A stretch of 60,767 nucleotides of DNA from Candidatus Bipolaricaulota bacterium (GCA_018335015.1 JAGXKX010000004.1:1-60767); one strand, 5' to 3'; shown: positions 1 through 60,767, numbered from the stretch's first letter. Made by a program: numbers and translations. The notes: generated by a model from the letters alone, not told the origin.

Positions 1-155
1 AAAAATCAGTTGAGTGAACATTTTTGATCTCAAATCACTGTATGTCAGCATTACCTGAGTGGAACCATTAGGACTAAGAAGGATCATTAAAACTCATTTC
101 CCCCTCGATGGGGGAAAGAGAGAATGGGGGTGATTGGGTCTTAAAGCTAATAAAG

Positions 156-1460
156 TTACCTTATCCTCTCTTTGATCAGTTCCGGTTTCGCGGTCCGGGA
201 AGGGGTCAGTGTGAAGGCTTCGCGCACCAGTGGTTTTGCCTCTTCCAGGTTCGAGTCGTCGTTGTAATGTATCGTCGCGACCCTGCCGGAGCTGGGTACT
301 TCGTCCCCGATTTTCTTCTCGATTTCTATTCCGACGGCGTGATCTATTTTTTCTCCCTTTTCCTGCCGGCCCGCGCCGAGGATGTTTGCTGCCCTGCCTA
401 TCTTTAAAGCATCAAGGCCTGAGACGTAACCTTCTCCGTCAAGTTTTACATCAACCCTATTTTCGCTGGTTGGAAGCAGGCTCGGGTCTTCGATAATTTC
501 AGGATTTCCGCCCTGGTTTTTTATTAGCCTTTCGAATTTTTCCAGAGCAAGACCCGAAGCCAGCTTATCTTCGGCAAACTCTACGCCTTCTTCAATCGAA
601 TCGACCTTTCCGGACTGGAGGAGAAGTTCGGCTACAAGGTTTACCGTTACCTCCCGGAGTTCTCCCGAGGTTTCATCCTTCAGGACTTTTATCGCTTCCC
701 GGACCTCCAGAGAATTACCTACCGCGCGACCGAGGGGCTGGTTCATGTCCGTTATAAGGGCGGTTACGGTTAGACCTACTTCCTTTCCTATGTCGACACA
801 ACCCTGAGCCAGCTCCCTGGCCCTCTCGAGTTCCTTCATTATGGCCCCGGCGCCGGACTTGATATCCAGGACGAGGCCGTCGGGACCGCAGGCAATTTTT
901 TTGCTCATGATACTGCTTACGATCAGGGGGAGGGATTCGACCGTTCCCGTCACGTCTCTCAGCTCGTAAAGCTTCTGGTCGGCGGGAACGAGATCGGAGG
1001 TATGTTCCATTATCGCCATTCCGTCCTTCTCCATTCCTGTAAGGAATTCTCGGGTGTCGAGACTAACCCGGAACCCGGGAATCGACTCCAATTTATCTAT
1101 GGTCCCGCCGGTATGTCCCAGACCTCTGCCGGAGAGCTTGCCTATCTTTAACCCCACGGCTCCGACCAGCGGAACCAGGACCAGCGAGACGGAGTCCCCG
1201 ACTCCCCCGCTGGAGTGCTTGTCGACTTTAATCCCATCTACAGAGGACAGGTCGAGCTGTTTGCCGGAGTTTGCCATGCTCGTTGTGAGTTTGGCCGTCT
1301 CTTCCCGATCCAGTGAATTAAAGTAGACCGCCATGAGGAAGGCGGACATCTGGTAGTCAGGCACTTCACCCGCTACGTAGTCTTTTACTAAGCGATCGAT
1401 TTCAGGGGGTGAAAGTTTCTCGCCGTTTCGTTTCTTGACCAGAGTGTCGAGGAAATTCAT
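156..1460 (-). CDS. pdp: Pyrimidine-nucleoside/thymidine phosphorylase
   Basis: 434 aa; DKHSSGGVGD, SGRGLGHTGGTIDKLESIPG and SIMSKK motifs; last gene of nucleoside ABC operon. Confidence 0.95.
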   Translation of the reverse strand: MNFLDTLVKKRNGEKLSPPEIDRLVKDYVAGEVPDYQMSAFLMAVYFNSLDREETAKLTTSMANSGKQLDLSSVDGIKVDKHSSGGVGDSVSLVLVPLVGAVGLKIGKLSGRGLGHTGGTIDKLESIPGFRVSLDTREFLTGMEKDGMAIMEHTSDLVPADQKLYELRDVTGTVESLPLIVSSIMSKKIACGPDGLVLDIKSGAGAIMKELERARELAQGCVDIGKEVGLTVTALITDMNQPLGRAVGNSLEVREAIKVLKDETSGELREVTVNLVAELLLQSGKVDSIEEGVEFAEDKLASGLALEKFERLIKNQGGNPEIIEDPSLLPTSENRVDVKLDGEGYVSGLDALKIGRAANILGAGRQEKGEKIDHAVGIEIEKKIGDEVPSSGRVATIHYNDDSNLEEAKPLVREAFTLTPSRTAKPELIKERIR

Positions 1461-1465
1461 TTTAA

Positions 1466-2374
1466 TTATTCCCTCTGATAGGGCTCTCCTAGTTTATCGG
1501 GAAACCTTGCCCTACCAATTGCACCAGCAACGGCGAGTAAGGTTACAATATAGGGAGTCATCAATATGAACTGCCAGGGTATGTATTTCTTCACCCCGGC
1601 TGCGCTCGAAACCCAGACTCCCAGACTGTCGAAAAAGCCGAAGATAAATCCTCCCAGTAAGGCGAGAAGGGGATTTAGCTTGCTAAATACTACTGTGGCC
1701 AGAGCGATAAAACCTCGACCGGCCGCGAGTTCTTTGGTGAGTACTCCAAACCAATCTAAACTCATAAAGGCGCCGCCCAGTCCGGCCAGCATAGCGCCGG
1801 AAACTGTCGCAAAGAACCTGATCCTCTCTACATTTATCCCGGCGACATCCGCCGCTCTCGGGTGTTCGCCACAGATATTTATTTTCAGGCCGAGCTTTGT
1901 ATTTGAAACCAGATAATATACCAAAAAGACTATTACCAGAGTCAATATCGTTATATAGCTTATTCCACCGAAAGGTGTATCAATTTTTGGCATTCTCGCA
2001 GAAGCAGGAACTATGTGGTGTCCGGGGGTTTGCCAAACTGCGATAAGGCCGAAGGCTATAAGACCTCCGCCGAAAAGGTTGATGCCGACTCCGCTTATTA
2101 CCTGGTCACCTTTGAGATAAACGCTGATAAACCCGTGTAGTGCGCCGATCGCAAAACCCGTTACTATACCTGCCAGCAGTCCGACGTAGGGGGAGCCCGT
2201 CGCCTGGGCACTGACAGCACCGGTAAAAGCGCTTATCAGCAATATCCCCTCGAGGCCTATGTCAATTACTCCCGAACGCTCTCCAATTATTTCTCCCACT
2301 GCAGCGAGGGTGATGGGAACCATGGCGTTCAAAGAGATGACCAATATTCTGAGAAAACTAGTAAAAAATTCCAT
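1466..2374 (-). CDS. Nucleoside ABC transporter permease (YufQ/NupC-like)
   Basis: Hydrophobic 302 aa; ERSGVIDIGLEG, GEHPRAADVAGI and GRGFIALA motifs. Confidence 0.9.
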   Translation of the reverse strand: MEFFTSFLRILVISLNAMVPITLAAVGEIIGERSGVIDIGLEGILLISAFTGAVSAQATGSPYVGLLAGIVTGFAIGALHGFISVYLKGDQVISGVGINLFGGGLIAFGLIAVWQTPGHHIVPASARMPKIDTPFGGISYITILTLVIVFLVYYLVSNTKLGLKINICGEHPRAADVAGINVERIRFFATVSGAMLAGLGGAFMSLDWFGVLTKELAAGRGFIALATVVFSKLNPLLALLGGFIFGFFDSLGVWVSSAAGVKKYIPWQFILMTPYIVTLLAVAGAIGRARFPDKLGEPYQRE

Positions 2375-2376
2375 GA

Positions 2377-3462
2377 TTAGCTGGCTTTCACCTCATTTAT
2401 CCAGTTCCTCACGGCTGGCAGTAGCTGGTTCGACAGCTCAATTAGTTCGGGTGCTGCGAGGGCAATAATAATTACCCCCTGAATAATCCTTACCATTTCC
2501 AGAGGCACGCCGGCCGTTATCTGCATGGTCCGGGCCCCTACGTTGAGACCGGCGAAGAAAACTGCGGCGAAAATAACGCCTATCGGGTGGTTTCGTCCAA
2601 TCAACGCAACGCCTATTCCATCGAACCCCAGGTTTCTTACGGTCGACAAATCGGAATAGAGAGCGTAGGTAGGTGGGTGACCGATTATCTGCAAAGCCCC
2701 GGCTACACCAGCAGCCAGACCACCAAGAATAAATGTGGAGTTAATCGAGTAGTTTTCTTTTATACCCGCGTAATTGGCGGCGGCCGGGTTTTGCCCTACT
2801 ACTCTTAATTCAAACCCGAGTGTCGTCCGCCAGAGGAGGAAAAAAATCAATAAAGAAAAAGCGAGAGAGACAAACAGAGCGTATGTAAGGCTCGTCCCGC
2901 TAACCATTATGGGTAACCTGGAAGTGGTGGCGGCACTGATGGACTTCTCGGCTCGCTGGGGGTCTCCCAGCCATTCTACAACCGCGTACATTCCAAAGTA
3001 GAGCGCAACCCAGTTCAACATTATAGTCGAGATTACTTCGTGGACTCCTCTGGTTATCTTTAGAAAGGACGGGGGTAGGCTCCAGATGGCACCGGCCATC
3101 GCCCCCGCTATTATTGCAACCAGTACGTGAATTCCGGAAGGAAGAGATAATAAGCTAACGGAAATTGCCGCCAGCGCCCCCATGAATACCTGACCTTCCG
3201 CCCCTATGTTGAATATTCCACCACGGACACCGATTGCAAAAGTGAGACCGGTCAATATGAGCGGAGTAGCCCGGGCCAGAGTAGAGCTGAACCCGTAAAA
3301 ACTTCCAAATATCGCTGTAAACAGCGCATCGTAGGCGCCAAAAGGTGCATAACCCCATATAGCCATGATAATTGCTCCCACAGCTAAACCGATGAGGCCG
3401 GCCAGAAATGAGTTTAATATTGGTTTAACCTGCTCGTATATACGTGTAAGCATCTCATTCAC
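2377..3462 (-). CDS. Nucleoside ABC transporter permease (YufP/NupB-like)
   Basis: Hydrophobic 361 aa; FNIGAEGQ, EVISTIMLN, GFDGIGVALIGRNHP. Confidence 0.9.
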   Translation of the reverse strand: MNEMLTRIYEQVKPILNSFLAGLIGLAVGAIIMAIWGYAPFGAYDALFTAIFGSFYGFSSTLARATPLILTGLTFAIGVRGGIFNIGAEGQVFMGALAAISVSLLSLPSGIHVLVAIIAGAMAGAIWSLPPSFLKITRGVHEVISTIMLNWVALYFGMYAVVEWLGDPQRAEKSISAATTSRLPIMVSGTSLTYALFVSLAFSLLIFFLLWRTTLGFELRVVGQNPAAANYAGIKENYSINSTFILGGLAAGVAGALQIIGHPPTYALYSDLSTVRNLGFDGIGVALIGRNHPIGVIFAAVFFAGLNVGARTMQITAGVPLEMVRIIQGVIIIALAAPELIELSNQLLPAVRNWINEVKAS

Positions 3463-3476
3463 CAGTAGTTAATTTT

Positions 3477-5024
3477 TTATGCCCCGGTCATAATCATTCC
3501 CAGTTCACTCTTGTCAGCTTCGTCAGAGTCGACAATTCCCACCACGTTACCTTCGAACATTACCGCGATTCTGTCGCTCAAAGAAATTACCTCGTCCAGG
3601 TCCTCGGATACAAGCAAGATCGCCGAACCACTGTCCCGGAGGTCGATGAATAACTCCCATGTGTGACTTACAGCCCTCCTATCTAGTCCGTGAGTGGGGT
3701 GAGAAGCGATAATAATCTCGGGGTCTCTCCAGCTTTCCCTGCCAAGGATCATTCGCTGAATGTTTCCTCCCGATAGAATCCTGGTTTCCGACTTCCAGAT
3801 GTCCGGTGCTATCACGTCAAATTCTTCTATTATCTCTTCGGCGTGATTGGTTATGGCAGAGCGATTTAATACGGAGTGCCAGGAAAAAGGAGAATCCCGG
3901 TAATCCCGCAGGACCATATTCTCACCTACGGTCATCGGTTCCACGACACCTATTTCCCTCCGTTTTTCCGGCATGTGGGCGACTCCCTTTTCCTGAATCT
4001 CGCGTGGGGAAGCATTGGTCATATCTTCTCCTTCTATGATGAGACTGCCCTCGTCTATCTCTCGAAGTCCCGTTATCGCCTCAATTAACTCGGATTGCCC
4101 GTTGCCTGAGACTCCTGCCACACCGAGAATTTCTCCTTCGTGGAGGTCCAGTGATACACCGTTTAACTGCGTATTCCCCCTTGGTCCCGTGACGTAGATA
4201 TCCTCGACAGAGAGGGACGTGCTCTGTTTCTTGAATTCTTTCCGTTCGAGATGAATGGGAATCTTTTCGTCCAGCATCATTTCTGTCAGTTCCTCTTCGT
4301 CCGTCTCCTCGATGTCGGTTTCCCCCATGACTTTTCCTAATTTCAGGACGGTTACCCGGTCGGAAACCTCCATTACTTCCTCCATTTTGTGGGTAATAAA
4401 AACTATCCCGAATCCTTCGTCAGCCATCCCCCGGAGGACTTTGAATAGTTGCTGGGCTTCTTGGGGAGTCAGGAGCGAAGTGGGTTCGTCGAGAATGAGT
4501 ACTTGTGGCTCGTGGTAAAGTACTTTCAGGATCTCGGCTCGCTGCTGTTCTCCCGCGGAGAGGTCGCCAACTCTGACGGTTGGGTCGACCTCCAATCCGT
4601 ACTTCTGGGATAACCTATATACTCTGCTTTCGACCTTGTCAAGGGGGTAAGAAAAATCCGAATCGTCCGTACCCAGGGTCACATTTTCGGCCACCGTAAA
4701 TGGTTTTGCCAGCATTACTTCCTGGTGGATCATCCCCACGCCGTGCTCCAGACCGTCCTGAGGCGAGTTTAGTTCGACCTCTTCACCCTGGATGTATATT
4801 TTACCTGCCGTGCTTCCGTAAAAGCCGGAAAGTATATTTGCCAGAACTGTCTTCCCTGCTCCGTTTTCTCCCAGCAAGGTGTGGACTTCGCCCTCTTTTA
4901 CGTCAAAGTCTATCTCGTTGAGTATTAGATGCTCCCAGACGCCAGGGAAACCTTTAGAAATCCCCTCGGCTCTTAGCAGGGTTCTTCCGGTATCTTTTCC
5001 TTCGGCGGTATCTGTTTTTGGCAT
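3477..5024 (-). CDS. Nucleoside/sugar ABC transporter ATP-binding protein (tandem NBD)
   Basis: Walker A GENGAGKT, LILDEPT, second NBD with LSGGNIQR. Confidence 0.92.
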   Translation of the reverse strand: MPKTDTAEGKDTGRTLLRAEGISKGFPGVWEHLILNEIDFDVKEGEVHTLLGENGAGKTVLANILSGFYGSTAGKIYIQGEEVELNSPQDGLEHGVGMIHQEVMLAKPFTVAENVTLGTDDSDFSYPLDKVESRVYRLSQKYGLEVDPTVRVGDLSAGEQQRAEILKVLYHEPQVLILDEPTSLLTPQEAQQLFKVLRGMADEGFGIVFITHKMEEVMEVSDRVTVLKLGKVMGETDIEETDEEELTEMMLDEKIPIHLERKEFKKQSTSLSVEDIYVTGPRGNTQLNGVSLDLHEGEILGVAGVSGNGQSELIEAITGLREIDEGSLIIEGEDMTNASPREIQEKGVAHMPEKRREIGVVEPMTVGENMVLRDYRDSPFSWHSVLNRSAITNHAEEIIEEFDVIAPDIWKSETRILSGGNIQRMILGRESWRDPEIIIASHPTHGLDRRAVSHTWELFIDLRDSGSAILLVSEDLDEVISLSDRIAVMFEGNVVGIVDSDEADKSELGMIMTGA

Positions 5025-5032
5025 TATAAAGT

Positions 5033-5065
5033 AAAAAACCCACCGGGATTTCCCGGTGGGTTTTT
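5033..5065 (-). terminator. Intra-operon hairpin (terminator or mRNA stabiliser) after the binding-protein gene
   Basis: AAAAACCCACCGGGA-TT-TCCCGGTGGGTTTTT perfect stem with A/T tails on both sides. Confidence 0.7.
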
Positions 5066-5077
5066 AGTTGTTATTTT

Positions 5078-6286
5078 TTATGGATATTCTTTTCTAACGT
5101 CTTTCATTTCCTCTTCGGTCGAAGGTGCTGGCGGAGTTAGGCTGCCACTTACTATAAGGTTCTCCAGTTCGTTGACCCCGGTCCAGACGAAGTGCGGAAT
5201 TTCCTCTCTCATCTCAAGCCAGTTATCCTTTATCGTATCGACGTCTTCTTCCTTGATCTGGTCTCCCTTCAGACCGAACTGAATAAAGTCAACTAGTTGA
5301 TTGTAACGACTCATGCCAACACCCTGGTCATCCAGCCCTAATACTTCCGTTCCACCTTCAAAGTTTCCCTCAACTGCACGCTTCACCGCTATGTAGGAAG
5401 CTCGATCCACTCTCTTCATTCCACTTGCAAGAACTTTATTGCCGTTTCCCATATAATCCTGATTTGCGTCAACTCCAATCATGAACGGAGGGCCTGCCTC
5501 TTTTCCCTGCTGGTTGAGTTTATCCTTGACCGCTTCCAGTATCCCCAGACCTAGAGGCCCGGCGACGTTGTAAACCAGACCTGCACCCTGAGATATCTGA
5601 GCGTTGGCGGAGGATTTTCCTTTTGCGACATCGCTGAACGTGCCGGTGTAAGTCCAGAGCAAATCGACGTTTGCCTTCTCTCCCGTGACCTTTTCGTAAT
5701 AATCCAGCCCCCATTTTATCCCGAATCGGTAGCCGGCTTCGAACTTCCAGAGTGGCGGTATTTCAATGCCAAGAACGATGCCCACCTTTGAGTAATCGTA
5801 GTGGGCCGCGGTCATCGCGGCTAGAGCGCCCACCAGTGCACTGCTTTGCTGTTCTTGGAATACGAAGTTAAGTACATTGGGCTGATCGACTACGGCATCA
5901 ATTAGGGCGAAGTTCTGGTCCGGAAATTGCTTTGCTGCTGTTTCGATGGCGTCTGTTAGAAGGAAACCTACTCCTATTATTACTTCGTAATCGCCAGTAC
6001 GGGCTAAATTTCTTACATTAGGAAGATAGTCAGCCTCGCTTGCCGGTTGAGCGACCTGTAGTTCGACTCCGAACTCGGCTGCGGCTTCGTCCGCACCCTT
6101 GAACCCCATGTCGTTGAAGCTTAGGTCTCCCCGACCTCCGACGTCAGTGACTACTGCAATCTTCTTTTTGTCCTGAGCAACGGCATTGATTCCAAGGCTG
6201 GAAACTATAGTAATTCCAAAACTTAGCAGACCAATAACTAAGGACAAAGCAATAAATCTTGTTATATTCGAGTTATTCCTAAACAT
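5078..6286 (-). CDS. BMP-family nucleoside-binding protein
   Basis: Signal peptide; DVGGRGDLSFND, IGVDANQD and SGMKRVD motifs. Confidence 0.9.
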   Translation of the reverse strand: MFRNNSNITRFIALSLVIGLLSFGITIVSSLGINAVAQDKKKIAVVTDVGGRGDLSFNDMGFKGADEAAAEFGVELQVAQPASEADYLPNVRNLARTGDYEVIIGVGFLLTDAIETAAKQFPDQNFALIDAVVDQPNVLNFVFQEQQSSALVGALAAMTAAHYDYSKVGIVLGIEIPPLWKFEAGYRFGIKWGLDYYEKVTGEKANVDLLWTYTGTFSDVAKGKSSANAQISQGAGLVYNVAGPLGLGILEAVKDKLNQQGKEAGPPFMIGVDANQDYMGNGNKVLASGMKRVDRASYIAVKRAVEGNFEGGTEVLGLDDQGVGMSRYNQLVDFIQFGLKGDQIKEEDVDTIKDNWLEMREEIPHFVWTGVNELENLIVSGSLTPPAPSTEEEMKDVRKEYP

Positions 6287-6399
6287 AATACCCCCTTTAT
6301 AAGGTATGAGTGAGTCGTTATTAGTTCGAGCCAGGAAAGTTTTCTTAAATCACCCCCCTGATTAAAAAAGTATAAAAAGTGCTGGCCAGACCCGCAAAT

Positions 6400-6654
6400 C
6401 TAAGCCTGGATTATCCTAGCCATAGTTCTATTTACTTCAGTTTTTTCTCCCTGTTCGATAAGGATATCGTCGACCATTCCATCCGTCGGAGATTCGACGG
6501 AAAACGTCGACTTCATAGTTTCAATTTCCGCTATTTCCATTCCCTTTGTTACTTTGTCCCCGGGAGATACCTTCCACTCTACAATGCTTATTTCTTCGAC
6601 TTTACCTAACTCCGGTACTTTTACGTCTACGCTGTCTGACAAGTCGATCACCAA
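6400..6654 (-). CDS. Stand-alone lipoyl/biotinyl carrier domain protein
   Basis: 84 aa; W-KV-PGD-V...IETMKS...VESP-DG pattern. Confidence 0.8.
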   Translation of the reverse strand: MVIDLSDSVDVKVPELGKVEEISIVEWKVSPGDKVTKGMEIAEIETMKSTFSVESPTDGMVDDILIEQGEKTEVNRTMARIIQA

Positions 6655-6901
6655 CTTTAGGGAGTTAAATTGCCAACTGATTTTTTGAGTACATTTATTT
6701 TACGCAAGTTCCGCGCGGTTGATCAAGTACGATAATCAAGGCAAAAACCTCGATTTGGGCTCGGAGTTCTATGCCCGAATTCAGAATACCCTTAGATATT
6801 TAGACGGTTAAATATAGATCTTCCGCTTGGATTTAAACACGACCAGTAAAAATTGACTGGAACTTCGACCTTCTATTTCAGGTTATGCGGGTTATGACAA
6901 T

Positions 6902-8353
6902 TCAAGCTTCGTAGCTGGAGCGGATTTCTTCCTTTAGTTCCTTTATTTCTTCGTAGAGAAGAGGAGTGTCTTCGATCATGCTGTCTATTTTTTTGTGGGA
7001 GTGCATTACCGTGCTGTGGTCACGACTCCCGAACTTCTTTCCCAGGGCCGGAAAAGAACTGTCCGTCAGCTCGCGGGAGAGGTAGATCGCTATGTGTCGT
7101 GCCCGGGCGATCTCTTTCTTCCTGCTTTTTCCTTCCAGGTCCTCGATGGATAGATCGTAATTGCTCGTGACGACTTCTTTGATGGAGCCGACTGTGAGCT
7201 CTTTGGGCTCACTCGACTCGTCCGGTAGGAAGCTTCGAACCTCTTCGATTTTTAGCTTTCCGCCGGCGAGGTTCGCGTGGGCCACGGCTTTTATCAGGGC
7301 GCCTTCCAGAGCCCGTACGTTGGTCGATACCCTGGTTGCAATTAGCTCCAGCACTTCGTCGTCAACTTTTAACCCTTTCTGAGCCGCCTTTTTCCTGAGT
7401 ATGGCCACTCGAGTCTCGAAGTTTGGCGGCTGGATGTCCGCGACCAGACCCCACCTAAAACGCGATACGAGCCGATCCTGGAGGTCGGAAAACTCCTGTG
7501 GAGATCGGTCCGAAGTCAGGACGATCTGCTTGTCGTTCCCGTAAAGTTCGTTAAAAGTGTGAAACAGCTCCTCCTGAGTACCCTCTTTGTTTTCGAGGAA
7601 CTGTACGTCGTCGAGGAGGAACGCCTGAACGGATCGATATTTATTCCTGAATTCGTCATTTTTATTCTGCCTTATCGCCTGGATCATCTCTATGGCGAAC
7701 CTCTCCGAGGATGTGTAAATTACCTGGCCAGCAGGGTTCTGCTTTTTCAGGTAATTACCGATGGAGTGCAGGAGGTGCGTCTTGCCCAATCCGACTTTTG
7801 AATATAGAAAGAGAGGGTTGTAAGATTCTGCCGGCGATTCAGCCACGGCTCGACTGGCCGCGCTTGCAAGCTGGTTGCTCTTGCTTTTTACGAAATTGTC
7901 AAAGGTGTATTCTCTGTTGAGAGCCATCTGGCCGGCTGTATTACCGGTTCTTTCCTGGCCCTCGAGGGGGGTAGAGCCGCCCCCCGAGGAGGCCGGACTT
8001 GAGGGTTCTTCGGTTGAATTACCGCCGGAACTGACTGGGGGAGGTTGGAGGCTCGTTCCGTCCAGATTTTCTTCACTTTCAGTTGCCTCGTCACGCTCTT
8101 CCGGTTCAGCTACCTGAACGCTGACCTCTTTTTCCTCACCGGTCAGCTGTTTAACCGTGGACTTTATTAGGTCCAGGTAGCGTTCTTCCAGTCCGCGTTT
8201 TATAAAACCGCTGGGAGCTGATAACTCAATCCGGCCGTCCTGGAGGTCAACGGGTTCTAGGTTGTTGACCCAGGTTTCGAAGCTCGCCTCCGGTAGCTCC
8301 TTCTCTAGATTTTTTTTGATTTCCTGCCAAAGATGCACAGTTTGTTCACTCAT
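6902..8353 (-). CDS. dnaA: Chromosomal replication initiator DnaA
   Basis: YTFDNFV, YNPLFLY, GLGKTHL, QEELFHTFN, RDHSTVMH. Confidence 0.97.
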   Translation of the reverse strand: MSEQTVHLWQEIKKNLEKELPEASFETWVNNLEPVDLQDGRIELSAPSGFIKRGLEERYLDLIKSTVKQLTGEEKEVSVQVAEPEERDEATESEENLDGTSLQPPPVSSGGNSTEEPSSPASSGGGSTPLEGQERTGNTAGQMALNREYTFDNFVKSKSNQLASAASRAVAESPAESYNPLFLYSKVGLGKTHLLHSIGNYLKKQNPAGQVIYTSSERFAIEMIQAIRQNKNDEFRNKYRSVQAFLLDDVQFLENKEGTQEELFHTFNELYGNDKQIVLTSDRSPQEFSDLQDRLVSRFRWGLVADIQPPNFETRVAILRKKAAQKGLKVDDEVLELIATRVSTNVRALEGALIKAVAHANLAGGKLKIEEVRSFLPDESSEPKELTVGSIKEVVTSNYDLSIEDLEGKSRKKEIARARHIAIYLSRELTDSSFPALGKKFGSRDHSTVMHSHKKIDSMIEDTPLLYEEIKELKEEIRSSYEA

Positions 8354-8689
8354 TTTATATATCCCGGAAAATAATAATACATACTTTCGAGACCCATTTA
8401 CAAATCAATCATTTTCGAGCACTATTTTTCTATGCACCATATCAAGGGGGATAGAGTAATTTTTTAACTAAAGCTTCCTCCCACGGGCACGTTGAACTGA
8501 TCGGATTGGATCAGGATGCTAGGGACTCCCATCCTCCCGAACTTCGAGGAGATTTTTCTAAAATGCCGACCTAGATCCTCGTGTTTTATTTGGCTAATAG
8601 GCTGGTAAGTACCTATGAGCGGTCGTATAAGTGGGGTTAAAAATTTGGAAAAACGGGGAAGTCCCCGCCCTGAGGGCTGGACGGGAAAA

Positions 8690-11368
8690 TTAAAGCTCGC
8701 CCCAGTTGTCACCCGAAGCGACGTCTAACTTTAACGGAATTTTGAGCTCCAGGGAGTGCTCCATAATCCCTTTTAATTCTGACTTCACTTCCTCAACCGT
8801 GAACCACGGTACTTCCATAATCAACTCGTCGTGGATCTGGAGGAGCAGCTCACCGGGTAGCTCGTCCTCGTCTATAGCCTCTTTCACGTCGAGCATGGCT
8901 ACCTTCATCAGGTCCGCTGCGCTGCCCTGAATCGGTGTATTAATCGCGTTTCGTCTATCGTAATTTCTCCTCTGCCAGTTTTTGCTGTTAATATTCGGGA
9001 GGTATCTCCGGCGGTTGAACATCGTCGAGGCGTAGTGTCTCTTCTCCGCGATTTCCACCAGGTGGTCCATGAACTCCTTAGTCCGGGGGTAGAGATCGAA
9101 AAACCGATCGATGTACTTTTCCGCTTCTTCTCGGGGAATCCCAAGATCTCGGGAAAGTCCGTACTCCGTAATCCCGTATACTATTCCAAAGTTTACCCGT
9201 TTTGCCCTGTCCCGCATCTTTTCGTCGACCTCCTCCCTGCCCACGTCGAAAATTTCGGCGGCCGTCTTGGTGTGGAGGTCTTCATCCCGTTCAAACGTCC
9301 GCAATAGCTCCTCGTCCTCCGAGAGATGAGCTAATATTCTGAGTTCGACCTGGGAATAATCCGCCCCGATCAGCTTTTTACCTTCCGGGGCGACGAAAGC
9401 CTTCCGTAACTCGCTTCCCAGCTGGGAGCCCTTAGGTATGTTTTGAAGATTGGGATCCGAAGACGACAGCCTGCCTGTAGCCGTCGCGGTCTGATTGAAC
9501 GAGGTGTGAATCCTTCCCGTTCTGGGGTTAATCGTGTCGGGCAAAGTTTCCACGTAGGTATTGAGTAGTTTGCTCAGTTCCCTGAACTCAATTATTTTTT
9601 CGGGTAGCGGGTGTTTGTCCGATAGTTCTTCCAGCACCCTGGCGTTCGTTGAAGGACCGGTCTTGGTTCTTTCGATGACGGGCAGGTCCAGCTCTTCAAA
9701 CAGAATATTTCTTACCTGTTTTGGTGAGTTCGGGTTTAACTCCTCGCCGGCCAGGTCGTTTATCTCGTCCTGAAGAGAGTCTAGTCTTTCCCGCAAACTC
9801 TCCTCGCCCTCGGCAAGTCTGTCCGTGTCCAGCTTTATTCCGTGGTATTCCATGTCCCTGAGCACGTTGATCAAGGGAAGTTCCAGTTCCCGGAAGAGGT
9901 CCCTCTGATTCCTTTCTTCCAGCTTTTCTTCAAGTTGGTCCTTCAGCGTCCAGATGATCGTGGCATCGCTCGCCGCGTACGGCCCGGCTTCGTCGATCGG
10001 CAGGTTTCGGAAATCTTTTTCTTCCTCCTGGGAAAATAGGTCGCCGAACTCGTCTACTTCCCTGCCGAGATAGGTCTGAATTATCTCCTTGAGGTTGTGT
10101 TGCCGTTTCGTCGGCTTTAACAAGTAGGATGCAATCATCGAATCAAAGGTGATACCGGAAAGCTCGACCCCGGCTTTCTTCAGGACGATCCCGTCGAACT
10201 TGAGGTTTTGCCCGATTTTTCCCAGTTCAGGGTCCTCGAAGAGCGGTTTTAACCTCTCCAGTACGGTGGATTTGGGTATAGTATCGACTTCGCCGTGGCT
10301 TATGGGGACGTAATAACCGAGTTCTTCTTCCAGGGCAATGGAGATTCCCACGGGGTTTGCGTCGATTGGATTGAGTTCGTCGGTCTCGATATCGAAGGCA
10401 AATTCGCCCCGGGACTCCACCTTACTTGCCAGAGAGCCCAACTCTTCCTCGGTATTGACCAGTTCCCAGGAAATTTCAGTTCCCTCGTCGCCCAGATCCT
10501 CGAGGAATGACGCGAGCTCCAGGTCCTTTAAAAGTTCCTGGGCTCTCGTTATGTCCGGAGGGCGGATTCTGAGATCATCGAAATCGTACTCCAGTTCGAA
10601 GTCTTCCCGAAGTTCAACCAGGTGTTTGCCTTCCCTGGCCACCTCGCCGTGTTCGATTAAATTGTTCTTGACCCTGGTGGAGTCAACTTCTTCCACCCCC
10701 TCAAGGATATCCTCAAGGGAGTCGAATTGGGAAAGTAGCTTCTGGGCTCGAACCTCGCCGACCTGAGGCACACCGGGAATATTGTCAGAGGTATCACCGA
10801 TCAGGGCGAGAAAATCCCTGATCATTTCCGGGGGTACCCCGTACTTTTCTTCGACTCCCTCGGCGTCCATCACCTCTAACTCGTTGTCGTCCCCCGTGTC
10901 GACTATCTTCACGGTATCGTCGACGAGCTGGGCAAGGTCCTTGTCGCCAGTAAATATGAGCGTATCCATTCCGGCATCCCGCGCCAGGTTTGCCAGCTTG
11001 GCTATTACGTCGTCCGCTTCGTAACCTTCCTTCCTGACAACCCTGTACCCGAGGCTTTCGGTAATATCCTCGATTTTGGGAATCTGCCGAGCGAGTTCCT
11101 CCGGCATCTCGGGGCGATTGGCTTTGTATTCCTCGAATTCTTCGTGGCGGATTGTCTTTCCTTTGGAATCCATGGCAAGGACGACGTGAGAAGAAGGAAA
11201 TTCTTTCAGCACTTTTTCGAGGGACTGTAAATAACCGTATATAGCGTTCGTGGGAAATCCGCTACTTGTTGCCAGCCCCCGAATGGCGTAGAACGACCTG
11301 TACATTATCGCGTGACCGTCTATAAGAAGGAGCCTGTCCTCTTCCGGCTCCTCTGGAACGAGGGTCAT
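8690..11368 (-). CDS. polA: DNA polymerase I
   Basis: 5'-3' exo (LIDGH, YEADD), 3'-5' exo (FDIET) and polymerase motifs (DYSQVELR, NTPIQGSAAD, QIHDEL); ATG at 11368 follows a GGAGG RBS and overlaps the ruvC stop. Confidence 0.97.
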   Translation of the reverse strand: MTLVPEEPEEDRLLLIDGHAIMYRSFYAIRGLATSSGFPTNAIYGYLQSLEKVLKEFPSSHVVLAMDSKGKTIRHEEFEEYKANRPEMPEELARQIPKIEDITESLGYRVVRKEGYEADDVIAKLANLARDAGMDTLIFTGDKDLAQLVDDTVKIVDTGDDNELEVMDAEGVEEKYGVPPEMIRDFLALIGDTSDNIPGVPQVGEVRAQKLLSQFDSLEDILEGVEEVDSTRVKNNLIEHGEVAREGKHLVELREDFELEYDFDDLRIRPPDITRAQELLKDLELASFLEDLGDEGTEISWELVNTEEELGSLASKVESRGEFAFDIETDELNPIDANPVGISIALEEELGYYVPISHGEVDTIPKSTVLERLKPLFEDPELGKIGQNLKFDGIVLKKAGVELSGITFDSMIASYLLKPTKRQHNLKEIIQTYLGREVDEFGDLFSQEEEKDFRNLPIDEAGPYAASDATIIWTLKDQLEEKLEERNQRDLFRELELPLINVLRDMEYHGIKLDTDRLAEGEESLRERLDSLQDEINDLAGEELNPNSPKQVRNILFEELDLPVIERTKTGPSTNARVLEELSDKHPLPEKIIEFRELSKLLNTYVETLPDTINPRTGRIHTSFNQTATATGRLSSSDPNLQNIPKGSQLGSELRKAFVAPEGKKLIGADYSQVELRILAHLSEDEELLRTFERDEDLHTKTAAEIFDVGREEVDEKMRDRAKRVNFGIVYGITEYGLSRDLGIPREEAEKYIDRFFDLYPRTKEFMDHLVEIAEKRHYASTMFNRRRYLPNINSKNWQRRNYDRRNAINTPIQGSAADLMKVAMLDVKEAIDEDELPGELLLQIHDELIMEVPWFTVEEVKSELKGIMEHSLELKIPLKLDVASGDNWGEL

Positions 11369-11880
11369 TCCATTGCCTCCTCCCACTGCTGATTCACGGC
11401 GGACTTAGCATCGAGGCCACAGCAAAGAGATACCCCTATGGCGTCGGCGGCGTCCGCCGGAGAGGGAAGTTCGTTCAATCCGAGTAATCGTTGAATCATC
11501 GTCTGAACCTGTTTTTTATTTGCTTTTCCGTATCCAGTTATGGTCTTTTTGATCTCGAGCGGGGAATAACTGACCACCTCTCGGCCGGAAGCGGCAAGGA
11601 TAATAACGCCCCGGGCCTGAGCCACCAGTACCGCCGTCTTCTGGTTATTACTAAAAAATATCTTCTCGACGGCGACCATTCCCGGCTCGTACTCCTCGAC
11701 TAAATCCCTCACTTCCGAATAAATCGACTCAAGCCTGGCGTCCATGGGCTCGTCAGATGATGTACGAATCGCCCCGCTTTCCCTTAGCTCAAACGACCTC
11801 TGGCCAGAAGCCTCGACCAGGGAGTACCCGCAGGTGGCGAGTCCGGGATCGATTCCCAGAATGACTTCCGATTTGTTCAC
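11365..11880 (-). CDS. ruvC: Holliday junction resolvase RuvC
   Basis: ILGIDPG, AVEKIFF, QARGV, DAADA motifs. Confidence 0.95.
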   Translation of the reverse strand: MNKSEVILGIDPGLATCGYSLVEASGQRSFELRESGAIRTSSDEPMDARLESIYSEVRDLVEEYEPGMVAVEKIFFSNNQKTAVLVAQARGVIILAASGREVVSYSPLEIKKTITGYGKANKKQVQTMIQRLLGLNELPSPADAADAIGVSLCCGLDAKSAVNQQWEEAME

Positions 11881-12410
11881 AGCAATTCAGCCAGTTTTTC
11901 CATTCTCGGGTCCTTTGCTTCGCCTTCCTCATCAGTTTCACAGGAGTGGTCTTCTTCTTCGTTTAAGTTTGCTCCACAGTTTGGGCAGAGCCCCTCGCAA
12001 TCATCTTTACAGAGGGGATAAGGTTCCAGATCCAGCTTCAGGAAACGGATTATATATGGTAAAAGATCGATCGTCCCGCTACCGCTTTCGTACCTGTATA
12101 TGGAAAGGTCTCCCTCGCTTTCGACTTCGGCTTCCATATCGGGACGGAATTCGATCTCTTCGTGTCTATCTATTCTGGTCTCGATCGGTTCAAGACATCT
12201 CCGGCAGTGTTCGATAACGGTAGTGGTAAAATCGATTGAAACGTTTATGATCCCTTCTTCCGAAGTAAAGGTCGCTCCCCCGGTAACGATTAGTTGATCC
12301 GCGACTTCCAGTTCGTCTTTGTGGAAACTTATGGTATCGAGGGAGGTACGTTCGTCGATCGAGACAAACTTTCCTTCTTTGCTCTTCAATTCGCTTAACT
12401 TTAGTTCCAT
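11877..12410 (-). CDS. DUF177/YceD-family metal-binding protein
   Basis: CRRCL and LC..DC.GLCPNCGANLN...DPR motifs; ATG at 12410 follows GGAGGAG. Confidence 0.88.
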   Translation of the reverse strand: MELKLSELKSKEGKFVSIDERTSLDTISFHKDELEVADQLIVTGGATFTSEEGIINVSIDFTTTVIEHCRRCLEPIETRIDRHEEIEFRPDMEAEVESEGDLSIYRYESGSGTIDLLPYIIRFLKLDLEPYPLCKDDCEGLCPNCGANLNEEEDHSCETDEEGEAKDPRMEKLAELL

Positions 12411-13154
12411 TTTGATCTCCTCCAGGTGAGAAGTAATTGTACCTGAATCCAGCCGTTCTTTACAGTTCACCCGCTAGAATGTAGGAATAAACCAGCTTCC
12501 TGTCGTAAGTCAAATCTACTAAATTAATCGGACTTGACGGCTTTTCTAACGACCTGGTTTTGTTTGACGGTTAACAGGTTATGTCAAAACTCTCTCCGTA
12601 TTTCAGCCACCTTGAAAGTGGTCGTGTTGAGGCAAGTATCGGGCATTCGTGATTATCACCCCGATCGGATGAAGGATCGATAATAACTTTCTTCTTGCTC
12701 CAAATGAAGTATATATTACCGGGAAAAGGTAATCAATTAACTGTATGGGTTTTTTACCTATGTTCTTCCGGGAGAACAGGGACCGCCCTAATGCAGGAGA
12801 TATAACAGCGCGAACTTCCACGATCGGGTGGTTTGTGTGGGTTAGCCTTCTATTCAGGAAATCGATAGCCGGATTTTTCAGGTCCGGTGTTGTGATTGGT
12901 TGAAGCGTAATAGCTCGTCCTTTGGTAAATTTCCAGTAATTATTACCAAAGTGAAACACAAAACACTTCAAGCCATGTCTATACCAGGGCTAAAAAGCCC
13001 TACCTTACCTATCGTGACAACCGGGGGGTTCTTTTTTGCGAAAATTCCGGGCGAGCGCGGGGCTCGTTCTGCTATGGAGGCCCTGAAGACATCCGCTACA
13101 AAAGTTCAGTGGGGTGTGTCCGGCGAGGGTAAGTAGCAACAAGGAGGTCCATCT

Positions 13155-14177
13155 TCATCCTGCCTCTACGTTCATGACTATTGTCGGTTTGCCACCGTTC
13201 TTGAGAGACCGTCGGGCCGCGTCGAGGACCTTCAGGACGTTCAAACCGTCCTTTCCGTCGCTTCTCGGCTCGGTCCCGTTCTCGAAGGAATGAAGAAAAT
13301 GACGGCACATTTTCTTCATTGGCTCCTCCAGGGAAATATTGGGGATGTAAACGTCCCCGTAGCGGACGTTAAAACCTCCCTCGCCGGACTCTTCAGCACC
13401 TTTGTCAAATATCCACAGCTTGTTTCTGCTCTCCATGTCGTCGAACGTGGCCATTTTTTTGCTTCCAACTACGGTCATCCTTCGGGTTTTGTGGGGATCC
13501 AGCCAGCTTAAATGGGAATGAGCTTTAACGCCGTCCTCGAACTCCACAGTGAGGAAAACCGCATCCTCCCTCCCTTTCTCCCGCTCTAGGTATCTTCCCC
13601 CGTCAGCCGTGACTTCTTTCGGTTCCTTATTTATCAGATATAGCATAAGTGAGACTTCCTGAGAACCGAGGCTCCAGAGGATGTCTTCCTCGGTCTCCAG
13701 GTCCTCTAGGTCGAGTCGCTGACCGTGTACGTAGTATATGTCCCCCAGCTCGCCAGATTCTATCTTTTCATCCAGTACTTCCACCGCTGAGTGGTACTCG
13801 AGAAGGTGATCCACCATAAGTGTAGAATCTTTTTCCCTTGCCAGCTTCAGCAATTTTACGGCGTTGCTCACCTTCTTGGCCAGAGGGCGTTCGACCAGTA
13901 CGTGCTTTCCGGCTCCTAGTGCCCGCTTCGTCAGTTCGAAATGGGTGGTTCCCGGCGTCGATATCACTACAGCCGGTATTGACCTGTCTTCAATTATCTC
14001 GTCGCAACGCCCTGCAGTATCGATTTCCTGGTAATCCCGTTTAACTTCCTCCAGGCGCTCCTGATTCGAGTCGCACACTGTGACGTTACTTTGTCCGAGC
14101 AACTCTGAAAAGTTACGAACCAGATACTTGCCCCACTTTCCGGCTCCTATAACCGCGAGTTTATCGACTCCCCCCAT
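13155..14177 (-). CDS. Gfo/Idh/MocA-family oxidoreductase (WbpB/WlbA-like), non-canonical active-site motifs
   Basis: GAGKWG Rossmann motif, GKHVLVERP, SWLDPHK. Confidence 0.8.
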   Translation of the reverse strand: MGGVDKLAVIGAGKWGKYLVRNFSELLGQSNVTVCDSNQERLEEVKRDYQEIDTAGRCDEIIEDRSIPAVVISTPGTTHFELTKRALGAGKHVLVERPLAKKVSNAVKLLKLAREKDSTLMVDHLLEYHSAVEVLDEKIESGELGDIYYVHGQRLDLEDLETEEDILWSLGSQEVSLMLYLINKEPKEVTADGGRYLEREKGREDAVFLTVEFEDGVKAHSHLSWLDPHKTRRMTVVGSKKMATFDDMESRNKLWIFDKGAEESGEGGFNVRYGDVYIPNISLEEPMKKMCRHFLHSFENGTEPRSDGKDGLNVLKVLDAARRSLKNGGKPTIVMNVEAG

Positions 14178-14436
14178 ATAGCCTCCTTTTAATTCTCCCG
14201 ATTCTTTTATCTCTAATAGTAGTGATCGAAGTCAAAATGCCCCCTGTTCGCAAAAAAGTAGACTATAACAAAAGTGCTGACAGATCAATGACAGGCGTCC
14301 CTTCTCTCCGTTAAATAGGTCTTCCTACAAAACAAGCTCGGTAGTAGTCACCTATGTGGGAGGTCCTAATTAGATAAAATTCGAGAATTTTAGCAATAGT
14401 TTAACTTATGTTTAATTAATATACATTTGAATATAT

Positions 14437-15579
14437 TTGCCCTGGAGGTTACCGTTAATTGAGAAAATTTATTTCACTACCCTTCGGGAGGTGGTTACTA
14501 TTTTATTTAAAAATTTTAAGCGAACACTAATAATATCTTTGACGATTGGAGCACTGATTTTAGCGTTTTCGGTTGTAGTGCTTGGCCAGGAAGATGTTCA
14601 AACACCCTCTGACCAGGCGAAGATAGGGTATAGGAATGTGGGAAGTGTAATGAGCGAGGTAAGCGGAGCTGACGTTGATAAGAGTACCCTGGTAAAGGAG
14701 GCCCTATCAAATCTGTTTGCAGAACTGGCCGAACACATGAAAGAAAAAGGTGTACCGGAACAGGTGGTAGAAAATTTCGAGGATAGAGCAGAATCACTCA
14801 AAGAACTCGGGGAGGTTCTCACGAAGAACCAAATCGGTTCTGAGGCTTCCAGTATGGTCCGAAGTGCCGGTCGAGAGGACCCGGGTGGTGGAGTTCCTCT
14901 GTCCGTACTGGAGAAAGCAGGTCTGGATAAAGAAGACTTAGAAGGATTAACCGAAAAGGGATCAAATAAAAAGAAAGCTACCATGGTAGTAAAAAAGATG
15001 GCCCAAACGTCCGAGGAGGAACAGGTGACGGAAAAAGTCCGGGGCCAGGACCGGGAAAGCGACAATAACGGAAACGGAAGTGCGGGTAAACCCGAAAAGG
15101 CCGGGAACCCGGGAAACAGCGACAAAGGGGAAAGCAACAAAAACGAGGCCGCTACAACCGACGACCAGGGAGAGGCAAAAGCGAACAACGGTAACGGATC
15201 CGACGAAGCAGGTCCTTCAAACCAGGACGATAAAGAAAGCGTGGGGAATGGTAACGAAAACAAAGACACACCGGGGAATGACGCCGCTAAGGATAAAGGT
15301 AATTCCTCCGGTCAAGGCAGTGACGGCGCAGGACCACCTGGAGACGAAGAAATTAACGAAGAAGGTAATTCGGATCAACCAGCTGATAATAGTGGAACTC
15401 CGCCCGGTAATCTTGGGAAAGAGGATAACGGAAATGATAAGGGAAATGAAGTAAAAGAAGATCATGGAAACTCCGGAGGGCCAGGGCAGGGAAATTCCAA
15501 CTCACCCAAAGAGGATGAAGAAGAAGGTCAAGATAAAAATAACAAAGGAAAAGGAAACGGTAAAGGGAACGACAAGTAA
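14437..15579 (+). CDS. Secreted hypothetical protein with long G/N/D/K-rich low-complexity C-terminus
   Basis: Hydrophobic signal-like N-terminus; helical acidic domain; ~180-aa disordered tail ending GKGNGKGNDK; true start uncertain. Confidence 0.7.
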   Translation: MPWRLPLIEKIYFTTLREVVTILFKNFKRTLIISLTIGALILAFSVVVLGQEDVQTPSDQAKIGYRNVGSVMSEVSGADVDKSTLVKEALSNLFAELAEHMKEKGVPEQVVENFEDRAESLKELGEVLTKNQIGSEASSMVRSAGREDPGGGVPLSVLEKAGLDKEDLEGLTEKGSNKKKATMVVKKMAQTSEEEQVTEKVRGQDRESDNNGNGSAGKPEKAGNPGNSDKGESNKNEAATTDDQGEAKANNGNGSDEAGPSNQDDKESVGNGNENKDTPGNDAAKDKGNSSGQGSDGAGPPGDEEINEEGNSDQPADNSGTPPGNLGKEDNGNDKGNEVKEDHGNSGGPGQGNSNSPKEDEEEGQDKNNKGKGNGKGNDK

Positions 15580-15628
15580 AACAACCACACGTAAATATAG
15601 TAGACTAAGTAAACTTTTTAGATAATGA

Positions 15629-15664
15629 AAAGGCCCGGGAACAACTCCCGGGCCTTTATTTTTT
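15629..15664 (+). terminator. Rho-independent terminator
   Basis: AAAGGCCCGGGA-ACAAC-TCCCGGGCCTTT followed by a T-run. Confidence 0.8.
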
Positions 15665-15985
15665 ACTATGGGCCAACCCAAATGTACTCCTTTAAAAGGC
15701 GAACCTGAAACCCATAAGTTAGATGCCAAATGAACAGCAGGACATGAGGCTGGGTCCCCGCTTTCGTCCGAAACTAACGAGGAAACCGGAGAACAAAAAA
15801 ATTCTTCACCCACAAGAGCCTTAACACTTTATAATCTCCTTAAATACGGATTTACAGGTGACTTTTTCCTTTTGCAAGGACATAATTTACCAAATTAACA
15901 GATATTTATCACTTACAGCCGACAGCCAGTTTTACATCCTTTCAATTAGTTACCGATACCTTTTACCATAGGATAAGCCAAAAAA

Positions 15986-17932
15986 ATGAGTTTTAGACGA
16001 CGTCTTAACTTTATCTCCTGTGTTATCGTAATAGTTTTTGCACTTGGCCTAGGCACCGTCGGCCTTTCCGAGGAGGCCGGTGACCTGGTGATTACCGAAA
16101 TCGCCTGGATGGGGACCGAGGCCAGTTACGCCGATGAATGGATTGAACTCTATAACACAACGGGTTCTTCAGTAGACCTGGACGGATGGTCCCTGTACGG
16201 TGCCTCTTCCGGAGAATGCCTTAACTTTTCCGACGCCGACGGTTCTACCACTACCATCGTAGAGCCCTACGACTACCTGATCTACGCGGCCCACCAGGGC
16301 GATCTAAAAAATGAATCCGGAGCCAACCTCGTCGATATTTGGGATTCTACCATATCACTGAGCAACAGCTCTCCCGGTGAACTGATCCTCTACGATTCCA
16401 GTAACTGCACGGGGGACGTCGTGGACAGGGCCAACCAGCCCGACGGACCCTGGCTCGCGGGTGATAACTCCGAAAAAAGGACGATGGAAAGGGGTAATTA
16501 TTCTGGATCGGGGACGGACACGGATAACTGGGAGGACAATGACCCCGCAGTCAGCAGCACCGGGCTAGACGAAGACGGGAACCAAATAAAAGGAACACCA
16601 GGTACTAAAAACTCCGTTTATCAGAACAATCCTCCTGTCGCGGAGATCACAGGACCGGCGGAGTGTTCGCTGGGAGAAGAAATACAACTGGACGGTTCAA
16701 ATTCCGAAGATCCCAACGGATACATCGAATCCTTCCGCTGGGATCTCAACGGGGACGACGATCACGAAGTCGGATCAAAAGAATACGTTTCAGTTGCATG
16801 CTCGGACCTGGAATCAGTCAAAGTGAGTTTAAAAGTGAGGGATAACGATGGCGCGACCGACTTCGGATCCTTTTCAATCGAACCAAAACGCCCTTTCGAC
16901 GTCGAAGCGGGGAGGGACAGGTCTATAAAGCTCGGTTCGAGCGCGAAGTTAGAAGGTGCTATATCCGGTAATGAATCAAGGAGTTCCGTTAGCGTCTCCT
17001 GGGAACTACTGGAAGGGCCGGGAAAAGAAAACTGGAAGGTTGACGAACCGGGTAGAGTGGATCCTATATTCGTGCCTGAAGAACCGGGGACTTACCGGCT
17101 AAAACTGGTTGCCTCGACTGAAGGCGGAGTCAAACTGTCCGACGAGCTAACCATCTCGGTCAAGCAAAACCCCACTATAGATGAAGGAAAACTAGGAGTG
17201 AAGTTTATTTCAGAGACCGATTGCTCCTACGAGGGGAAGACCGAGACTGGGTTAAGAGCGGAAATAATCGAGAGCGAAGATCAGGTTCGGGGGACTATTA
17301 TCGGTTATAACCTCGAGGGAGAACCTGAATTTAATTTACCCGAGAAAACCCCGATTTCCTTCAAGGACCTCAAGGTCACCAATCTGAGTAGTGGGGTCGC
17401 GAGCGTTGATTTCTTCTATGACCAGGACAAATTGGATCCCAGCCAAAGAGAAGAAAACCTAGATCTGCTGTACCACCAACCTGAAGAAGGCTGGATTCAG
17501 GCGGAGGACGTAAGCGTTCGTCCCGGGAATAACTGCGTCACGGGAAAGATCCCTATTTCAAGTCTGAAGGGAACTCCTTTGACCGTAGCTGTCAGGGATT
17601 CATCAGATGATTCGATCGAAGAGCCACCTATTAAGACGGGCGGACTCTTGACTCATGGTCCCAATCCGATACCCGATGATGGGTGTATTTTCTGGTTCGA
17701 CCTCCCGAAGGAATCCGTCGGGGGAACTCTAAAGATTTACGCCGCAGACGGCAAATTACTTTACGAGAGGGAAATTTCCGGGGAACAGGAGAGGTTTCCG
17801 GTTGAGAGCAGGTGGAATCCCGTTGACGTTAACGGCCACCACCTGAATTCGGGCATATATTTTTACAGGTTGAAAATTAATATTTCCGGGGATATCCGGT
17901 GGTCGGAGGTGAAGAAACTAGTAATAAAATAG
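15986..17932 (+). CDS. Secreted protein: lamin-tail domain + PKD/Ig repeats + T9SS-CTD/FlgD-Ig-like C-terminal domain
   Basis: Signal peptide; LVITEIAW..DEWIELYN...GTPG (LTD); LDGSNSEDPNG..FRWD and V.LKVRDNDG (PKD); GPNP..IYAADGK..SGIYFYRL..KKLVIK tail. Confidence 0.75.
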   Translation: MSFRRRLNFISCVIVIVFALGLGTVGLSEEAGDLVITEIAWMGTEASYADEWIELYNTTGSSVDLDGWSLYGASSGECLNFSDADGSTTTIVEPYDYLIYAAHQGDLKNESGANLVDIWDSTISLSNSSPGELILYDSSNCTGDVVDRANQPDGPWLAGDNSEKRTMERGNYSGSGTDTDNWEDNDPAVSSTGLDEDGNQIKGTPGTKNSVYQNNPPVAEITGPAECSLGEEIQLDGSNSEDPNGYIESFRWDLNGDDDHEVGSKEYVSVACSDLESVKVSLKVRDNDGATDFGSFSIEPKRPFDVEAGRDRSIKLGSSAKLEGAISGNESRSSVSVSWELLEGPGKENWKVDEPGRVDPIFVPEEPGTYRLKLVASTEGGVKLSDELTISVKQNPTIDEGKLGVKFISETDCSYEGKTETGLRAEIIESEDQVRGTIIGYNLEGEPEFNLPEKTPISFKDLKVTNLSSGVASVDFFYDQDKLDPSQREENLDLLYHQPEEGWIQAEDVSVRPGNNCVTGKIPISSLKGTPLTVAVRDSSDDSIEEPPIKTGGLLTHGPNPIPDDGCIFWFDLPKESVGGTLKIYAADGKLLYEREISGEQERFPVESRWNPVDVNGHHLNSGIYFYRLKINISGDIRWSEVKKLVIK

Positions 17933-17937
17933 CCATT

Positions 17938-18816
17938 ATGAAAGGATTTCCTAAACTCTATATTTCGATCATCGCACTGTTATTCCTTTTTCTCTCACTC
18001 GACTGCCATGCAGCCTCCACGGGAATTGATTCTCTTTTCGAATTACCCTTGGATGCCAGAAGCATGGGAATCGGAAAAGTTTCGCTCGGAATTTTGGCCG
18101 ACAGTGCCGGTGCTTTCGATAATCTCCTCGAGGGAAAAAAACCGGGCAAGTGGGAGCTGTCCTCTCTTTACGCCAATCAGTTAGGGGAACTCCATTACGC
18201 CACGCTCAATCTCCGAAGAAAAAACATTGGCGTCTCTTATCGGAGACTCAGTTCGGGGGAACTTACCGAACGGGACCTGCGAGGTAACGAGACAGGCAGG
18301 AGTTTTCGATACCGCAATCAGGGACTGGTAGGACGTATCGGGAGGTCATTCGGGCGTATGGGGCTATTGTTAAAGGGCCGGATAATCCAGAAAGGGATCG
18401 AAGACGGGGTTCTTTTGGGGTCGCTTACTCCGGGACTTAGCTACGAAATCAGCCCGGTAAGAGTTGGGTTGACGTTTTCGAATTTGATAGGCGGTGAAAT
18501 CTCCAGTTCGGGAGGCGGCTCGAGAACGTGGAACAAGGAGTTAACGTTCGGTCTCGGGTTTGAGACGGGTAATTTCATAGCCGGAATCGACCTGGAGGCC
18601 GAATTTCACGATCGTGGAGTAGAGCCGAACGGCCTTAGCGCCGGGATAGAGTGGTGGATAAGGAATTTCGTTGCCTTGAGGCTGGGGATAATGGACGACC
18701 TAAGACAGGCTATCGGATGGGGAATACGGGGGGAGAATATTCAACTCGATTACGCCTACCTCCGGCACGGTGAGCTGTCGAACAGTCATTTTGTTTCCTT
18801 TAGCTGGATTATTTAA
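17938..18816 (+). CDS. PorV/PorQ-like outer-membrane beta-barrel protein
   Basis: Signal peptide; ARSMGIG N-terminal motif; ALRLG and LDYAY..HGEL..SHFVSFSW C-terminus; amphipathic strands. Confidence 0.6.
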   Translation: MKGFPKLYISIIALLFLFLSLDCHAASTGIDSLFELPLDARSMGIGKVSLGILADSAGAFDNLLEGKKPGKWELSSLYANQLGELHYATLNLRRKNIGVSYRRLSSGELTERDLRGNETGRSFRYRNQGLVGRIGRSFGRMGLLLKGRIIQKGIEDGVLLGSLTPGLSYEISPVRVGLTFSNLIGGEISSSGGGSRTWNKELTFGLGFETGNFIAGIDLEAEFHDRGVEPNGLSAGIEWWIRNFVALRLGIMDDLRQAIGWGIRGENIQLDYAYLRHGELSNSHFVSFSWII

Positions 18817-18967
18817 GAAGTACAAGTTGCAGGTGCTGGGTGCTAGGTAAAAAAACACCTATCGGGTTTCCTATTTAGCCGGACTCCTAGCTTAATCCCT
18901 GCCATCTTTTAGGTACTAGGTTTCGGTACTTGATACCAGGGCGAAGACATCTATCGGGTATCCTCAT

Positions 18968-19147
18968 TAACCCTCACCCCCAACTGTCATCTTCCCCAAT
19001 CGAGAGGGAAGATGAGGAGACGGAACATTTTTAAAAGGAATTAATCGATGTGCGGAGCCCAAACATCCCGCAAGGGAGGGTGGAAGATCGAAAGGAACCT
19101 TTCATTTCCCTCTAAAATGGGGGAAAGAGATCTGAGGGGGTTGGATC
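18968..19147. repeat. Pair of inverted REP-like hairpin repeats (family 2); related copies near 94-140 and 21851-21880
   Basis: TCATCTTCCCCAATCGAGAGGGAAGATGA and its approximate reverse complement TCATTTCCCTCTAAAATGGGGGAAAGAGA. Confidence 0.5.
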
Positions 19148-19183
19148 CCTCTGCTAAAACAGGAGTAGATAAGCAGGAAAAAA

Positions 19184-20620
19184 CTACACCTGGGAATTTC
19201 TTTTGTCCTCGTACATCTTCTTGTCCGCTTCAGTGATTTTTTCCTCGACGCTGAGTTCTTCCTCGGGATCGAAGTTACTGGATCCGATCGCTAGAGTGAG
19301 GGGGAAATCAATGATTTCGTTCTCTTCGTTCCAGTTTTCCATTTTCGTTTTCAACCTCTCCACTACCGTCCGGGATCCGTCTCCGGTCTCCGGAAGGAGT
19401 ATTAGAAATTCATCTCCCCCGTATCTCACGACAGTATCCACTTCCCTCACGTTATCCTGCAACAGCTCTCCGACCTTTACTAGTACCTTGTCGCCTGTGG
19501 TGTGAGAGTAAGAGTCGTTGACCTCCTTAAATCCGTTGATATCAACCATCAGAAACGACAGTTTGTGGCCGTACCGCTGGGCTCTCTCAACTTCTTTGGT
19601 GAGTACTTCTTTCAGGTAATGCCTGTTGTAAAGACCGGTCAGCTGGTCATGTATCGCCTGGTGCCGGAGGTCACCTTCGACCTCCTCCCTTGAAAGCCGC
19701 TCTCCCACGTGGTGTGCCAGAATCTGCAACAGGTTGACGTCTTCCTCGGTAAAGTAACCTCGTTCGGAGGTAACCACCTGGAGAGCACCTCTGGAATCGA
19801 CCGGGGCGCTAACAATGGACTTGTATTTCTGCTGAGATAGATCGAACTGGCCGTATTCTTGAAAGTCCTCGCCACGAATAACCTGGTCCTTCTGCAAGGT
19901 AAGTTCTGTTAACCTCGCGCAGATCTCGTTCGGTAGAGTCGGCTTATTTTCCCCGAGCCCATTCCCTCTGGCCATGAGAGAGCGATCTTTTTCGAGGTGG
20001 AGCACGGATATATCCGGTGTTAGAACATTTTCGGCAACTTTAAGCGCGGTATCGTAAATTTCACCTTTTGATTTGGTGTCCTGTAATTTTGCTACCCCTT
20101 CCCTTAGCTGGAAGATCCTCTCGCCTACTTCTGTCTCCGGTTCTCCTGCAATATCACTCTCCGGACAGTTTCGGGCCTGCCAGATGATGCCTCCATTTCG
20201 GGTTTCGGTTAATTCCAGACAGTGGTAAACTCTGGAGCCATCCTTGCCTTCTCCCGCAATTTCTCCTTTCCAGGTACCTTGCTCGTTTAATTCCGGAAGA
20301 ATCGTTTGAGTGAACTCCTTTACTTTCTCGGATGGGTAGAGGGACTGCCAGTTCTTGCCCAGCAGTTCTTCGGGATCTTCGTAACCAAAAAGTCCAGCAA
20401 AAGTTTTATCTACGTAAGAAAAGAGCCCGTCGCTGTCAAGCAGAGCAATAGTTTTTCCTCCCCCCTTTTTGCCTCCTGTAACAGTCGATTTTTCGCCGGT
20501 CGCTTTAGCCAGATTAGACCTCCCGTCAACTTCAAATAGCCAGTCTTTTATATCTTCAAAATTTTCTGACAGTTGTTCAATTTTTTTCTTTTTTTTGGAC
20601 GACATACGAAGGTTCCTCAC
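19184..20620 (-). CDS. Diguanylate cyclase (PAS-GAF-GGDEF)
   Basis: PAS (FAGLFGYEDPEELLGK), GAF (FTEEDVNLL), D.LTGLYNR, FKEVND and RYGGDEF; ATG at 20605 is a possible start. Confidence 0.9.
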   Translation of the reverse strand: MRNLRMSSKKKKKIEQLSENFEDIKDWLFEVDGRSNLAKATGEKSTVTGGKKGGGKTIALLDSDGLFSYVDKTFAGLFGYEDPEELLGKNWQSLYPSEKVKEFTQTILPELNEQGTWKGEIAGEGKDGSRVYHCLELTETRNGGIIWQARNCPESDIAGEPETEVGERIFQLREGVAKLQDTKSKGEIYDTALKVAENVLTPDISVLHLEKDRSLMARGNGLGENKPTLPNEICARLTELTLQKDQVIRGEDFQEYGQFDLSQQKYKSIVSAPVDSRGALQVVTSERGYFTEEDVNLLQILAHHVGERLSREEVEGDLRHQAIHDQLTGLYNRHYLKEVLTKEVERAQRYGHKLSFLMVDINGFKEVNDSYSHTTGDKVLVKVGELLQDNVREVDTVVRYGGDEFLILLPETGDGSRTVVERLKTKMENWNEENEIIDFPLTLAIGSSNFDPEEELSVEEKITEADKKMYEDKRNSQV

Positions 20621-20778
20621 CGCTTTTGGATTACAATTAATTATTACACAAATAGTATATCGATGTCATTAATTTGAGTCAAATATGTGGGAGCGGGGAA
20701 GTAAATGTGGAGGTTGAATTGAATATATAGAACCATTGCGCCGGATCGTGCTCTCACCGGAGCGGATATTCACTGTAA

Positions 20779-20981
20779 CTCAGTTCTTGCACCATTATTC
20801 GGAAGCGAGGGGTATCTCATATAGCAATAACTATATTTTTTAGTCCAATCCTCCTGCCCCTTACCTGGTAACTGATTTAACCTCAAAATCTTACCAGTAG
20901 AGGTAATCCCGGCAGCCAGGTAAGGGGCAGGAGGCATATGAGGACAAAATAATGATATACGACGATAGTGAAAGAACTGAT
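20779..20981. mobile_element. MITE-like element, copy A (full length)
   Basis: TIRs CTCAGTTCTTGCACCA / TAGTGAAAGAACTGAT; TGTAA on both sides; 19-bp perfect internal IR at 20850-20868/20916-20934 around the conserved core. Confidence 0.8.
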
Positions 20982-21197
20982 TGTAACAGATTTGCCCATC
21001 CAGGATATCAGGCCAGGTTACCGTGCCCGGGCAGTTTGTTAGGAAAGAGACGGTTTCACGTTTGGATCGACCTTCCGGGAGGGCATGGGAGCCCTCCCTG
21101 CTATACTAATAGTTCAGTTAGTCCGTACTCCTTGTTTGATAGTTCCAAGTAAGTACTGGAAAAGAGAGAAAGGGGTTTTTGGCGGGCTATTAAACTA

Positions 21198-21638
21198 TTA
21201 AATGTCCAGTTCTTTAAAGTCTTTGGCCGCGTGGGGATGGTCCTCGCCCTTGTAGGGCTTGAACTTTTTCAGCATTTCGTCTGCGAGGTTGTTTTTCGGC
21301 ATCATCCGTCTTACGGCTTCTTTGATCGGAATAAGGGAATCCTCTTCAAGCAACTCTCCGTAGCTTTTCTGTTTGAGGTTTCCCAGGTAGTCCGAATGGC
21401 TGTAGTACATTTTCTGTTCGGCCTTATTGCCCGTAAGTTTTACGTCGGTCGCGTTCACGACTACGACGAAATCTCCCGTATCCACGTGGGGAGTGTAGGT
21501 CGGTTTATGTTTTCCCTGCAGCACAGTTGCCACTTTTGAAGCGATTCTTCCTAACGGTTTACCTTCAGCATCTACGATATACCAGTCTCTATCTTGCTCG
21601 GTTATTTCCTCTTTTTTCGCCATCCAGGTATTTTGCAT
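21198..21638 (-). CDS. rplM: 50S ribosomal protein L13
   Basis: WYIVDA..LGRIAS..L.GKHKPTYTPHVDTGD. Confidence 0.97.
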   Translation of the reverse strand: MQNTWMAKKEEITEQDRDWYIVDAEGKPLGRIASKVATVLQGKHKPTYTPHVDTGDFVVVVNATDVKLTGNKAEQKMYYSHSDYLGNLKQKSYGELLEEDSLIPIKEAVRRMMPKNNLADEMLKKFKPYKGEDHPHAAKDFKELDI

Positions 21639-21996
21639 AATTTACCTCCGAATTTTTTACCCAGGGGAAGTTAGTTATTCAGTCAAATTATCTTTATGAT
21701 TGTGCAATTCAGGCTGGTAAAATTCAAGGGCCGTGAGTCTTAGGCGGATTCACCAAGTACTTGTTTTGCTGTACTAACGGGAGCACGGGGACTCCCTTTG
21801 CTATCTTTTTGAGAAGCCCATTTGAATCCTTTTTGGGTCTTACACCTTATCTGTCATCTCCTCCCATCAAAGGGAAGATCAAGTAAATCAGTTGATGGCT
21901 AGGATGAGTTTAGGTGCGGAAACCTAACTATTTTAATTACGTATGTGAAAGACTAATTAGGACCCCCGCATTCATTTCCTCTTTTGCGGACGGGGG

Positions 21997-23262
21997 TTAA
22001 TCCACCATTATCGTTTGCGACCTCTTCTTCCCTATCGAAACGATCGAAATCGGTACGTCGAGTTCCTTTTCCAGGAAGTCTACGTACCCCTGAGCCTCTG
22101 ACGGCAAATCTTCCAGGCTGCTGGCGTGACTGATGTCCTCGTCCCACCCTTCGAAAGTAATGTAGCTAGGCTCACATTCGCTCAGTTCTTCCGCGGTTGA
22201 GGGAAATTCCGTGATCTTCTCGCCGTCTTTCATGTAGTGGCTGGCAACCTTAATTTCGTCGAATCCCGATAGCACGTCGAGTTTGGTAAGGGCGATCTCC
22301 GTCATGTCGTTGAGGTCCAGGGCGAACTTCAGCCCGACGAGATCCAGAGGACCGCAACGCCTTGGTCTTCCTGTCGTAGCGCCGTACTCGTCTCCGTTAT
22401 CTCTAAGCCTCTCTCCCAGATCACCTTCGTCCTCCGTGGGCATCGGTCCCTTGCCCACTCGGGTCGTGTAGGCTTTTACGACGCCGATTCGACGCTCCAC
22501 CCTCGTCGGGGAAACGCCCGCTCCAGTGCCTATTCCACCGACAGTCGGGTTGGACGACGTCACGTAGGGGTACGTTCCAAAGTCGATATCGAGGAGAGTT
22601 CCCTGAGCGCCCTCGAAGATAACCGATTTCCCTTCGTCTATTGCTTTGTTGAGTACCGGAGACGAATTGACAATCTTGGCCTCGGATACCATATCTCTCA
22701 GCCGGTCCACGACGTCGAAGAACCTGTCCTCCTCGATTCGGTCAAGGTCGGAGGGATCGTCCCAGCGCTCTTTGAGTTTCTCCAGCCTGTCCCGAAACCG
22801 GTCCTCGAAATCCGACCGAAAGAGATCGTTTATCCTGAAACCGCTGCGGGCGGCTTTGTCCTCGTACGTCGGACCTATCCCCCGGCCCGTCGTGCCAACC
22901 TCTTCCTTTGCCTTCTCAAGTACCTCCACCACCGGATGATAAGGGGTAATGACATGGGCTCGCGCTCCCAGAAAAATATCGGGTTCGATAGCTCGTTTTT
23001 CCTGGAGTTGGTCCAGTTCTTCGACCAGACCTATCGGGTTTATCACCATGCCTGGGCCGAGCAGCACCCTGCAATCCTCGTGCAGGCTGGCGGATGGAAG
23101 ATGGTGGAACTTGAACTCCCCCGTATCGTCGACCACCGTGTGTCCCGCATTTGGCCCGCCGTTATATCGGACAACCCAGTCGGCGTCTTCGCTCAGCATG
23201 TCGGCGATCTTTCCTTTCCCTTCGTCTCCCCATTGTGAACCGATTATCGTAAGTGTGTTCAT
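21997..23262 (-). CDS. purA: Adenylosuccinate synthetase
   Basis: QWGDEGKGK, NAGHT, EGAQG, GTYPYVTSS, TTGRPRRCG. Confidence 0.97.
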   Translation of the reverse strand: MNTLTIIGSQWGDEGKGKIADMLSEDADWVVRYNGGPNAGHTVVDDTGEFKFHHLPSASLHEDCRVLLGPGMVINPIGLVEELDQLQEKRAIEPDIFLGARAHVITPYHPVVEVLEKAKEEVGTTGRGIGPTYEDKAARSGFRINDLFRSDFEDRFRDRLEKLKERWDDPSDLDRIEEDRFFDVVDRLRDMVSEAKIVNSSPVLNKAIDEGKSVIFEGAQGTLLDIDFGTYPYVTSSNPTVGGIGTGAGVSPTRVERRIGVVKAYTTRVGKGPMPTEDEGDLGERLRDNGDEYGATTGRPRRCGPLDLVGLKFALDLNDMTEIALTKLDVLSGFDEIKVASHYMKDGEKITEFPSTAEELSECEPSYITFEGWDEDISHASSLEDLPSEAQGYVDFLEKELDVPISIVSIGKKRSQTIMVD

Positions 23263-23289
23263 TGAACCTCCCTCTGAGGTATGATTATT

Positions 23290-23859
23290 TTATTGTACTT
23301 GTTCCCGGTAAAAATCCTCAAATTTTCCAAGGAAATCCTCAAGCATCTTCGTCCGATCCACCTTTTCCCCGGTTACGTCTTTCATCGTGATCGAATTTTC
23401 CCTGACGGCTTCCGGTAGACCCGACGCCTCGTTATTTACGTTTATTCCGATTCCCACTATATAATCCCCGCTGCTTTCCTCGATAAGCAGTCCCGCTATT
23501 TTTTTGCCCTCCACGACCAGATCATTGGGCCTGGACACGCTCGTCTCTACTCCGTATTCCGCCAAAAGTGCCTGAACCAATTTAAGTAACTCGACGTATA
23601 ATTCGGGCGTGGCCAGGTGCATCAAACCGCCAAGAGTAAACGAGAACCACAACCCCCCCTCGGGTGAATACCACCTTCGTGTTCCGCTACCCTGACCGTG
23701 CGTCTGTTTGTCCGCAAGCACTATGGTTCCAGGCAAAACTTCCTCGCCGTGCCTGAGATAGCGGTTGGTTGAATCCAGTTCGTTCCGGTAGATAAACTCG
23801 GTCCAAACATCTGAATTCTGGACGAAATCCCGAACCGGCTTCCAGTTTGACAACCTCAA
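23290..23859 (-). CDS. birA: Biotin-protein ligase (catalytic domain only, divergent)
   Basis: DSTN, QTHG.G, WYSP.GGL, PNDL...KKIAGLLIE, GIGINVN. Confidence 0.75.
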   Translation of the reverse strand: MRLSNWKPVRDFVQNSDVWTEFIYRNELDSTNRYLRHGEEVLPGTIVLADKQTHGQGSGTRRWYSPEGGLWFSFTLGGLMHLATPELYVELLKLVQALLAEYGVETSVSRPNDLVVEGKKIAGLLIEESSGDYIVGIGINVNNEASGLPEAVRENSITMKDVTGEKVDRTKMLEDFLGKFEDFYREQVQ

Positions 23860-26800
23860 TCAACCCGTTTTAGCGCGATCCTGGCCTTTTTCCCGTTCAA
23901 GCTCTCCTCCGACTCGACGTCAGCCGTTTCGGGTAACTCCCCTGCCCGGAGATCGCGGGTCAGCGTTTCCGACCTCAGGTAATCAGAGTGTTTTTCTACG
24001 GCACCCTCAATCGATTGATCTGCTTCGTAATAAAGCTCTATTCTGTCGGTGACCTCGAAACCTGCTTCCTTTCTCAGCTGCTGAATTCGCCGGATCAGCT
24101 CCCTGACGTAACCTTCCTGGCGTAGCCCCTCGTCGAGTTCGACGTTCAACAGTAACACGTAATCGTTGTTCTCGACTTTTTCGTAGGACTCGTCCGTTTC
24201 CCGGGTAAGTTCGACTTCCTCCCCGGTCACTGTGAAGGTTTCGCCGTCGATCTTTATCTCGACCTCTCCCTGTTCCTCCAGGGCAGTGACGATCAACTCG
24301 CCGTCCTCTTCCTCTATTCTGTCGCCAATCTTCTGTGCGTTTTCGCCAAACTTTGGACCCAGCTTGCTGAAGTCAGGGTTGACAACAGGAACGTAGTAAT
24401 CCTCGAGTTCGTCCTGAAATGATACTTCCTTCACGTTCAACTCTTCCTTTAACAGAGCGAGGGACTCGCCGGATATCTCGTCAAATTCCCGTTTGGGCTG
24501 AATTATAAGCTCGCTCAACGGCTGCCTCACCTTGATCTCGGCCCTGTTCCGGGCTTTTCTGCCCAGAGCCGTCAGGGAACGGACTTCCTTCACGTGGTCT
24601 TCGAGATCCTCGTCTATCTCCTCCCTACGCACTTCCGGCCAGTCGGCAAGGTGAACGCTATCCGGTCCGCGGGAATTCAAATTTCGGTAGAGTTCCTCTG
24701 CTAGGAACGGAGTAAACGGAGCAAATAAATTGCTGAGGGCAATTAACGAACGGTAGAGCGTGTGATGAGCCGCCAGCTTATCCTCGCCGGATTCGTCGCT
24801 CCAGAACCTATCCCTCGAACAGCGGACGTACCAGTTGCTGAGATCGTCGACGAAATTCTCTATCGCCGAAGTGGCAGACGGTACGTCGTAACTATCCAGC
24901 GAATCGGTAACCTTTTCGACCGTCCGGTTTAGCCTGGAATTAATCCAGCGGTCGAGCAGGGAAAGTTCCAGGTCCTCGGATTCGACAGCGGCCGGCTCAA
25001 ACTCGTCTATCTCCGCGTAGAGCGAAAAGAAATTGTAGGTATTTCTGACCGTGTCGAGAAACTTGTAGAGGACTTCTCCCGGACCTTCCTCTTCGAGGCG
25101 CCGCGTCTTCCAGGGTGCCGTGGTAGAAAATAGGTACCACCTTATCGCGTCCGCGCCGTACCTTTCTATCATTTCCCAGGGATCGATCACGTTGCCCCGG
25201 CTCTTGCTCATTGCGTTCCCTTCCGAGTCCAGCCCGTATCCAGTCACCAGGACGTTCTTAAAAGAGGACTGTCCGTGGAGCAGCGTACTCGTGACCAGGA
25301 GGGTGTAGAACCAGCCTCGAGTCTGATCCTGACCCTCGCAGATAAAGTCCGCGGGAAACAACCGCTGGAAATCTTCCTTGTTCTCGAATGGATAGTGGAG
25401 CTGAGCCGTATGCATAGAGCCGGAGTCGAACCAGGTATCAAGCACGTGCTCGACCCGATCCATCTCTCCGTCACAATTCGGGCAGGTAAGCTTGACCTCG
25501 TCTATGAACGGCCGATGTAGTTCGACCTCTTCGGCCAGTTCTTCGTCCTCGGCATGCTCGACCAGTTCCTTCCTACTGCCGATCGAGAGCTCGTGGTCGC
25601 AATCGTTACAGAGCCAGATATTGAGCGGCGTTCCCCAGTAGCGATCACGGCTCAACGCCCAGTCCTTCATGTTATCCAGGAAGTCGCCAAACCGTCCGTC
25701 ACGCATGTGTTCCGGGTACCAGTTTATCTTCTGATTGTTTTCGATTATCTCTTCCTGTCTTTCCGTGGTCTCAATGTACCAGGAATCCAGAGCGAAGTAG
25801 AGCAACGGCGTATCGCAGCGCCAGCAAAAAGGGTACTCGTGTTCGTAACTGGAGTGCTTGAGGAGGTAGCCTTTTTCCTCGAGATCCTCAACTATATCGT
25901 CGTCGGCGTCCTTGACGAAATCTCCTTCCGAGAGGGGGAACTCCGAGGTAAACTCGCCGTTTAGATTGAGAGGCTGAACGAAAGGGATGCCTTTCTTCTC
26001 GCCCAGTTCCGCGTCTTCCTCACCAAAGGAAGGAGCGACGTGAACGATTCCCGTTCCCTCGTCCAGCGTGACGAAATCCGCGTCGTGAACCCTGTAGGCG
26101 TCTTCGTCGTCGGACAGCCTGTACGGAGGCTCGTAGAATAGACCGATGAGCTCTTCTCCGGCGAATTCCTCTAACATCTCGTAATCGGGCCCGAGAACCT
26201 TATCCAGCAGGGCTTTTGCCATGATAATTTTCTCGCCTTCTACTTCCACTTTCGCGTACCAGAGTTCGTCGCTCACAGCGAGGGCTGTGTTGGACGGAAT
26301 CGTCCACGGAGTGGTCGTCCAGGCAAGCAGGCTGAGGTCCTCTTCACCCTCTATCGGAAACTTCACGAAGATGGAAGGGTCTTCCGTCAGTTCGTAACCC
26401 TGAGCCACCTCGTGCGAAGAGAGCCCCGTCCCGCACCGGGGACAGTAAGGCAGTACTTTGTGCCCCTTGTAAAGGAGATCCTGCTCCCAGATATTCTTTA
26501 GTTCCCACCACAGGGTCTCAATGTATTCGTCCTCATAAGTAATATAGGGGTCGTCGAGGTCTATCCAGAATCCCATCCGCTCGATCATCCTCTCCCATTC
26601 CTGCTTGTATTCCCAGACACTCTTTTTGCACTTCTCGACGAAATTCTCTATTCCGTATTCCTCAATCTCTTCCTTGCTTTCCAGGCCAAGCTCTTTTTCA
26701 ACCTCGAGCTCAACCGGAAGACCGTGGGTATCCCAGCCCCCTTTCCGCTCTACGTGATAACCCTGCATAGTCTTGTAGCGGGGAAAGAGGTCCTTGTAAA

Positions 26801-26987
26801 CCCGGGCCATCAGATGGCCAAAATGGGGCTTCCCGTTTGCCGTGGGCGGACCCTCGTAGAAAACCCATTCCTCGTTTCCCTCGGTCTCCTCCAGGCTTCG
26901 CTGAAAGATTTCTTCCTCCTCCCAGAAAGACACTACTTCTCGCTCGCGATCGAGAGGATTCTCGTTTAAATCACCGTATGTCGGCAT
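23856..26987 (-). CDS. ileS: Isoleucine--tRNA ligase (type 2)
   Basis: GPPTANGKPHFGH, GWDTHGLP, WTTTPWT, DQTRGWFY, MSKSRGN; long type-2 C-terminus. Confidence 0.96.
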   Translation of the reverse strand: MPTYGDLNENPLDREREVVSFWEEEEIFQRSLEETEGNEEWVFYEGPPTANGKPHFGHLMARVYKDLFPRYKTMQGYHVERKGGWDTHGLPVELEVEKELGLESKEEIEEYGIENFVEKCKKSVWEYKQEWERMIERMGFWIDLDDPYITYEDEYIETLWWELKNIWEQDLLYKGHKVLPYCPRCGTGLSSHEVAQGYELTEDPSIFVKFPIEGEEDLSLLAWTTTPWTIPSNTALAVSDELWYAKVEVEGEKIIMAKALLDKVLGPDYEMLEEFAGEELIGLFYEPPYRLSDDEDAYRVHDADFVTLDEGTGIVHVAPSFGEEDAELGEKKGIPFVQPLNLNGEFTSEFPLSEGDFVKDADDDIVEDLEEKGYLLKHSSYEHEYPFCWRCDTPLLYFALDSWYIETTERQEEIIENNQKINWYPEHMRDGRFGDFLDNMKDWALSRDRYWGTPLNIWLCNDCDHELSIGSRKELVEHAEDEELAEEVELHRPFIDEVKLTCPNCDGEMDRVEHVLDTWFDSGSMHTAQLHYPFENKEDFQRLFPADFICEGQDQTRGWFYTLLVTSTLLHGQSSFKNVLVTGYGLDSEGNAMSKSRGNVIDPWEMIERYGADAIRWYLFSTTAPWKTRRLEEEGPGEVLYKFLDTVRNTYNFFSLYAEIDEFEPAAVESEDLELSLLDRWINSRLNRTVEKVTDSLDSYDVPSATSAIENFVDDLSNWYVRCSRDRFWSDESGEDKLAAHHTLYRSLIALSNLFAPFTPFLAEELYRNLNSRGPDSVHLADWPEVRREEIDEDLEDHVKEVRSLTALGRKARNRAEIKVRQPLSELIIQPKREFDEISGESLALLKEELNVKEVSFQDELEDYYVPVVNPDFSKLGPKFGENAQKIGDRIEEEDGELIVTALEEQGEVEIKIDGETFTVTGEEVELTRETDESYEKVENNDYVLLLNVELDEGLRQEGYVRELIRRIQQLRKEAGFEVTDRIELYYEADQSIEGAVEKHSDYLRSETLTRDLRAGELPETADVESEESLNGKKARIALKRVD

Positions 26988-27106
26988 AACGACCTCCAAA
27001 TATGAAAATCCGAAAAATAATATTAGATTAGAAAATACATATCAATCCGAGATCCGGAAGGTAAGCTAGTACCCATGAACCTTAAATAAAGGTGAAAACC
27101 AACCGT

Positions 27107-28762
27107 CTAAGCCAGATATCCCAGACCCTCCAGGCGCTCCTTGATTTCCTCGTCGTGCTCGTTGTTGGTCTTTCCTTCCCCCGTTCCGGGCAGGTTCGAT
27201 TCCGATAATTCGGGCTGGTGCTCGCTCCAGAACTCCTCGGAGAAGACTTCCCGCCGTGGAGATCCGTCCATGTAGGAGGGAATCTTTAGTCCCAGAGTAT
27301 GAAGAGAGATCGGCGCCGGATCGGAAATGTTCAACCCCTCGACCTCCGATTTCCGAAGGTACTTAGGACCGTAACCCGCAAACACGCCGTTCATCCTGTG
27401 AGTCCCGGTAATGGCAAAAGAGGGTATGATCCTATCCATGGTTTTAAATACCGTTAAACCACCCGTATCGGTTTCAAGGTCCTTGGTCAGGAATAGGATA
27501 TCCGGACCGCGCAACGATCTCGGGCCCTCGTAGACTTCCTCGTTCCTCATGACCTCGGCTATGACGTTTTCTCCGGTATGAGGGTTCCGAAGCTCCTTCA
27601 GGTCCCTCATAAGATCTTTCTGCACTCCGGGGGCATCTTCCGGGGTAATACAGCCGTGCTTCTCTCGTCCTTTTATGTTCAACCTTATAGCCCCCGTCAC
27701 GCCGCCCCGGGAATAAGCTTTTGTATTCTCCCAGTCGACGTCGTTGAGCGACAAAAACATCTTACCCAGAATGTCATTAAAGCCCTCCATCTCCCACTCG
27801 TTTCCCTTTGCCAGCGGGCCCAGCAGGTCGCCGATTTTGTATAAGTTCTTTTGATTCAGGCCAAGCTTCGAAGCAGATCGCTTTATCCTTACGCCAGCGG
27901 AATCTTTTAACTTCATGTAACCCTTCTGGATAAGCCAGCTGTTGACGTTAAAGATCCACTTCAACGGTCCGAATCCGTGATCCGAGACTATCATCACGTG
28001 AGTATCCTTGCCCGCGGACGAGTCGTAAATATTTTTAACCGCTTTCTCGACCCTCTTATATACCTCCAGCACGGGATCTTCGTCCACTGCGTTGCCGTCT
28101 TTACCCAGGGGAGAGTTCTGGTGAAAGAGGTGATGTTTAACCGTATCGGTTTCCATGAAATACACCATCGAAACGTCCCATTCCCGAGTCGAAAGAAGGT
28201 GGCGGGCAACTTCTTCCCTGTTAGTGATCGACCCCTTCAAGTCCTCGATCCATTGCTCGTTATTTAACGCCATTTCCGCGTGAGTCGGGGCAAACCGGTA
28301 GGTCTCCACTACTTTTTCTATCTCTTCCTTAAGACTCGGCGGATATACGTAGTCCTCGGCTTCCTTGGGAGTTAATACCCCTGATGTCATAAAACCGTTA
28401 ACTTTCCTGGGAGGATAGGTAACCGGAACGCCGATGACGCCAACTTTTTTGCCTGCCTCGCTGGCTAATTCCCAGAGGGTCTTTGCCTCGATCGAAGTGG
28501 AGTCCACCATTCCCTCTCCGTAGGTATCATTTCCCGAACTTCCCCAGTCAAATACACCGTGTTTACCAGGGTTAACTCCTGTCTGGAAGGTAGACCAGGC
28601 CGGTCCGGTGAGTGGTGGAATGGTGCTGGTCATTTCACCCCGGACGCCCTCGTTGATTAGCTTTTCCAGGAAGGGCAATTCATCCCGATCGAACCACGGG
28701 TCGAGAAGGTCGAAAGTTGCCCCGTCCAGTCCGAATATCAGTAGCTCTTTATCTGCTGACAT
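27107..28762 (-). CDS. Alkaline-phosphatase-superfamily (nucleotide pyrophosphatase/phosphodiesterase-like) protein
   Basis: GLDGA, ST.PP.T.PAW..F.TG.NPGKHG, SDHGFG, G.HR; C-terminal RLEGLGYL. Confidence 0.85.
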   Translation of the reverse strand: MSADKELLIFGLDGATFDLLDPWFDRDELPFLEKLINEGVRGEMTSTIPPLTGPAWSTFQTGVNPGKHGVFDWGSSGNDTYGEGMVDSTSIEAKTLWELASEAGKKVGVIGVPVTYPPRKVNGFMTSGVLTPKEAEDYVYPPSLKEEIEKVVETYRFAPTHAEMALNNEQWIEDLKGSITNREEVARHLLSTREWDVSMVYFMETDTVKHHLFHQNSPLGKDGNAVDEDPVLEVYKRVEKAVKNIYDSSAGKDTHVMIVSDHGFGPLKWIFNVNSWLIQKGYMKLKDSAGVRIKRSASKLGLNQKNLYKIGDLLGPLAKGNEWEMEGFNDILGKMFLSLNDVDWENTKAYSRGGVTGAIRLNIKGREKHGCITPEDAPGVQKDLMRDLKELRNPHTGENVIAEVMRNEEVYEGPRSLRGPDILFLTKDLETDTGGLTVFKTMDRIIPSFAITGTHRMNGVFAGYGPKYLRKSEVEGLNISDPAPISLHTLGLKIPSYMDGSPRREVFSEEFWSEHQPELSESNLPGTGEGKTNNEHDEEIKERLEGLGYLA

Positions 28763-28916
28763 TGTACTCCTTTTAAGATTTCAAATGATCAAAAGATCGC
28801 ATAGATTCAGATAAGGATAACTGTTGGACCGGGAACTATCAAAGCAAAAACAGGGAGTCACTCTCCAACCAGCCGTTTCTTTACTGAGATTGCTGAGAAC
28901 GCCCCAGGATACAGAA

Positions 28917-29117
28917 CACAGTTCCTCCACCACCCCCGTACATCATTGTTTTGTCCTCCTGTGCCTCCTGCCTAATTACCTGGCAACTGATTTAACCTTA
29001 AAATTCTACCAGTAGACAAAATCCGGCAGCCAGGTAATAGGCAGGAGGCTTGAACTAAAAAATATAATGATTTCTTGTCTCCTTCACATTGCTTCCGACG
29101 GTAGTGAAAGAACTGAG
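28917..29117. mobile_element. MITE-like element, copy B (full length; core inverted relative to copies A and G)
   Basis: TIRs CACAGTTCCTCCACCA / TAGTGAAAGAACTGAG; AGAA on both sides; IR at 28963-28984/29029-29049; core 28985-29028. Confidence 0.8.
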
Positions 29118-29239
29118 AGAAGTAATCGAAAAGGTCCTCCAGAGAAAACTTGTACCCGGTAACTGAGACCAGATACCTGTTAAGTTAGTAGTTGACCGTT
29201 GTACTGAAAGTCCATGGAAGTTAACCTCATAAAGATACA

Positions 29240-29878
29240 ATGAAACGCGACAGGGTAATCTTCGACCTCGACGGAGTTCTTCTCGATTCGGAAACCAACC
29301 TGGACTGGCTGGACCGGGCCCTTACAAGAGCTCTGGTAGAACTGGATCTTCCACTAACCAGAGAAAACATGGAAAAACTCTACCCTGGCGGGCTCCAGGA
29401 TTTCGAAACCGCCGTGAAAGACTTACCTTTCTCTCCAGAAAAAATTTGGAAAGTCAGGGATAAACACTACCTGGCCGAAAAACTGGAGATGATCGACAGG
29501 GGGGAACTCCGACCATTTTCCGACGTAACCAGCCTGGAACGGCTCCAGGACGATTACTCGCTCGGCGTAATAAGCAACTCCCCCGAAGTGGCGGTCAATC
29601 GCTTCATTAAGGCTTACAATTTTGAAGACCTTTTCGAGTCCTGGGTTGGACGAAGCTCGGAATTAAATTCGCTAGAGGAAATCAAGCCCGACCCAGCACT
29701 ATTCCAAAAACTAAAGGGGGAAGTCGGGGACGGAAAATTCTGGTACGTCGGCGACAGAGAAGTAGATAAAATATTCGCCGAAAACACGGATATGGAGTTT
29801 CTCCACCTCACCAGAAATGGAGAAGGATTTGAAAGTCTCGACGAACTGGTTGATTACCTGCTCGAACTAGCAGAATAA
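29240..29878 (+). CDS. HAD-superfamily hydrolase
   Basis: IFDLDGVL, ISNS, KPDP, YVGD..D motifs. Confidence 0.9.
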   Translation: MKRDRVIFDLDGVLLDSETNLDWLDRALTRALVELDLPLTRENMEKLYPGGLQDFETAVKDLPFSPEKIWKVRDKHYLAEKLEMIDRGELRPFSDVTSLERLQDDYSLGVISNSPEVAVNRFIKAYNFEDLFESWVGRSSELNSLEEIKPDPALFQKLKGEVGDGKFWYVGDREVDKIFAENTDMEFLHLTRNGEGFESLDELVDYLLELAE

Positions 29879-29955
29879 CCTAGTTTTGTTAGCTGGGTGG
29901 GAAAACCCCCGGTCTTTCTTCCCCCCACGACGTTCAGCCGTAGGAGGGCGAGTCT

Positions 29956-30924
29956 TCAGTCCCAGAGTTCGTAGGTCTGCTCTCCGATCGGTTCGTCAAA
30001 AGTCTCGCCGTCTACCTTCAATCCTATCGCGTCCGAAGCCCGAGCTTCTCCGATAACGGCGGCCCTGATTCCGTTGTTACTGAGCAGTTCGAGCGCCTCC
30101 TGAACCTCGGCCGCGGGTACGCTCGCTATTAGCGCTCCCGAGCCGAATACCTTCAGCGGGTCTACTTCCGCGGCTTCACAGATTTTCTCGGTATCGGGAT
30201 TAACGACGATCTCCTCCCGCTCGATTTCGAGAGCCAGGCCGGAAGCCGAAGCCATCTCAAACAGACCGGCCAGCACACCTCCCTCAGTCGGGTCGTGCAT
30301 GGCAGTGGCGTAATCATTTAAAAGCAACCCTTCGGGAAGTACGCTTAGTTGAGTCAGCCGATCCGCTCCTTTATCCAGGTCTTCTTCGGCGACTTCGCCT
30401 TCGAGTTCCTCCCGGAAATCGGTTGCGAGAATGCCAGTTGCCTCTATTCCCGCTCCTTTCGTCAGAATCAATTTGTCTTCGGGTCTGACTCCTCCAGTAG
30501 GGATATATCTGTCAGCGAGACCGAAACAGGTAAGAGACAGGAAGGGCCTCTTGATACCGGAAATATATTCCGAATGCCCGCCTATAATAGCAATTCCAAG
30601 CTCCTGCGAGGAGTTGTCTATCTGTCTTGAGATCTTATCGAGATAGTCCTCATCGCCGTCCGGCAACAGGTAAGTAATCGTCATCCATCTCGGTTCGGCA
30701 CCCGAAGCCGCCAGGTCGTTGCTGGCAATATTGACGCCGAGCGTCCCGACTCTATCCCCTGCGTAAATAATCGGATCCGAATTAACAACCAGGACCCGAT
30801 CCCCCAGATCTATCGCCGCAGTGTCCTCTCCGTAGGCGGGCCCGACCACTACGGACTCGTCCACTGAGCCCAATCTATTAAATACGTACTGGTTAAGTCC
30901 ATCTGGGCCGACCTTACCTACCAT
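29956..30924 (-). CDS. AIR synthase-related (PurM/HypE-like) protein
   Basis: GEDTAA, SDPI, NDLAASGA, GGHSE, MHDPTEGG. Confidence 0.85.
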   Translation of the reverse strand: MVGKVGPDGLNQYVFNRLGSVDESVVVGPAYGEDTAAIDLGDRVLVVNSDPIIYAGDRVGTLGVNIASNDLAASGAEPRWMTITYLLPDGDEDYLDKISRQIDNSSQELGIAIIGGHSEYISGIKRPFLSLTCFGLADRYIPTGGVRPEDKLILTKGAGIEATGILATDFREELEGEVAEEDLDKGADRLTQLSVLPEGLLLNDYATAMHDPTEGGVLAGLFEMASASGLALEIEREEIVVNPDTEKICEAAEVDPLKVFGSGALIASVPAAEVQEALELLSNNGIRAAVIGEARASDAIGLKVDGETFDEPIGEQTYELWD

Positions 30925-30996
30925 CTCTCAATCACCCCGAACTGTCAGCTATGATAGCGGAAGGAAGGAAAATTTAAAAGAGCGAGGAAAAAACTT

Positions 30997-31096
30997 TGCC
31001 TCCTGTCCCTTACCTGGCTGCCGGGATTTAGTCTACTGGTAGGAGTTTAAGGTTAAATCAGTCCAGGTAAGGGACAGGAGGCATAGGAGGACAAAA
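30997..31096. repeat. MITE-like element, copy C (internal hairpin plus partial flank, no TIRs)
   Basis: 21-bp perfect IR at 30997-31017/31063-31083 around a reverse-oriented core, followed by TAGGAGGACAAAA flank. Confidence 0.8.
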
Positions 31097-31160
31097 CTCC
31101 CCAGCTGTTAACCATATAGCCTTAATAGCTCGTTTTCTCCCCGGGTTTCCAGACAACCAC

Positions 31161-32201
31161 CTAACTACTCATGTAGTTACGGGCATCCGCAATAATATCC
31201 CTGATGTCTATCTCTCCACCCGCAGTGGATATACATAACCCACAACCCGAGCACCCGTAGTCGCCGAATTCGTCGAAGGACCACCGGAATTTATCGTAGA
31301 ACATTTCTTTCATCCGGCTATCGGTCGGATCGTCCGAGTGGAGTTCGTGGTGAATATCCTTCAGGGTCGCGGAGTCCCAGACCTTGTCCTTGATAGCACT
31401 CTCCCCGTCTCCCTCCTGAATATTGTGTAAAGTAAGGGAGGTCGGACAGGCAAGAGTAAATGCCGTACAGTAACGGTTCTTCGCGGAGTACTTTTCCCAG
31501 AATGGAGCGTCGCGCGGAACTTCTCCGACCTCGGGGCTAACTTCAAAATAGGCGTTTTTGTCCTCGATCTTCTTCCGCATCTTTTCCCTGTGGGCTTCCC
31601 TCAGCTCTATCTGTTTCTCCGTAGCCTCGGTAAGAAGATGATCGTAACGATCTGCTATCTCGTGTCCTTTTTGGGAATCCTCCCCAACCTCGATCAACAT
31701 ATCTCCGTAATGGGGCAGGGTAGAAACGTTCAAATCGAACCCGGACTCTGGATAGGGATTGCCCCCGACCTTGTTACAGAAACAGGGATCGGCAATCTCC
31801 AGACAGTCGCAGGATATTATCGTCGTTTCCTCCCTTCGTTTCTTATAGAAAGGGTAACTTATTTCGCCCTGTTCGAACGCTCGGTCGAGTATTTCCAGGG
31901 CATTTATATCACACGACTTATAACCCAGGAGGGCTAAACTTTTCCCCTCTTCGCCAGGCTGGCCTTCGGGGAAAGTATGGAGGACGTTATTTGGGGGGAA
32001 GAAGAAGTCGTAACACAGGGCGTCGGTTCTCCGACAGTTCAATTGAAAATGGGTTTCTTGAGGGTCCCACTGAACGAACTCCCATCGGCTTCTCGGGCCC
32101 TCTCGTTGCTGACAAAATACCGGAAGAAAGATGTAGTTGTCCTCGGCCAGGTTGTTTACTAACTTTCTCAGATCCCACTCGGAAAGACTGTAAATTTCCA
32201 T
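31161..32201 (-). CDS. AsrA / sulfhydrogenase-beta (HydB)-like Fe-S protein with degenerate Cys motifs
   Basis: G..SCD..A...LD, CFC...G, C-terminal K.......GCSGCGLC....IDI; several Cys ligands missing. Confidence 0.7.
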   Translation of the reverse strand: MEIYSLSEWDLRKLVNNLAEDNYIFLPVFCQQREGPRSRWEFVQWDPQETHFQLNCRRTDALCYDFFFPPNNVLHTFPEGQPGEEGKSLALLGYKSCDINALEILDRAFEQGEISYPFYKKRREETTIISCDCLEIADPCFCNKVGGNPYPESGFDLNVSTLPHYGDMLIEVGEDSQKGHEIADRYDHLLTEATEKQIELREAHREKMRKKIEDKNAYFEVSPEVGEVPRDAPFWEKYSAKNRYCTAFTLACPTSLTLHNIQEGDGESAIKDKVWDSATLKDIHHELHSDDPTDSRMKEMFYDKFRWSFDEFGDYGCSGCGLCISTAGGEIDIRDIIADARNYMSS

Positions 32202-32287
32202 TTGTCCCCCCTATACGCGGTTCAAGGGAAAATATCCCCACGACCCGGACGAAAATAAAAGTTCAGAGAGACTGTCCAGTTACAATA

Positions 32288-32305
32288 TTGTGGACATGTT
32301 CACGT
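32288..32305. promoter_or_regulatory. Candidate Rex operator
   Basis: TTGTGGACATGTTCACGT vs consensus TTGTGAA-N4-TTCACAA; upstream of the Fe-S gene; rex is in the window. Confidence 0.35.
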
Positions 32306-32567
32306 TCTCAAAGTTATTATAGCATAGTTGAAACGATATGCCAAATATTCTCCATCGATTCCGGCTAAATGAACTGGATCATCGAGGTACGCTTCCGATC
32401 AGTTCGGAACGCCGGATATACCAGGTTTTATTAATCCCTTTTCCTAACGACTTGACAAAACTCTATTACCCGATAAGTTTTTAGGAGTTGCTTTACACCT
32501 ACGGGGGCGGAAATAGGTAAGGAGCAAGTTTTCCAAAAATATTTCATAAAGAGGTGAGATTTTTGAA

Positions 32568-33572
32568 ATGAAGAATCAAAAGGCAAAATGGGGTATAGTT
32601 GGCACCGCGAATATTGCAAAAAAAGCCCTTATCCCCGGTATAAGGGATTCAGATAGTTCCGAGCTTTACGCGGTAGGGTCCCGCGACGGGGCAAGAGCAA
32701 AAAGATTCGCGAAAGAATTCGAGATACCGGAAAGCTACGGGTCTTACGAAGGGCTTTTGGACGATCCTCGAGTCGAGTTCGTCTATATTCCACTGCCAAA
32801 CCACCTCCATCACGAGTGGACAATTAAATCGCTGAAAAGGGGGAAGCACGTTCTGTGTGAGAAGCCACTTGGTACCACCGCGGGAGAAGTCAGGGAAATG
32901 TTCGAAGCTGCAAAAGAGAACGACGTAAAACTGATGGAAGCGTTTATGTATCGATTCCACCCCCAGGTCCTTCGGGTCAAGGAATTAATTGACCGGGGAG
33001 AAATAGGCGAACCGAAATTCTTCCGAGGAGCTTTCTCTTTCCCGCTGGTTAACCAGGACCGGGAAGACGACATAAGGTGGAAGGAAGAGATGGGCGGAGG
33101 GAGTTTGTTGGACCTTGGCACGTATTCGATAAATACCGTACGATATCTCTTCGACGACGAGCCCCGGAAAGTTTTTGCCAGGTCTTCCTATCACCCGGAC
33201 CACACGGCAGACGCCGAAACCCAGGCGACCATGGAGTTTCCCGGTGACAGAACTGCCACGTTTGACAGCAGCTTCCTTCTCAGCGACCGGGCAAACTTCG
33301 AAGTCGTCAGCAGTTCGGGCGCTATTCGGGGATTTAACACCTACGGTCCAGGGCGATATAAACGTCTCAACGTCGAGATCGAAAGGGGCAACTCAAGGGA
33401 AATAGAAACGGTCAAGGGAGTAGACGAATATAGCCTGGAAGTAGACGAACTTTTAGATGCAGCTTCCAAAGATAGAAAACCCAAAATTACCAGGGAGGAT
33501 AGTATGAATCAAGCCAGAGTCCTGGACGCGGTGAAAGAATCGGCCGAAAACCAGAGCTGGGTGGAGGTATAA
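32568..33572 (+). CDS. Gfo/Idh/MocA-family sugar dehydrogenase
   Basis: WGIVGTANIA, PLPNHLH, KHVLCEKP, MEAFMYRFHP, GGGSLLDLG. Confidence 0.9.
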   Translation: MKNQKAKWGIVGTANIAKKALIPGIRDSDSSELYAVGSRDGARAKRFAKEFEIPESYGSYEGLLDDPRVEFVYIPLPNHLHHEWTIKSLKRGKHVLCEKPLGTTAGEVREMFEAAKENDVKLMEAFMYRFHPQVLRVKELIDRGEIGEPKFFRGAFSFPLVNQDREDDIRWKEEMGGGSLLDLGTYSINTVRYLFDDEPRKVFARSSYHPDHTADAETQATMEFPGDRTATFDSSFLLSDRANFEVVSSSGAIRGFNTYGPGRYKRLNVEIERGNSREIETVKGVDEYSLEVDELLDAASKDRKPKITREDSMNQARVLDAVKESAENQSWVEV

Positions 33573-33778
33573 GACTTGAAAATACCATCGGGAAGGTTTC
33601 ATAATCTAGATCAAATTCGGCTAGTTCCAGTTATGGTCCTTCACGGGTAGAGATGATTTAATTGGAAGAACTCCTCGAGAAAAAAACTTTCAACGGTTTG
33701 GTAAAAAAACGCAGGCGAAAAGACGACGGAAGAATAATTATTTATTATTCCCGGACGGAAAGCGGGGAGGGAGGTTAG

Positions 33779-34738
33779 ATGCCGGAACTCCGCTGGAACC
33801 CTATCCTTAAAAGATGGAACATAATATCCGACGCGAGGCAGGACCGGCCCGTCCTTCCAGAAGACAGTTGCCCTCTCTGCCCGGAGGTGCTGGAAGTACC
33901 CCGGGAGGATTACTACATAGTTTCGTTCGAAAACAGATTTCCCTCGCTGGAACGAGACCCCGAAACGCCGAACGTAGAAGGGGATTCATTCTACAAGGTG
34001 AGGAAAAACAGAGGAGTTTGCGAGGTCCTTCTCTATTCTTCCGATCACGACGCTTCCCCCGCCGACCTGAACCAGGAGAGGTTCGAGGACCTCATTAAGG
34101 TCTGGCGGGACAGGTTCGAGGAGCTATCCGGAGAAGATTTTATCGATTACGTCTACATCTTCGAAAACCGGGGTCGGGAGATAGGAGTAAGCCTGGACCA
34201 CCCTCACGGCCAAATTTACGCCTTCCCCTTTATCCCTCCCCTGGCCCGGAGATCGATCGAAAGCGCAAAGTCACATCATGAAAAATATGACGAATGTATT
34301 TTTTGCCGGGTTTTAGGAAAAGAGAGGGAGTTAGAGGAGAGGGTTATCTGGGAGGACGATTATTTCGCGGCTTTCGTCCCGTTTTACGCCCGGTTCCCCT
34401 ACGAAGTTCACCTCTACCCCAAACGGCACTTCCCGACGATTAAAGCGCTGGAGGACCGGGAACTTTCATCTCTGGCATCGGGCATTAAAACCGTGCTCAG
34501 TAAGTACGGGAACATCTTTCCGATAGACGATTTTCCTTATATAATGAGTTTCCACCAGGCTCCCGTAGACGACGGAGATTACTCCTATTATCACTTTCAC
34601 CTCGAATTTTACTCCCTTCAGCGAGGCGAAGACAAAATTAAGTACAGAGCGGGAGTCGAGACGGGAATGAACGCGTTTATATCCTCGCTTTCCCCGGAAA
34701 AGATGGCGAAAGACCTCAAAGAAACCCGCCCGAAATAG
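33779..34738 (+). CDS. galT: Galactose-1-phosphate uridylyltransferase
   Basis: CPLCP, FENRG..IG.SL.HPHGQ. Confidence 0.95.
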   Translation: MPELRWNPILKRWNIISDARQDRPVLPEDSCPLCPEVLEVPREDYYIVSFENRFPSLERDPETPNVEGDSFYKVRKNRGVCEVLLYSSDHDASPADLNQERFEDLIKVWRDRFEELSGEDFIDYVYIFENRGREIGVSLDHPHGQIYAFPFIPPLARRSIESAKSHHEKYDECIFCRVLGKERELEERVIWEDDYFAAFVPFYARFPYEVHLYPKRHFPTIKALEDRELSSLASGIKTVLSKYGNIFPIDDFPYIMSFHQAPVDDGDYSYYHFHLEFYSLQRGEDKIKYRAGVETGMNAFISSLSPEKMAKDLKETRPK

Positions 34739-34749
34739 CGGGATAATAA

Positions 34750-35913
34750 ATGAAAACCGATAGATTGAAAAAGGAGTTTACAGAATTTTTCGGTGCCGGT
34801 AGAGAACCCGAGATCTATCGTGCACCGGGCCGAGTTAACCTTATCGGCGAACATACCGATTACAACGACGGTCTCGTCCTCCCGATAGCTATAGATCTTT
34901 CGACGTACGGTCTATTCCGCCTCACGAACGAAGACAAAATACGGGTATACTCAGAAAACCTGGATAAATTTGAGGAGATCGAGCTCGCGAATCTTTCCCG
35001 GAGAAAAGGTAATTGGACGGACTACGTCAGGGGTGTCCTCTCGAGCCTGGAAAGTCGATCGAAAACTATCTCCGGGTTCGATCTCTACCTGAGCTCCGAA
35101 ATTCCCGTGGGAAGCGGGCTATCCAGTTCAGCTGCGCTCGAGGTAGTGACCGCCGTGGGTGCCATCAAGACGATGAACCTGGACGAAGTCGAAGATTTAG
35201 ATCTAATAAAACTCTGTCAGAAAGCGGAGAACGACTTCGTCGGGGCAAATACGGGGATTATGGACCAGTACGCATCTTACCTTGGCAGGGAGGGAGCGGG
35301 ACTCCTTATCAACACGGCCGAGCCTTCGCATAAATTTGTAGATCTCGGTCTGAAAGGTTACGAGCTTTTAGTGATCGATACCACTGTATCCCATACCCAC
35401 GATGACAACGAATACAACCGGAGGCGGAGGGATTGCGAAAGAGCGGTTAACGCGATAAACGAAAGTACCGCGGGGAAAACACTAAAGTCTTTGAGCGATA
35501 TACCCTCCGAGGAATTGGATGATATCTTACCCCAGCTTGAAGAAAGTCTAGCAAACCGGACCGAACACGTCGTCCGGGAAAACGAACGAGTAGAAAAAGC
35601 CGCCGGATTTTTTCAGCAGGGAAGAATAAAAGAGGTCGGAGAATTGTTCTTCGCCTCCCATGACAGTTTACGCGATCTCTACGAAGTTAGCTCCCCGGAG
35701 CTGGACTATCTAATAGAATTCGCCCGCGCCGAAGGTATTCCCGGAGCCAGAATGACCGGCGGAGGGTTTGGGGGATCGACCATACACCTGGTCCCCGAAA
35801 GTCAAATGGACGAATATCTGAAGAAAGCCTCCCGAGTATTCGAGGAGGAATTTGAAATAACTCCGGACGGATTCCCTGTTTCCCCGAGCGACGGAGCGAA
35901 ATTTCAAAATTAG
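34750..35913 (+). CDS. galK: Galactokinase
   Basis: PGRVNLIGEHTDYN, P.GSGLSSSAA, GIMDQ, GARMTGGGFGG. Confidence 0.96.
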   Translation: MKTDRLKKEFTEFFGAGREPEIYRAPGRVNLIGEHTDYNDGLVLPIAIDLSTYGLFRLTNEDKIRVYSENLDKFEEIELANLSRRKGNWTDYVRGVLSSLESRSKTISGFDLYLSSEIPVGSGLSSSAALEVVTAVGAIKTMNLDEVEDLDLIKLCQKAENDFVGANTGIMDQYASYLGREGAGLLINTAEPSHKFVDLGLKGYELLVIDTTVSHTHDDNEYNRRRRDCERAVNAINESTAGKTLKSLSDIPSEELDDILPQLEESLANRTEHVVRENERVEKAAGFFQQGRIKEVGELFFASHDSLRDLYEVSSPELDYLIEFARAEGIPGARMTGGGFGGSTIHLVPESQMDEYLKKASRVFEEEFEITPDGFPVSPSDGAKFQN

Positions 35914-36062
35914 CGAGGCATTTGCGCGAGAAAGGTTGTAATATTATTGTTTCTTGGTTAACCTCAATTAGGAAAACTTGAGTCAATTACCCCACTTTTA
36001 GAGAGTGGTTTGTAGAAATATTATTTTAAGGTTAGAAATTATGTTCTTTAAAATTTTGAGAC

Positions 36063-36170
36063 CCAGCACTCAATCGAGCCACGATATCAAGATTAAATTT
36101 GAATTGGCAAACAAACTAATTAATAACTACTCCACTTCGCACAGAGAACCGTTACTCGATTGAGTGCTGG
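36063..36170. repeat. 16-bp perfect inverted repeat around a 76-bp AT-rich spacer
   Basis: CCAGCACTCAATCGAG (36063-36078) / CTCGATTGAGTGCTGG (36155-36170). Confidence 0.7.
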
Positions 36171-36301
36171 ACCAAAAACAATCGATTCAACCCAAGTCAA
36201 AGAGCGGGCTCACTCTCGGCAGGTGGAGTTGAAAACTCTAATATGTTTTGGTAAATAAATCAACTATTGCGTTGACGCTGAGAAACAGCGGGTGATATTA
36301 G

Positions 36302-36529
36302 ATGATTACCGAAGAAGAAGTAGAAGAAGCACTAGATGAAGTCAGGCCATCTATCCAGGCAGACGGTGGAGACGTAGTTCTGGACGAAATCACCGAGGAT
36401 AACGTCGTAAAGGTACAGCTCGTGGGAGCCTGTGTCGGTTGCCCGATGTCGACAATGACCTTGAAACAGGGCGTCGAAAAGGTTCTGGAGTCTAAGATAC
36501 CAGAAATAGAAGAAGTTCAGGCAGTATAA
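36302..36529 (+). CDS. NifU/NfuA-type Fe-S carrier domain protein
   Basis: VRP.IQADGGDV, GACVGCP.S..TLK. Confidence 0.93.
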   Translation: MITEEEVEEALDEVRPSIQADGGDVVLDEITEDNVVKVQLVGACVGCPMSTMTLKQGVEKVLESKIPEIEEVQAV

Positions 36530-36598
36530 CTGTCATCTTGAGTGAACCCCGTACAGTTAGTATCATAAACGAACCAAAAGAATTAGGGGTGGGACAAG

Positions 36599-37027
36599 AT
36601 GGCAGCAAGTCTTAATCAGGTTATTCTTATCGGAAATTTAACCGAGGATCCCGAACTTCAATACACACAATCAGGAGTCGCAAGAACAACTTTTACCATA
36701 GCAATAAACAGACAGTACAGAGACGCCAACGACGAATTGCAGGAAGAAACGACCTTCGTCCCCATCACCACGTGGAGAAATCAGGCTGAAAATTGCGCCA
36801 CCTACCTCAGTAAAGGCAGACCCGTTGCAGTAACCGGAAGACTCAGGATTTCCAACTACGAGGACGACGAGGGTAATAACAGAAAGTGGACGAGCGTAGT
36901 GGCCCAAAACGTCCAGTTCCTCGGATCCGGCCAGGGCGAAAGACAGGAGGAAAAAGCCGAACAACCTCCTCCGGAAAGACCGGAACCCAGTTCTTCCGAC
37001 GAAGACGACGAGGAAATACCATTTTAG
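36599..37027 (+). CDS. ssb: Single-stranded DNA-binding protein
   Basis: LNQVILIGNL..DPE, YLSKG..V.V.GRL, acidic tail ending DEEIPF. Confidence 0.96.
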   Translation: MAASLNQVILIGNLTEDPELQYTQSGVARTTFTIAINRQYRDANDELQEETTFVPITTWRNQAENCATYLSKGRPVAVTGRLRISNYEDDEGNNRKWTSVVAQNVQFLGSGQGERQEEKAEQPPPERPEPSSSDEDDEEIPF

Positions 37028-37094
37028 GGGGTAAAGGCATTTAATCAACTAGAAATTAGATTATATTAGGTTTTGAATTAGATAAGTAATTACC

Positions 37095-37289
37095 CTCAGT
37101 TATTCACCAACGGCGACCTTGCTGTTTGGTCCGAAGAGGAGTTCCCCCCTTACCTGGCAACTGATTTAACCTTTTCAACTCAGTAGTAGACAAAATCCGG
37201 CAGCCAGGTAAGGGGGGAACTCCTAGAAAAAAGAAGTCAAAATATTCGTGAATTAAGCTTCGCTTTCAGGCAATGGAGAAAGATGTGAG
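37095..37289. mobile_element. MITE-like element, copy D (subfamily 2 flanks)
   Basis: Degenerate TIRs CTCAGTTATTCACCA / TGGAGAAAGATGTGAG; 22-bp perfect IR at 37137-37158/37203-37224; flanks match the reverse complement of copy E; no clear TSD. Confidence 0.75.
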
Positions 37290-37356
37290 TTTAATTGAGG
37301 CTAGATGAAAAGAACTGAGGATTAGAGGTTGAGGTCAGAAATAACTGAGTCAGGGA

Positions 37357-38550
37357 CTAGGTTAACTCTTTTTTAACTTCAGAGGCGAATTCGCCCGGCA
37401 ACTGCTTTAGTATCGTGGTCATTACGAGCGGGTTCTTTGCCATTTTTTTGGCAAGGGGATACAGGTGGTCGATATCTCCGTTATCCGCTATCCAATCGGC
37501 CAGATTGGGTCTATTAAGAAGCCTTAACAGCCTGGAGAGGTTTTCGTCCGAGACTACCTCCAGAATCCTGTGGAGCAACATCTCCCGGTTTAGCTCCCCC
37601 CCTACCTGGCTCATCCACTCCCTGTAGTAGTAATCCGAAGGGTTCTCCATACCGGATAGCCCTTTTAACGCCGCTTTTCCCGCAAGTTCGGCGGTAATTG
37701 AAATAGGATACAACCCACCGCCGGTTGTCGGCTTCACCTGTCCGGCAGCGTCCCCGACAGTTATTACGCTACCACCTGTGGAATGGTCGGGAATACCGAT
37801 CGGTATTACACCCGTACGAAACTCTTCGGGGTAATCCGCCCCGACCTTATCGAGTAAATTATTGAAGGATTGCTTGAGCTTCTCACCGTCGTTGGTGCCC
37901 AACCCCACCCGAGATTTTCCCCCTGTGGTAGGGATAATCCACCCGAAAAACCCGGAGGCTACCTCCTCGCCGAAAAAGACCTCGACGTAGTCGTTGCTGA
38001 ATATCTCCAGTTCCATCTCGGCCTGGATGGCGTAGATCAACTCCGAGGGTCGTTCAAGGTCAAATAGCCTTCGGACGTCGCTTCTGGGTCCGTCGGCCCC
38101 GATAATTACACTCGAGCTTATAGTCCTTTCCCGGGAGCCATCGATCGACCTAACTTTAACCTCTGAACCGTCTCTCGCAAATATGCCGGTCTTTGGCCGT
38201 ATTCTGACGCCCTTATCTTCTGCGCGGGAGAGCAAGTCGGCATTTAACCTATCCCTGTCTATGACGTAAGCTTTGACTTCCGAAGAAGAGAGCTCGAAAT
38301 CGTCCCCGCCAGGAGGGTGGACGAGCACGCCTCTGATCTCGTTTACTATCGCCCTGTTTCTGCCACCCAGTCTTTCCCAGGCATCAACACTTACCAGCCC
38401 CCCACAGGCACTGGATCGAGCCGGGTCGTCCTTCTTGTCGATCAGGATCGTATCTCCACCGCCGTCGGCAACGACTTCCGCGGCAATAGCCCCGGCAGGC
38501 CCCCCACCAACTACCAATACGTCAGTATCAATTCTATCCATCTTCACCAC
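37357..38550 (-). CDS. Geranylgeranyl reductase-family FAD oxidoreductase
   Basis: VVGGGPAG, CGG, IDR, IIGADG, F.WI.P, VGDAAGQVKPTTGGG. Confidence 0.85.
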   Translation of the reverse strand: MVKMDRIDTDVLVVGGGPAGAIAAEVVADGGGDTILIDKKDDPARSSACGGLVSVDAWERLGGRNRAIVNEIRGVLVHPPGGDDFELSSSEVKAYVIDRDRLNADLLSRAEDKGVRIRPKTGIFARDGSEVKVRSIDGSRERTISSSVIIGADGPRSDVRRLFDLERPSELIYAIQAEMELEIFSNDYVEVFFGEEVASGFFGWIIPTTGGKSRVGLGTNDGEKLKQSFNNLLDKVGADYPEEFRTGVIPIGIPDHSTGGSVITVGDAAGQVKPTTGGGLYPISITAELAGKAALKGLSGMENPSDYYYREWMSQVGGELNREMLLHRILEVVSDENLSRLLRLLNRPNLADWIADNGDIDHLYPLAKKMAKNPLVMTTILKQLPGEFASEVKKELT

Positions 38551-39479
38551 TTTACCGTTAAGTCGACTGACATTTCCGGGTCGTACTTATTGCTGGTTAC
38601 TTCAAACTCGATCGTACGATCTCCCCGATAACCGACGTAAATACCGTAGCCCTCCTGTTCTCCGGATGATTCCACAAATCCGATACTCAGGTTTTCTCCG
38701 GTCAATTGTAAAGCCCAGCCACCAAGTTTTAGACCGTCCACTTCAACGAGCAAAAAACTATCCTTGTATACCAGCCTGGTAACTAATCCCAGGCTACCGG
38801 AAAACCCCCGAGAATCGAGTATAACTCCCTGACTCCACTTTAGATTTCCGGTTTCCAGAGAGATTCTCCTCTCCCCGTAGAGGGTCAGGTAGCTCCCGCT
38901 GACGTTCCCGAATTCCGAGAGGCTACCCCTCGAGAGGCTCGTCCAGTAGTTCCTCTTCTGAATCGGGAACCAGGGTTTCTTTTCTTCGAACCCGTTTTCG
39001 ACCTGGAGATCATAACCCAGGCTTATATTTCCCAGCGTATAGGATCCGTTACCACCCACCCGGTATCCGGTAGTGCCAAACCAGGCTCGGGAAGTAGAAG
39101 ATAAAGCCCAGCCGCCTATCCTGTAATCGAAGTAACTCGCCTCCAGTCCGCCAGCAAAATCATCCAGGCCGGGGTTTCCGGAAGAAAACGTCCCCAGCAA
39201 AAACGGACCCATCTTCCAGTTACCGAGGGAAACCGACAGTCTATCCCCGAAGCCCATTCCAAGCCCCAACTGATCTTTCGGGGAGAGAAACAGTCCCAGT
39301 TCGAACCCGGATAACTCGAAGTCCGCCAGTCCGGAAAAGTCGGGATAACTCAGGGAGAACTTCGGACGACCCTCGGAAATCGGTGACGGAAAACCCAAAG
39401 AAAGTAAAAAAACAACTAGTATCAACCCCAACGAGATCCGCAGGCTTCTGCCACTGGCGGAGCAAATACATGGTTTCAT
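38544..39479 (-). CDS. Hypothetical exported protein, possible beta-barrel
   Basis: Signal-like N-terminus; G/aromatic-rich alternating strands; ends VDLTVKW. Confidence 0.5.
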   Translation of the reverse strand: MKPCICSASGRSLRISLGLILVVFLLSLGFPSPISEGRPKFSLSYPDFSGLADFELSGFELGLFLSPKDQLGLGMGFGDRLSVSLGNWKMGPFLLGTFSSGNPGLDDFAGGLEASYFDYRIGGWALSSTSRAWFGTTGYRVGGNGSYTLGNISLGYDLQVENGFEEKKPWFPIQKRNYWTSLSRGSLSEFGNVSGSYLTLYGERRISLETGNLKWSQGVILDSRGFSGSLGLVTRLVYKDSFLLVEVDGLKLGGWALQLTGENLSIGFVESSGEQEGYGIYVGYRGDRTIEFEVTSNKYDPEMSVDLTVKW

Positions 39480-39587
39480 GAAAAATCACTAAACCCCGTT
39501 CAACCGCACGAAAGACCGGTTATTCGAGCCCTATCCCGGTGCAGAAATCGGGCAAGCGGCACCGGGCTTTCACTGGTCCACTGGACA

Positions 39588-40604
39588 TCAGTTTTTCCGT
39601 CCCTCGAAAAGCAGGTTCATTATTCCGTATCGGGCCAGCAGGGCAAGTCCCAGTCCGACGAAAAACAGCTGAATTATCTTCACGGAAAAAGAGTACGCCA
39701 CCGCCTCGCTTCCGCTTATACCAAAGATCGCGAATATCCCGATAAACCCACCTTCCGAAACGCCAATTCCCCCAGGCGTTACCCAGAAGAATGAGGAAAG
39801 CACGGATATCATTGCAAACAACATCGTAAGTTCCTCGATTGTAAATACCCGGCCCTGGGTATAGTAAAAGTATATCTGCGGCCTGATGAACATGAATACC
39901 GTGGCTACGATATCCAGCATAAACGCTCCGCCGGTATGTCTAATGTGTTGGCCGAAAGCCATGCTTATCTCCTTCTCTAGGTGTCTGACTCCGTCTTCCA
40001 CTTTCTGGAGAATCTCCGGCCAGAACAGATTTCGCTTCAGGAAAGCTGCAAACTTCGTGAACAGGAACATCTTACTGTAAAAATTGAGAATCAACAGGGA
40101 AACAAGGCCGACAAAAATAAGAGAAATAAGTATAAGATATATAAGTGTATCGGACGGAAGCTGGCTATAAATTCCCAGCAGCGCCCCGATGAGAATCACC
40201 GCGACCAGTGCAGCCATCATGGTTATCCTTTCAGCCACGATAGTGGCAAATATCCTGCTGTAAGAAGAATCGCTCTCCCGCTCTATAACCAGCGCTCTTA
40301 CCGGTTCCCCGCCGAAGTGCATGGAAGGAGTCAAAAAACTTACCGCAAAACTCCCGATCCTAGCCCAGAAGCTCAGACTAAACGGCGCGATTACACCGTA
40401 TCCCTTCATAACTACCACCCATGCCAGGGTCCAGAAGAAGAAGGTTAGGACGATGGAAGAAATCATTAGTGCAAACCCGTCCCACCCGAGCGCGGAGATC
40501 TGTCGCAATACCTTTGCAGGCCCGATGTACCAGAGAATTCCAGCGAGTACGGCGAGCCCCAGAACCACGGACAGAGCAGTTGTAGTCTTTCGACCTAGTC
40601 GCAC
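39588..40604 (-). CDS. Lysylphosphatidylglycerol-synthase TM / UPF0104 flippase-like membrane protein
   Basis: Polytopic; TP...GGEP.R, ER..., TPGGIGVSEG motifs. Confidence 0.85.
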   Translation of the reverse strand: MRLGRKTTTALSVVLGLAVLAGILWYIGPAKVLRQISALGWDGFALMISSIVLTFFFWTLAWVVVMKGYGVIAPFSLSFWARIGSFAVSFLTPSMHFGGEPVRALVIERESDSSYSRIFATIVAERITMMAALVAVILIGALLGIYSQLPSDTLIYLILISLIFVGLVSLLILNFYSKMFLFTKFAAFLKRNLFWPEILQKVEDGVRHLEKEISMAFGQHIRHTGGAFMLDIVATVFMFIRPQIYFYYTQGRVFTIEELTMLFAMISVLSSFFWVTPGGIGVSEGGFIGIFAIFGISGSEAVAYSFSVKIIQLFFVGLGLALLARYGIMNLLFEGRKN

Positions 40605-40698
40605 TTTAACCCTCCGATTCGCCTAATGAGAACTCAGTTGTACAAGGCTAACGGATACTTTATACTTTAGCAATATGTTTTGCATTCAGGGGTGAACT

Positions 40699-41715
40699 AT
40701 GCCCGATAATTATGATTTTGATCCAAGAGAAGAGCGCAGTAATACCGACTGGGATAGATTAAAAAGTAAATTCAAGAGATTTGGAGATAAAACGGGCTGG
40801 ATCGTGATCGGCCTGGTGGTAGTTATTTACCTGCTTCAGGGAATATACCAGGTGGGTCCGGCCGAAGTAGGGCTGGTAAAGCGATTCGGCAAACACGTAA
40901 GGACTGTAAACTCCGGCCTGAATTATCACGTGCCGCCCCCGATCGAGTCCGTAAAAAAAGTTAACGTCAGAGCAGTTCGGAAAATAGAGATCGGCTACGA
41001 GACGGTATCGCCACCACCGAACCCGCGATACAGGGAAGACGAGGCAGAGGCACTAATGCTGACCGGGGACGACAATATAGTCCACATGGAACTGGCGGTT
41101 CAATTCACCGTGATAGATCCCGAGCTATTTGCCTTTAACATCATAGATCCTCATTCCCTGGTGAAGGAGGCCGCGGAAGCGGTAATTCGCCAGGAAGTGG
41201 TAAAGCACGAAGTCGAACAAGCCCTCACGACGGAAAGAGCCGAAATCGCCAGCAATGCTCTGGATGATCTCCAGAGACTACTTGAGATGTACGAGGCCGG
41301 GATAAACATCGAGGCAATTAAGGTCCAGGATGCCAAACCCCCGGAGCCCGTAGTGCCGGCATTCGACGACGTGACCAGCGCAAAGGAAGACAAGCAGACC
41401 AAGATCAACCAGGCAGAAGCCTACGCAAACGACGTAATCCCCAACGCCAGGGGCCAGGCAGCGGAAATAGTCAACCAGGCCGAAGCCACAAAAGCGGAGC
41501 GAGTCAACGAAGCCGAGGGAGACGTAAGCAAATTCCTCCAGGTCCTCGAGGAGTACAACAGGGGAAGCCAGGAGGTAACACGGCGACGACTCTACATGGA
41601 AACTATGGAAGAAATCCTACCGGGTATGGACAAGGTCCTGCTTACTCAAAAGACGGACGGCTCCTCGGTACTAAAACTCCTCAATTTAAACGAACTGGAC
41701 GGTGGTAGCCAATGA
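40699..41715 (+). CDS. hflK: FtsH modulator HflK
   Basis: Single TM; RFG, MLTGD.NIV, PP..V..AFDDV..A, A.AYAN.VIP.ARG. Confidence 0.93.
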   Translation: MPDNYDFDPREERSNTDWDRLKSKFKRFGDKTGWIVIGLVVVIYLLQGIYQVGPAEVGLVKRFGKHVRTVNSGLNYHVPPPIESVKKVNVRAVRKIEIGYETVSPPPNPRYREDEAEALMLTGDDNIVHMELAVQFTVIDPELFAFNIIDPHSLVKEAAEAVIRQEVVKHEVEQALTTERAEIASNALDDLQRLLEMYEAGINIEAIKVQDAKPPEPVVPAFDDVTSAKEDKQTKINQAEAYANDVIPNARGQAAEIVNQAEATKAERVNEAEGDVSKFLQVLEEYNRGSQEVTRRRLYMETMEEILPGMDKVLLTQKTDGSSVLKLLNLNELDGGSQ

Positions 41716-42635
41716 GAAAGCTAGCCTGGTTCGTCGGGATAGTGGTAGCAATACTGGTAATATTTAACCTGTTTACGTTTACGGTGGACGAAACGAAACA
41801 GGCGATAGTAGTCCAATACGGTAACATCAAACAGGTTGCCACGGAAGCTGGGCTCTACTTTAAGATCCCGTTCATTCAGAACGTCCAGTTCATGGAGGGA
41901 AGGTTACTTTCCTACGACATAGAACCGAGAGAGATTATTGCCGCCGATCAACGCCGGCTGTCCGTGAATAACTACGCAATATGGAGGATAGAGAGACCCA
42001 AAGAGTTCAAAGAGGCTTTCAACGCCCGCCGTGATATTGCCCAGACGAGAATTGACGACATCCTCTATTCTGACATGCGAAACGTCCTCGCCAGTTACGC
42101 GTTCAACCAAATAGCTTCCGGAGAGCGGGAGGCAATGTTGGAGACTACTCAGAAAACCAGTGCCGAAAAGCTAAAGGAGTACGGCATCAACCTCATCGAC
42201 GCCAAAATCAAGCGGGCCGACCTCCCCGAAGCCAACGAGGAAGCCGTCTTCGACCGGATGATCTCGGAACGGGAGCGACGGGCTTCGTTGCTGCGGGCCG
42301 AAGGAGACGAACGAGCCAAGGAAGTCAAGTCGGACGCCGACAGACAGAGCAGCGTAATCGTGGCAGAAGCCAGAAGAGATGCCGAAGAAATTCGAGGAGA
42401 AGGAGAGGCTGAGGCACTGAATATTTACGCCGACGCCTACAGTCAGGACGTGGACTTCTACGAATTCTGGCGAAAACTCGCATCCTACAGGCGGTCGTTC
42501 GTCGAAGGGAAGGGGAAAAACACGATCCTTATATCGCCGGACTCCCGATACATGCAGCTGCTCTCCAGTGGAGAGATCGAACTGGGGGAGGAAAAAGTTC
42601 AGACGGACGAGGAAGAAGTTTCCTCCGAGGAATAG
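41712..42635 (+). CDS. hflC: FtsH modulator HflC
   Basis: GLYFKIPFIQ, IKRADLP, RMISER, FYEFWR; overlaps the hflK stop. Confidence 0.93.
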   Translation: MRKLAWFVGIVVAILVIFNLFTFTVDETKQAIVVQYGNIKQVATEAGLYFKIPFIQNVQFMEGRLLSYDIEPREIIAADQRRLSVNNYAIWRIERPKEFKEAFNARRDIAQTRIDDILYSDMRNVLASYAFNQIASGEREAMLETTQKTSAEKLKEYGINLIDAKIKRADLPEANEEAVFDRMISERERRASLLRAEGDERAKEVKSDADRQSSVIVAEARRDAEEIRGEGEAEALNIYADAYSQDVDFYEFWRKLASYRRSFVEGKGKNTILISPDSRYMQLLSSGEIELGEEKVQTDEEEVSSEE

Positions 42636-42641
42636 ATGCAA

Positions 42642-42844
42642 CTCAGATCTTCCACCATCGCATGAAAGCGAAACTTAATGGTGAGTATTGATTTCTTTTT
42701 TTCACTACTAGCTCTCTACCTCTTACCTGGCTGCCGGATTTCGTCTCCTGGTGAGTTTTAAAGGTTAAATCAGTTGCCAGCTAAGAGGTAGAGAGCAGTC
42801 ATCCGAACCAGGTAGTTAAATCCACCGTTGGTGAAAGATCTGAG
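42642..42844. mobile_element. MITE-like element, copy E (full length, subfamily 2)
   Basis: TIRs CTCAGATCTTCCACCA / TGGTGAAAGATCTGAG; flanks TGCAA/TACAA (4/5 match); IR at 42711-42731/42776-42796. Confidence 0.8.
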
Positions 42845-42875
42845 TACAACCGTCATCATTTTTTGTACAAGACCT

Positions 42876-42917
42876 AATAAACCCTCCCGGGGTAACTCTC
42901 AGGAGGGTTTATTTTTT
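42876..42917. terminator. Hairpin terminator between convergent hflC and coaX
   Basis: AATAAACCCTCC...GGAGGGTTTATT followed by Ts; overlaps the coaX stop. Confidence 0.6.
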
Positions 42918-43675
42918 GTTTTCTCGCGCCAGAGCCTCAAACCTTCGAGCACCAGATCCTTTTCGAAGTGCTGGATTTGATCGATCTGCCTGAAGAACAA
43001 CCTGCCTTTGCCTCCGGTAGCAACAACGTGAAGGTTCGAATCGCATTCCTCCTTGAACCGTTCTATTAGCCCTTCGATCATTCCGACAAACCCGAGAACG
43101 AATCCGGAATTAATATTATCTACGGAGGTTTTCCCTATCACACTGTCAGGGGTCTCCAGCTCTACCTCGGGCAGGAGAGCCGCGCGCTCCACGAGCGCTT
43201 CTAGCGCGGTCTCCATCTCCGGAGCTATCGCACCCCCCAGGAAGTCACCTTCTTCGGAGTAGAGTTCGAAACTCGTTGCGGTACCGAAGTCAATTACTAA
43301 ACCCGGTCCTCCGTATAACTCCATCCCCCCGATAACGTTCGCCACCCGGTCCGGGCCGACAGCGTCCGGTTCGTCAACCCGCAGGCCTACCAATCCATTG
43401 TCTACGGGCTTCAGGAAAGTCGGCGAGACCCCAAGATATCTTTCCAGCCCCTGCACCAGACTTCTGTTCAAATAGGGAACGACCGATGAAATCACGGCGT
43501 CAGTCAGTTCGTCGGGGGCGACCTCAGATGATTGAAGTAGCGATCGAAATTTAATCCCCAGTTCATCGGGAGTTAAGCCCTGATCCGTAGAAATCCGCCA
43601 GGTGTATTCCAGCTCGTCTTCTCTAAAACAACCCATCGTTACGTTCGTGTTACCGACGTCGAGTCCCAGAAACAT
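42899..43675 (-). CDS. coaX: Type III pantothenate kinase
   Basis: LDVGNTN, SSVVP, G.DR, IDFGTAT, GGAIAP. Confidence 0.93.
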   Translation of the reverse strand: MFLGLDVGNTNVTMGCFREDELEYTWRISTDQGLTPDELGIKFRSLLQSSEVAPDELTDAVISSVVPYLNRSLVQGLERYLGVSPTFLKPVDNGLVGLRVDEPDAVGPDRVANVIGGMELYGGPGLVIDFGTATSFELYSEEGDFLGGAIAPEMETALEALVERAALLPEVELETPDSVIGKTSVDNINSGFVLGFVGMIEGLIERFKEECDSNLHVVATGGKGRLFFRQIDQIQHFEKDLVLEGLRLWREKTKNKPS

Positions 43676-43677
43676 CC

Positions 43678-44853
43678 TTAATCCCCCTGGAACGATTCCA
43701 CGATTCTTCGATAACTTTCCTCACTACCCAGCACGTCTACTCCGGCCATCGCTAAGGCTTTTGCCGCTGTCAACATTGCGGAATAACCAGCGTCGGAGTT
43801 GGACGCTTCCGCAAAAGCCTTCGAGTGGGACGGCGTGTCTTCCTCTGCAATTCTAATATAAGGATGGACCGCGGGAATTTTCTGGCTTACGTCTCCCATG
43901 TCGGTCGACCCCATGCCGCCTTCGTAGTCCTCGACCTCTTCCCCGAGCGCTTCGAAATTATCCTTTACCAGGTCGGCAAGCACGGGATTTGGCTCCATCG
44001 GTTGATAGCCGTGGCCCTCTTCGGTTATCTCGAGCTCGGCTCCCGTGGCGAGTGCCCCCGCTTCGGCACAGTTCTTGACTTTTTCCAGTAGTTCCTCCAG
44101 ATCCGAGGGCTCAGCGGCACGTACGTAGAAGCGAGCCGACGCGTGTTCCGGGACTATGTTCGGCTTTTCTCCTCCATCCGTAATTATTCCGTGAATACGG
44201 GAACTCTCCTTCGTGTGCTCCCTCAGCGCGTTGACGTTGTTGAAAGTCGTGATGACCGCGTCCAGAGCGTTAATTCCCTCCTCGGGTTGAGCAGAAGCGT
44301 GTGCCGCTTCTCCATAGAAGTCGAACTCCAGCTCCTGGACCCCCAGACTTCCTCGGCCCACCAGGGTCCTGTCCGACGGGTGAACCATCATCGCGACGTC
44401 CACCTCGTCAAAGACGCCGGAATTGATAAGTTCGATCTTACCGCCTCCTCCCTCTTCAGCCGGCGTTCCAACAACCAGGACCTGGCCGTCCAGCCGGTCC
44501 ATTACCGAGCAGAGACCTAGCCCGGCACCCAGACCTATGGTGGCAATCAGGTTGTGTCCGCAGGCGTGACCAAGGCCGGGTAGGGCGTCGTACTCGCTCA
44601 AAAACGCAATTGTAGGTCCCTCCCCTCCACTGGGACAGCGAGCGAGGAAGGCAGTATCCATTCCACCTAAGCCTCGGTCTACTGTGAAACCTCGTTCCTC
44701 CAGTTCTTCAGTCAACCATTCCATCGCCCTGTATTCTTCAAATTTCAGTTCCGGGTTGTCAAAAATTTGCCTGCCTAGATCGATTAGACCACCGGAGATT
44801 CCATCCAGCTCTTCTTTTACTTCTTCTTTTAGTGACCTAAGTTTCTCTGACAT
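43678..44853 (-). CDS. M20-family amidohydrolase
   Basis: EYDALP..GHACGHN, TPAEEGGGGK, GSTDMG. Confidence 0.9.
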   Translation of the reverse strand: MSEKLRSLKEEVKEELDGISGGLIDLGRQIFDNPELKFEEYRAMEWLTEELEERGFTVDRGLGGMDTAFLARCPSGGEGPTIAFLSEYDALPGLGHACGHNLIATIGLGAGLGLCSVMDRLDGQVLVVGTPAEEGGGGKIELINSGVFDEVDVAMMVHPSDRTLVGRGSLGVQELEFDFYGEAAHASAQPEEGINALDAVITTFNNVNALREHTKESSRIHGIITDGGEKPNIVPEHASARFYVRAAEPSDLEELLEKVKNCAEAGALATGAELEITEEGHGYQPMEPNPVLADLVKDNFEALGEEVEDYEGGMGSTDMGDVSQKIPAVHPYIRIAEEDTPSHSKAFAEASNSDAGYSAMLTAAKALAMAGVDVLGSEESYRRIVESFQGD

Positions 44854-45027
44854 ATTACCACCCTACAGGTATCAAAAGAGATAACTTTTGATCAGAATAA
44901 TGAAAACTGTCCTTTTTATCGTTTTCCTTCCAACCTCGGTAATTTAAGTCCTAATTGATCAAATAGAAAACCCCGGAGGATAATCTCCGGGAATTCGAAG
45001 AACAAGAATGCCCAGGCGGATTGGATT

Positions 45028-45645
45028 CTACAGGTAATAGACGAGCTGTTCCAGCTCTTTCGTTATGTCGACCTGAGCGAGCTGGACGTCTTCCGGCAAA
45101 TCCAGCAGGGTCGGAGCAAAGTTGAGCAATCCCGTGACCCCTCCTTCCACCAACATATCGGCGACTTTCTGGGCGGAAGAAGCGGGCACAGCGATTATTC
45201 CCAGTTTGACGTCCACTTCGGAAATTCTGTCGGAAAGGTTCGAGACGTCTTCCACTTCGACTCCGTTGATTTCCTTTCCGATCAATTGGGGGTTACTATC
45301 GAACGCCATTGTCACTTCAAACACCCGCCTGTCGAACCCGGAGTACGTCAATAGAGCCGAGCCGATATTACCCACGCCAACAAGTGCCATCTTCCAGTGC
45401 CTATCCAGGTTGAGAATTTCTCTGATCTCCGAGGCGAGTTTTTCCGTCTCGTAACCCACGCCTCGCTTTCCAAAATCGCCGAAATAAGAAAGGTCCTTCC
45501 TAACCTGAGCTGAATTCAGATTCAACCTACTTGAAAAATTTTCGGAGGAAATATTTTCTTCGCCCTGGTCGATCAATTTGTCCAGGCAACGTAGATATAG
45601 CGGCAACCTATCGATCGTTTCTTTGGGTATTCTTCTTTCTTTCAT
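45028..45645 (-). CDS. rex: Redox-sensing transcriptional repressor Rex
   Basis: RLPLYLR, QVRKDLSYFG.FG.RGVGY, VGVGNIG, LNFAP. Confidence 0.95.
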   Translation of the reverse strand: MKERRIPKETIDRLPLYLRCLDKLIDQGEENISSENFSSRLNLNSAQVRKDLSYFGDFGKRGVGYETEKLASEIREILNLDRHWKMALVGVGNIGSALLTYSGFDRRVFEVTMAFDSNPQLIGKEINGVEVEDVSNLSDRISEVDVKLGIIAVPASSAQKVADMLVEGGVTGLLNFAPTLLDLPEDVQLAQVDITKELEQLVYYL

Positions 45646-45891
45646 TATCGAGTAACCCCTTATTTTCAATTTGAGTCTACTGCCGGTCGTCCTAAGTCTC
45701 AATTCAATAATTATATGGATATTTATCGAGAAGGCAAATATATTGCGAGATATCGGGTTTTTACGGGAAAATCAGGAACTTGCCGGGATGGGCAGAATAT
45801 TATTGACTCGGTTTCTCCCTGGTCACTCATTCCTTTGCAAAGAATAACCCGTTCTAATATCCTTAATGGAAACTAAAGGAGGTGCTCTTTA

Positions 45892-46962
45892 ATGCACGAG
45901 AAATTATTCACACCCGGCCCAACCGAAGTAAGGACCGAACTTCTTCAGGAACTTTCAACGGCTCAGATTCACCACAGAACCGACGAGTTCAGCGATCTTT
46001 ACGACGAGATTCAACCCAGGTTACAAAAACTTCTCTACACGGATAATCCCGTGTTCCTGTTCACTTCATCCTCGACGGGAGCCATGGAATCGGCGGTAAC
46101 GAACGGCGTAAAGAAAAAATGTCTTACTGTTTCCAACGGTGCTTTTTCCGGGAGATGGCATAAAATTACGCTTAAGAACGGGGTGCCAGCCGACGAGATC
46201 GAACGAGATTGGGGAGAACCCGTCCCCCCCGAAGCGATTGACGAAAAGCTTTCCACCGGGAACTACGACGCGGTAACCATGGTCTTCAACGAAACGTCAA
46301 CCGGCATGATGAACCCGGTTAAGGAAGTCAGTGAAGTAGTTAGCAATTACGAAGACGTTCTGTTCCTCGTCGACGCCGTCTCCGGAATGGCTGGAGCAAA
46401 AATTAAAGTAGACGAATGGGGCATAGACATGTGCCTCGCAGGCGTACAGAAGGCCTTCGGGCTACCTTCCGGCCTGGCAGTAGCTTCGGTAAGCGACAAG
46501 CTGCTGGAAAGAGCAGAAGAAGTCGAGCCCAGGAGTTATTACTTCAACCTGCCGCTATTACACAAGTACCACAAGCGAAGTCAGACGAGAACTACACCGG
46601 CCATACCGCAAATAATTGCCCTCAGGAAACAGCTCGAATACATAGTTGAAGAGGAAGGAATTGAAAACCGTTTCGCCAGACACGAAAAGCTTTCAGGTAT
46701 CGTCCAGGACTGGGCCAAGAAGTACTTCGACATATTCCCCGCGGAGGGTTATTGGTCCAAGACACTTACCTGCGTCAAGAATACCAGGGGGGTTTCAGTT
46801 GCAGATCTGAACCAGGAGTTAATCGAAAAGCACAACCTCAGAATCGCTAACGGTTACGGGGATATGAAGGAAGAAACGTTCCGAATCTCCAACATGGCTG
46901 ACACTTCTGAACCGGATATCCGAGGGCTGCTGGCGACGATAAACGACATCCTCGGACTCTAA
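45892..46962 (+). CDS. Class V PLP aminotransferase (probable SerC-equivalent)
   Basis: FTPGPT, NETSTG, VDAVS, QKAFGLP; directly upstream of serA. Confidence 0.85.
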   Translation: MHEKLFTPGPTEVRTELLQELSTAQIHHRTDEFSDLYDEIQPRLQKLLYTDNPVFLFTSSSTGAMESAVTNGVKKKCLTVSNGAFSGRWHKITLKNGVPADEIERDWGEPVPPEAIDEKLSTGNYDAVTMVFNETSTGMMNPVKEVSEVVSNYEDVLFLVDAVSGMAGAKIKVDEWGIDMCLAGVQKAFGLPSGLAVASVSDKLLERAEEVEPRSYYFNLPLLHKYHKRSQTRTTPAIPQIIALRKQLEYIVEEEGIENRFARHEKLSGIVQDWAKKYFDIFPAEGYWSKTLTCVKNTRGVSVADLNQELIEKHNLRIANGYGDMKEETFRISNMADTSEPDIRGLLATINDILGL

Positions 46963-46980
46963 AAAGGAGGGTAAGTAAAA

Positions 46981-47895
46981 ATGGTTAAATTACTAATTTC
47001 GGATCCGATAGCGGACGAGGGGGTAGAAAAACTCGAAAGGGCGGGGTTCGAGCCCGATCACAAGTACGACCTATCCGCCGAGGAGCTCAAAGATGAGATA
47101 GGGCAATACGAGGGGATCGTGGTTCGATCCGGGACCAAACTACGGGCTTCCATCCTGGACGCAGCTGAGGGGCTGAAGATCATCGTCAGAGCGGGCGTGG
47201 GACTGGACAACATCGACCTCGATCGAGCGGACGAGCTCGGTATCGAGGTCCAAAACACTCCGGCAGCCAGCTCAAATTCAGTAGCGGAGCTGGCTCTGGG
47301 TCACATGTTCTCCCTTGCCCGTGAGATACCGCGCGGAACGGCGTCCCTGAAGAAGCAAAAGTGGATAAAGAGCGACCTGTACGGCACGGAACTTGCCGGA
47401 AAAACCCTGGGTATAATAGGGGTCGGGAGGATCGGCAGTCTGGTCGCGGAGAAAGGGATGGCGCTTGGCATGGAAGCAATAGCTTACGACAAATTCGTCG
47501 AGGAGTCCCCGGTAGAAGGTGTAGAGATGGTTAACCTGGATCGATTGCTAAGCGATTCCGACTACCTAACTCTACACATACCGTTTATCGAATCGGAAGG
47601 GGCGACGATCGCCGAACCGGAGTTGAAGAAAATGAAGGATTCTGCCTACCTGATAAACTGCGCTCGTGGAGGAGTGGTGGACGAAAAAGCGCTAAAACAG
47701 GCGTTGAGCAACGACTGGATCGCCGGGGCCGCTCTCGACGTATTCACGGAAGAGCCCCCCGAGGACGAGGAACTGCTGTCATTTGAGAACCTCTCACTGA
47801 CGCCCCACCTGGGTGCTTCCACAGCGGAGGCCCAGACAAGGGTCGGAACGCAGGCTGCAGACGAACTAATTGATTTTTTCGACAAGGAGGAATAA
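46981..47895 (+). CDS. serA: D-3-phosphoglycerate dehydrogenase (short form, no ACT domain)
   Basis: VRS.TK, RAGVGLDNID, GVGRIG, INCARGG, TPHLGAST.EAQ. Confidence 0.85.
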   Translation: MVKLLISDPIADEGVEKLERAGFEPDHKYDLSAEELKDEIGQYEGIVVRSGTKLRASILDAAEGLKIIVRAGVGLDNIDLDRADELGIEVQNTPAASSNSVAELALGHMFSLAREIPRGTASLKKQKWIKSDLYGTELAGKTLGIIGVGRIGSLVAEKGMALGMEAIAYDKFVEESPVEGVEMVNLDRLLSDSDYLTLHIPFIESEGATIAEPELKKMKDSAYLINCARGGVVDEKALKQALSNDWIAGAALDVFTEEPPEDEELLSFENLSLTPHLGASTAEAQTRVGTQAADELIDFFDKEE

Positions 47896-47898
47896 CAG

Positions 47899-49200
47899 AT
47901 GGCTGAAGTCTATCCTTTTCAGGGATACCGATACAATCCGGAAAAAGTGGGCGACGTAAACCGCGTAGTTAGCCCACCGTACGATAAGATCGACGAAGAA
48001 GAGCGAGAAGACCTGGCCAACGAGAGTCTCTACAACATAGTCAGAATAATTCTAAGCAGGGCGAAAGACGAGGGAGAAGACAGGTACGAGCGGGCCGCAA
48101 AGAACCTTCAGGACTGGGTTGACGAAGGCGTCCTGCAGAGAGACGAGCAACCGGCCTTCTACGCCTACTATCAGAAATACGAAGCCGAGGGCGAAAAGAA
48201 AGTTCGAAAAGGCTTTATTGGACTAGGAAAAATTGAAGAAGGAGAAGGGGTCAAAGCACACGAAGAAACGATGTCCGGACCCAAAGCCGACAGGCTCCGG
48301 CTGCTCAGGGCGACGGAAGCCAACTTTGGCCAGATATTCATGCTCTATTCCGACCCCGAAAACGAGGTAACGGATGTAATGAACCGGGCAAAGGGAGAAA
48401 AGTCCGTCCTGGAAGTCAAGGATAAATACAGGAACACACACCAGATCTGGAAACTAACCGACGAGGAAATAAAGGAGCAAATCAAGGAAGAGATGAAGGA
48501 TAAAAGCCTTTACATAGCTGACGGCCACCACAGGTACGAAACCGCCCTGAACTACAGAAACGAGTGCAGGGAAAAGGGCTGGGAATCGCCCGAAAGTGGC
48601 GGTTTCGATACCAGAATGATGACTTTCGTAAACGTTGACGATCCCGGCCTGAGCATACTGGCGACCCACAGACTGCTCCACGACCTCAAGAACTTCAGAC
48701 CTCACGGCGTGCTTGACAAAGCAAGGAAACACTTCTCCATCACCCGATACGACGAAAGAGAGGACCTGCTGGAGAAGCTGGACGCGGACAGAGGAGAAAA
48801 ACACACCTTCGGTTACAGGGCAAAAGACGACAAAGCCTACTGGAGCCTTACCCTTCGCGACGAATCCATTATGGCCGAACTGCTTCCGGACAAGTCGGAA
48901 TCCTGGCGGGGTCTTGACGTCGCTATTCTCCACAAGCTCGTCCTCGAAAACTATCTGGGAATTGACGAAGAAGCACTGGAAGAAAAACGAAACCTGGAAT
49001 ACGTCAGGGGTCGAGAGAAAGCTCTAGACATGCTCAAAGAGGGAAGATATCAGGGCGCCTTCATCATGAATCCGACGAGAATAGACCAGGTTAAAGAAGT
49101 TGCTGACAGGGGAGAAAAGATGCCTCAGAAATCGACCGACTTCTATCCCAAATTGCTGACGGGTCCCGTGCTTCACAAATTACAAATCGACAAAGGTTAG
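47899..49200 (+). CDS. DUF1015-family protein
   Basis: SPPYD, HE.T, IADGHHRYE, MPQKST.FYPK. Confidence 0.88.
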   Translation: MAEVYPFQGYRYNPEKVGDVNRVVSPPYDKIDEEEREDLANESLYNIVRIILSRAKDEGEDRYERAAKNLQDWVDEGVLQRDEQPAFYAYYQKYEAEGEKKVRKGFIGLGKIEEGEGVKAHEETMSGPKADRLRLLRATEANFGQIFMLYSDPENEVTDVMNRAKGEKSVLEVKDKYRNTHQIWKLTDEEIKEQIKEEMKDKSLYIADGHHRYETALNYRNECREKGWESPESGGFDTRMMTFVNVDDPGLSILATHRLLHDLKNFRPHGVLDKARKHFSITRYDEREDLLEKLDADRGEKHTFGYRAKDDKAYWSLTLRDESIMAELLPDKSESWRGLDVAILHKLVLENYLGIDEEALEEKRNLEYVRGREKALDMLKEGRYQGAFIMNPTRIDQVKEVADRGEKMPQKSTDFYPKLLTGPVLHKLQIDKG

Positions 49201-49203
49201 GTT

Positions 49204-51816
49204 ATGGAGTGGACGACGGACGAACTTAGAGAAGCGTACCTGCGATATTTCGAGGAAAGAGATCACCGGAGAAAGGAGGGGTCAGGGCTGATTCCCGACG
49301 ATCCTTCCATGCTTTTTACTTCGGCAGGTATGGTGCAGTTCAAAGATATCTTCTGGGGCAAAAGGGAGCCGGAGGAAACCCGGGTTACCACATGTCAGAA
49401 GTGCTTCCGGGCTAACGATATCGAGCGTGTCGGCGAAACCTGGTACCACCATACCTTCTTCGAAATGCTCGGGAACTTCTCCTTTGGTGATTACTTCAAG
49501 AGAGGAGCTATCGAACTTGCCTGGGAATTCGTCACCGCGGTCCTCTCGTTTGAGAAGGAAAACCTCTGGGTCTCCGTTTACGAGACGGACGACGAAGCCT
49601 ACGCCGTCTGGCGCGACGAAATAGGCGTCCCGGAGCGGAAGATAGCCAGGCTGGGCAAGGACGAAAACTGGTGGGGGCCGGTGGGCGATTCCGGACCCTG
49701 CGGGCCCGACTCCGAGATATTTTACGACGCGGGCGAGGAATACAGCTGTGGCCCGGACTGCGAGGGGGTAGCCTGTGACTGTAACAGGTTCAACGAACTA
49801 TGGAACCTGGTCTTCACCGGCTACCAGATGAATAGACAGGGGGAAGTAGAAGAGCTGGAGCGACAGAATATTGATACTGGAATGGGATTAGAAAGGGTAG
49901 CCGCGGTTCTCCAGGGAGTGGATTCCGATTTCGAAATAGACGTGTTCCGTCCGTTAATCGAGGAATTAAAGGAGATAATTGGTCTCAACGACTACTCACC
50001 CGAAAAAACCAGCTACGTCCATAGAATCGGCGACCACTTACGAGGCGCGGCCTTTCTGATATCCGAGGGCGTGATTCCCGCCAACGAAGGCAGGGGCTAC
50101 GTGCTGCGCCGGATTATTCGGCGTGCCGTTCAGGCAGGGGATAGGCTCGGAATGAAGGAAACGTTTTTGACTTCGGCCCTGCCCCCGATTTACGATACAA
50201 TGGGAGGAACTTACCCTGAACTCGTCGATCGCAAGGACCTGATAGAGAACGTAATTGACCACGAAGAAGGAAGCTACAGAAATACCCTCAACGAAGGAGA
50301 ACAGCTATTTTACCGGCTGGCTTCCGACTTAAGAGAAGAAGAAAAGAAGGTAATTCCCGGCGAGGACGCCTTTCGGCTATACGATACGCACGGTCTACCG
50401 CTATCGTTCCTGAAAGAACTGGCGAACGAGGAGAACCTGGAAGTCGACGAAGAAGGGTTCGAGCAGGAAATGGCCAAGCAGAGGTCGAGATCGAGAAGCG
50501 AGCAGGAAGATGCTGAAGGGCTGCACGAGGTCGCCGACGTCCCGGAGACTGAATTCGTTGGCTACGAAAAGGACTGCCTAAAAGCGCAGGTCCTTGCTCT
50601 TATAGGCGACGGAGAAAAAACCGACCGGCTTTCGGAAGGGGAGGAAGGTGTGGCGGTACTGGACAGAACCCCGTTCTACGCCGAAGCTGGAGGGCAGGTG
50701 AGTGACGTGGGCACGCTGGAGGCCGAGGACTCCAGAGCTGCCGTCCACAAAGTAGTGGAAAGAAAAGGTATTTACTACCATCGGCTGGAAATGGAAACGG
50801 GCAGACTAAAGGTTGATGATAATATTGAAGCAAGGATAGAAACGAGGAAAAGGAGGAGTACGGAGCGAAACCACACGGGCACTCACCTGCTCCACCAGGC
50901 TCTCCAGCAAGTACTGGGGCCTCACGTAGTCCAGTCCGGTTCGAAAGTGGCACCCGAGGAGTTGAGATTCGACTTCAACCACTTCGAAATCCCTACCGAA
51001 GAAGAGCAGCGGGAAATCGAAAACCTGGTAAACGATGTTGTGCTCTCCGATAGACCGGTGTCCAAGAACTGGGTGGATAGCGTCGAGAAGGCTAAAGAAC
51101 TCGGGGCGGCCGCCCACTTCGAAGAGGAATACCGGGGAAAGGAGAAACTAAGGACGATAACGGTAGAGGGTTTCAGCAAGGAGCTCTGCGGAGGAACCCA
51201 CGTAAGCCGAACGGGGGAGATAGGTGGCTTTGCGATTCAGTCGATCGAAACTATCGCCTCGGGCATTCGACGGATAAGAGCCGTTACCGGTGAGAATTTC
51301 CTCTCCGAATTCAGGAGCCAGCGCGACCGGCTCGAAAGGCTGGCCGAACTGGCCGGTTCCGGAAAGTCCGGGATCGTAAAGCGGTTCGAATCGATATTAT
51401 CCCAGCAGGAAACACTGAGGAACGAGTTGGAGAGAAAAACCGAGAGGTTACTGTCCACGGTAAAAGATCAGGTTCTCGAAGAAGCGGAGACTCTCGACGG
51501 AGTCAGGCTGGTTTCCGCTCGGCCCGAGGTCGACGGGTCGGACCTAAAACGGTTAGCCGACCACGTCGAAAAGGAAGTCGACGGAGTAGTTATTTTAGGC
51601 ACGACCGAGGAGGACAGCGCCTCGATAGTCTGCAAGGTAACGAAATCCCTCACTGACGTGCTGGACGCGGGAGAAATCGTCAGGGAAGCTTCGGCAGTTC
51701 TTGGCGGAGGAGGCGGCGGCTCGGCCAACTTTGCCCAGGGAGGAGGCCCGAAAAAGGACCAGATCGACGAAGCGCTGCGGTCCGGGGCTAACATCGTAAG
51801 ATCGACGATCGGGTAG
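49204..51816 (+). CDS. alaS: Alanine--tRNA ligase
   Basis: SAGMVQFK, HHTFFEMLGNFSFGDYFK, DTGMGLER, editing HxxxH/ELCGGTH, GGGG..AQGG. Confidence 0.97.
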   Translation: MEWTTDELREAYLRYFEERDHRRKEGSGLIPDDPSMLFTSAGMVQFKDIFWGKREPEETRVTTCQKCFRANDIERVGETWYHHTFFEMLGNFSFGDYFKRGAIELAWEFVTAVLSFEKENLWVSVYETDDEAYAVWRDEIGVPERKIARLGKDENWWGPVGDSGPCGPDSEIFYDAGEEYSCGPDCEGVACDCNRFNELWNLVFTGYQMNRQGEVEELERQNIDTGMGLERVAAVLQGVDSDFEIDVFRPLIEELKEIIGLNDYSPEKTSYVHRIGDHLRGAAFLISEGVIPANEGRGYVLRRIIRRAVQAGDRLGMKETFLTSALPPIYDTMGGTYPELVDRKDLIENVIDHEEGSYRNTLNEGEQLFYRLASDLREEEKKVIPGEDAFRLYDTHGLPLSFLKELANEENLEVDEEGFEQEMAKQRSRSRSEQEDAEGLHEVADVPETEFVGYEKDCLKAQVLALIGDGEKTDRLSEGEEGVAVLDRTPFYAEAGGQVSDVGTLEAEDSRAAVHKVVERKGIYYHRLEMETGRLKVDDNIEARIETRKRRSTERNHTGTHLLHQALQQVLGPHVVQSGSKVAPEELRFDFNHFEIPTEEEQREIENLVNDVVLSDRPVSKNWVDSVEKAKELGAAAHFEEEYRGKEKLRTITVEGFSKELCGGTHVSRTGEIGGFAIQSIETIASGIRRIRAVTGENFLSEFRSQRDRLERLAELAGSGKSGIVKRFESILSQQETLRNELERKTERLLSTVKDQVLEEAETLDGVRLVSARPEVDGSDLKRLADHVEKEVDGVVILGTTEEDSASIVCKVTKSLTDVLDAGEIVREASAVLGGGGGGSANFAQGGGPKKDQIDEALRSGANIVRSTIG

Positions 51817-51829
51817 TCCGGCTTCTCAA

Positions 51830-51950
51830 GCTCTCCCCCACTTACCTGACAACTGATTTAACCTTTAAAACTTACCAGTAGACGAAATCCGGCAGTCAGG
51901 TAAGTGGGGGAGAGCAGTCAACTATGTACGACAGTGGGAAAAGAACTGAG
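51830..51950. mobile_element. MITE-like element, copy F (one TIR only)
   Basis: 21-bp perfect IR at 51830-51850/51895-51915 with a compensatory CTGAC/GTCAG change; right TIR GGGAAAAGAACTGAG. Confidence 0.78.
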
Positions 51951-51956
51951 TTTCGC

Positions 51957-53138
51957 TTACCGTTCGGCCGATATCGGCATACAGACGTAAAGGAAGTCTC
52001 CTTCACCCTTTGCCGGTTCCAGTAATCCGGCGGTCTCCGAATCACGTAACCAGAGTACCACTTCGTCGGTGCTCATCCGGCGCAATGCGTCTATCAAAAA
52101 TTCTGCCTTAAAGGAAATTTCTACATCCCCTTGACTGGGCTCAATCAGCTCGACAACCTCTTCCAGTTCGCCCTTTTCGGGGGACGAAGAATACATCGTC
52201 AGACCGTCCGACCCCTCTTCAGCCCTGAGCTCGACCGCTCCCGATTCCTCTGAGGCAGTGATTTCGGCCCGGGCGAGCGTTTCCAGAGTCCTGTTCCTAT
52301 CGAGCTTGAGCGGTAGTTCGTTGTCCTCCGGTATAACCGCTTCGTATTCCGGGAACTGTTCCATTATGAGCTTGTCGGAAAAAACGACGTCGTCGGAGAC
52401 GAAGAACACTTCCGACTTCGAGGCGTAGACAGAAACTTCTTCGGACTCCGTTCCGGATAGGATCCTATCCAGCTCAGTCAGTGCGCCGGACTCTATAAGA
52501 AGATCCGTCCGCTCCTCTACCTCCGAAAGGGGTATCGTTTTGACCGACATCCTGTAGCCGTTGGTGGCGATCATCTTTAGCTGGTCCTCTTCAAATATCG
52601 TCTTTACCCCGGTCAACGACAGTCTGGTCGTCTCTTTGGCCTTCAGCGCGGCAAACGTGGTCTGTTTTATCGCGTTCTTTAATTCGTCGACGTTAATTTT
52701 TGCTACGGGTTCCTCCGGCAATTCTTCGACACTCGGATAATCCTCCGTTGATAATTGAAACAAGTCGAAATTAATAGGGCCCGAGGAGAGTTCAACTTTC
52801 TGGTTTTCTTCCGGATCGGACTTCAACCTCACTTCACCATCCTCCGGAATGCGCTGCATTATTTTTGCCAATACGTCCCCCTTGAGAACAACCGTAGAGG
52901 AACCTTCAAGGTTTGATATCGGGACCGTGCACCTCGTGGTCATCTCCAGGTCAGTCGAAGTAAGTTTGAGTTCCTCGTCCCTTATTTCCAGCTTTACCCC
53001 GGAGAGTATAGGCATATCCCGTCCGGTCCCAATACTCCTCTTCACTATATCCATGCCGTAAATTAAATCCTTCGTGGCACACTTGAAGTCGACTTCGGCT
53101 GGACTGTCCGTCCCCACGTCAAGTTCCTGATCAGTCAC
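51957..53138 (-). CDS. dnaN: DNA polymerase III beta clamp
   Basis: PILSGV, TDLE, ATNGYR, FPEY..VIP, F...FLIDAL, YVCMP. Confidence 0.93.
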   Translation of the reverse strand: MTDQELDVGTDSPAEVDFKCATKDLIYGMDIVKRSIGTGRDMPILSGVKLEIRDEELKLTSTDLEMTTRCTVPISNLEGSSTVVLKGDVLAKIMQRIPEDGEVRLKSDPEENQKVELSSGPINFDLFQLSTEDYPSVEELPEEPVAKINVDELKNAIKQTTFAALKAKETTRLSLTGVKTIFEEDQLKMIATNGYRMSVKTIPLSEVEERTDLLIESGALTELDRILSGTESEEVSVYASKSEVFFVSDDVVFSDKLIMEQFPEYEAVIPEDNELPLKLDRNRTLETLARAEITASEESGAVELRAEEGSDGLTMYSSSPEKGELEEVVELIEPSQGDVEISFKAEFLIDALRRMSTDEVVLWLRDSETAGLLEPAKGEGDFLYVCMPISAER

Positions 53139-53229
53139 TATTTTACCTCCTAATTGCGTTCATGTCTTTTAGTTTTCGCCTTAACATAATACCAACTTTC
53201 TCGGCTCTAATCACACAAACCAGACCGCC

Positions 53230-53877
53230 TCATAGAAGCTCGGTCTCGAGTTCGGAAATCACTCTCCGGGAGATCTCGTCTTTTGGCAGGGTTCCGTCTA
53301 TAAGTACCGCCTCATCCATCGAGCGGATTTCCTCCAGGTAACCTTCTCTAACCCTCCTATAGAACTCCCGGGCCTCTTTTTCGATCCGGTCTGGCTTCTG
53401 CCCGGAACCCCGCCTTTCTCGTTCTTCCAGATCTATGTCCAGAAAAATGGTCGCGTTGGGTTCCACGCCGTTCAACGCTATATCGTTTAACCTCTTAACC
53501 ACGTCAATCGGTATACCACGGCCGTGACCCTGGTAGGCAACTGACGAAGCGGCAAACCGGTCCGAAATAATCACGTTTCCCTTTTCCAGTTCGGGTATTA
53601 TCTTCTCTCTCACGAGCTGAGCCCGCGAGACTTCGTAGAGGAAGAGCTCGCTCAAGGGCCTGATATCCATTCCGTGATCCTCCAGCAGGAGGTCGCGTAC
53701 TTTCCGGCCCAGAGACGTTCCACCAGGCTCTTCCACTTTAAGGACCTCGTGACCTTTTTCTTTCAGATAGTCAGCTAACAGCCCCGCCTGGGTCGTCGTT
53801 CCCGAACCGTCTAGCCCCTCGAAGACTATAAGACTACCGGCAAAGTTATTGTCCAAGGAACCTCGAACCTCCGGCAA
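53230..53877 (-). CDS. tmk: Thymidylate kinase
   Basis: FEGLDGSG.TTQ, EPGG, SDRF..SS.AYQG.GRG. Confidence 0.93.
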   Translation of the reverse strand: MPEVRGSLDNNFAGSLIVFEGLDGSGTTTQAGLLADYLKEKGHEVLKVEEPGGTSLGRKVRDLLLEDHGMDIRPLSELFLYEVSRAQLVREKIIPELEKGNVIISDRFAASSVAYQGHGRGIPIDVVKRLNDIALNGVEPNATIFLDIDLEERERRGSGQKPDRIEKEAREFYRRVREGYLEEIRSMDEAVLIDGTLPKDEISRRVISELETELL

Positions 53878-54301
53878 GCATAAATATCACTAGACCGGCT
53901 CCGGTCACGATTGCAACGTCGGCAAGGTTAAATATGGGGGCCCTCCAGACTTGAATAAAATCGACCACGGCCCCGGTCATAAGCCTGTCCACCAGGTTAC
54001 CCAATGATCCACCGAGCAAAAATGCAAGTCCGAGTTTCGTTATCGACTGTCGCAGTCCCGAAAAGAAAAGAAGATAAACCAGCAGACCCACCGCGATTAC
54101 CGTTATCAGGAGAAATAGGTAACCTTTTCTCGGAAAAAGTCCAAACGCCCCGCCCGAGTTTTTGACGTAATGGAGGGAAAAGAATCCATTTCGAAAAAAT
54201 ATCGGATGTCCTCCCCTGTAGCCGACCCCCGCGAGAAACTTGCTCAACCTATCCAGTACGAAGACGAAAAGCGCTATCAGAAAGTACTGCAAATTTCCCA
54301 C
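53846..54301 (-). CDS. lspA: Lipoprotein signal peptidase
   Basis: N.G.AFG, GG.LGNL.DR, V.DF, FNLAD. Confidence 0.93.
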   Translation of the reverse strand: MGNLQYFLIALFVFVLDRLSKFLAGVGYRGGHPIFFRNGFFSLHYVKNSGGAFGLFPRKGYLFLLITVIAVGLLVYLLFFSGLRQSITKLGLAFLLGGSLGNLVDRLMTGAVVDFIQVWRAPIFNLADVAIVTGAGLVIFMLAGGSRFLGQ

Positions 54302-54352
54302 TTTACCTCCACTCCGGGCTTAAAACTCCTCTGTCTTATCCAGTAGCTACTT

Positions 54353-54553
54353 CTCAATTCTTTCACCATCCCCGTACATCATTGCTTTGTCCTCCTATGC
54401 CTCCTGCCTCTTACTTGGCTGCCGGATTTTGCCTACTGGTAGAATTTTAAGGTTAAATCAGTTGCCAGTTAAGAGGCAGGAGGTTTGAACTAAAAAATAT
54501 GGTGATTCCTCCTGACCTTCACCTTGCTTCCGAATAGTGGTGAAAGAACTGAG
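54353..54553. mobile_element. MITE-like element, copy G (full length)
   Basis: TIRs CTCAATTCTTTCACCA / TGGTGAAAGAACTGAG; perfect 5-bp TSD TACTT (54348-54352 / 54554-54558); IR at 54400-54419/54464-54483. Confidence 0.85.
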
Positions 54554-54574
54554 TACTTTCCAACCTTTATCAAT

Positions 54575-55015
54575 CTAGGTCCAGACCATTAACCTGCTTA
54601 TCCTGGCGTTTTCCTTGATATTCAAACCCGAAGAGCTGACGTGCAGAACGGGGCTTTCCCTCAAATCTCCCTGGAAGATTAAAGGAGGATGGAACGATCC
54701 TCCCGAAGTCATCCTATTCAGAGGTACCACGAGTCCAAGACCTTCTGAAACGTTAATCTCCTCGTTGAACTCAATTATATAAATCCCGCCCTCCAGGTTC
54801 CACCAGCCGTAGTCGTCTTCGGGTGATCTCTTTGCGGGCTCCACCGGATCGAGATCCCCCAACTTCTCCTCGCTTCCCCCAAAATCAAGGTCGGTAGGGG
54901 AGGTCGGTTTTCTTACACTGTCGACTGTCAAATCGATTCCGGTATTCGCCAGTTGAGTTTCTTCGTGAATAATTCCATCTACGTAACCCTCAAGTTCTTT
55001 GCCGAAAAGAAACAT
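54575..55015 (-). CDS. dCTP deaminase/dUTPase-like protein (short form)
   Basis: Q...GIDLTV, L..G.Y...FNE, I.ENARI pattern. Confidence 0.7.
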   Translation of the reverse strand: MFLFGKELEGYVDGIIHEETQLANTGIDLTVDSVRKPTSPTDLDFGGSEEKLGDLDPVEPAKRSPEDDYGWWNLEGGIYIIEFNEEINVSEGLGLVVPLNRMTSGGSFHPPLIFQGDLRESPVLHVSSSGLNIKENARISRLMVWT

Positions 55016-55107
55016 ATTGGATCACCCCGAAAAGTATGGCGGGGATGGGATTATTGTGCAAACCTTCCTCTGGTTCGCTCTCAGGCCAGTTACCACTGGA
55101 ATACATC

Positions 55108-55125
55108 TTGTGAATAATTTACCAT
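55108..55125. promoter_or_regulatory. Candidate Rex operator upstream of hypCDE
   Basis: TTGTGAATAATTTACCAT; perfect left half-site TTGTGAA. Confidence 0.35.
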
Positions 55126-55162
55126 TCAAATGAAACAGGAAAGGGAGGTAATACTTAACCCT

Positions 55163-55411
55163 ATGTGTCTTGCGATACCCGGTGAAGTACTTGCTGTCGA
55201 GGATGAACGCGCTACAGTTGACGTCGGGGGGGTAGAACAAGAGGTCAGGCTCGATACCTTGAGCGAAGACGTTGCCGAGGGCGATTACCTTTTAGTCCAC
55301 ACTGGTTTTGCCATCCAGAAACTCTCTCCCGAAGAAGCCCAGGAAACCCTGTCCCTGTTCGACGAATTGATAGAAACGAACAAGCAGCTGGAGGAAGAAC
55401 GTGAAGTTTAA
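55163..55411 (+). CDS. hypC: [NiFe]-hydrogenase maturation chaperone HypC
   Basis: MCLAIPG start, GDYLLVH.GFAI. Confidence 0.95.
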   Translation: MCLAIPGEVLAVEDERATVDVGGVEQEVRLDTLSEDVAEGDYLLVHTGFAIQKLSPEEAQETLSLFDELIETNKQLEEEREV

Positions 55412-56480
55412 GTTCAAAGACAGGGAACGGGCCGACGAACTGGTCCAGCTTATAAACCGACGGGTCCCGGACCGGCGGATAAAGATAGTTCACGTTTGTG
55501 GCACGCACGAAGTGGCGATTACCGAAAACGGTCTTCGCAGTTTGCTCCCCGATCGGATAGACATTAGAGAAGGACCCGGATGCCCGGTCTGCGTTACCCC
55601 GACTTCGGACCTGGACGCCGCGTTAAAGCTTGCGGAGAGGGGGGCGATAATAACCGCATTCGGGGATATGATGAACGTTCCGGGAACTGCCAAATCGCTA
55701 AACGAACTAAAGTCCGAGGGAGCCGACGTTAGGCTAGTCTACAGCGTAAGCGAAGGCGCAAAAATTGCCGAAAATACCGAAAAACAGGTCGTATTTTTAG
55801 GCGTCGGGTTCGAAACGACGACGCCCATGACGGCAGCAATTCTAAAAGACGACCCCCCAGAAAATTTCAGTATCCTCCCGAGCAACAAGCTGATTCCCCC
55901 GGCAATGAAGAGCTTGCTCGAGCTGCCGGATAACGACATAGACGGTTTTATCGCGCCCGGTCACGTTTCGACCATTATCGGCGTCCGGCCTTACGAGAGC
56001 CTGGCCGAAGAATACGGGGTACCAATAGTAGTCGGAGGCTTCGAGCCACTGGACATACTATACGCTCTGGCGCTAATAATGAACCAGATATCGAATAGCG
56101 ATCCAAAGGCGGAAAACGGGTATAACAGAGCAGTAGACTACGAAGGGAATCCAAAATCCAAGAAGTTGATAAAAGAGGTCTTTAAAGAAACGGATGCTAC
56201 CTGGCGGGGGATTGGCACTATTCCGAACTCGGGCCTGACGCTAAACCGGAATTACGAAGAGTGGAACGCCCTCAATAGGTTCGAGGTCGAACCCGAAGAA
56301 GGGATAGAAGAGCCCCCAAACTGTCTATGCCCCCAGGTAATTACCGCTCGGGCTACACCGGGAGAGTGTGAGCTATTCAAGGAGAAATGTACCCCGAGTA
56401 GTCCTTACGGACCCTGCATGGTCGGAGAGGAAGCGATGTGTAATATCTGGTATCGATACGGGGGCAGACCCAAGCTATGA
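55401..56480 (+). CDS. hypD: Hydrogenase maturation protein HypD
   Basis: VCGTH, GPGCPVC, GFETT, PGHVS, C-terminal Cys cluster. Confidence 0.96.
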   Translation: MKFKFKDRERADELVQLINRRVPDRRIKIVHVCGTHEVAITENGLRSLLPDRIDIREGPGCPVCVTPTSDLDAALKLAERGAIITAFGDMMNVPGTAKSLNELKSEGADVRLVYSVSEGAKIAENTEKQVVFLGVGFETTTPMTAAILKDDPPENFSILPSNKLIPPAMKSLLELPDNDIDGFIAPGHVSTIIGVRPYESLAEEYGVPIVVGGFEPLDILYALALIMNQISNSDPKAENGYNRAVDYEGNPKSKKLIKEVFKETDATWRGIGTIPNSGLTLNRNYEEWNALNRFEVEPEEGIEEPPNCLCPQVITARATPGECELFKEKCTPSSPYGPCMVGEEAMCNIWYRYGGRPKL

Positions 56481-57505
56481 ATAACCCGGAAGAAGAAACG
56501 GTTCAGCTAACTCACGGCGCCGGGGGCCGGGCTATGGGTGAGTTACTGGAGAAGCACGTGTTAAATACTTTCACCCGAAAGAGTGCCGGGGAGATCGGAC
56601 TCGACCAACTGGACGACGGGGCCACGATAGATTTGCCGGGAGAAGGGACTCTCGTGCTGACGACGGACAGCCACGTCGTAAAACCGCTATTTTTCCCCGG
56701 TGGAGATATCGGGAAACTCGCGGTCTGTGGAACGGTCAACGACCTTGCGGTAATGGGAGCGGATCCGATAGCTCTTACCTCCAGCCTTATCGTGGAGGAA
56801 GGGTTCCCGATCAAGAAACTCGATCGGGTCATGGCATCTATGGAAGAAACGTCCGCCGAATCGGGGATTCCGATTATTACCGGGGACACCAAAGTACTGG
56901 AGAAAGGCGATATGGACGGTCTGGCAATAAACACAGCGGGAATCGGACTGGCAGATAAGCCCATCTCCGATGCAGGAATGAACCCGGGAGACAAGGTGAT
57001 TCTTACCGGAACGATCGGCGACCACGGCATGGCGCTGATGCAGTACCGCGAAGGACTCAGTTTTAAAACGGAGCTGAAATCCGATATCGCCCCGCTGAAT
57101 AGTCTCCTCAGAAGTGCCAGTGAATCCGGTGATATAACTGCCATGAAGGACCCGACGAGGGGAGGAATCGCAGCCGCCCTGAACGAAATGGCTCAAAAAA
57201 GCAATCTAGGGCTAACGATAAAAGAGGAATTAGTTTCCGTCAGGGAAGCCGTATCAGGTATTGCCGAGTTAATTGGAATAAGTCCTTACGAAGTCGCAAA
57301 CGAAGGCAAAGCAATAATAACCGCCCGGGCGGAAACGGCTCGAGAAATCGTGGAAGGTTTGCGTGGCCACCCACTCGGCCGGAACGCTCGGATCATCGGA
57401 GAGATAAACCAGGAACGACCCGGCAAAGTAATTATGGAAACGGAAATCGGGGGGAGGAGGTTCCTGGAAGCCCCGCTGGGAGACCCTGTACCAAGGATTT
57501 GTTAG
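56477..57505 (+). CDS. hypE: Hydrogenase maturation protein HypE
   Basis: HGAGG, GTVNDLA, GDTKV, DPTRGG, ANEG, C-terminal PRIC. Confidence 0.96.
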   Translation: MNNPEEETVQLTHGAGGRAMGELLEKHVLNTFTRKSAGEIGLDQLDDGATIDLPGEGTLVLTTDSHVVKPLFFPGGDIGKLAVCGTVNDLAVMGADPIALTSSLIVEEGFPIKKLDRVMASMEETSAESGIPIITGDTKVLEKGDMDGLAINTAGIGLADKPISDAGMNPGDKVILTGTIGDHGMALMQYREGLSFKTELKSDIAPLNSLLRSASESGDITAMKDPTRGGIAAALNEMAQKSNLGLTIKEELVSVREAVSGIAELIGISPYEVANEGKAIITARAETAREIVEGLRGHPLGRNARIIGEINQERPGKVIMETEIGGRRFLEAPLGDPVPRIC

Positions 57506-57896
57506 GACGGTTAAGGGAATAATTTCCCGATTAAGGTTGGATATTAACCCGGCAAATCTTATACTAAGCTCAGTTATAATTGAATTCAGTAGTATTTATG
57601 GGGTTAAACTTTAACACGAAGTCGAGGCTTGGTTTATTCAGTTTAATTTTACACGAGCCACCGCGACGACGACCCGGATGGTTCTAAGTAATGCCCAAAG
57701 CAATAGATCAGATAATATGGCCGGCGTCTTTTATTTTATAAAGTCAAGCCGAAACCGGGGTGAGAATTCGGCCCCGGGGAGGTTACAATTATTAGTACAA
57801 TCTGATTAATTTACAATTTGTTTAGAGGGATAAGACCGAATGGTTGACTTAAGAGGAGTATTTTAACTTGAGTAGCGAGTTTGGAGGGATAATTTA

Positions 57897-59651
57897 GTGT
57901 CAAAGCACAGGATTTACGAAATCGCCGACGAGCTAGGACTGGAGTCTAAAGAAATGCTGGGGATCCTCGAGGAGCTTGGGATGGGAGATATGACACCCTT
58001 AAATACCGTGGACGACGAGGAATATAACCTTATTCTCGACCTTTACGAGGAAGAGGAAGGTGAACTGGAAGAGGAAGCCGAGGAAATTACAGAGGAAAAA
58101 GGAGAAGAGGAAGTACCCGAAGAAGCGGAAGAAAAAGAGGAGGAGGTAGAGGAAGCTCCTCCCCGACCCGCAGTCGTTTCGGTACTGGGGCACATAGACC
58201 ACGGGAAGACTACCTTGCTTGACACGATAAGAGAAGCCCGGGTGGCAAATAAGGAAGAAGGCGGGATAACTCAGTCCATAGGTGCCTACCAGATAGACTG
58301 GGAAGGAAATAAATTTACATTTGTCGATACCCCGGGCCATAAAGCATTTACCTCCATGAGGTCCCGTGGCGCCCAGGCTACGGATATAGCCATTCTGGTC
58401 GTAGCAGCTGATGACGGAATAATGGAACAGACGAATGAAGCAATCGCCCATATAGAAGCCGCGGACATACCCATGATCGTAGCTATCAACAAGATAGACA
58501 AGAACAACGCCAATCCCCAGGAAACGATGAACCAGCTCGCCCGGGAGGGCTTCACCCCTGACGAATGGGGTGGCGACACTATTATGGTCCAGCTTTCCGC
58601 GCTCACGGGAGAAAACATGGAAGAGCTGCTGGATATGATAAGTCTCGTTTCAGAAATGGAAAACCCTACCGGCGATCCCGAAGGAGAATTAAAGGGCTTT
58701 ATCGTAGAGAGTCATCTCGATTCGCGCATGGGTCCTCTGGCAACGGCGATTATTCAGGAGGGAACTCTTCGACCCAGAGACGCGCTCCTGGTGGGAAACA
58801 CGTACGGCAGGGTAAAATCACTCTCCGACGAGTCCGGACAAATAGACGAAGCCGGACCGAGCAAACCCGTGGAAATTATGGGGCTAAAGGACGTGCCTCC
58901 AGCCGGGGCGAGTATCGAAAGGTTTGACGATCTCGGTAAAGCTAAAGAGATAGCTCAGGAAAGGAAAGAAGAAGAGAAAATTCAAAGTCGGAAAGCCAAA
59001 CCTTCCGTAGAGGACCTCTTTGCTCAGGCAGAAAAAGACAACCTCGACCTCGTAATCAAAGCCAGCTCACGCGGCTCTCTGGACGCAGTTAAAAAGGAAC
59101 TGGACGAGATAGAGGTAGAGGATATCGAAATAGAAGTTCTCCACGAGGGAGTGGGCGACATTTCCGAAAGCGATATCATGCTCGCTTCGTCCTCGGAAAA
59201 CTATTCCGCCGTCGTAGGGTTCGGCGTCAAGATAAGAACGAAAGCGGAAGAGCAATCAGACCAGCTGGATATTCCGGTCGAGACTTACAACATAATCTAC
59301 GATCTTGTCGATAGCGTCAAACGGGCAATCGGTGAAGTAAAAGGACCACAGTACGAAGAGGTCAAGATCGGCGAAATCGAGGTCCGAGAGGTCTTCGAGA
59401 TAACTGGCTCTGGCCAGGTTGCCGGCTGTTACGTTGATTCAGGTAAAGTTACTAACAAGTCCCTGATCAAAGTCTGGCGGGACGGGGAGCTAGTTCACGA
59501 AGGTCAGATAGATAGCCTGAAAAGGTTCAAAGAAGACGTCAAAGAAGTCGGCGAAGATTACGAATGCGGTATTTCGATCGAGGACTTCGAAGGTTTCGAA
59601 GAAGGGGACACGCTAGAAGCTCTTACCAAAAAGAGGGTTGAGGCCTTCTAA
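57897..59651 (+). CDS. infB: Translation initiation factor IF-2 (short form)
   Basis: GHIDHGKT, GGITQ, DTPGH.AF..MR.RGA, NKID, SLKRFK.DV.EV. Confidence 0.96.
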   Translation: MSKHRIYEIADELGLESKEMLGILEELGMGDMTPLNTVDDEEYNLILDLYEEEEGELEEEAEEITEEKGEEEVPEEAEEKEEEVEEAPPRPAVVSVLGHIDHGKTTLLDTIREARVANKEEGGITQSIGAYQIDWEGNKFTFVDTPGHKAFTSMRSRGAQATDIAILVVAADDGIMEQTNEAIAHIEAADIPMIVAINKIDKNNANPQETMNQLAREGFTPDEWGGDTIMVQLSALTGENMEELLDMISLVSEMENPTGDPEGELKGFIVESHLDSRMGPLATAIIQEGTLRPRDALLVGNTYGRVKSLSDESGQIDEAGPSKPVEIMGLKDVPPAGASIERFDDLGKAKEIAQERKEEEKIQSRKAKPSVEDLFAQAEKDNLDLVIKASSRGSLDAVKKELDEIEVEDIEIEVLHEGVGDISESDIMLASSSENYSAVVGFGVKIRTKAEEQSDQLDIPVETYNIIYDLVDSVKRAIGEVKGPQYEEVKIGEIEVREVFEITGSGQVAGCYVDSGKVTNKSLIKVWRDGELVHEGQIDSLKRFKEDVKEVGEDYECGISIEDFEGFEEGDTLEALTKKRVEAF

Positions 59652-59675
59652 ACTGATATATTATCGGGGATCGAG

Positions 59676-59957
59676 ATGAGTATCGGGGTCCTAAAAGTCA
59701 AATTTATCATCCCTGGAGCGAACTCCCTCAAAGAAAAGCGGTCGATTATTCAACCTTTCATTCACAGAATACGCAATAACTACAATATATCGATAAACGA
59801 ACTGGACGGGGAGAACGACCCGAGGACGGCCACTCTCGGATTCGCTCACATAGCTAAAAGCAGCGATCTAAATCATAAAAAGATGGCTAAGATCGCCGAC
59901 GAGGCGGCCAAAGTGAAAAACCTACAAATAGAAAGACAGACCACAGAGGTCATGTAA
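59676..59957 (+). CDS. DUF503/YlxP-family protein
   Basis: SLKEKR motif; lies between infB and rbfA. Confidence 0.85.
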   Translation: MSIGVLKVKFIIPGANSLKEKRSIIQPFIHRIRNNYNISINELDGENDPRTATLGFAHIAKSSDLNHKKMAKIADEAAKVKNLQIERQTTEVM

Positions 59958-60322
59958 TGGGAAGCAAAGCCAAGAGGAGAAAAGAAGAAAAATTCAAGCG
60001 GGCCCTGGCAAAGATTATCGAGAAGGATACCAGGGACAGTGCGTTCGAGTTCGCCACTGTAACGGACGTGGAGCTGAGCGATGACTTCAAATACGCTGAC
60101 GTTTACGTAGACGTCATAGGCGACAAAGAAAAAAAGGAAAAATCCCTGGAGAAATTCAACGACAAAGAGGGGTTCTTCCGAACCAACATTGCCCATCAAT
60201 TAAATCCCAGATTCACTCCGGAATTAACCTTCAAGCTCGACCGCAGCCTGGAAAGGTTAAACAGGATAGAAGAGATACTAAATAAGGACGAAGAGTCGAG
60301 GGATAAAGAAGACAAACAGTGA
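59957..60322 (+). CDS. rbfA: Ribosome-binding factor A
   Basis: VT.V.LS.D...A.VYV, R.TPEL.F..D.S. Confidence 0.9.
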   Translation: MGSKAKRRKEEKFKRALAKIIEKDTRDSAFEFATVTDVELSDDFKYADVYVDVIGDKEKKEKSLEKFNDKEGFFRTNIAHQLNPRFTPELTFKLDRSLERLNRIEEILNKDEESRDKEDKQ

Positions 60323-60336
60323 TTTGAGGGCCATCA

Positions 60337-60767
60337 ATGAAAGCTTTCGGTCCGGTACCCTCACGCAGACTCGGTCGGAGCCTGGGGATAAATAACATAC
60401 CCGCAAAAAATTGTACCTATTCCTGCATATACTGTCAGCTGGGAACCACCCTGGACCTTCAATCGAAGCGAAAGAACTTTTACGATCCATTAGAAATAAA
60501 AAAGGAAGTCAAACGTAAAGTCCAGGAGACCCGAGACAATGAAGTACGGATAGACTACCTGAGCTTCGTTCCCGACGGCGAACCGACGCTGGAAGAGAAA
60601 CTTGGAGAACAAATAGACTTAGTATCTACTCTTGGAATTGACACTGCCGTAATAAGCAACGCCTCCCTGATATGGGACGATTCAGTAAAATCTGACCTCG
60701 CAAAAGCGGATTGGGTTTCGTTGAAAGTTGACGCCGTAACCGAAAAGCACTGGCGAAAGATCAACCG
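60337..60767 (+). CDS. Radical SAM protein (COG0731/TYW1-like family), truncated by the window end; absent from the ORF track
   Basis: Hand translation MKAFGPVPSRRLGRSLGINNIPAKNCTYSCIYCQLG...DGEPTL; CxxxCxxC motif; frame open to the window edge. Confidence 0.9.
   Translation, partial: MKAFGPVPSRRLGRSLGINNIPAKNCTYSCIYCQLGTTLDLQSKRKNFYDPLEIKKEVKRKVQETRDNEVRIDYLSFVPDGEPTLEEKLGEQIDLVSTLGIDTAVISNASLIWDDSVKSDLAKADWVSLKVDAVTEKHWRKIN

Follow-up and report, generated by a model that had tools for sequence, protein, structure and literature searches.

A family of MITEs in a Candidatus Bipolaricaulota bacterium carries at its centre a hairpin whose loop occurs in both orientations in all arm subfamilies, and at orthologous loci in related genomes that loop has been turned around in place, between arms that remain collinear. 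The element is demonstrably mobile, since sites filled in one genome are empty in others. On balance, the comparisons presented here suggest that the flips probably reflect a slow, recurrent and neutral inversion of the spacer of an inverted repeat, mediated by that repeat itself, either through template switching or through recombination between its arms.

Structure of the element and its copies in the window

The repeat is a MITE of ~201 bp, with TIRs of 15 bp each (CTCAGTTCTTTCACC and GGTGAAAGAACTGAG), 5-bp target-site duplications (TSDs) and two arms enclosing a central hairpin; it is asymmetric because the arms differ in length, clustering at 53 nt (‘short’) and 75-76 nt (‘long’). It shows four attributes of a MITE: TIRs, a target-site duplication, a small, non-coding and multicopy character, and filled versus empty sites. 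Both TIRs, allowing up to three mismatches, are present in 63 of 151 genomic copies, with a consensus frequency of 0.91. Many copies are bordered, just beyond the TIRs, by 5-bp direct repeats (AAGTA, TTATA, ATGAT, ACGTG, CTTAA and TGTAA among them), which are degraded in older copies.

The hairpin consists of a 21-bp stem and a 44-nt loop, and has folding z-scores of -6.1 to -9.0. Across 130 copies the stem comprises nine conserved and 12 covarying base pairs; Watson-Crick pairing runs at 0.72-0.92 (0.38-0.83 when partners are shuffled) and ends abruptly at position 13. Selection for pairing would produce the same pattern of covariation as would homogenisation of the two stem arms. Those stem positions that adjoin the arms covary with arm subfamily, and the stem therefore belongs to the arm lineage. 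Among paralogues the hairpin is better conserved (0.89) than the arms (0.68), and its loop and stem are conserved to the same degree as the TIRs, so that a role in the element's own spread is likely; such a role would probably be independent of orientation, although any function assigned to the hairpin is a guess. A search of Rfam with the hairpin matched no family, the best scores, at 30.8 bits where the gathering score is 55, coming from generic miRNA-like hairpins.

Seven copies (A to G), all of them intergenic, lie within the window, by which is meant the whole stretch of 60,767 nucleotides that was analysed (GCA_018335015.1 JAGXKX010000004.1:1-60767); the two orientations of the loop relative to the short arm are termed isomers 1 and 2. 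Complete copies with type I arms are found at 20779..20981 on the - strand (A, isomer 2, TSD TGTAA), at 28917..29117 on the + strand (B, isomer 1) and at 54353..54553 on the + strand (G, isomer 2, TSD AAGTA, short arm on the left). The loop of A (about 20870-20914) reads AACTGATTT.. on the + strand, while its arms run from short to long on the - strand. Copy B is made up of a short arm (28917-28971), a hairpin (28963-29049) with its loop at 28985-29028 (+), and a long arm that extends to 29117; in copy G the hairpin occupies about 54398-54484 and the loop 54420-54463 (-). Type II arms are carried by copy E (42642..42844, - strand, isomer 1), which is complete, with its short arm on the right and its loop at 42732-42775 (-), and type II-like arms by copy D (37095..37289, + strand, isomer 1), which is complete and diverged, with its loop at 37159-37202 (+). 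Two further copies, whose ends are approximate, are truncated: C (30997..31100, - strand, isomer 1), which has no TIRs and retains the hairpin, its loop on the - strand, with ~17 nt of a type I short arm; and F (51829..51950, - strand, isomer 2), which retains the hairpin, with its loop at 51851-51894 (+), and a right-hand short arm with its TIR, lacks the long arm, and abuts the end of the alaS ORF at 51816.

An earlier note on this DNA had drawn attention to the opposed cores of B and G, and the observation holds: the loop of B is the reverse complement of that of G at 43 of 44 positions, while the flanks of the two copies are direct repeats in the same order, one 55 nt long with 89% identity and the other 70 nt long with 84%. 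A search of the whole window found no other match to the B loop with three or fewer mismatches (0.00 expected from shuffles). Copies E and F likewise have the right flank ..GAGAGCAGTCA.. in common and loops in opposite directions, and the proposed sorting of A, F and G from B, C, D and E is reproduced exactly by an independent classification based on arm length and arm similarity.

Loop orientation across the genome

A census of the 1.96-Mb MAG (G000, 86.7% complete), for which the seven hairpins of the window served as the nhmmer query, returned 175 matches at E<=1e-3, 151 of them at 40 bits or more. At least 150 intergenic sites have been colonised, and a single copy of the 151 falls inside a crude ORF. 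Every arm subfamily contains both loop orientations: with 50 of the 151 copies unclassified, isomers 1 and 2 number 43 and 12 among type I arms, and 21 and 23 among type II arms. The inverted segment is always the entire 44-nt loop. Its centre is collinear with its ends in 122 of 126 classifiable copies, and no partial flip was found among these, the remainder being three ambiguous copies and one apparent exception that proved to be a mis-anchored truncated copy.

In a tree of 60 complete copies (isomers 40:20) built from the arms only, loop orientation requires at least 14 changes, compared with a mean of 17.0 when the labels are shuffled, and well-supported branches force at least five. Among these copies, orientation is nearly random on the arm phylogeny and is not confined to one clade. 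Even within a clade of nine near-identical copies (98% support), three are flipped, and one of these, C83, has the derived CACAG end that is common to the unflipped copies.

That type I copies of very recent origin, with distinct target duplications, already differ in orientation would be expected if the flip occurred at transposition, when a single-stranded or hairpin intermediate, as at parvovirus termini, might resolve to either isomer and so fix the orientation upon insertion. A rate estimated from young paralogues that is somewhat above the rate from orthologues points the same way. This account nevertheless fails for orthologous insertions that share collinear arms, duplications and flanks. 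TIRs and 5-bp duplications, moreover, point to a cut-and-paste mechanism of the DDE type, in which the interior of the element is not copied, and the only HUH/Y1 transposase gene of the MAG (on C118) is flanked by a GC-rich repeat that is not the MITE hairpin. Flipping at transposition is accordingly regarded as quite improbable.

A different possibility is that the hairpin, at 72-86 nt, is itself a mobile element that enters a fixed site in a host MITE in either orientation. Its occurrence between the arms of several subfamilies that cannot be aligned with one another, and its conservation in excess of theirs, are what such nesting would predict. However, only five of 146 arm matches in the genome have no adjacent hairpin, all of them at contig ends or in truncated copies, and none is an intact MITE without a hairpin; the hairpin has no direct duplication flanking it; its stem covaries with arm subfamily; and flipped orthologues would require excision and re-insertion at the identical base. 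Nesting is therefore considered very unlikely.

Empty sites and flipped orthologues in related genomes

Comparison with relatives, whose genes and flanking DNA are about 75-90% identical, provides evidence on both insertion and inversion. Syntenic contigs of G012 and G008 lack the insertions at A, B and C, and G012 also lacks the one at C146:13588; for D, the site is unfilled in both G002 and G008 and holds a copy with a flipped loop in G012. Among 35 distinct candidate orthologous pairs, 19 satisfied a criterion of arm collinearity, and removal of one double count and of one pair with arms of different subfamilies left 17 that are well supported. Eleven of these have the same orientation and six, seen against two relatives, have flipped loops between collinear arms, and it is this result that is decisive. 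Alignments were inspected for five flipped pairs (D/L019, C51:13626/L028, C57:1942/L035, C41:4098/L037 and C5:9970/L058); the flipped pair C5:4510/L058 was assigned solely from arm and hairpin identities. Together with the near-random distribution on the arm tree, these loci bear out the proposal that the core has been inverted repeatedly between its inverted-repeat arms.

In the pair C5:9970/L058 the flanks are ~95% identical. Its flipped loop retains a rare variant (..AAAACATAGTAGTAGAC..), and the same loop has therefore been inverted, rather than exchanged for that of a typical paralogue; along with the flip, the two orthologues differ at 3 bp of the stem, the changes in one arm being compensated in the other (GCA/TGC versus GGT/ACC). 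Elsewhere, orthologues with 94-97% identity over the rest of their sequence, such as C79:2135 and L052, disagree at a cluster of 3 nt within the loop (..GACGAAAT.. versus ..GAGGTAAT..). The two variants number 92 and 19 of 151 copies in G000, and three and ten of 22 in loci attributed to G012, a grouping that was guessed and that leaves many copies unclassified. A chimeric copy, C104:4447, joins a type II long arm to a type I short arm, and at one site the arms seen in two species belong to different subfamilies.

Such exchanges invite an explanation by ectopic gene conversion, in which one copy would donate its hairpin to another; the palindromic nature of the 21-bp stem would allow donor and recipient to pair antiparallel, and a tract extending between the stems would then leave the loop reversed. 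The discordant 3-nt cluster at C79:2135 and L052, its differing frequency in G000 and in the loci attributed by guess to G012, the chimeric arms and the mixed-subfamily site are all in keeping with this, as is the higher conservation of hairpin than of arms, which concerted evolution predicts, and the flip and stem difference at C5:9970/L058 would fit a single replacement. Set against this, antiparallel homology extends over only 21 bp per side, compared with the whole element in the parallel arrangement, so that flips should be a small minority of conversions, whereas six of 17 orthologues display them; and the rare, locus-specific variant was kept in the flipped loop of C5:9970/L058. Where the orthologue ranks among 151 paralogues is no guide here: flipped and unflipped pairs do not differ in this respect. 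Gene conversion as the source of the flips is thus judged unlikely, yet it deserves real weight.

Assemblers evidently struggle at the elements, since many copies are found at the ends of contigs and Logan contigs break there; a de Bruijn assembler could in principle have crossed a loop wrongly between the identical palindromic stems. By reasoning, however, a 21-bp stem is below the usual final k-mer sizes, and k-mers that span flank, stem and loop would fix the orientation. Independent assemblies of several relatives contain both isomers, and ordinary substitutions also separate the flipped orthologues. Copy F has an identical orientation in its G012 orthologue and in Logan contigs of three runs from three samples (X1-X3), while the single ‘opposite strands’ joint at copy G derives from a paralogue. 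An assembly artefact is in our judgement barely credible.

Transposases, recombinases and the switch hypothesis

In the MAG, at 86.7% completeness, the search for an autonomous partner sharing these TIRs found none: TIR pairs more than 260 bp apart proved to be neighbouring MITEs, solo TIRs were fragments, and the transposase domains PF01609 and PF00665 had no matches. An element of 896 bp in G012 has the same TIRs and a TSD (ATTTA), and no ORF of more than 112 aa. The single Y1_Tnp gene in the MAG (C118:369-641) has on its flanks a hairpin repeat that is GC-rich and distinct from that of the MITE.

The earlier note had also raised the idea that the copies might act as distributed switches for a promoter, terminator or binding site. 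In a programmed form of this idea, a site-specific recombinase or some other dedicated enzyme would flip the loops. Conservation of loop and stem equal to that of the TIRs, retention of both orientations by all subfamilies and differences in orientation already among young copies would each accord with programmed inversion. Yet Resolvase-domain (PF00239) genes, which would include a serine invertase, were searched for in the 86.7%-complete MAG and none was found; the control search matched 12 of 14 reference genomes. Tyrosine recombinases of the Xer type are near-universal, so that a match to them would say nothing either way. To our knowledge, a 44-bp segment is also shorter than ordinary invertases can synapse. 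Neither loop nor arms have a bias relative to the direction of neighbouring genes (flanking tandem genes are co-directional with the loop in 23 cases and anti-directional in 31; the figures for the arms are ten and ten), and the hairpin matches no Rfam family. Eleven of 17 orthologues have kept their orientation at ~75-90% flank identity, a pace far too slow for phase variation, and the contigs of three samples hold copy F in a single orientation. The switch idea thus finds no support in flips that are rare on an evolutionary scale, and programmed inversion seems highly improbable.

Mechanism of loop inversion

In the flipped-orthologue alignments the inverted segment corresponds exactly to the spacer between complementary arms that are themselves unchanged. 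The changes are recurrent, homoplasious and reversible, as seen both on the arm tree and among the orthologous flips, and the stem displays the homogenisation of arms (12 covarying positions, and the compensated 3-bp difference between near-identical orthologues) that is characteristic of spacer inversion at inverted repeats.

After insertion, the loops of single copies would thus occasionally be replaced by their own reverse complement, while stem, arms and flanks stay unmoved, and the likeliest cause would be an error at the inverted repeat during replication. A nascent strand may change template within one stem arm, copy the loop from the opposite strand and switch back in the other stem arm; intramolecular recombination between the two stem arms would give the same product, and the same process would be expected to keep both arms complementary. 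Of the three causes suggested earlier, fork template switching fits best, a site-specific recombinase is without support, and a hairpin intermediate of the parvoviral kind does not account for flips at fixed loci. We infer that the mechanism is template switching, that the flips are neutral and that their rate is ~2-10 times the per-site substitution rate per hairpin. In the best reading, a kind of mutational mechanism that is already known has here been provided with an unusually large multicopy substrate.

Several observations have been counted against this explanation. The flipping of three of nine very young copies would put the rate towards the upper end of what an untargeted error is expected to give; published template-switch spacers are mostly much shorter than 44 nt, a length of ~50 bp being reached in plastid cases only; copies evidently exchange sequence (the 3-nt loop cluster, the C104:4447 chimera and the mixed-subfamily site), which favours gene conversion; and one replacement event explains the flip and stem difference at C5:9970/L058 equally well.

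A more radical reading, which we regard as a long shot, is that the hairpin extrudes as a cruciform or as a single-stranded hairpin, and that structure-driven or enzyme-assisted flipping proceeds well above the rate of replication errors. The hairpin would then be a functional, orientation-independent cis-element, with, for example, the transposase or a host structure-specific nuclease as the flipping helper.

Significance

This MITE family is a natural replicated experiment, in which one hairpin has been placed at more than 150 chromosomal sites and in several species. Its in-place inversions can be counted, so that the frequency of long-spacer inversion at short inverted repeats can be estimated in a bacterium, and the family permits tests of arm homogenisation alongside inversion and of the dependence of rate on strand or context; until now, work on these points has mostly used organelles or spacers of far smaller length. 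In practical terms, loop orientation is an unreliable subfamily marker for repeats of this type, divergence between MITE copies is inflated in alignments unless flips are recognised, and the copies break short-read assemblies of these genomes. Conservation of the hairpin at the level of the TIRs points to an unrecognised cis-requirement of the MITE's transposase in a poorly known phylum. Were the cruciform or enzyme-assisted reading true, flip and flop forms would coexist in every population at each of the more than 150 loci, a counterpart on the chromosome to the two forms of parvoviral ends, and this mixture might supply regulatory variation that is inherited.

Comparison with known systems

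Literature searches of incomplete coverage found no MITE family with a flipping core, in agreement with the earlier note. The Correia elements of Neisseria are bacterial MITEs that are short, non-coding, bounded by TIRs, intergenic and highly multicopy, and that generate TSDs; their subtypes are set by differences between the two ends, and their centre has been suggested to contain a site for a host DNA-bending protein. The present element resembles them in being short, non-coding, intergenic and multicopy and in its TIRs, TSDs and subtypes, but the sequences are unrelated, and the same searches found no report of a centre that flips relative to the ends in Correia-like MITEs.

REP and REPIN elements, which are mobilised by RAYT (Y1/HUH) transposases and have neither TIRs nor target duplications, are likewise very abundant intergenic hairpins of bacteria. 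A REP/REPIN-RAYT system was rejected for the MITE, which has both features, the sole Y1 gene of the MAG being flanked by another hairpin. At the termini of parvoviruses and other hairpin-ended replicons, flip and flop arise at the ends of a linear genome in each round of replication by hairpin transfer. These too are reverse-complement isomers between palindromic arms, but the parvoviral hairpin is terminal and flips every round, whereas that of the MITE is internal to a chromosomal element and flips rarely.

Closer parallels are found among mutational processes. Template-switch mutations at inverted repeats and quasipalindromes, as treated in portions of PMC8604942, PMC8794818 and PMC7202029, combine arm homogenisation through compensated changes with spacer inversion, as does the MITE; both processes are reversible and are favoured by longer arms. 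The examples given in the relevant parts of two of these sources are small, with spacer inversions of 2-5 bp in yeast (PMC8604942) and loops in rRNA mostly of 4 nt and up to 7-8 nt (PMC8794818), so that spacers of 2-8 nt stand against the 44-nt spacer and 21-bp arms of the MITE, for which the mechanism is a probable one. Small hairpin-associated inversions of 4-50 bp are described as pervasive in plastomes in the part of PMC12371153 drawn upon here (which cites Kelchner & Wendel 1996). In these non-coding plastid loci, as in the MITE, short inverted repeats enclose a loop, up to ~50 bp in length, that has been reverse-complemented recurrently and with homoplasy; no dedicated enzyme is involved there, and probably none in the MITE. 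The plastid cases in that part of PMC12371153 are single-copy organelle loci, whereas the MITE hairpin has been multiplied more than 150-fold in a bacterial chromosome by transposition, and many independent flips of one sequence can therefore be counted.

Opposite loop orientations in a dispersed element

The cores of copies B (28917-29117) and G (54353-54553), which the earlier note had described as opposed within flanks running in the same direction, are indeed so arranged: the B core (28985-29028) matches only one other place in the window at three or fewer mismatches, 54420-54463 on the reverse strand, where one position differs (43 of 44 positions in reverse complement; shuffled sequences give an expectation of 0.00), and the flanks of the two copies are collinear (repeat families D8, 55 nt, 89%, and D7, 70 nt, 84%). 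The same pattern extends genome-wide and across species. The window holds seven copies (A to G), every one of them between open reading frames, and the genes near them are ordinary bacterial genes (ileS, alaS, purA, dnaN and a gene for a GGDEF protein).

The assembly to which the window belongs as contig C64 (G000; 1.96 Mb, 152 contigs, 48% G+C, completeness estimated at 86.7%) contains 175 matches to a profile of the seven hairpins at E<=1e-3, 151 of which score at least 40 bits. This corresponds to about one copy per 11-13 kb, and because many copies lie at contig ends, the true copy number is higher than the count. Complete copies of this miniature inverted-repeat transposable element (MITE) open with CTCAGTTCTTTCACC and close with the reverse complement of that sequence (both terminal inverted repeats, or TIRs, are present in 63 of the 151), and immediately outside these TIRs lie 5-bp direct repeats (target site duplications, TSDs) of no fixed sequence. 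The hairpin is separated from the TIRs by a short arm of 53 nt and a long arm of 75-76 nt. The 21-bp stem combines nine nearly invariant pairs (TTACCTGGC) with 12 outer pairs that vary between copies yet remain complementary; across 130 copies, Watson-Crick pairing in the outer stem is 0.72-0.92, versus 0.38-0.83 with shuffled partners, and falls to background level at the 13th outer position. Folding z-scores against shuffled sequence range from -6.1 to -9.0 for the hairpin, with a value of -4.75 for the whole element. In 60 complete copies the TIRs and the hairpin have consensus base frequencies of 0.91 and 0.89, and the remainder of the arms has 0.68.

Among the arms, at least two subfamilies can be aligned, type I (including B and G) and type II (including E, 42642-42844), and others exist besides. 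One copy with its flanks (C104:4447-4515) joins a type II long arm to a type I short arm, with an outer stem that no longer pairs, and looks like the product of recombination between two subfamilies inside the hairpin. No Rfam family reached its gathering score across the window, a search with copy B returned only miRNA-precursor-like hairpins far under threshold, and the plasmid collection held no match to copy B. Inspection of the loop by eye for IHF-type and promoter-type motifs found nothing convincing.

Recurrence of both isomers among paralogues

Each copy was oriented by its loop, and the side of the short arm was then read, defining isomer 1 and isomer 2. By arm similarity, which leaves 50 of the 151 copies unclassified and one further copy as the type II/type I chimera, isomers 1 and 2 number 43 and 12 in type I and 21 and 23 in type II; scoring of the 60 complete copies by arm length gives 40:20. 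On a maximum-likelihood tree of these 60 copies built from the arms only, the isomer label requires 14 changes (shuffled labels average 17.0, with 26-32 of 500 shuffles reaching a value this low), and no fewer than five of them are forced by branches supported at 95% or more, so orientation is not a marker of a clade. B belongs to a group of nine near-identical copies (98% support), three of which are flipped; one of these carries the derived CACAG end common to the unflipped members and the other two carry CTCA, which implies at least two events within that group alone.

Inversion in place at orthologous loci

The surroundings of elements in related genomes were located in G000 by means of their flanks, yielding 35 distinct candidate pairs. 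Orthology was accepted where the best collinear arm identity reached 0.6 or more and exceeded the best inverted-orientation identity by 0.10 or more, which 19 of the 35 pairs satisfied; removal of one double count and of one pair with arms of different subfamilies (L030/C146:13971) left 17. The loops of 11 of these pairs point the same way and those of 6 point in opposite directions; the count excludes the 16 pairs that failed the arm criterion, 9 of them with loops in the same orientation and 7 with opposite ones. In five of the flipped pairs (copy D, 37095-37289, with its counterpart L019; C51:13626/L028; C57:1942/L035; C41:4098/L037; and C5:9970/L058), alignment shows flanks, TIRs and arms to be collinear and the loop to be reverse-complemented; the sixth (C5:4510/L058) was assigned from arm and hairpin identities only. 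At C5:9970/L058 the flanks are about 95% identical, and a rare variant, found in few of the copies listed, is retained within the flipped loop. The inverted unit is always the whole loop, and inversion of the centre only, between the short inner repeat GATTT/AAATC, was seen in none of the copies. Together with the recurrence on the arm tree, these pairs bear out the inference that the core has been inverted repeatedly between its inverted-repeat arms, as had been proposed from the sequence of the window.

Two pairs (L049 with C112:37786, and L031 with C125:14308), whose arms match better inverted than collinear, were excluded from the count; they represent either whole elements inverted between their TIRs or independent insertions in the same spacer.

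An assembly artefact, which the earlier note had named as a possible undoing of the observation, is unlikely: independent assemblies repeatedly show both isomers, and the 21-bp stem is shorter than the k-mers usually employed in final assembly. The only joint between opposite strands, at copy G (54414 to 54463), present in one sequencing run (X1) at a depth of 21.5 versus about 70, was attributed to a paralogue, because it leaves the G sequence exactly at the stem variant CTTGGC that is private to G (the paralogues read CCTGGC).

A serious rival to intramolecular inversion is antiparallel ectopic conversion, in which one copy would be rewritten from another through the palindromic stem. Several signs of sequence exchange among copies give it this standing: orthologues with 94-97% identity elsewhere can disagree at a 3-nt cluster in the loop, which implies templated change or conversion; one copy is chimeric (C104:4447); at one site the arms of two species belong to different subfamilies; and one of the flips (C5:9970/L058) is accompanied by a compensated 3-bp difference in the stem. 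Ranking of orthologues among paralogues was uninformative for telling inversion in place from replacement: paralogues close to the consensus rank above the true orthologue whether or not the pair is flipped. The two loop versions defined by the cluster read ..GTAGACGAAATCC.. and ..GTAGAGGTAATCC.. (for example, C79:2135-2207 versus L052:3479-3551) and occur, with many copies unclassified, at 92:19 among 151 copies in G000 and at 3:10 among 22 in loci attributed, by guess, to one relative.

Mobility, distribution and the role of the hairpin

Sites A, B and C lack the element in syntenic contigs of two relatives of the same genus, site D is occupied in G000 and one relative (G012) and empty in two others (G002 and G008), and the site at C146:13588 is empty in G012. 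Alignment of locus B to four relatives for the insertion boundaries was dropped, the spacer being too variable, and TSDs were taken from the copies themselves. Just to the right of copy D (37290-37350) are two more TIR-like ends (..ATGAAAAGAACTGAG and ..TCAGAAATAACTGAG), which may be solo ends from older insertions; the block holding D and these ends is missing entirely from the empty sites in G002 and G008. A single spacer (C146:13481-14260 in G000; L030, on contig C73 of G012) contains two elements in G000, the type II copy of which is absent in G012. Its second site has the same target in both species (CTTAA / CTCAA), with arms of different subfamilies and opposite loops; this reflects either repeated use of an insertion hotspot or replacement of the whole element.

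Of 14 other genomes in the genus, 5 contain the element; beyond the genus, searches found it in one of four genomes of the family (as a single copy), and beyond the family in none of 22 genomes of the class. An exact 20-mer spanning stem and loop recovered 37 stretches from a collection of species representatives, nearly all of them in records titled Candidatus Bipolaricaulota, Bipolaricaulia or Acetothermia. A match in a Psychrobacter record was set aside, since the 20-mer alone contributes 17 bits and about one chance match is expected at that collection size. A record titled Candidatus Hydrogenedentota (L075, a metagenome-assembled genome of another phylum) includes a genuine, though diverged, copy (36 bits), with flanks that have no match in G000. 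The single copy found elsewhere in the family, in a different genus (L004/L065), has flanks that share 90-93% identity with G000 contig C87 and so lie closer than those of same-genus relatives (about 75-90%), so that the contig may be mis-binned or recently transferred.

A search of G000, at 86.7% completeness, found no autonomous partner; a candidate at C84/C85 proved to be an arm fragment adjoining housekeeping genes. The only Y1 transposase gene in G000 (Y1_Tnp, IS200/RAYT-like) has GC-rich hairpins of a second, unrelated repeat family (..CGGCCGGGCACGGGGACCCGGCCTGCT..) on its flanks: several copies lie around it within C118:1-1300, an arrangement that looks like a REP/RAYT system. Similar motifs occur in G008 (L014, contig C35, about 10250-11000) and inside an 896-bp element of G012 described below, and copies also occupy intergenic spacers of relatives.

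Among paralogues the hairpin is conserved like the TIRs, and at orthologous loci its divergence roughly keeps pace with that of the arms, so that constraint seems to act when copies are made and not at the resident locus. This suggests, as a guess from conservation patterns, that the hairpin might have a cis-role in mobilisation in either orientation, for example as the site of a bending protein. It is not strictly required: the 896-bp non-coding element (L080, G012:C58:7851-8746; longest open reading frame at most 112 aa) has identical, perfect 15-bp TIRs and the TSD ATTTA and carries, in place of the central hairpin, a copy of the GC-rich repeat, which indicates that TIRs alone can suffice for transposition. 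There is no sign that the hairpin was inserted as a nested element into a pre-existing hairpin-less one, because the 5 of 146 arm matches that lack an adjacent hairpin are all contig ends or truncations.

Flipping as a probable mutational process

The flipping loop is very probably not a programmed switch, and the suggestion of distributed switches found no support. A search of G000 (86.7% complete) returned no resolvase or invertase domain; in tandem contexts the loop is co-directional with genes in 23 cases and opposed in 31, and the arms in 10 and 10, with no preferred direction for either; and copy F (about 51829-51950) has an identical orientation in contigs of three samples. The runs consulted, three labelled salt lake metagenome (X1-X3) and one sediment (X4), were used as Logan contigs, which are broken at the elements, and a metagenome scan for strain-level relatives returned one stretch only. 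By crude longest-ORF calls, 38 of the 120 scorable copies lie between convergent genes, 28 between divergent genes and 54 between tandem genes (background 169, 169 and 864), an over-representation in convergent and divergent relative to tandem gene pairs.

The 6 flips among 17 orthologous pairs come from comparing species with about 75-90% identity in flanking DNA, and among very young paralogues about 1 in 7 to 1 in 3 are flipped. Under a symmetric two-state model, orthologues and young paralogues alike would place the flip rate per hairpin, very roughly, at 2-10 times the per-site substitution rate, making the hairpin a mutational hotspot with a flip rate that we estimate to be orders of magnitude below that of phase variation. 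Such a rate would also explain why the young type I copies are skewed (43:12) and the older type II copies are at parity (21:23).

Of the causes offered in the earlier note, a site-specific recombinase is disfavoured by the failure to find a resolvase or invertase domain in G000 at 86.7% completeness, and template switching at the fork is likely: the loop would flip through this known mutational process acting on the element's hairpin. Judged by sequence, the element displays all the testable hallmarks of template-switch inversion, namely inversion of the whole spacer, unchanged arms, recurrence, compensated variation in the arms and a sharp end of pairing. Template switching has been proposed to yield both compensatory changes and loop inversions in the hairpins of RNA genes (PMC8794818), plastomes are described as having pervasive small inversions (4-50 bp) associated with hairpins (PMC12371153), and quasipalindromes are reported as template-switch hotspots in E. 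coli (PMC7202029). The flipping loop likely reflects a known mutational process at work on a new and unusually favourable substrate.
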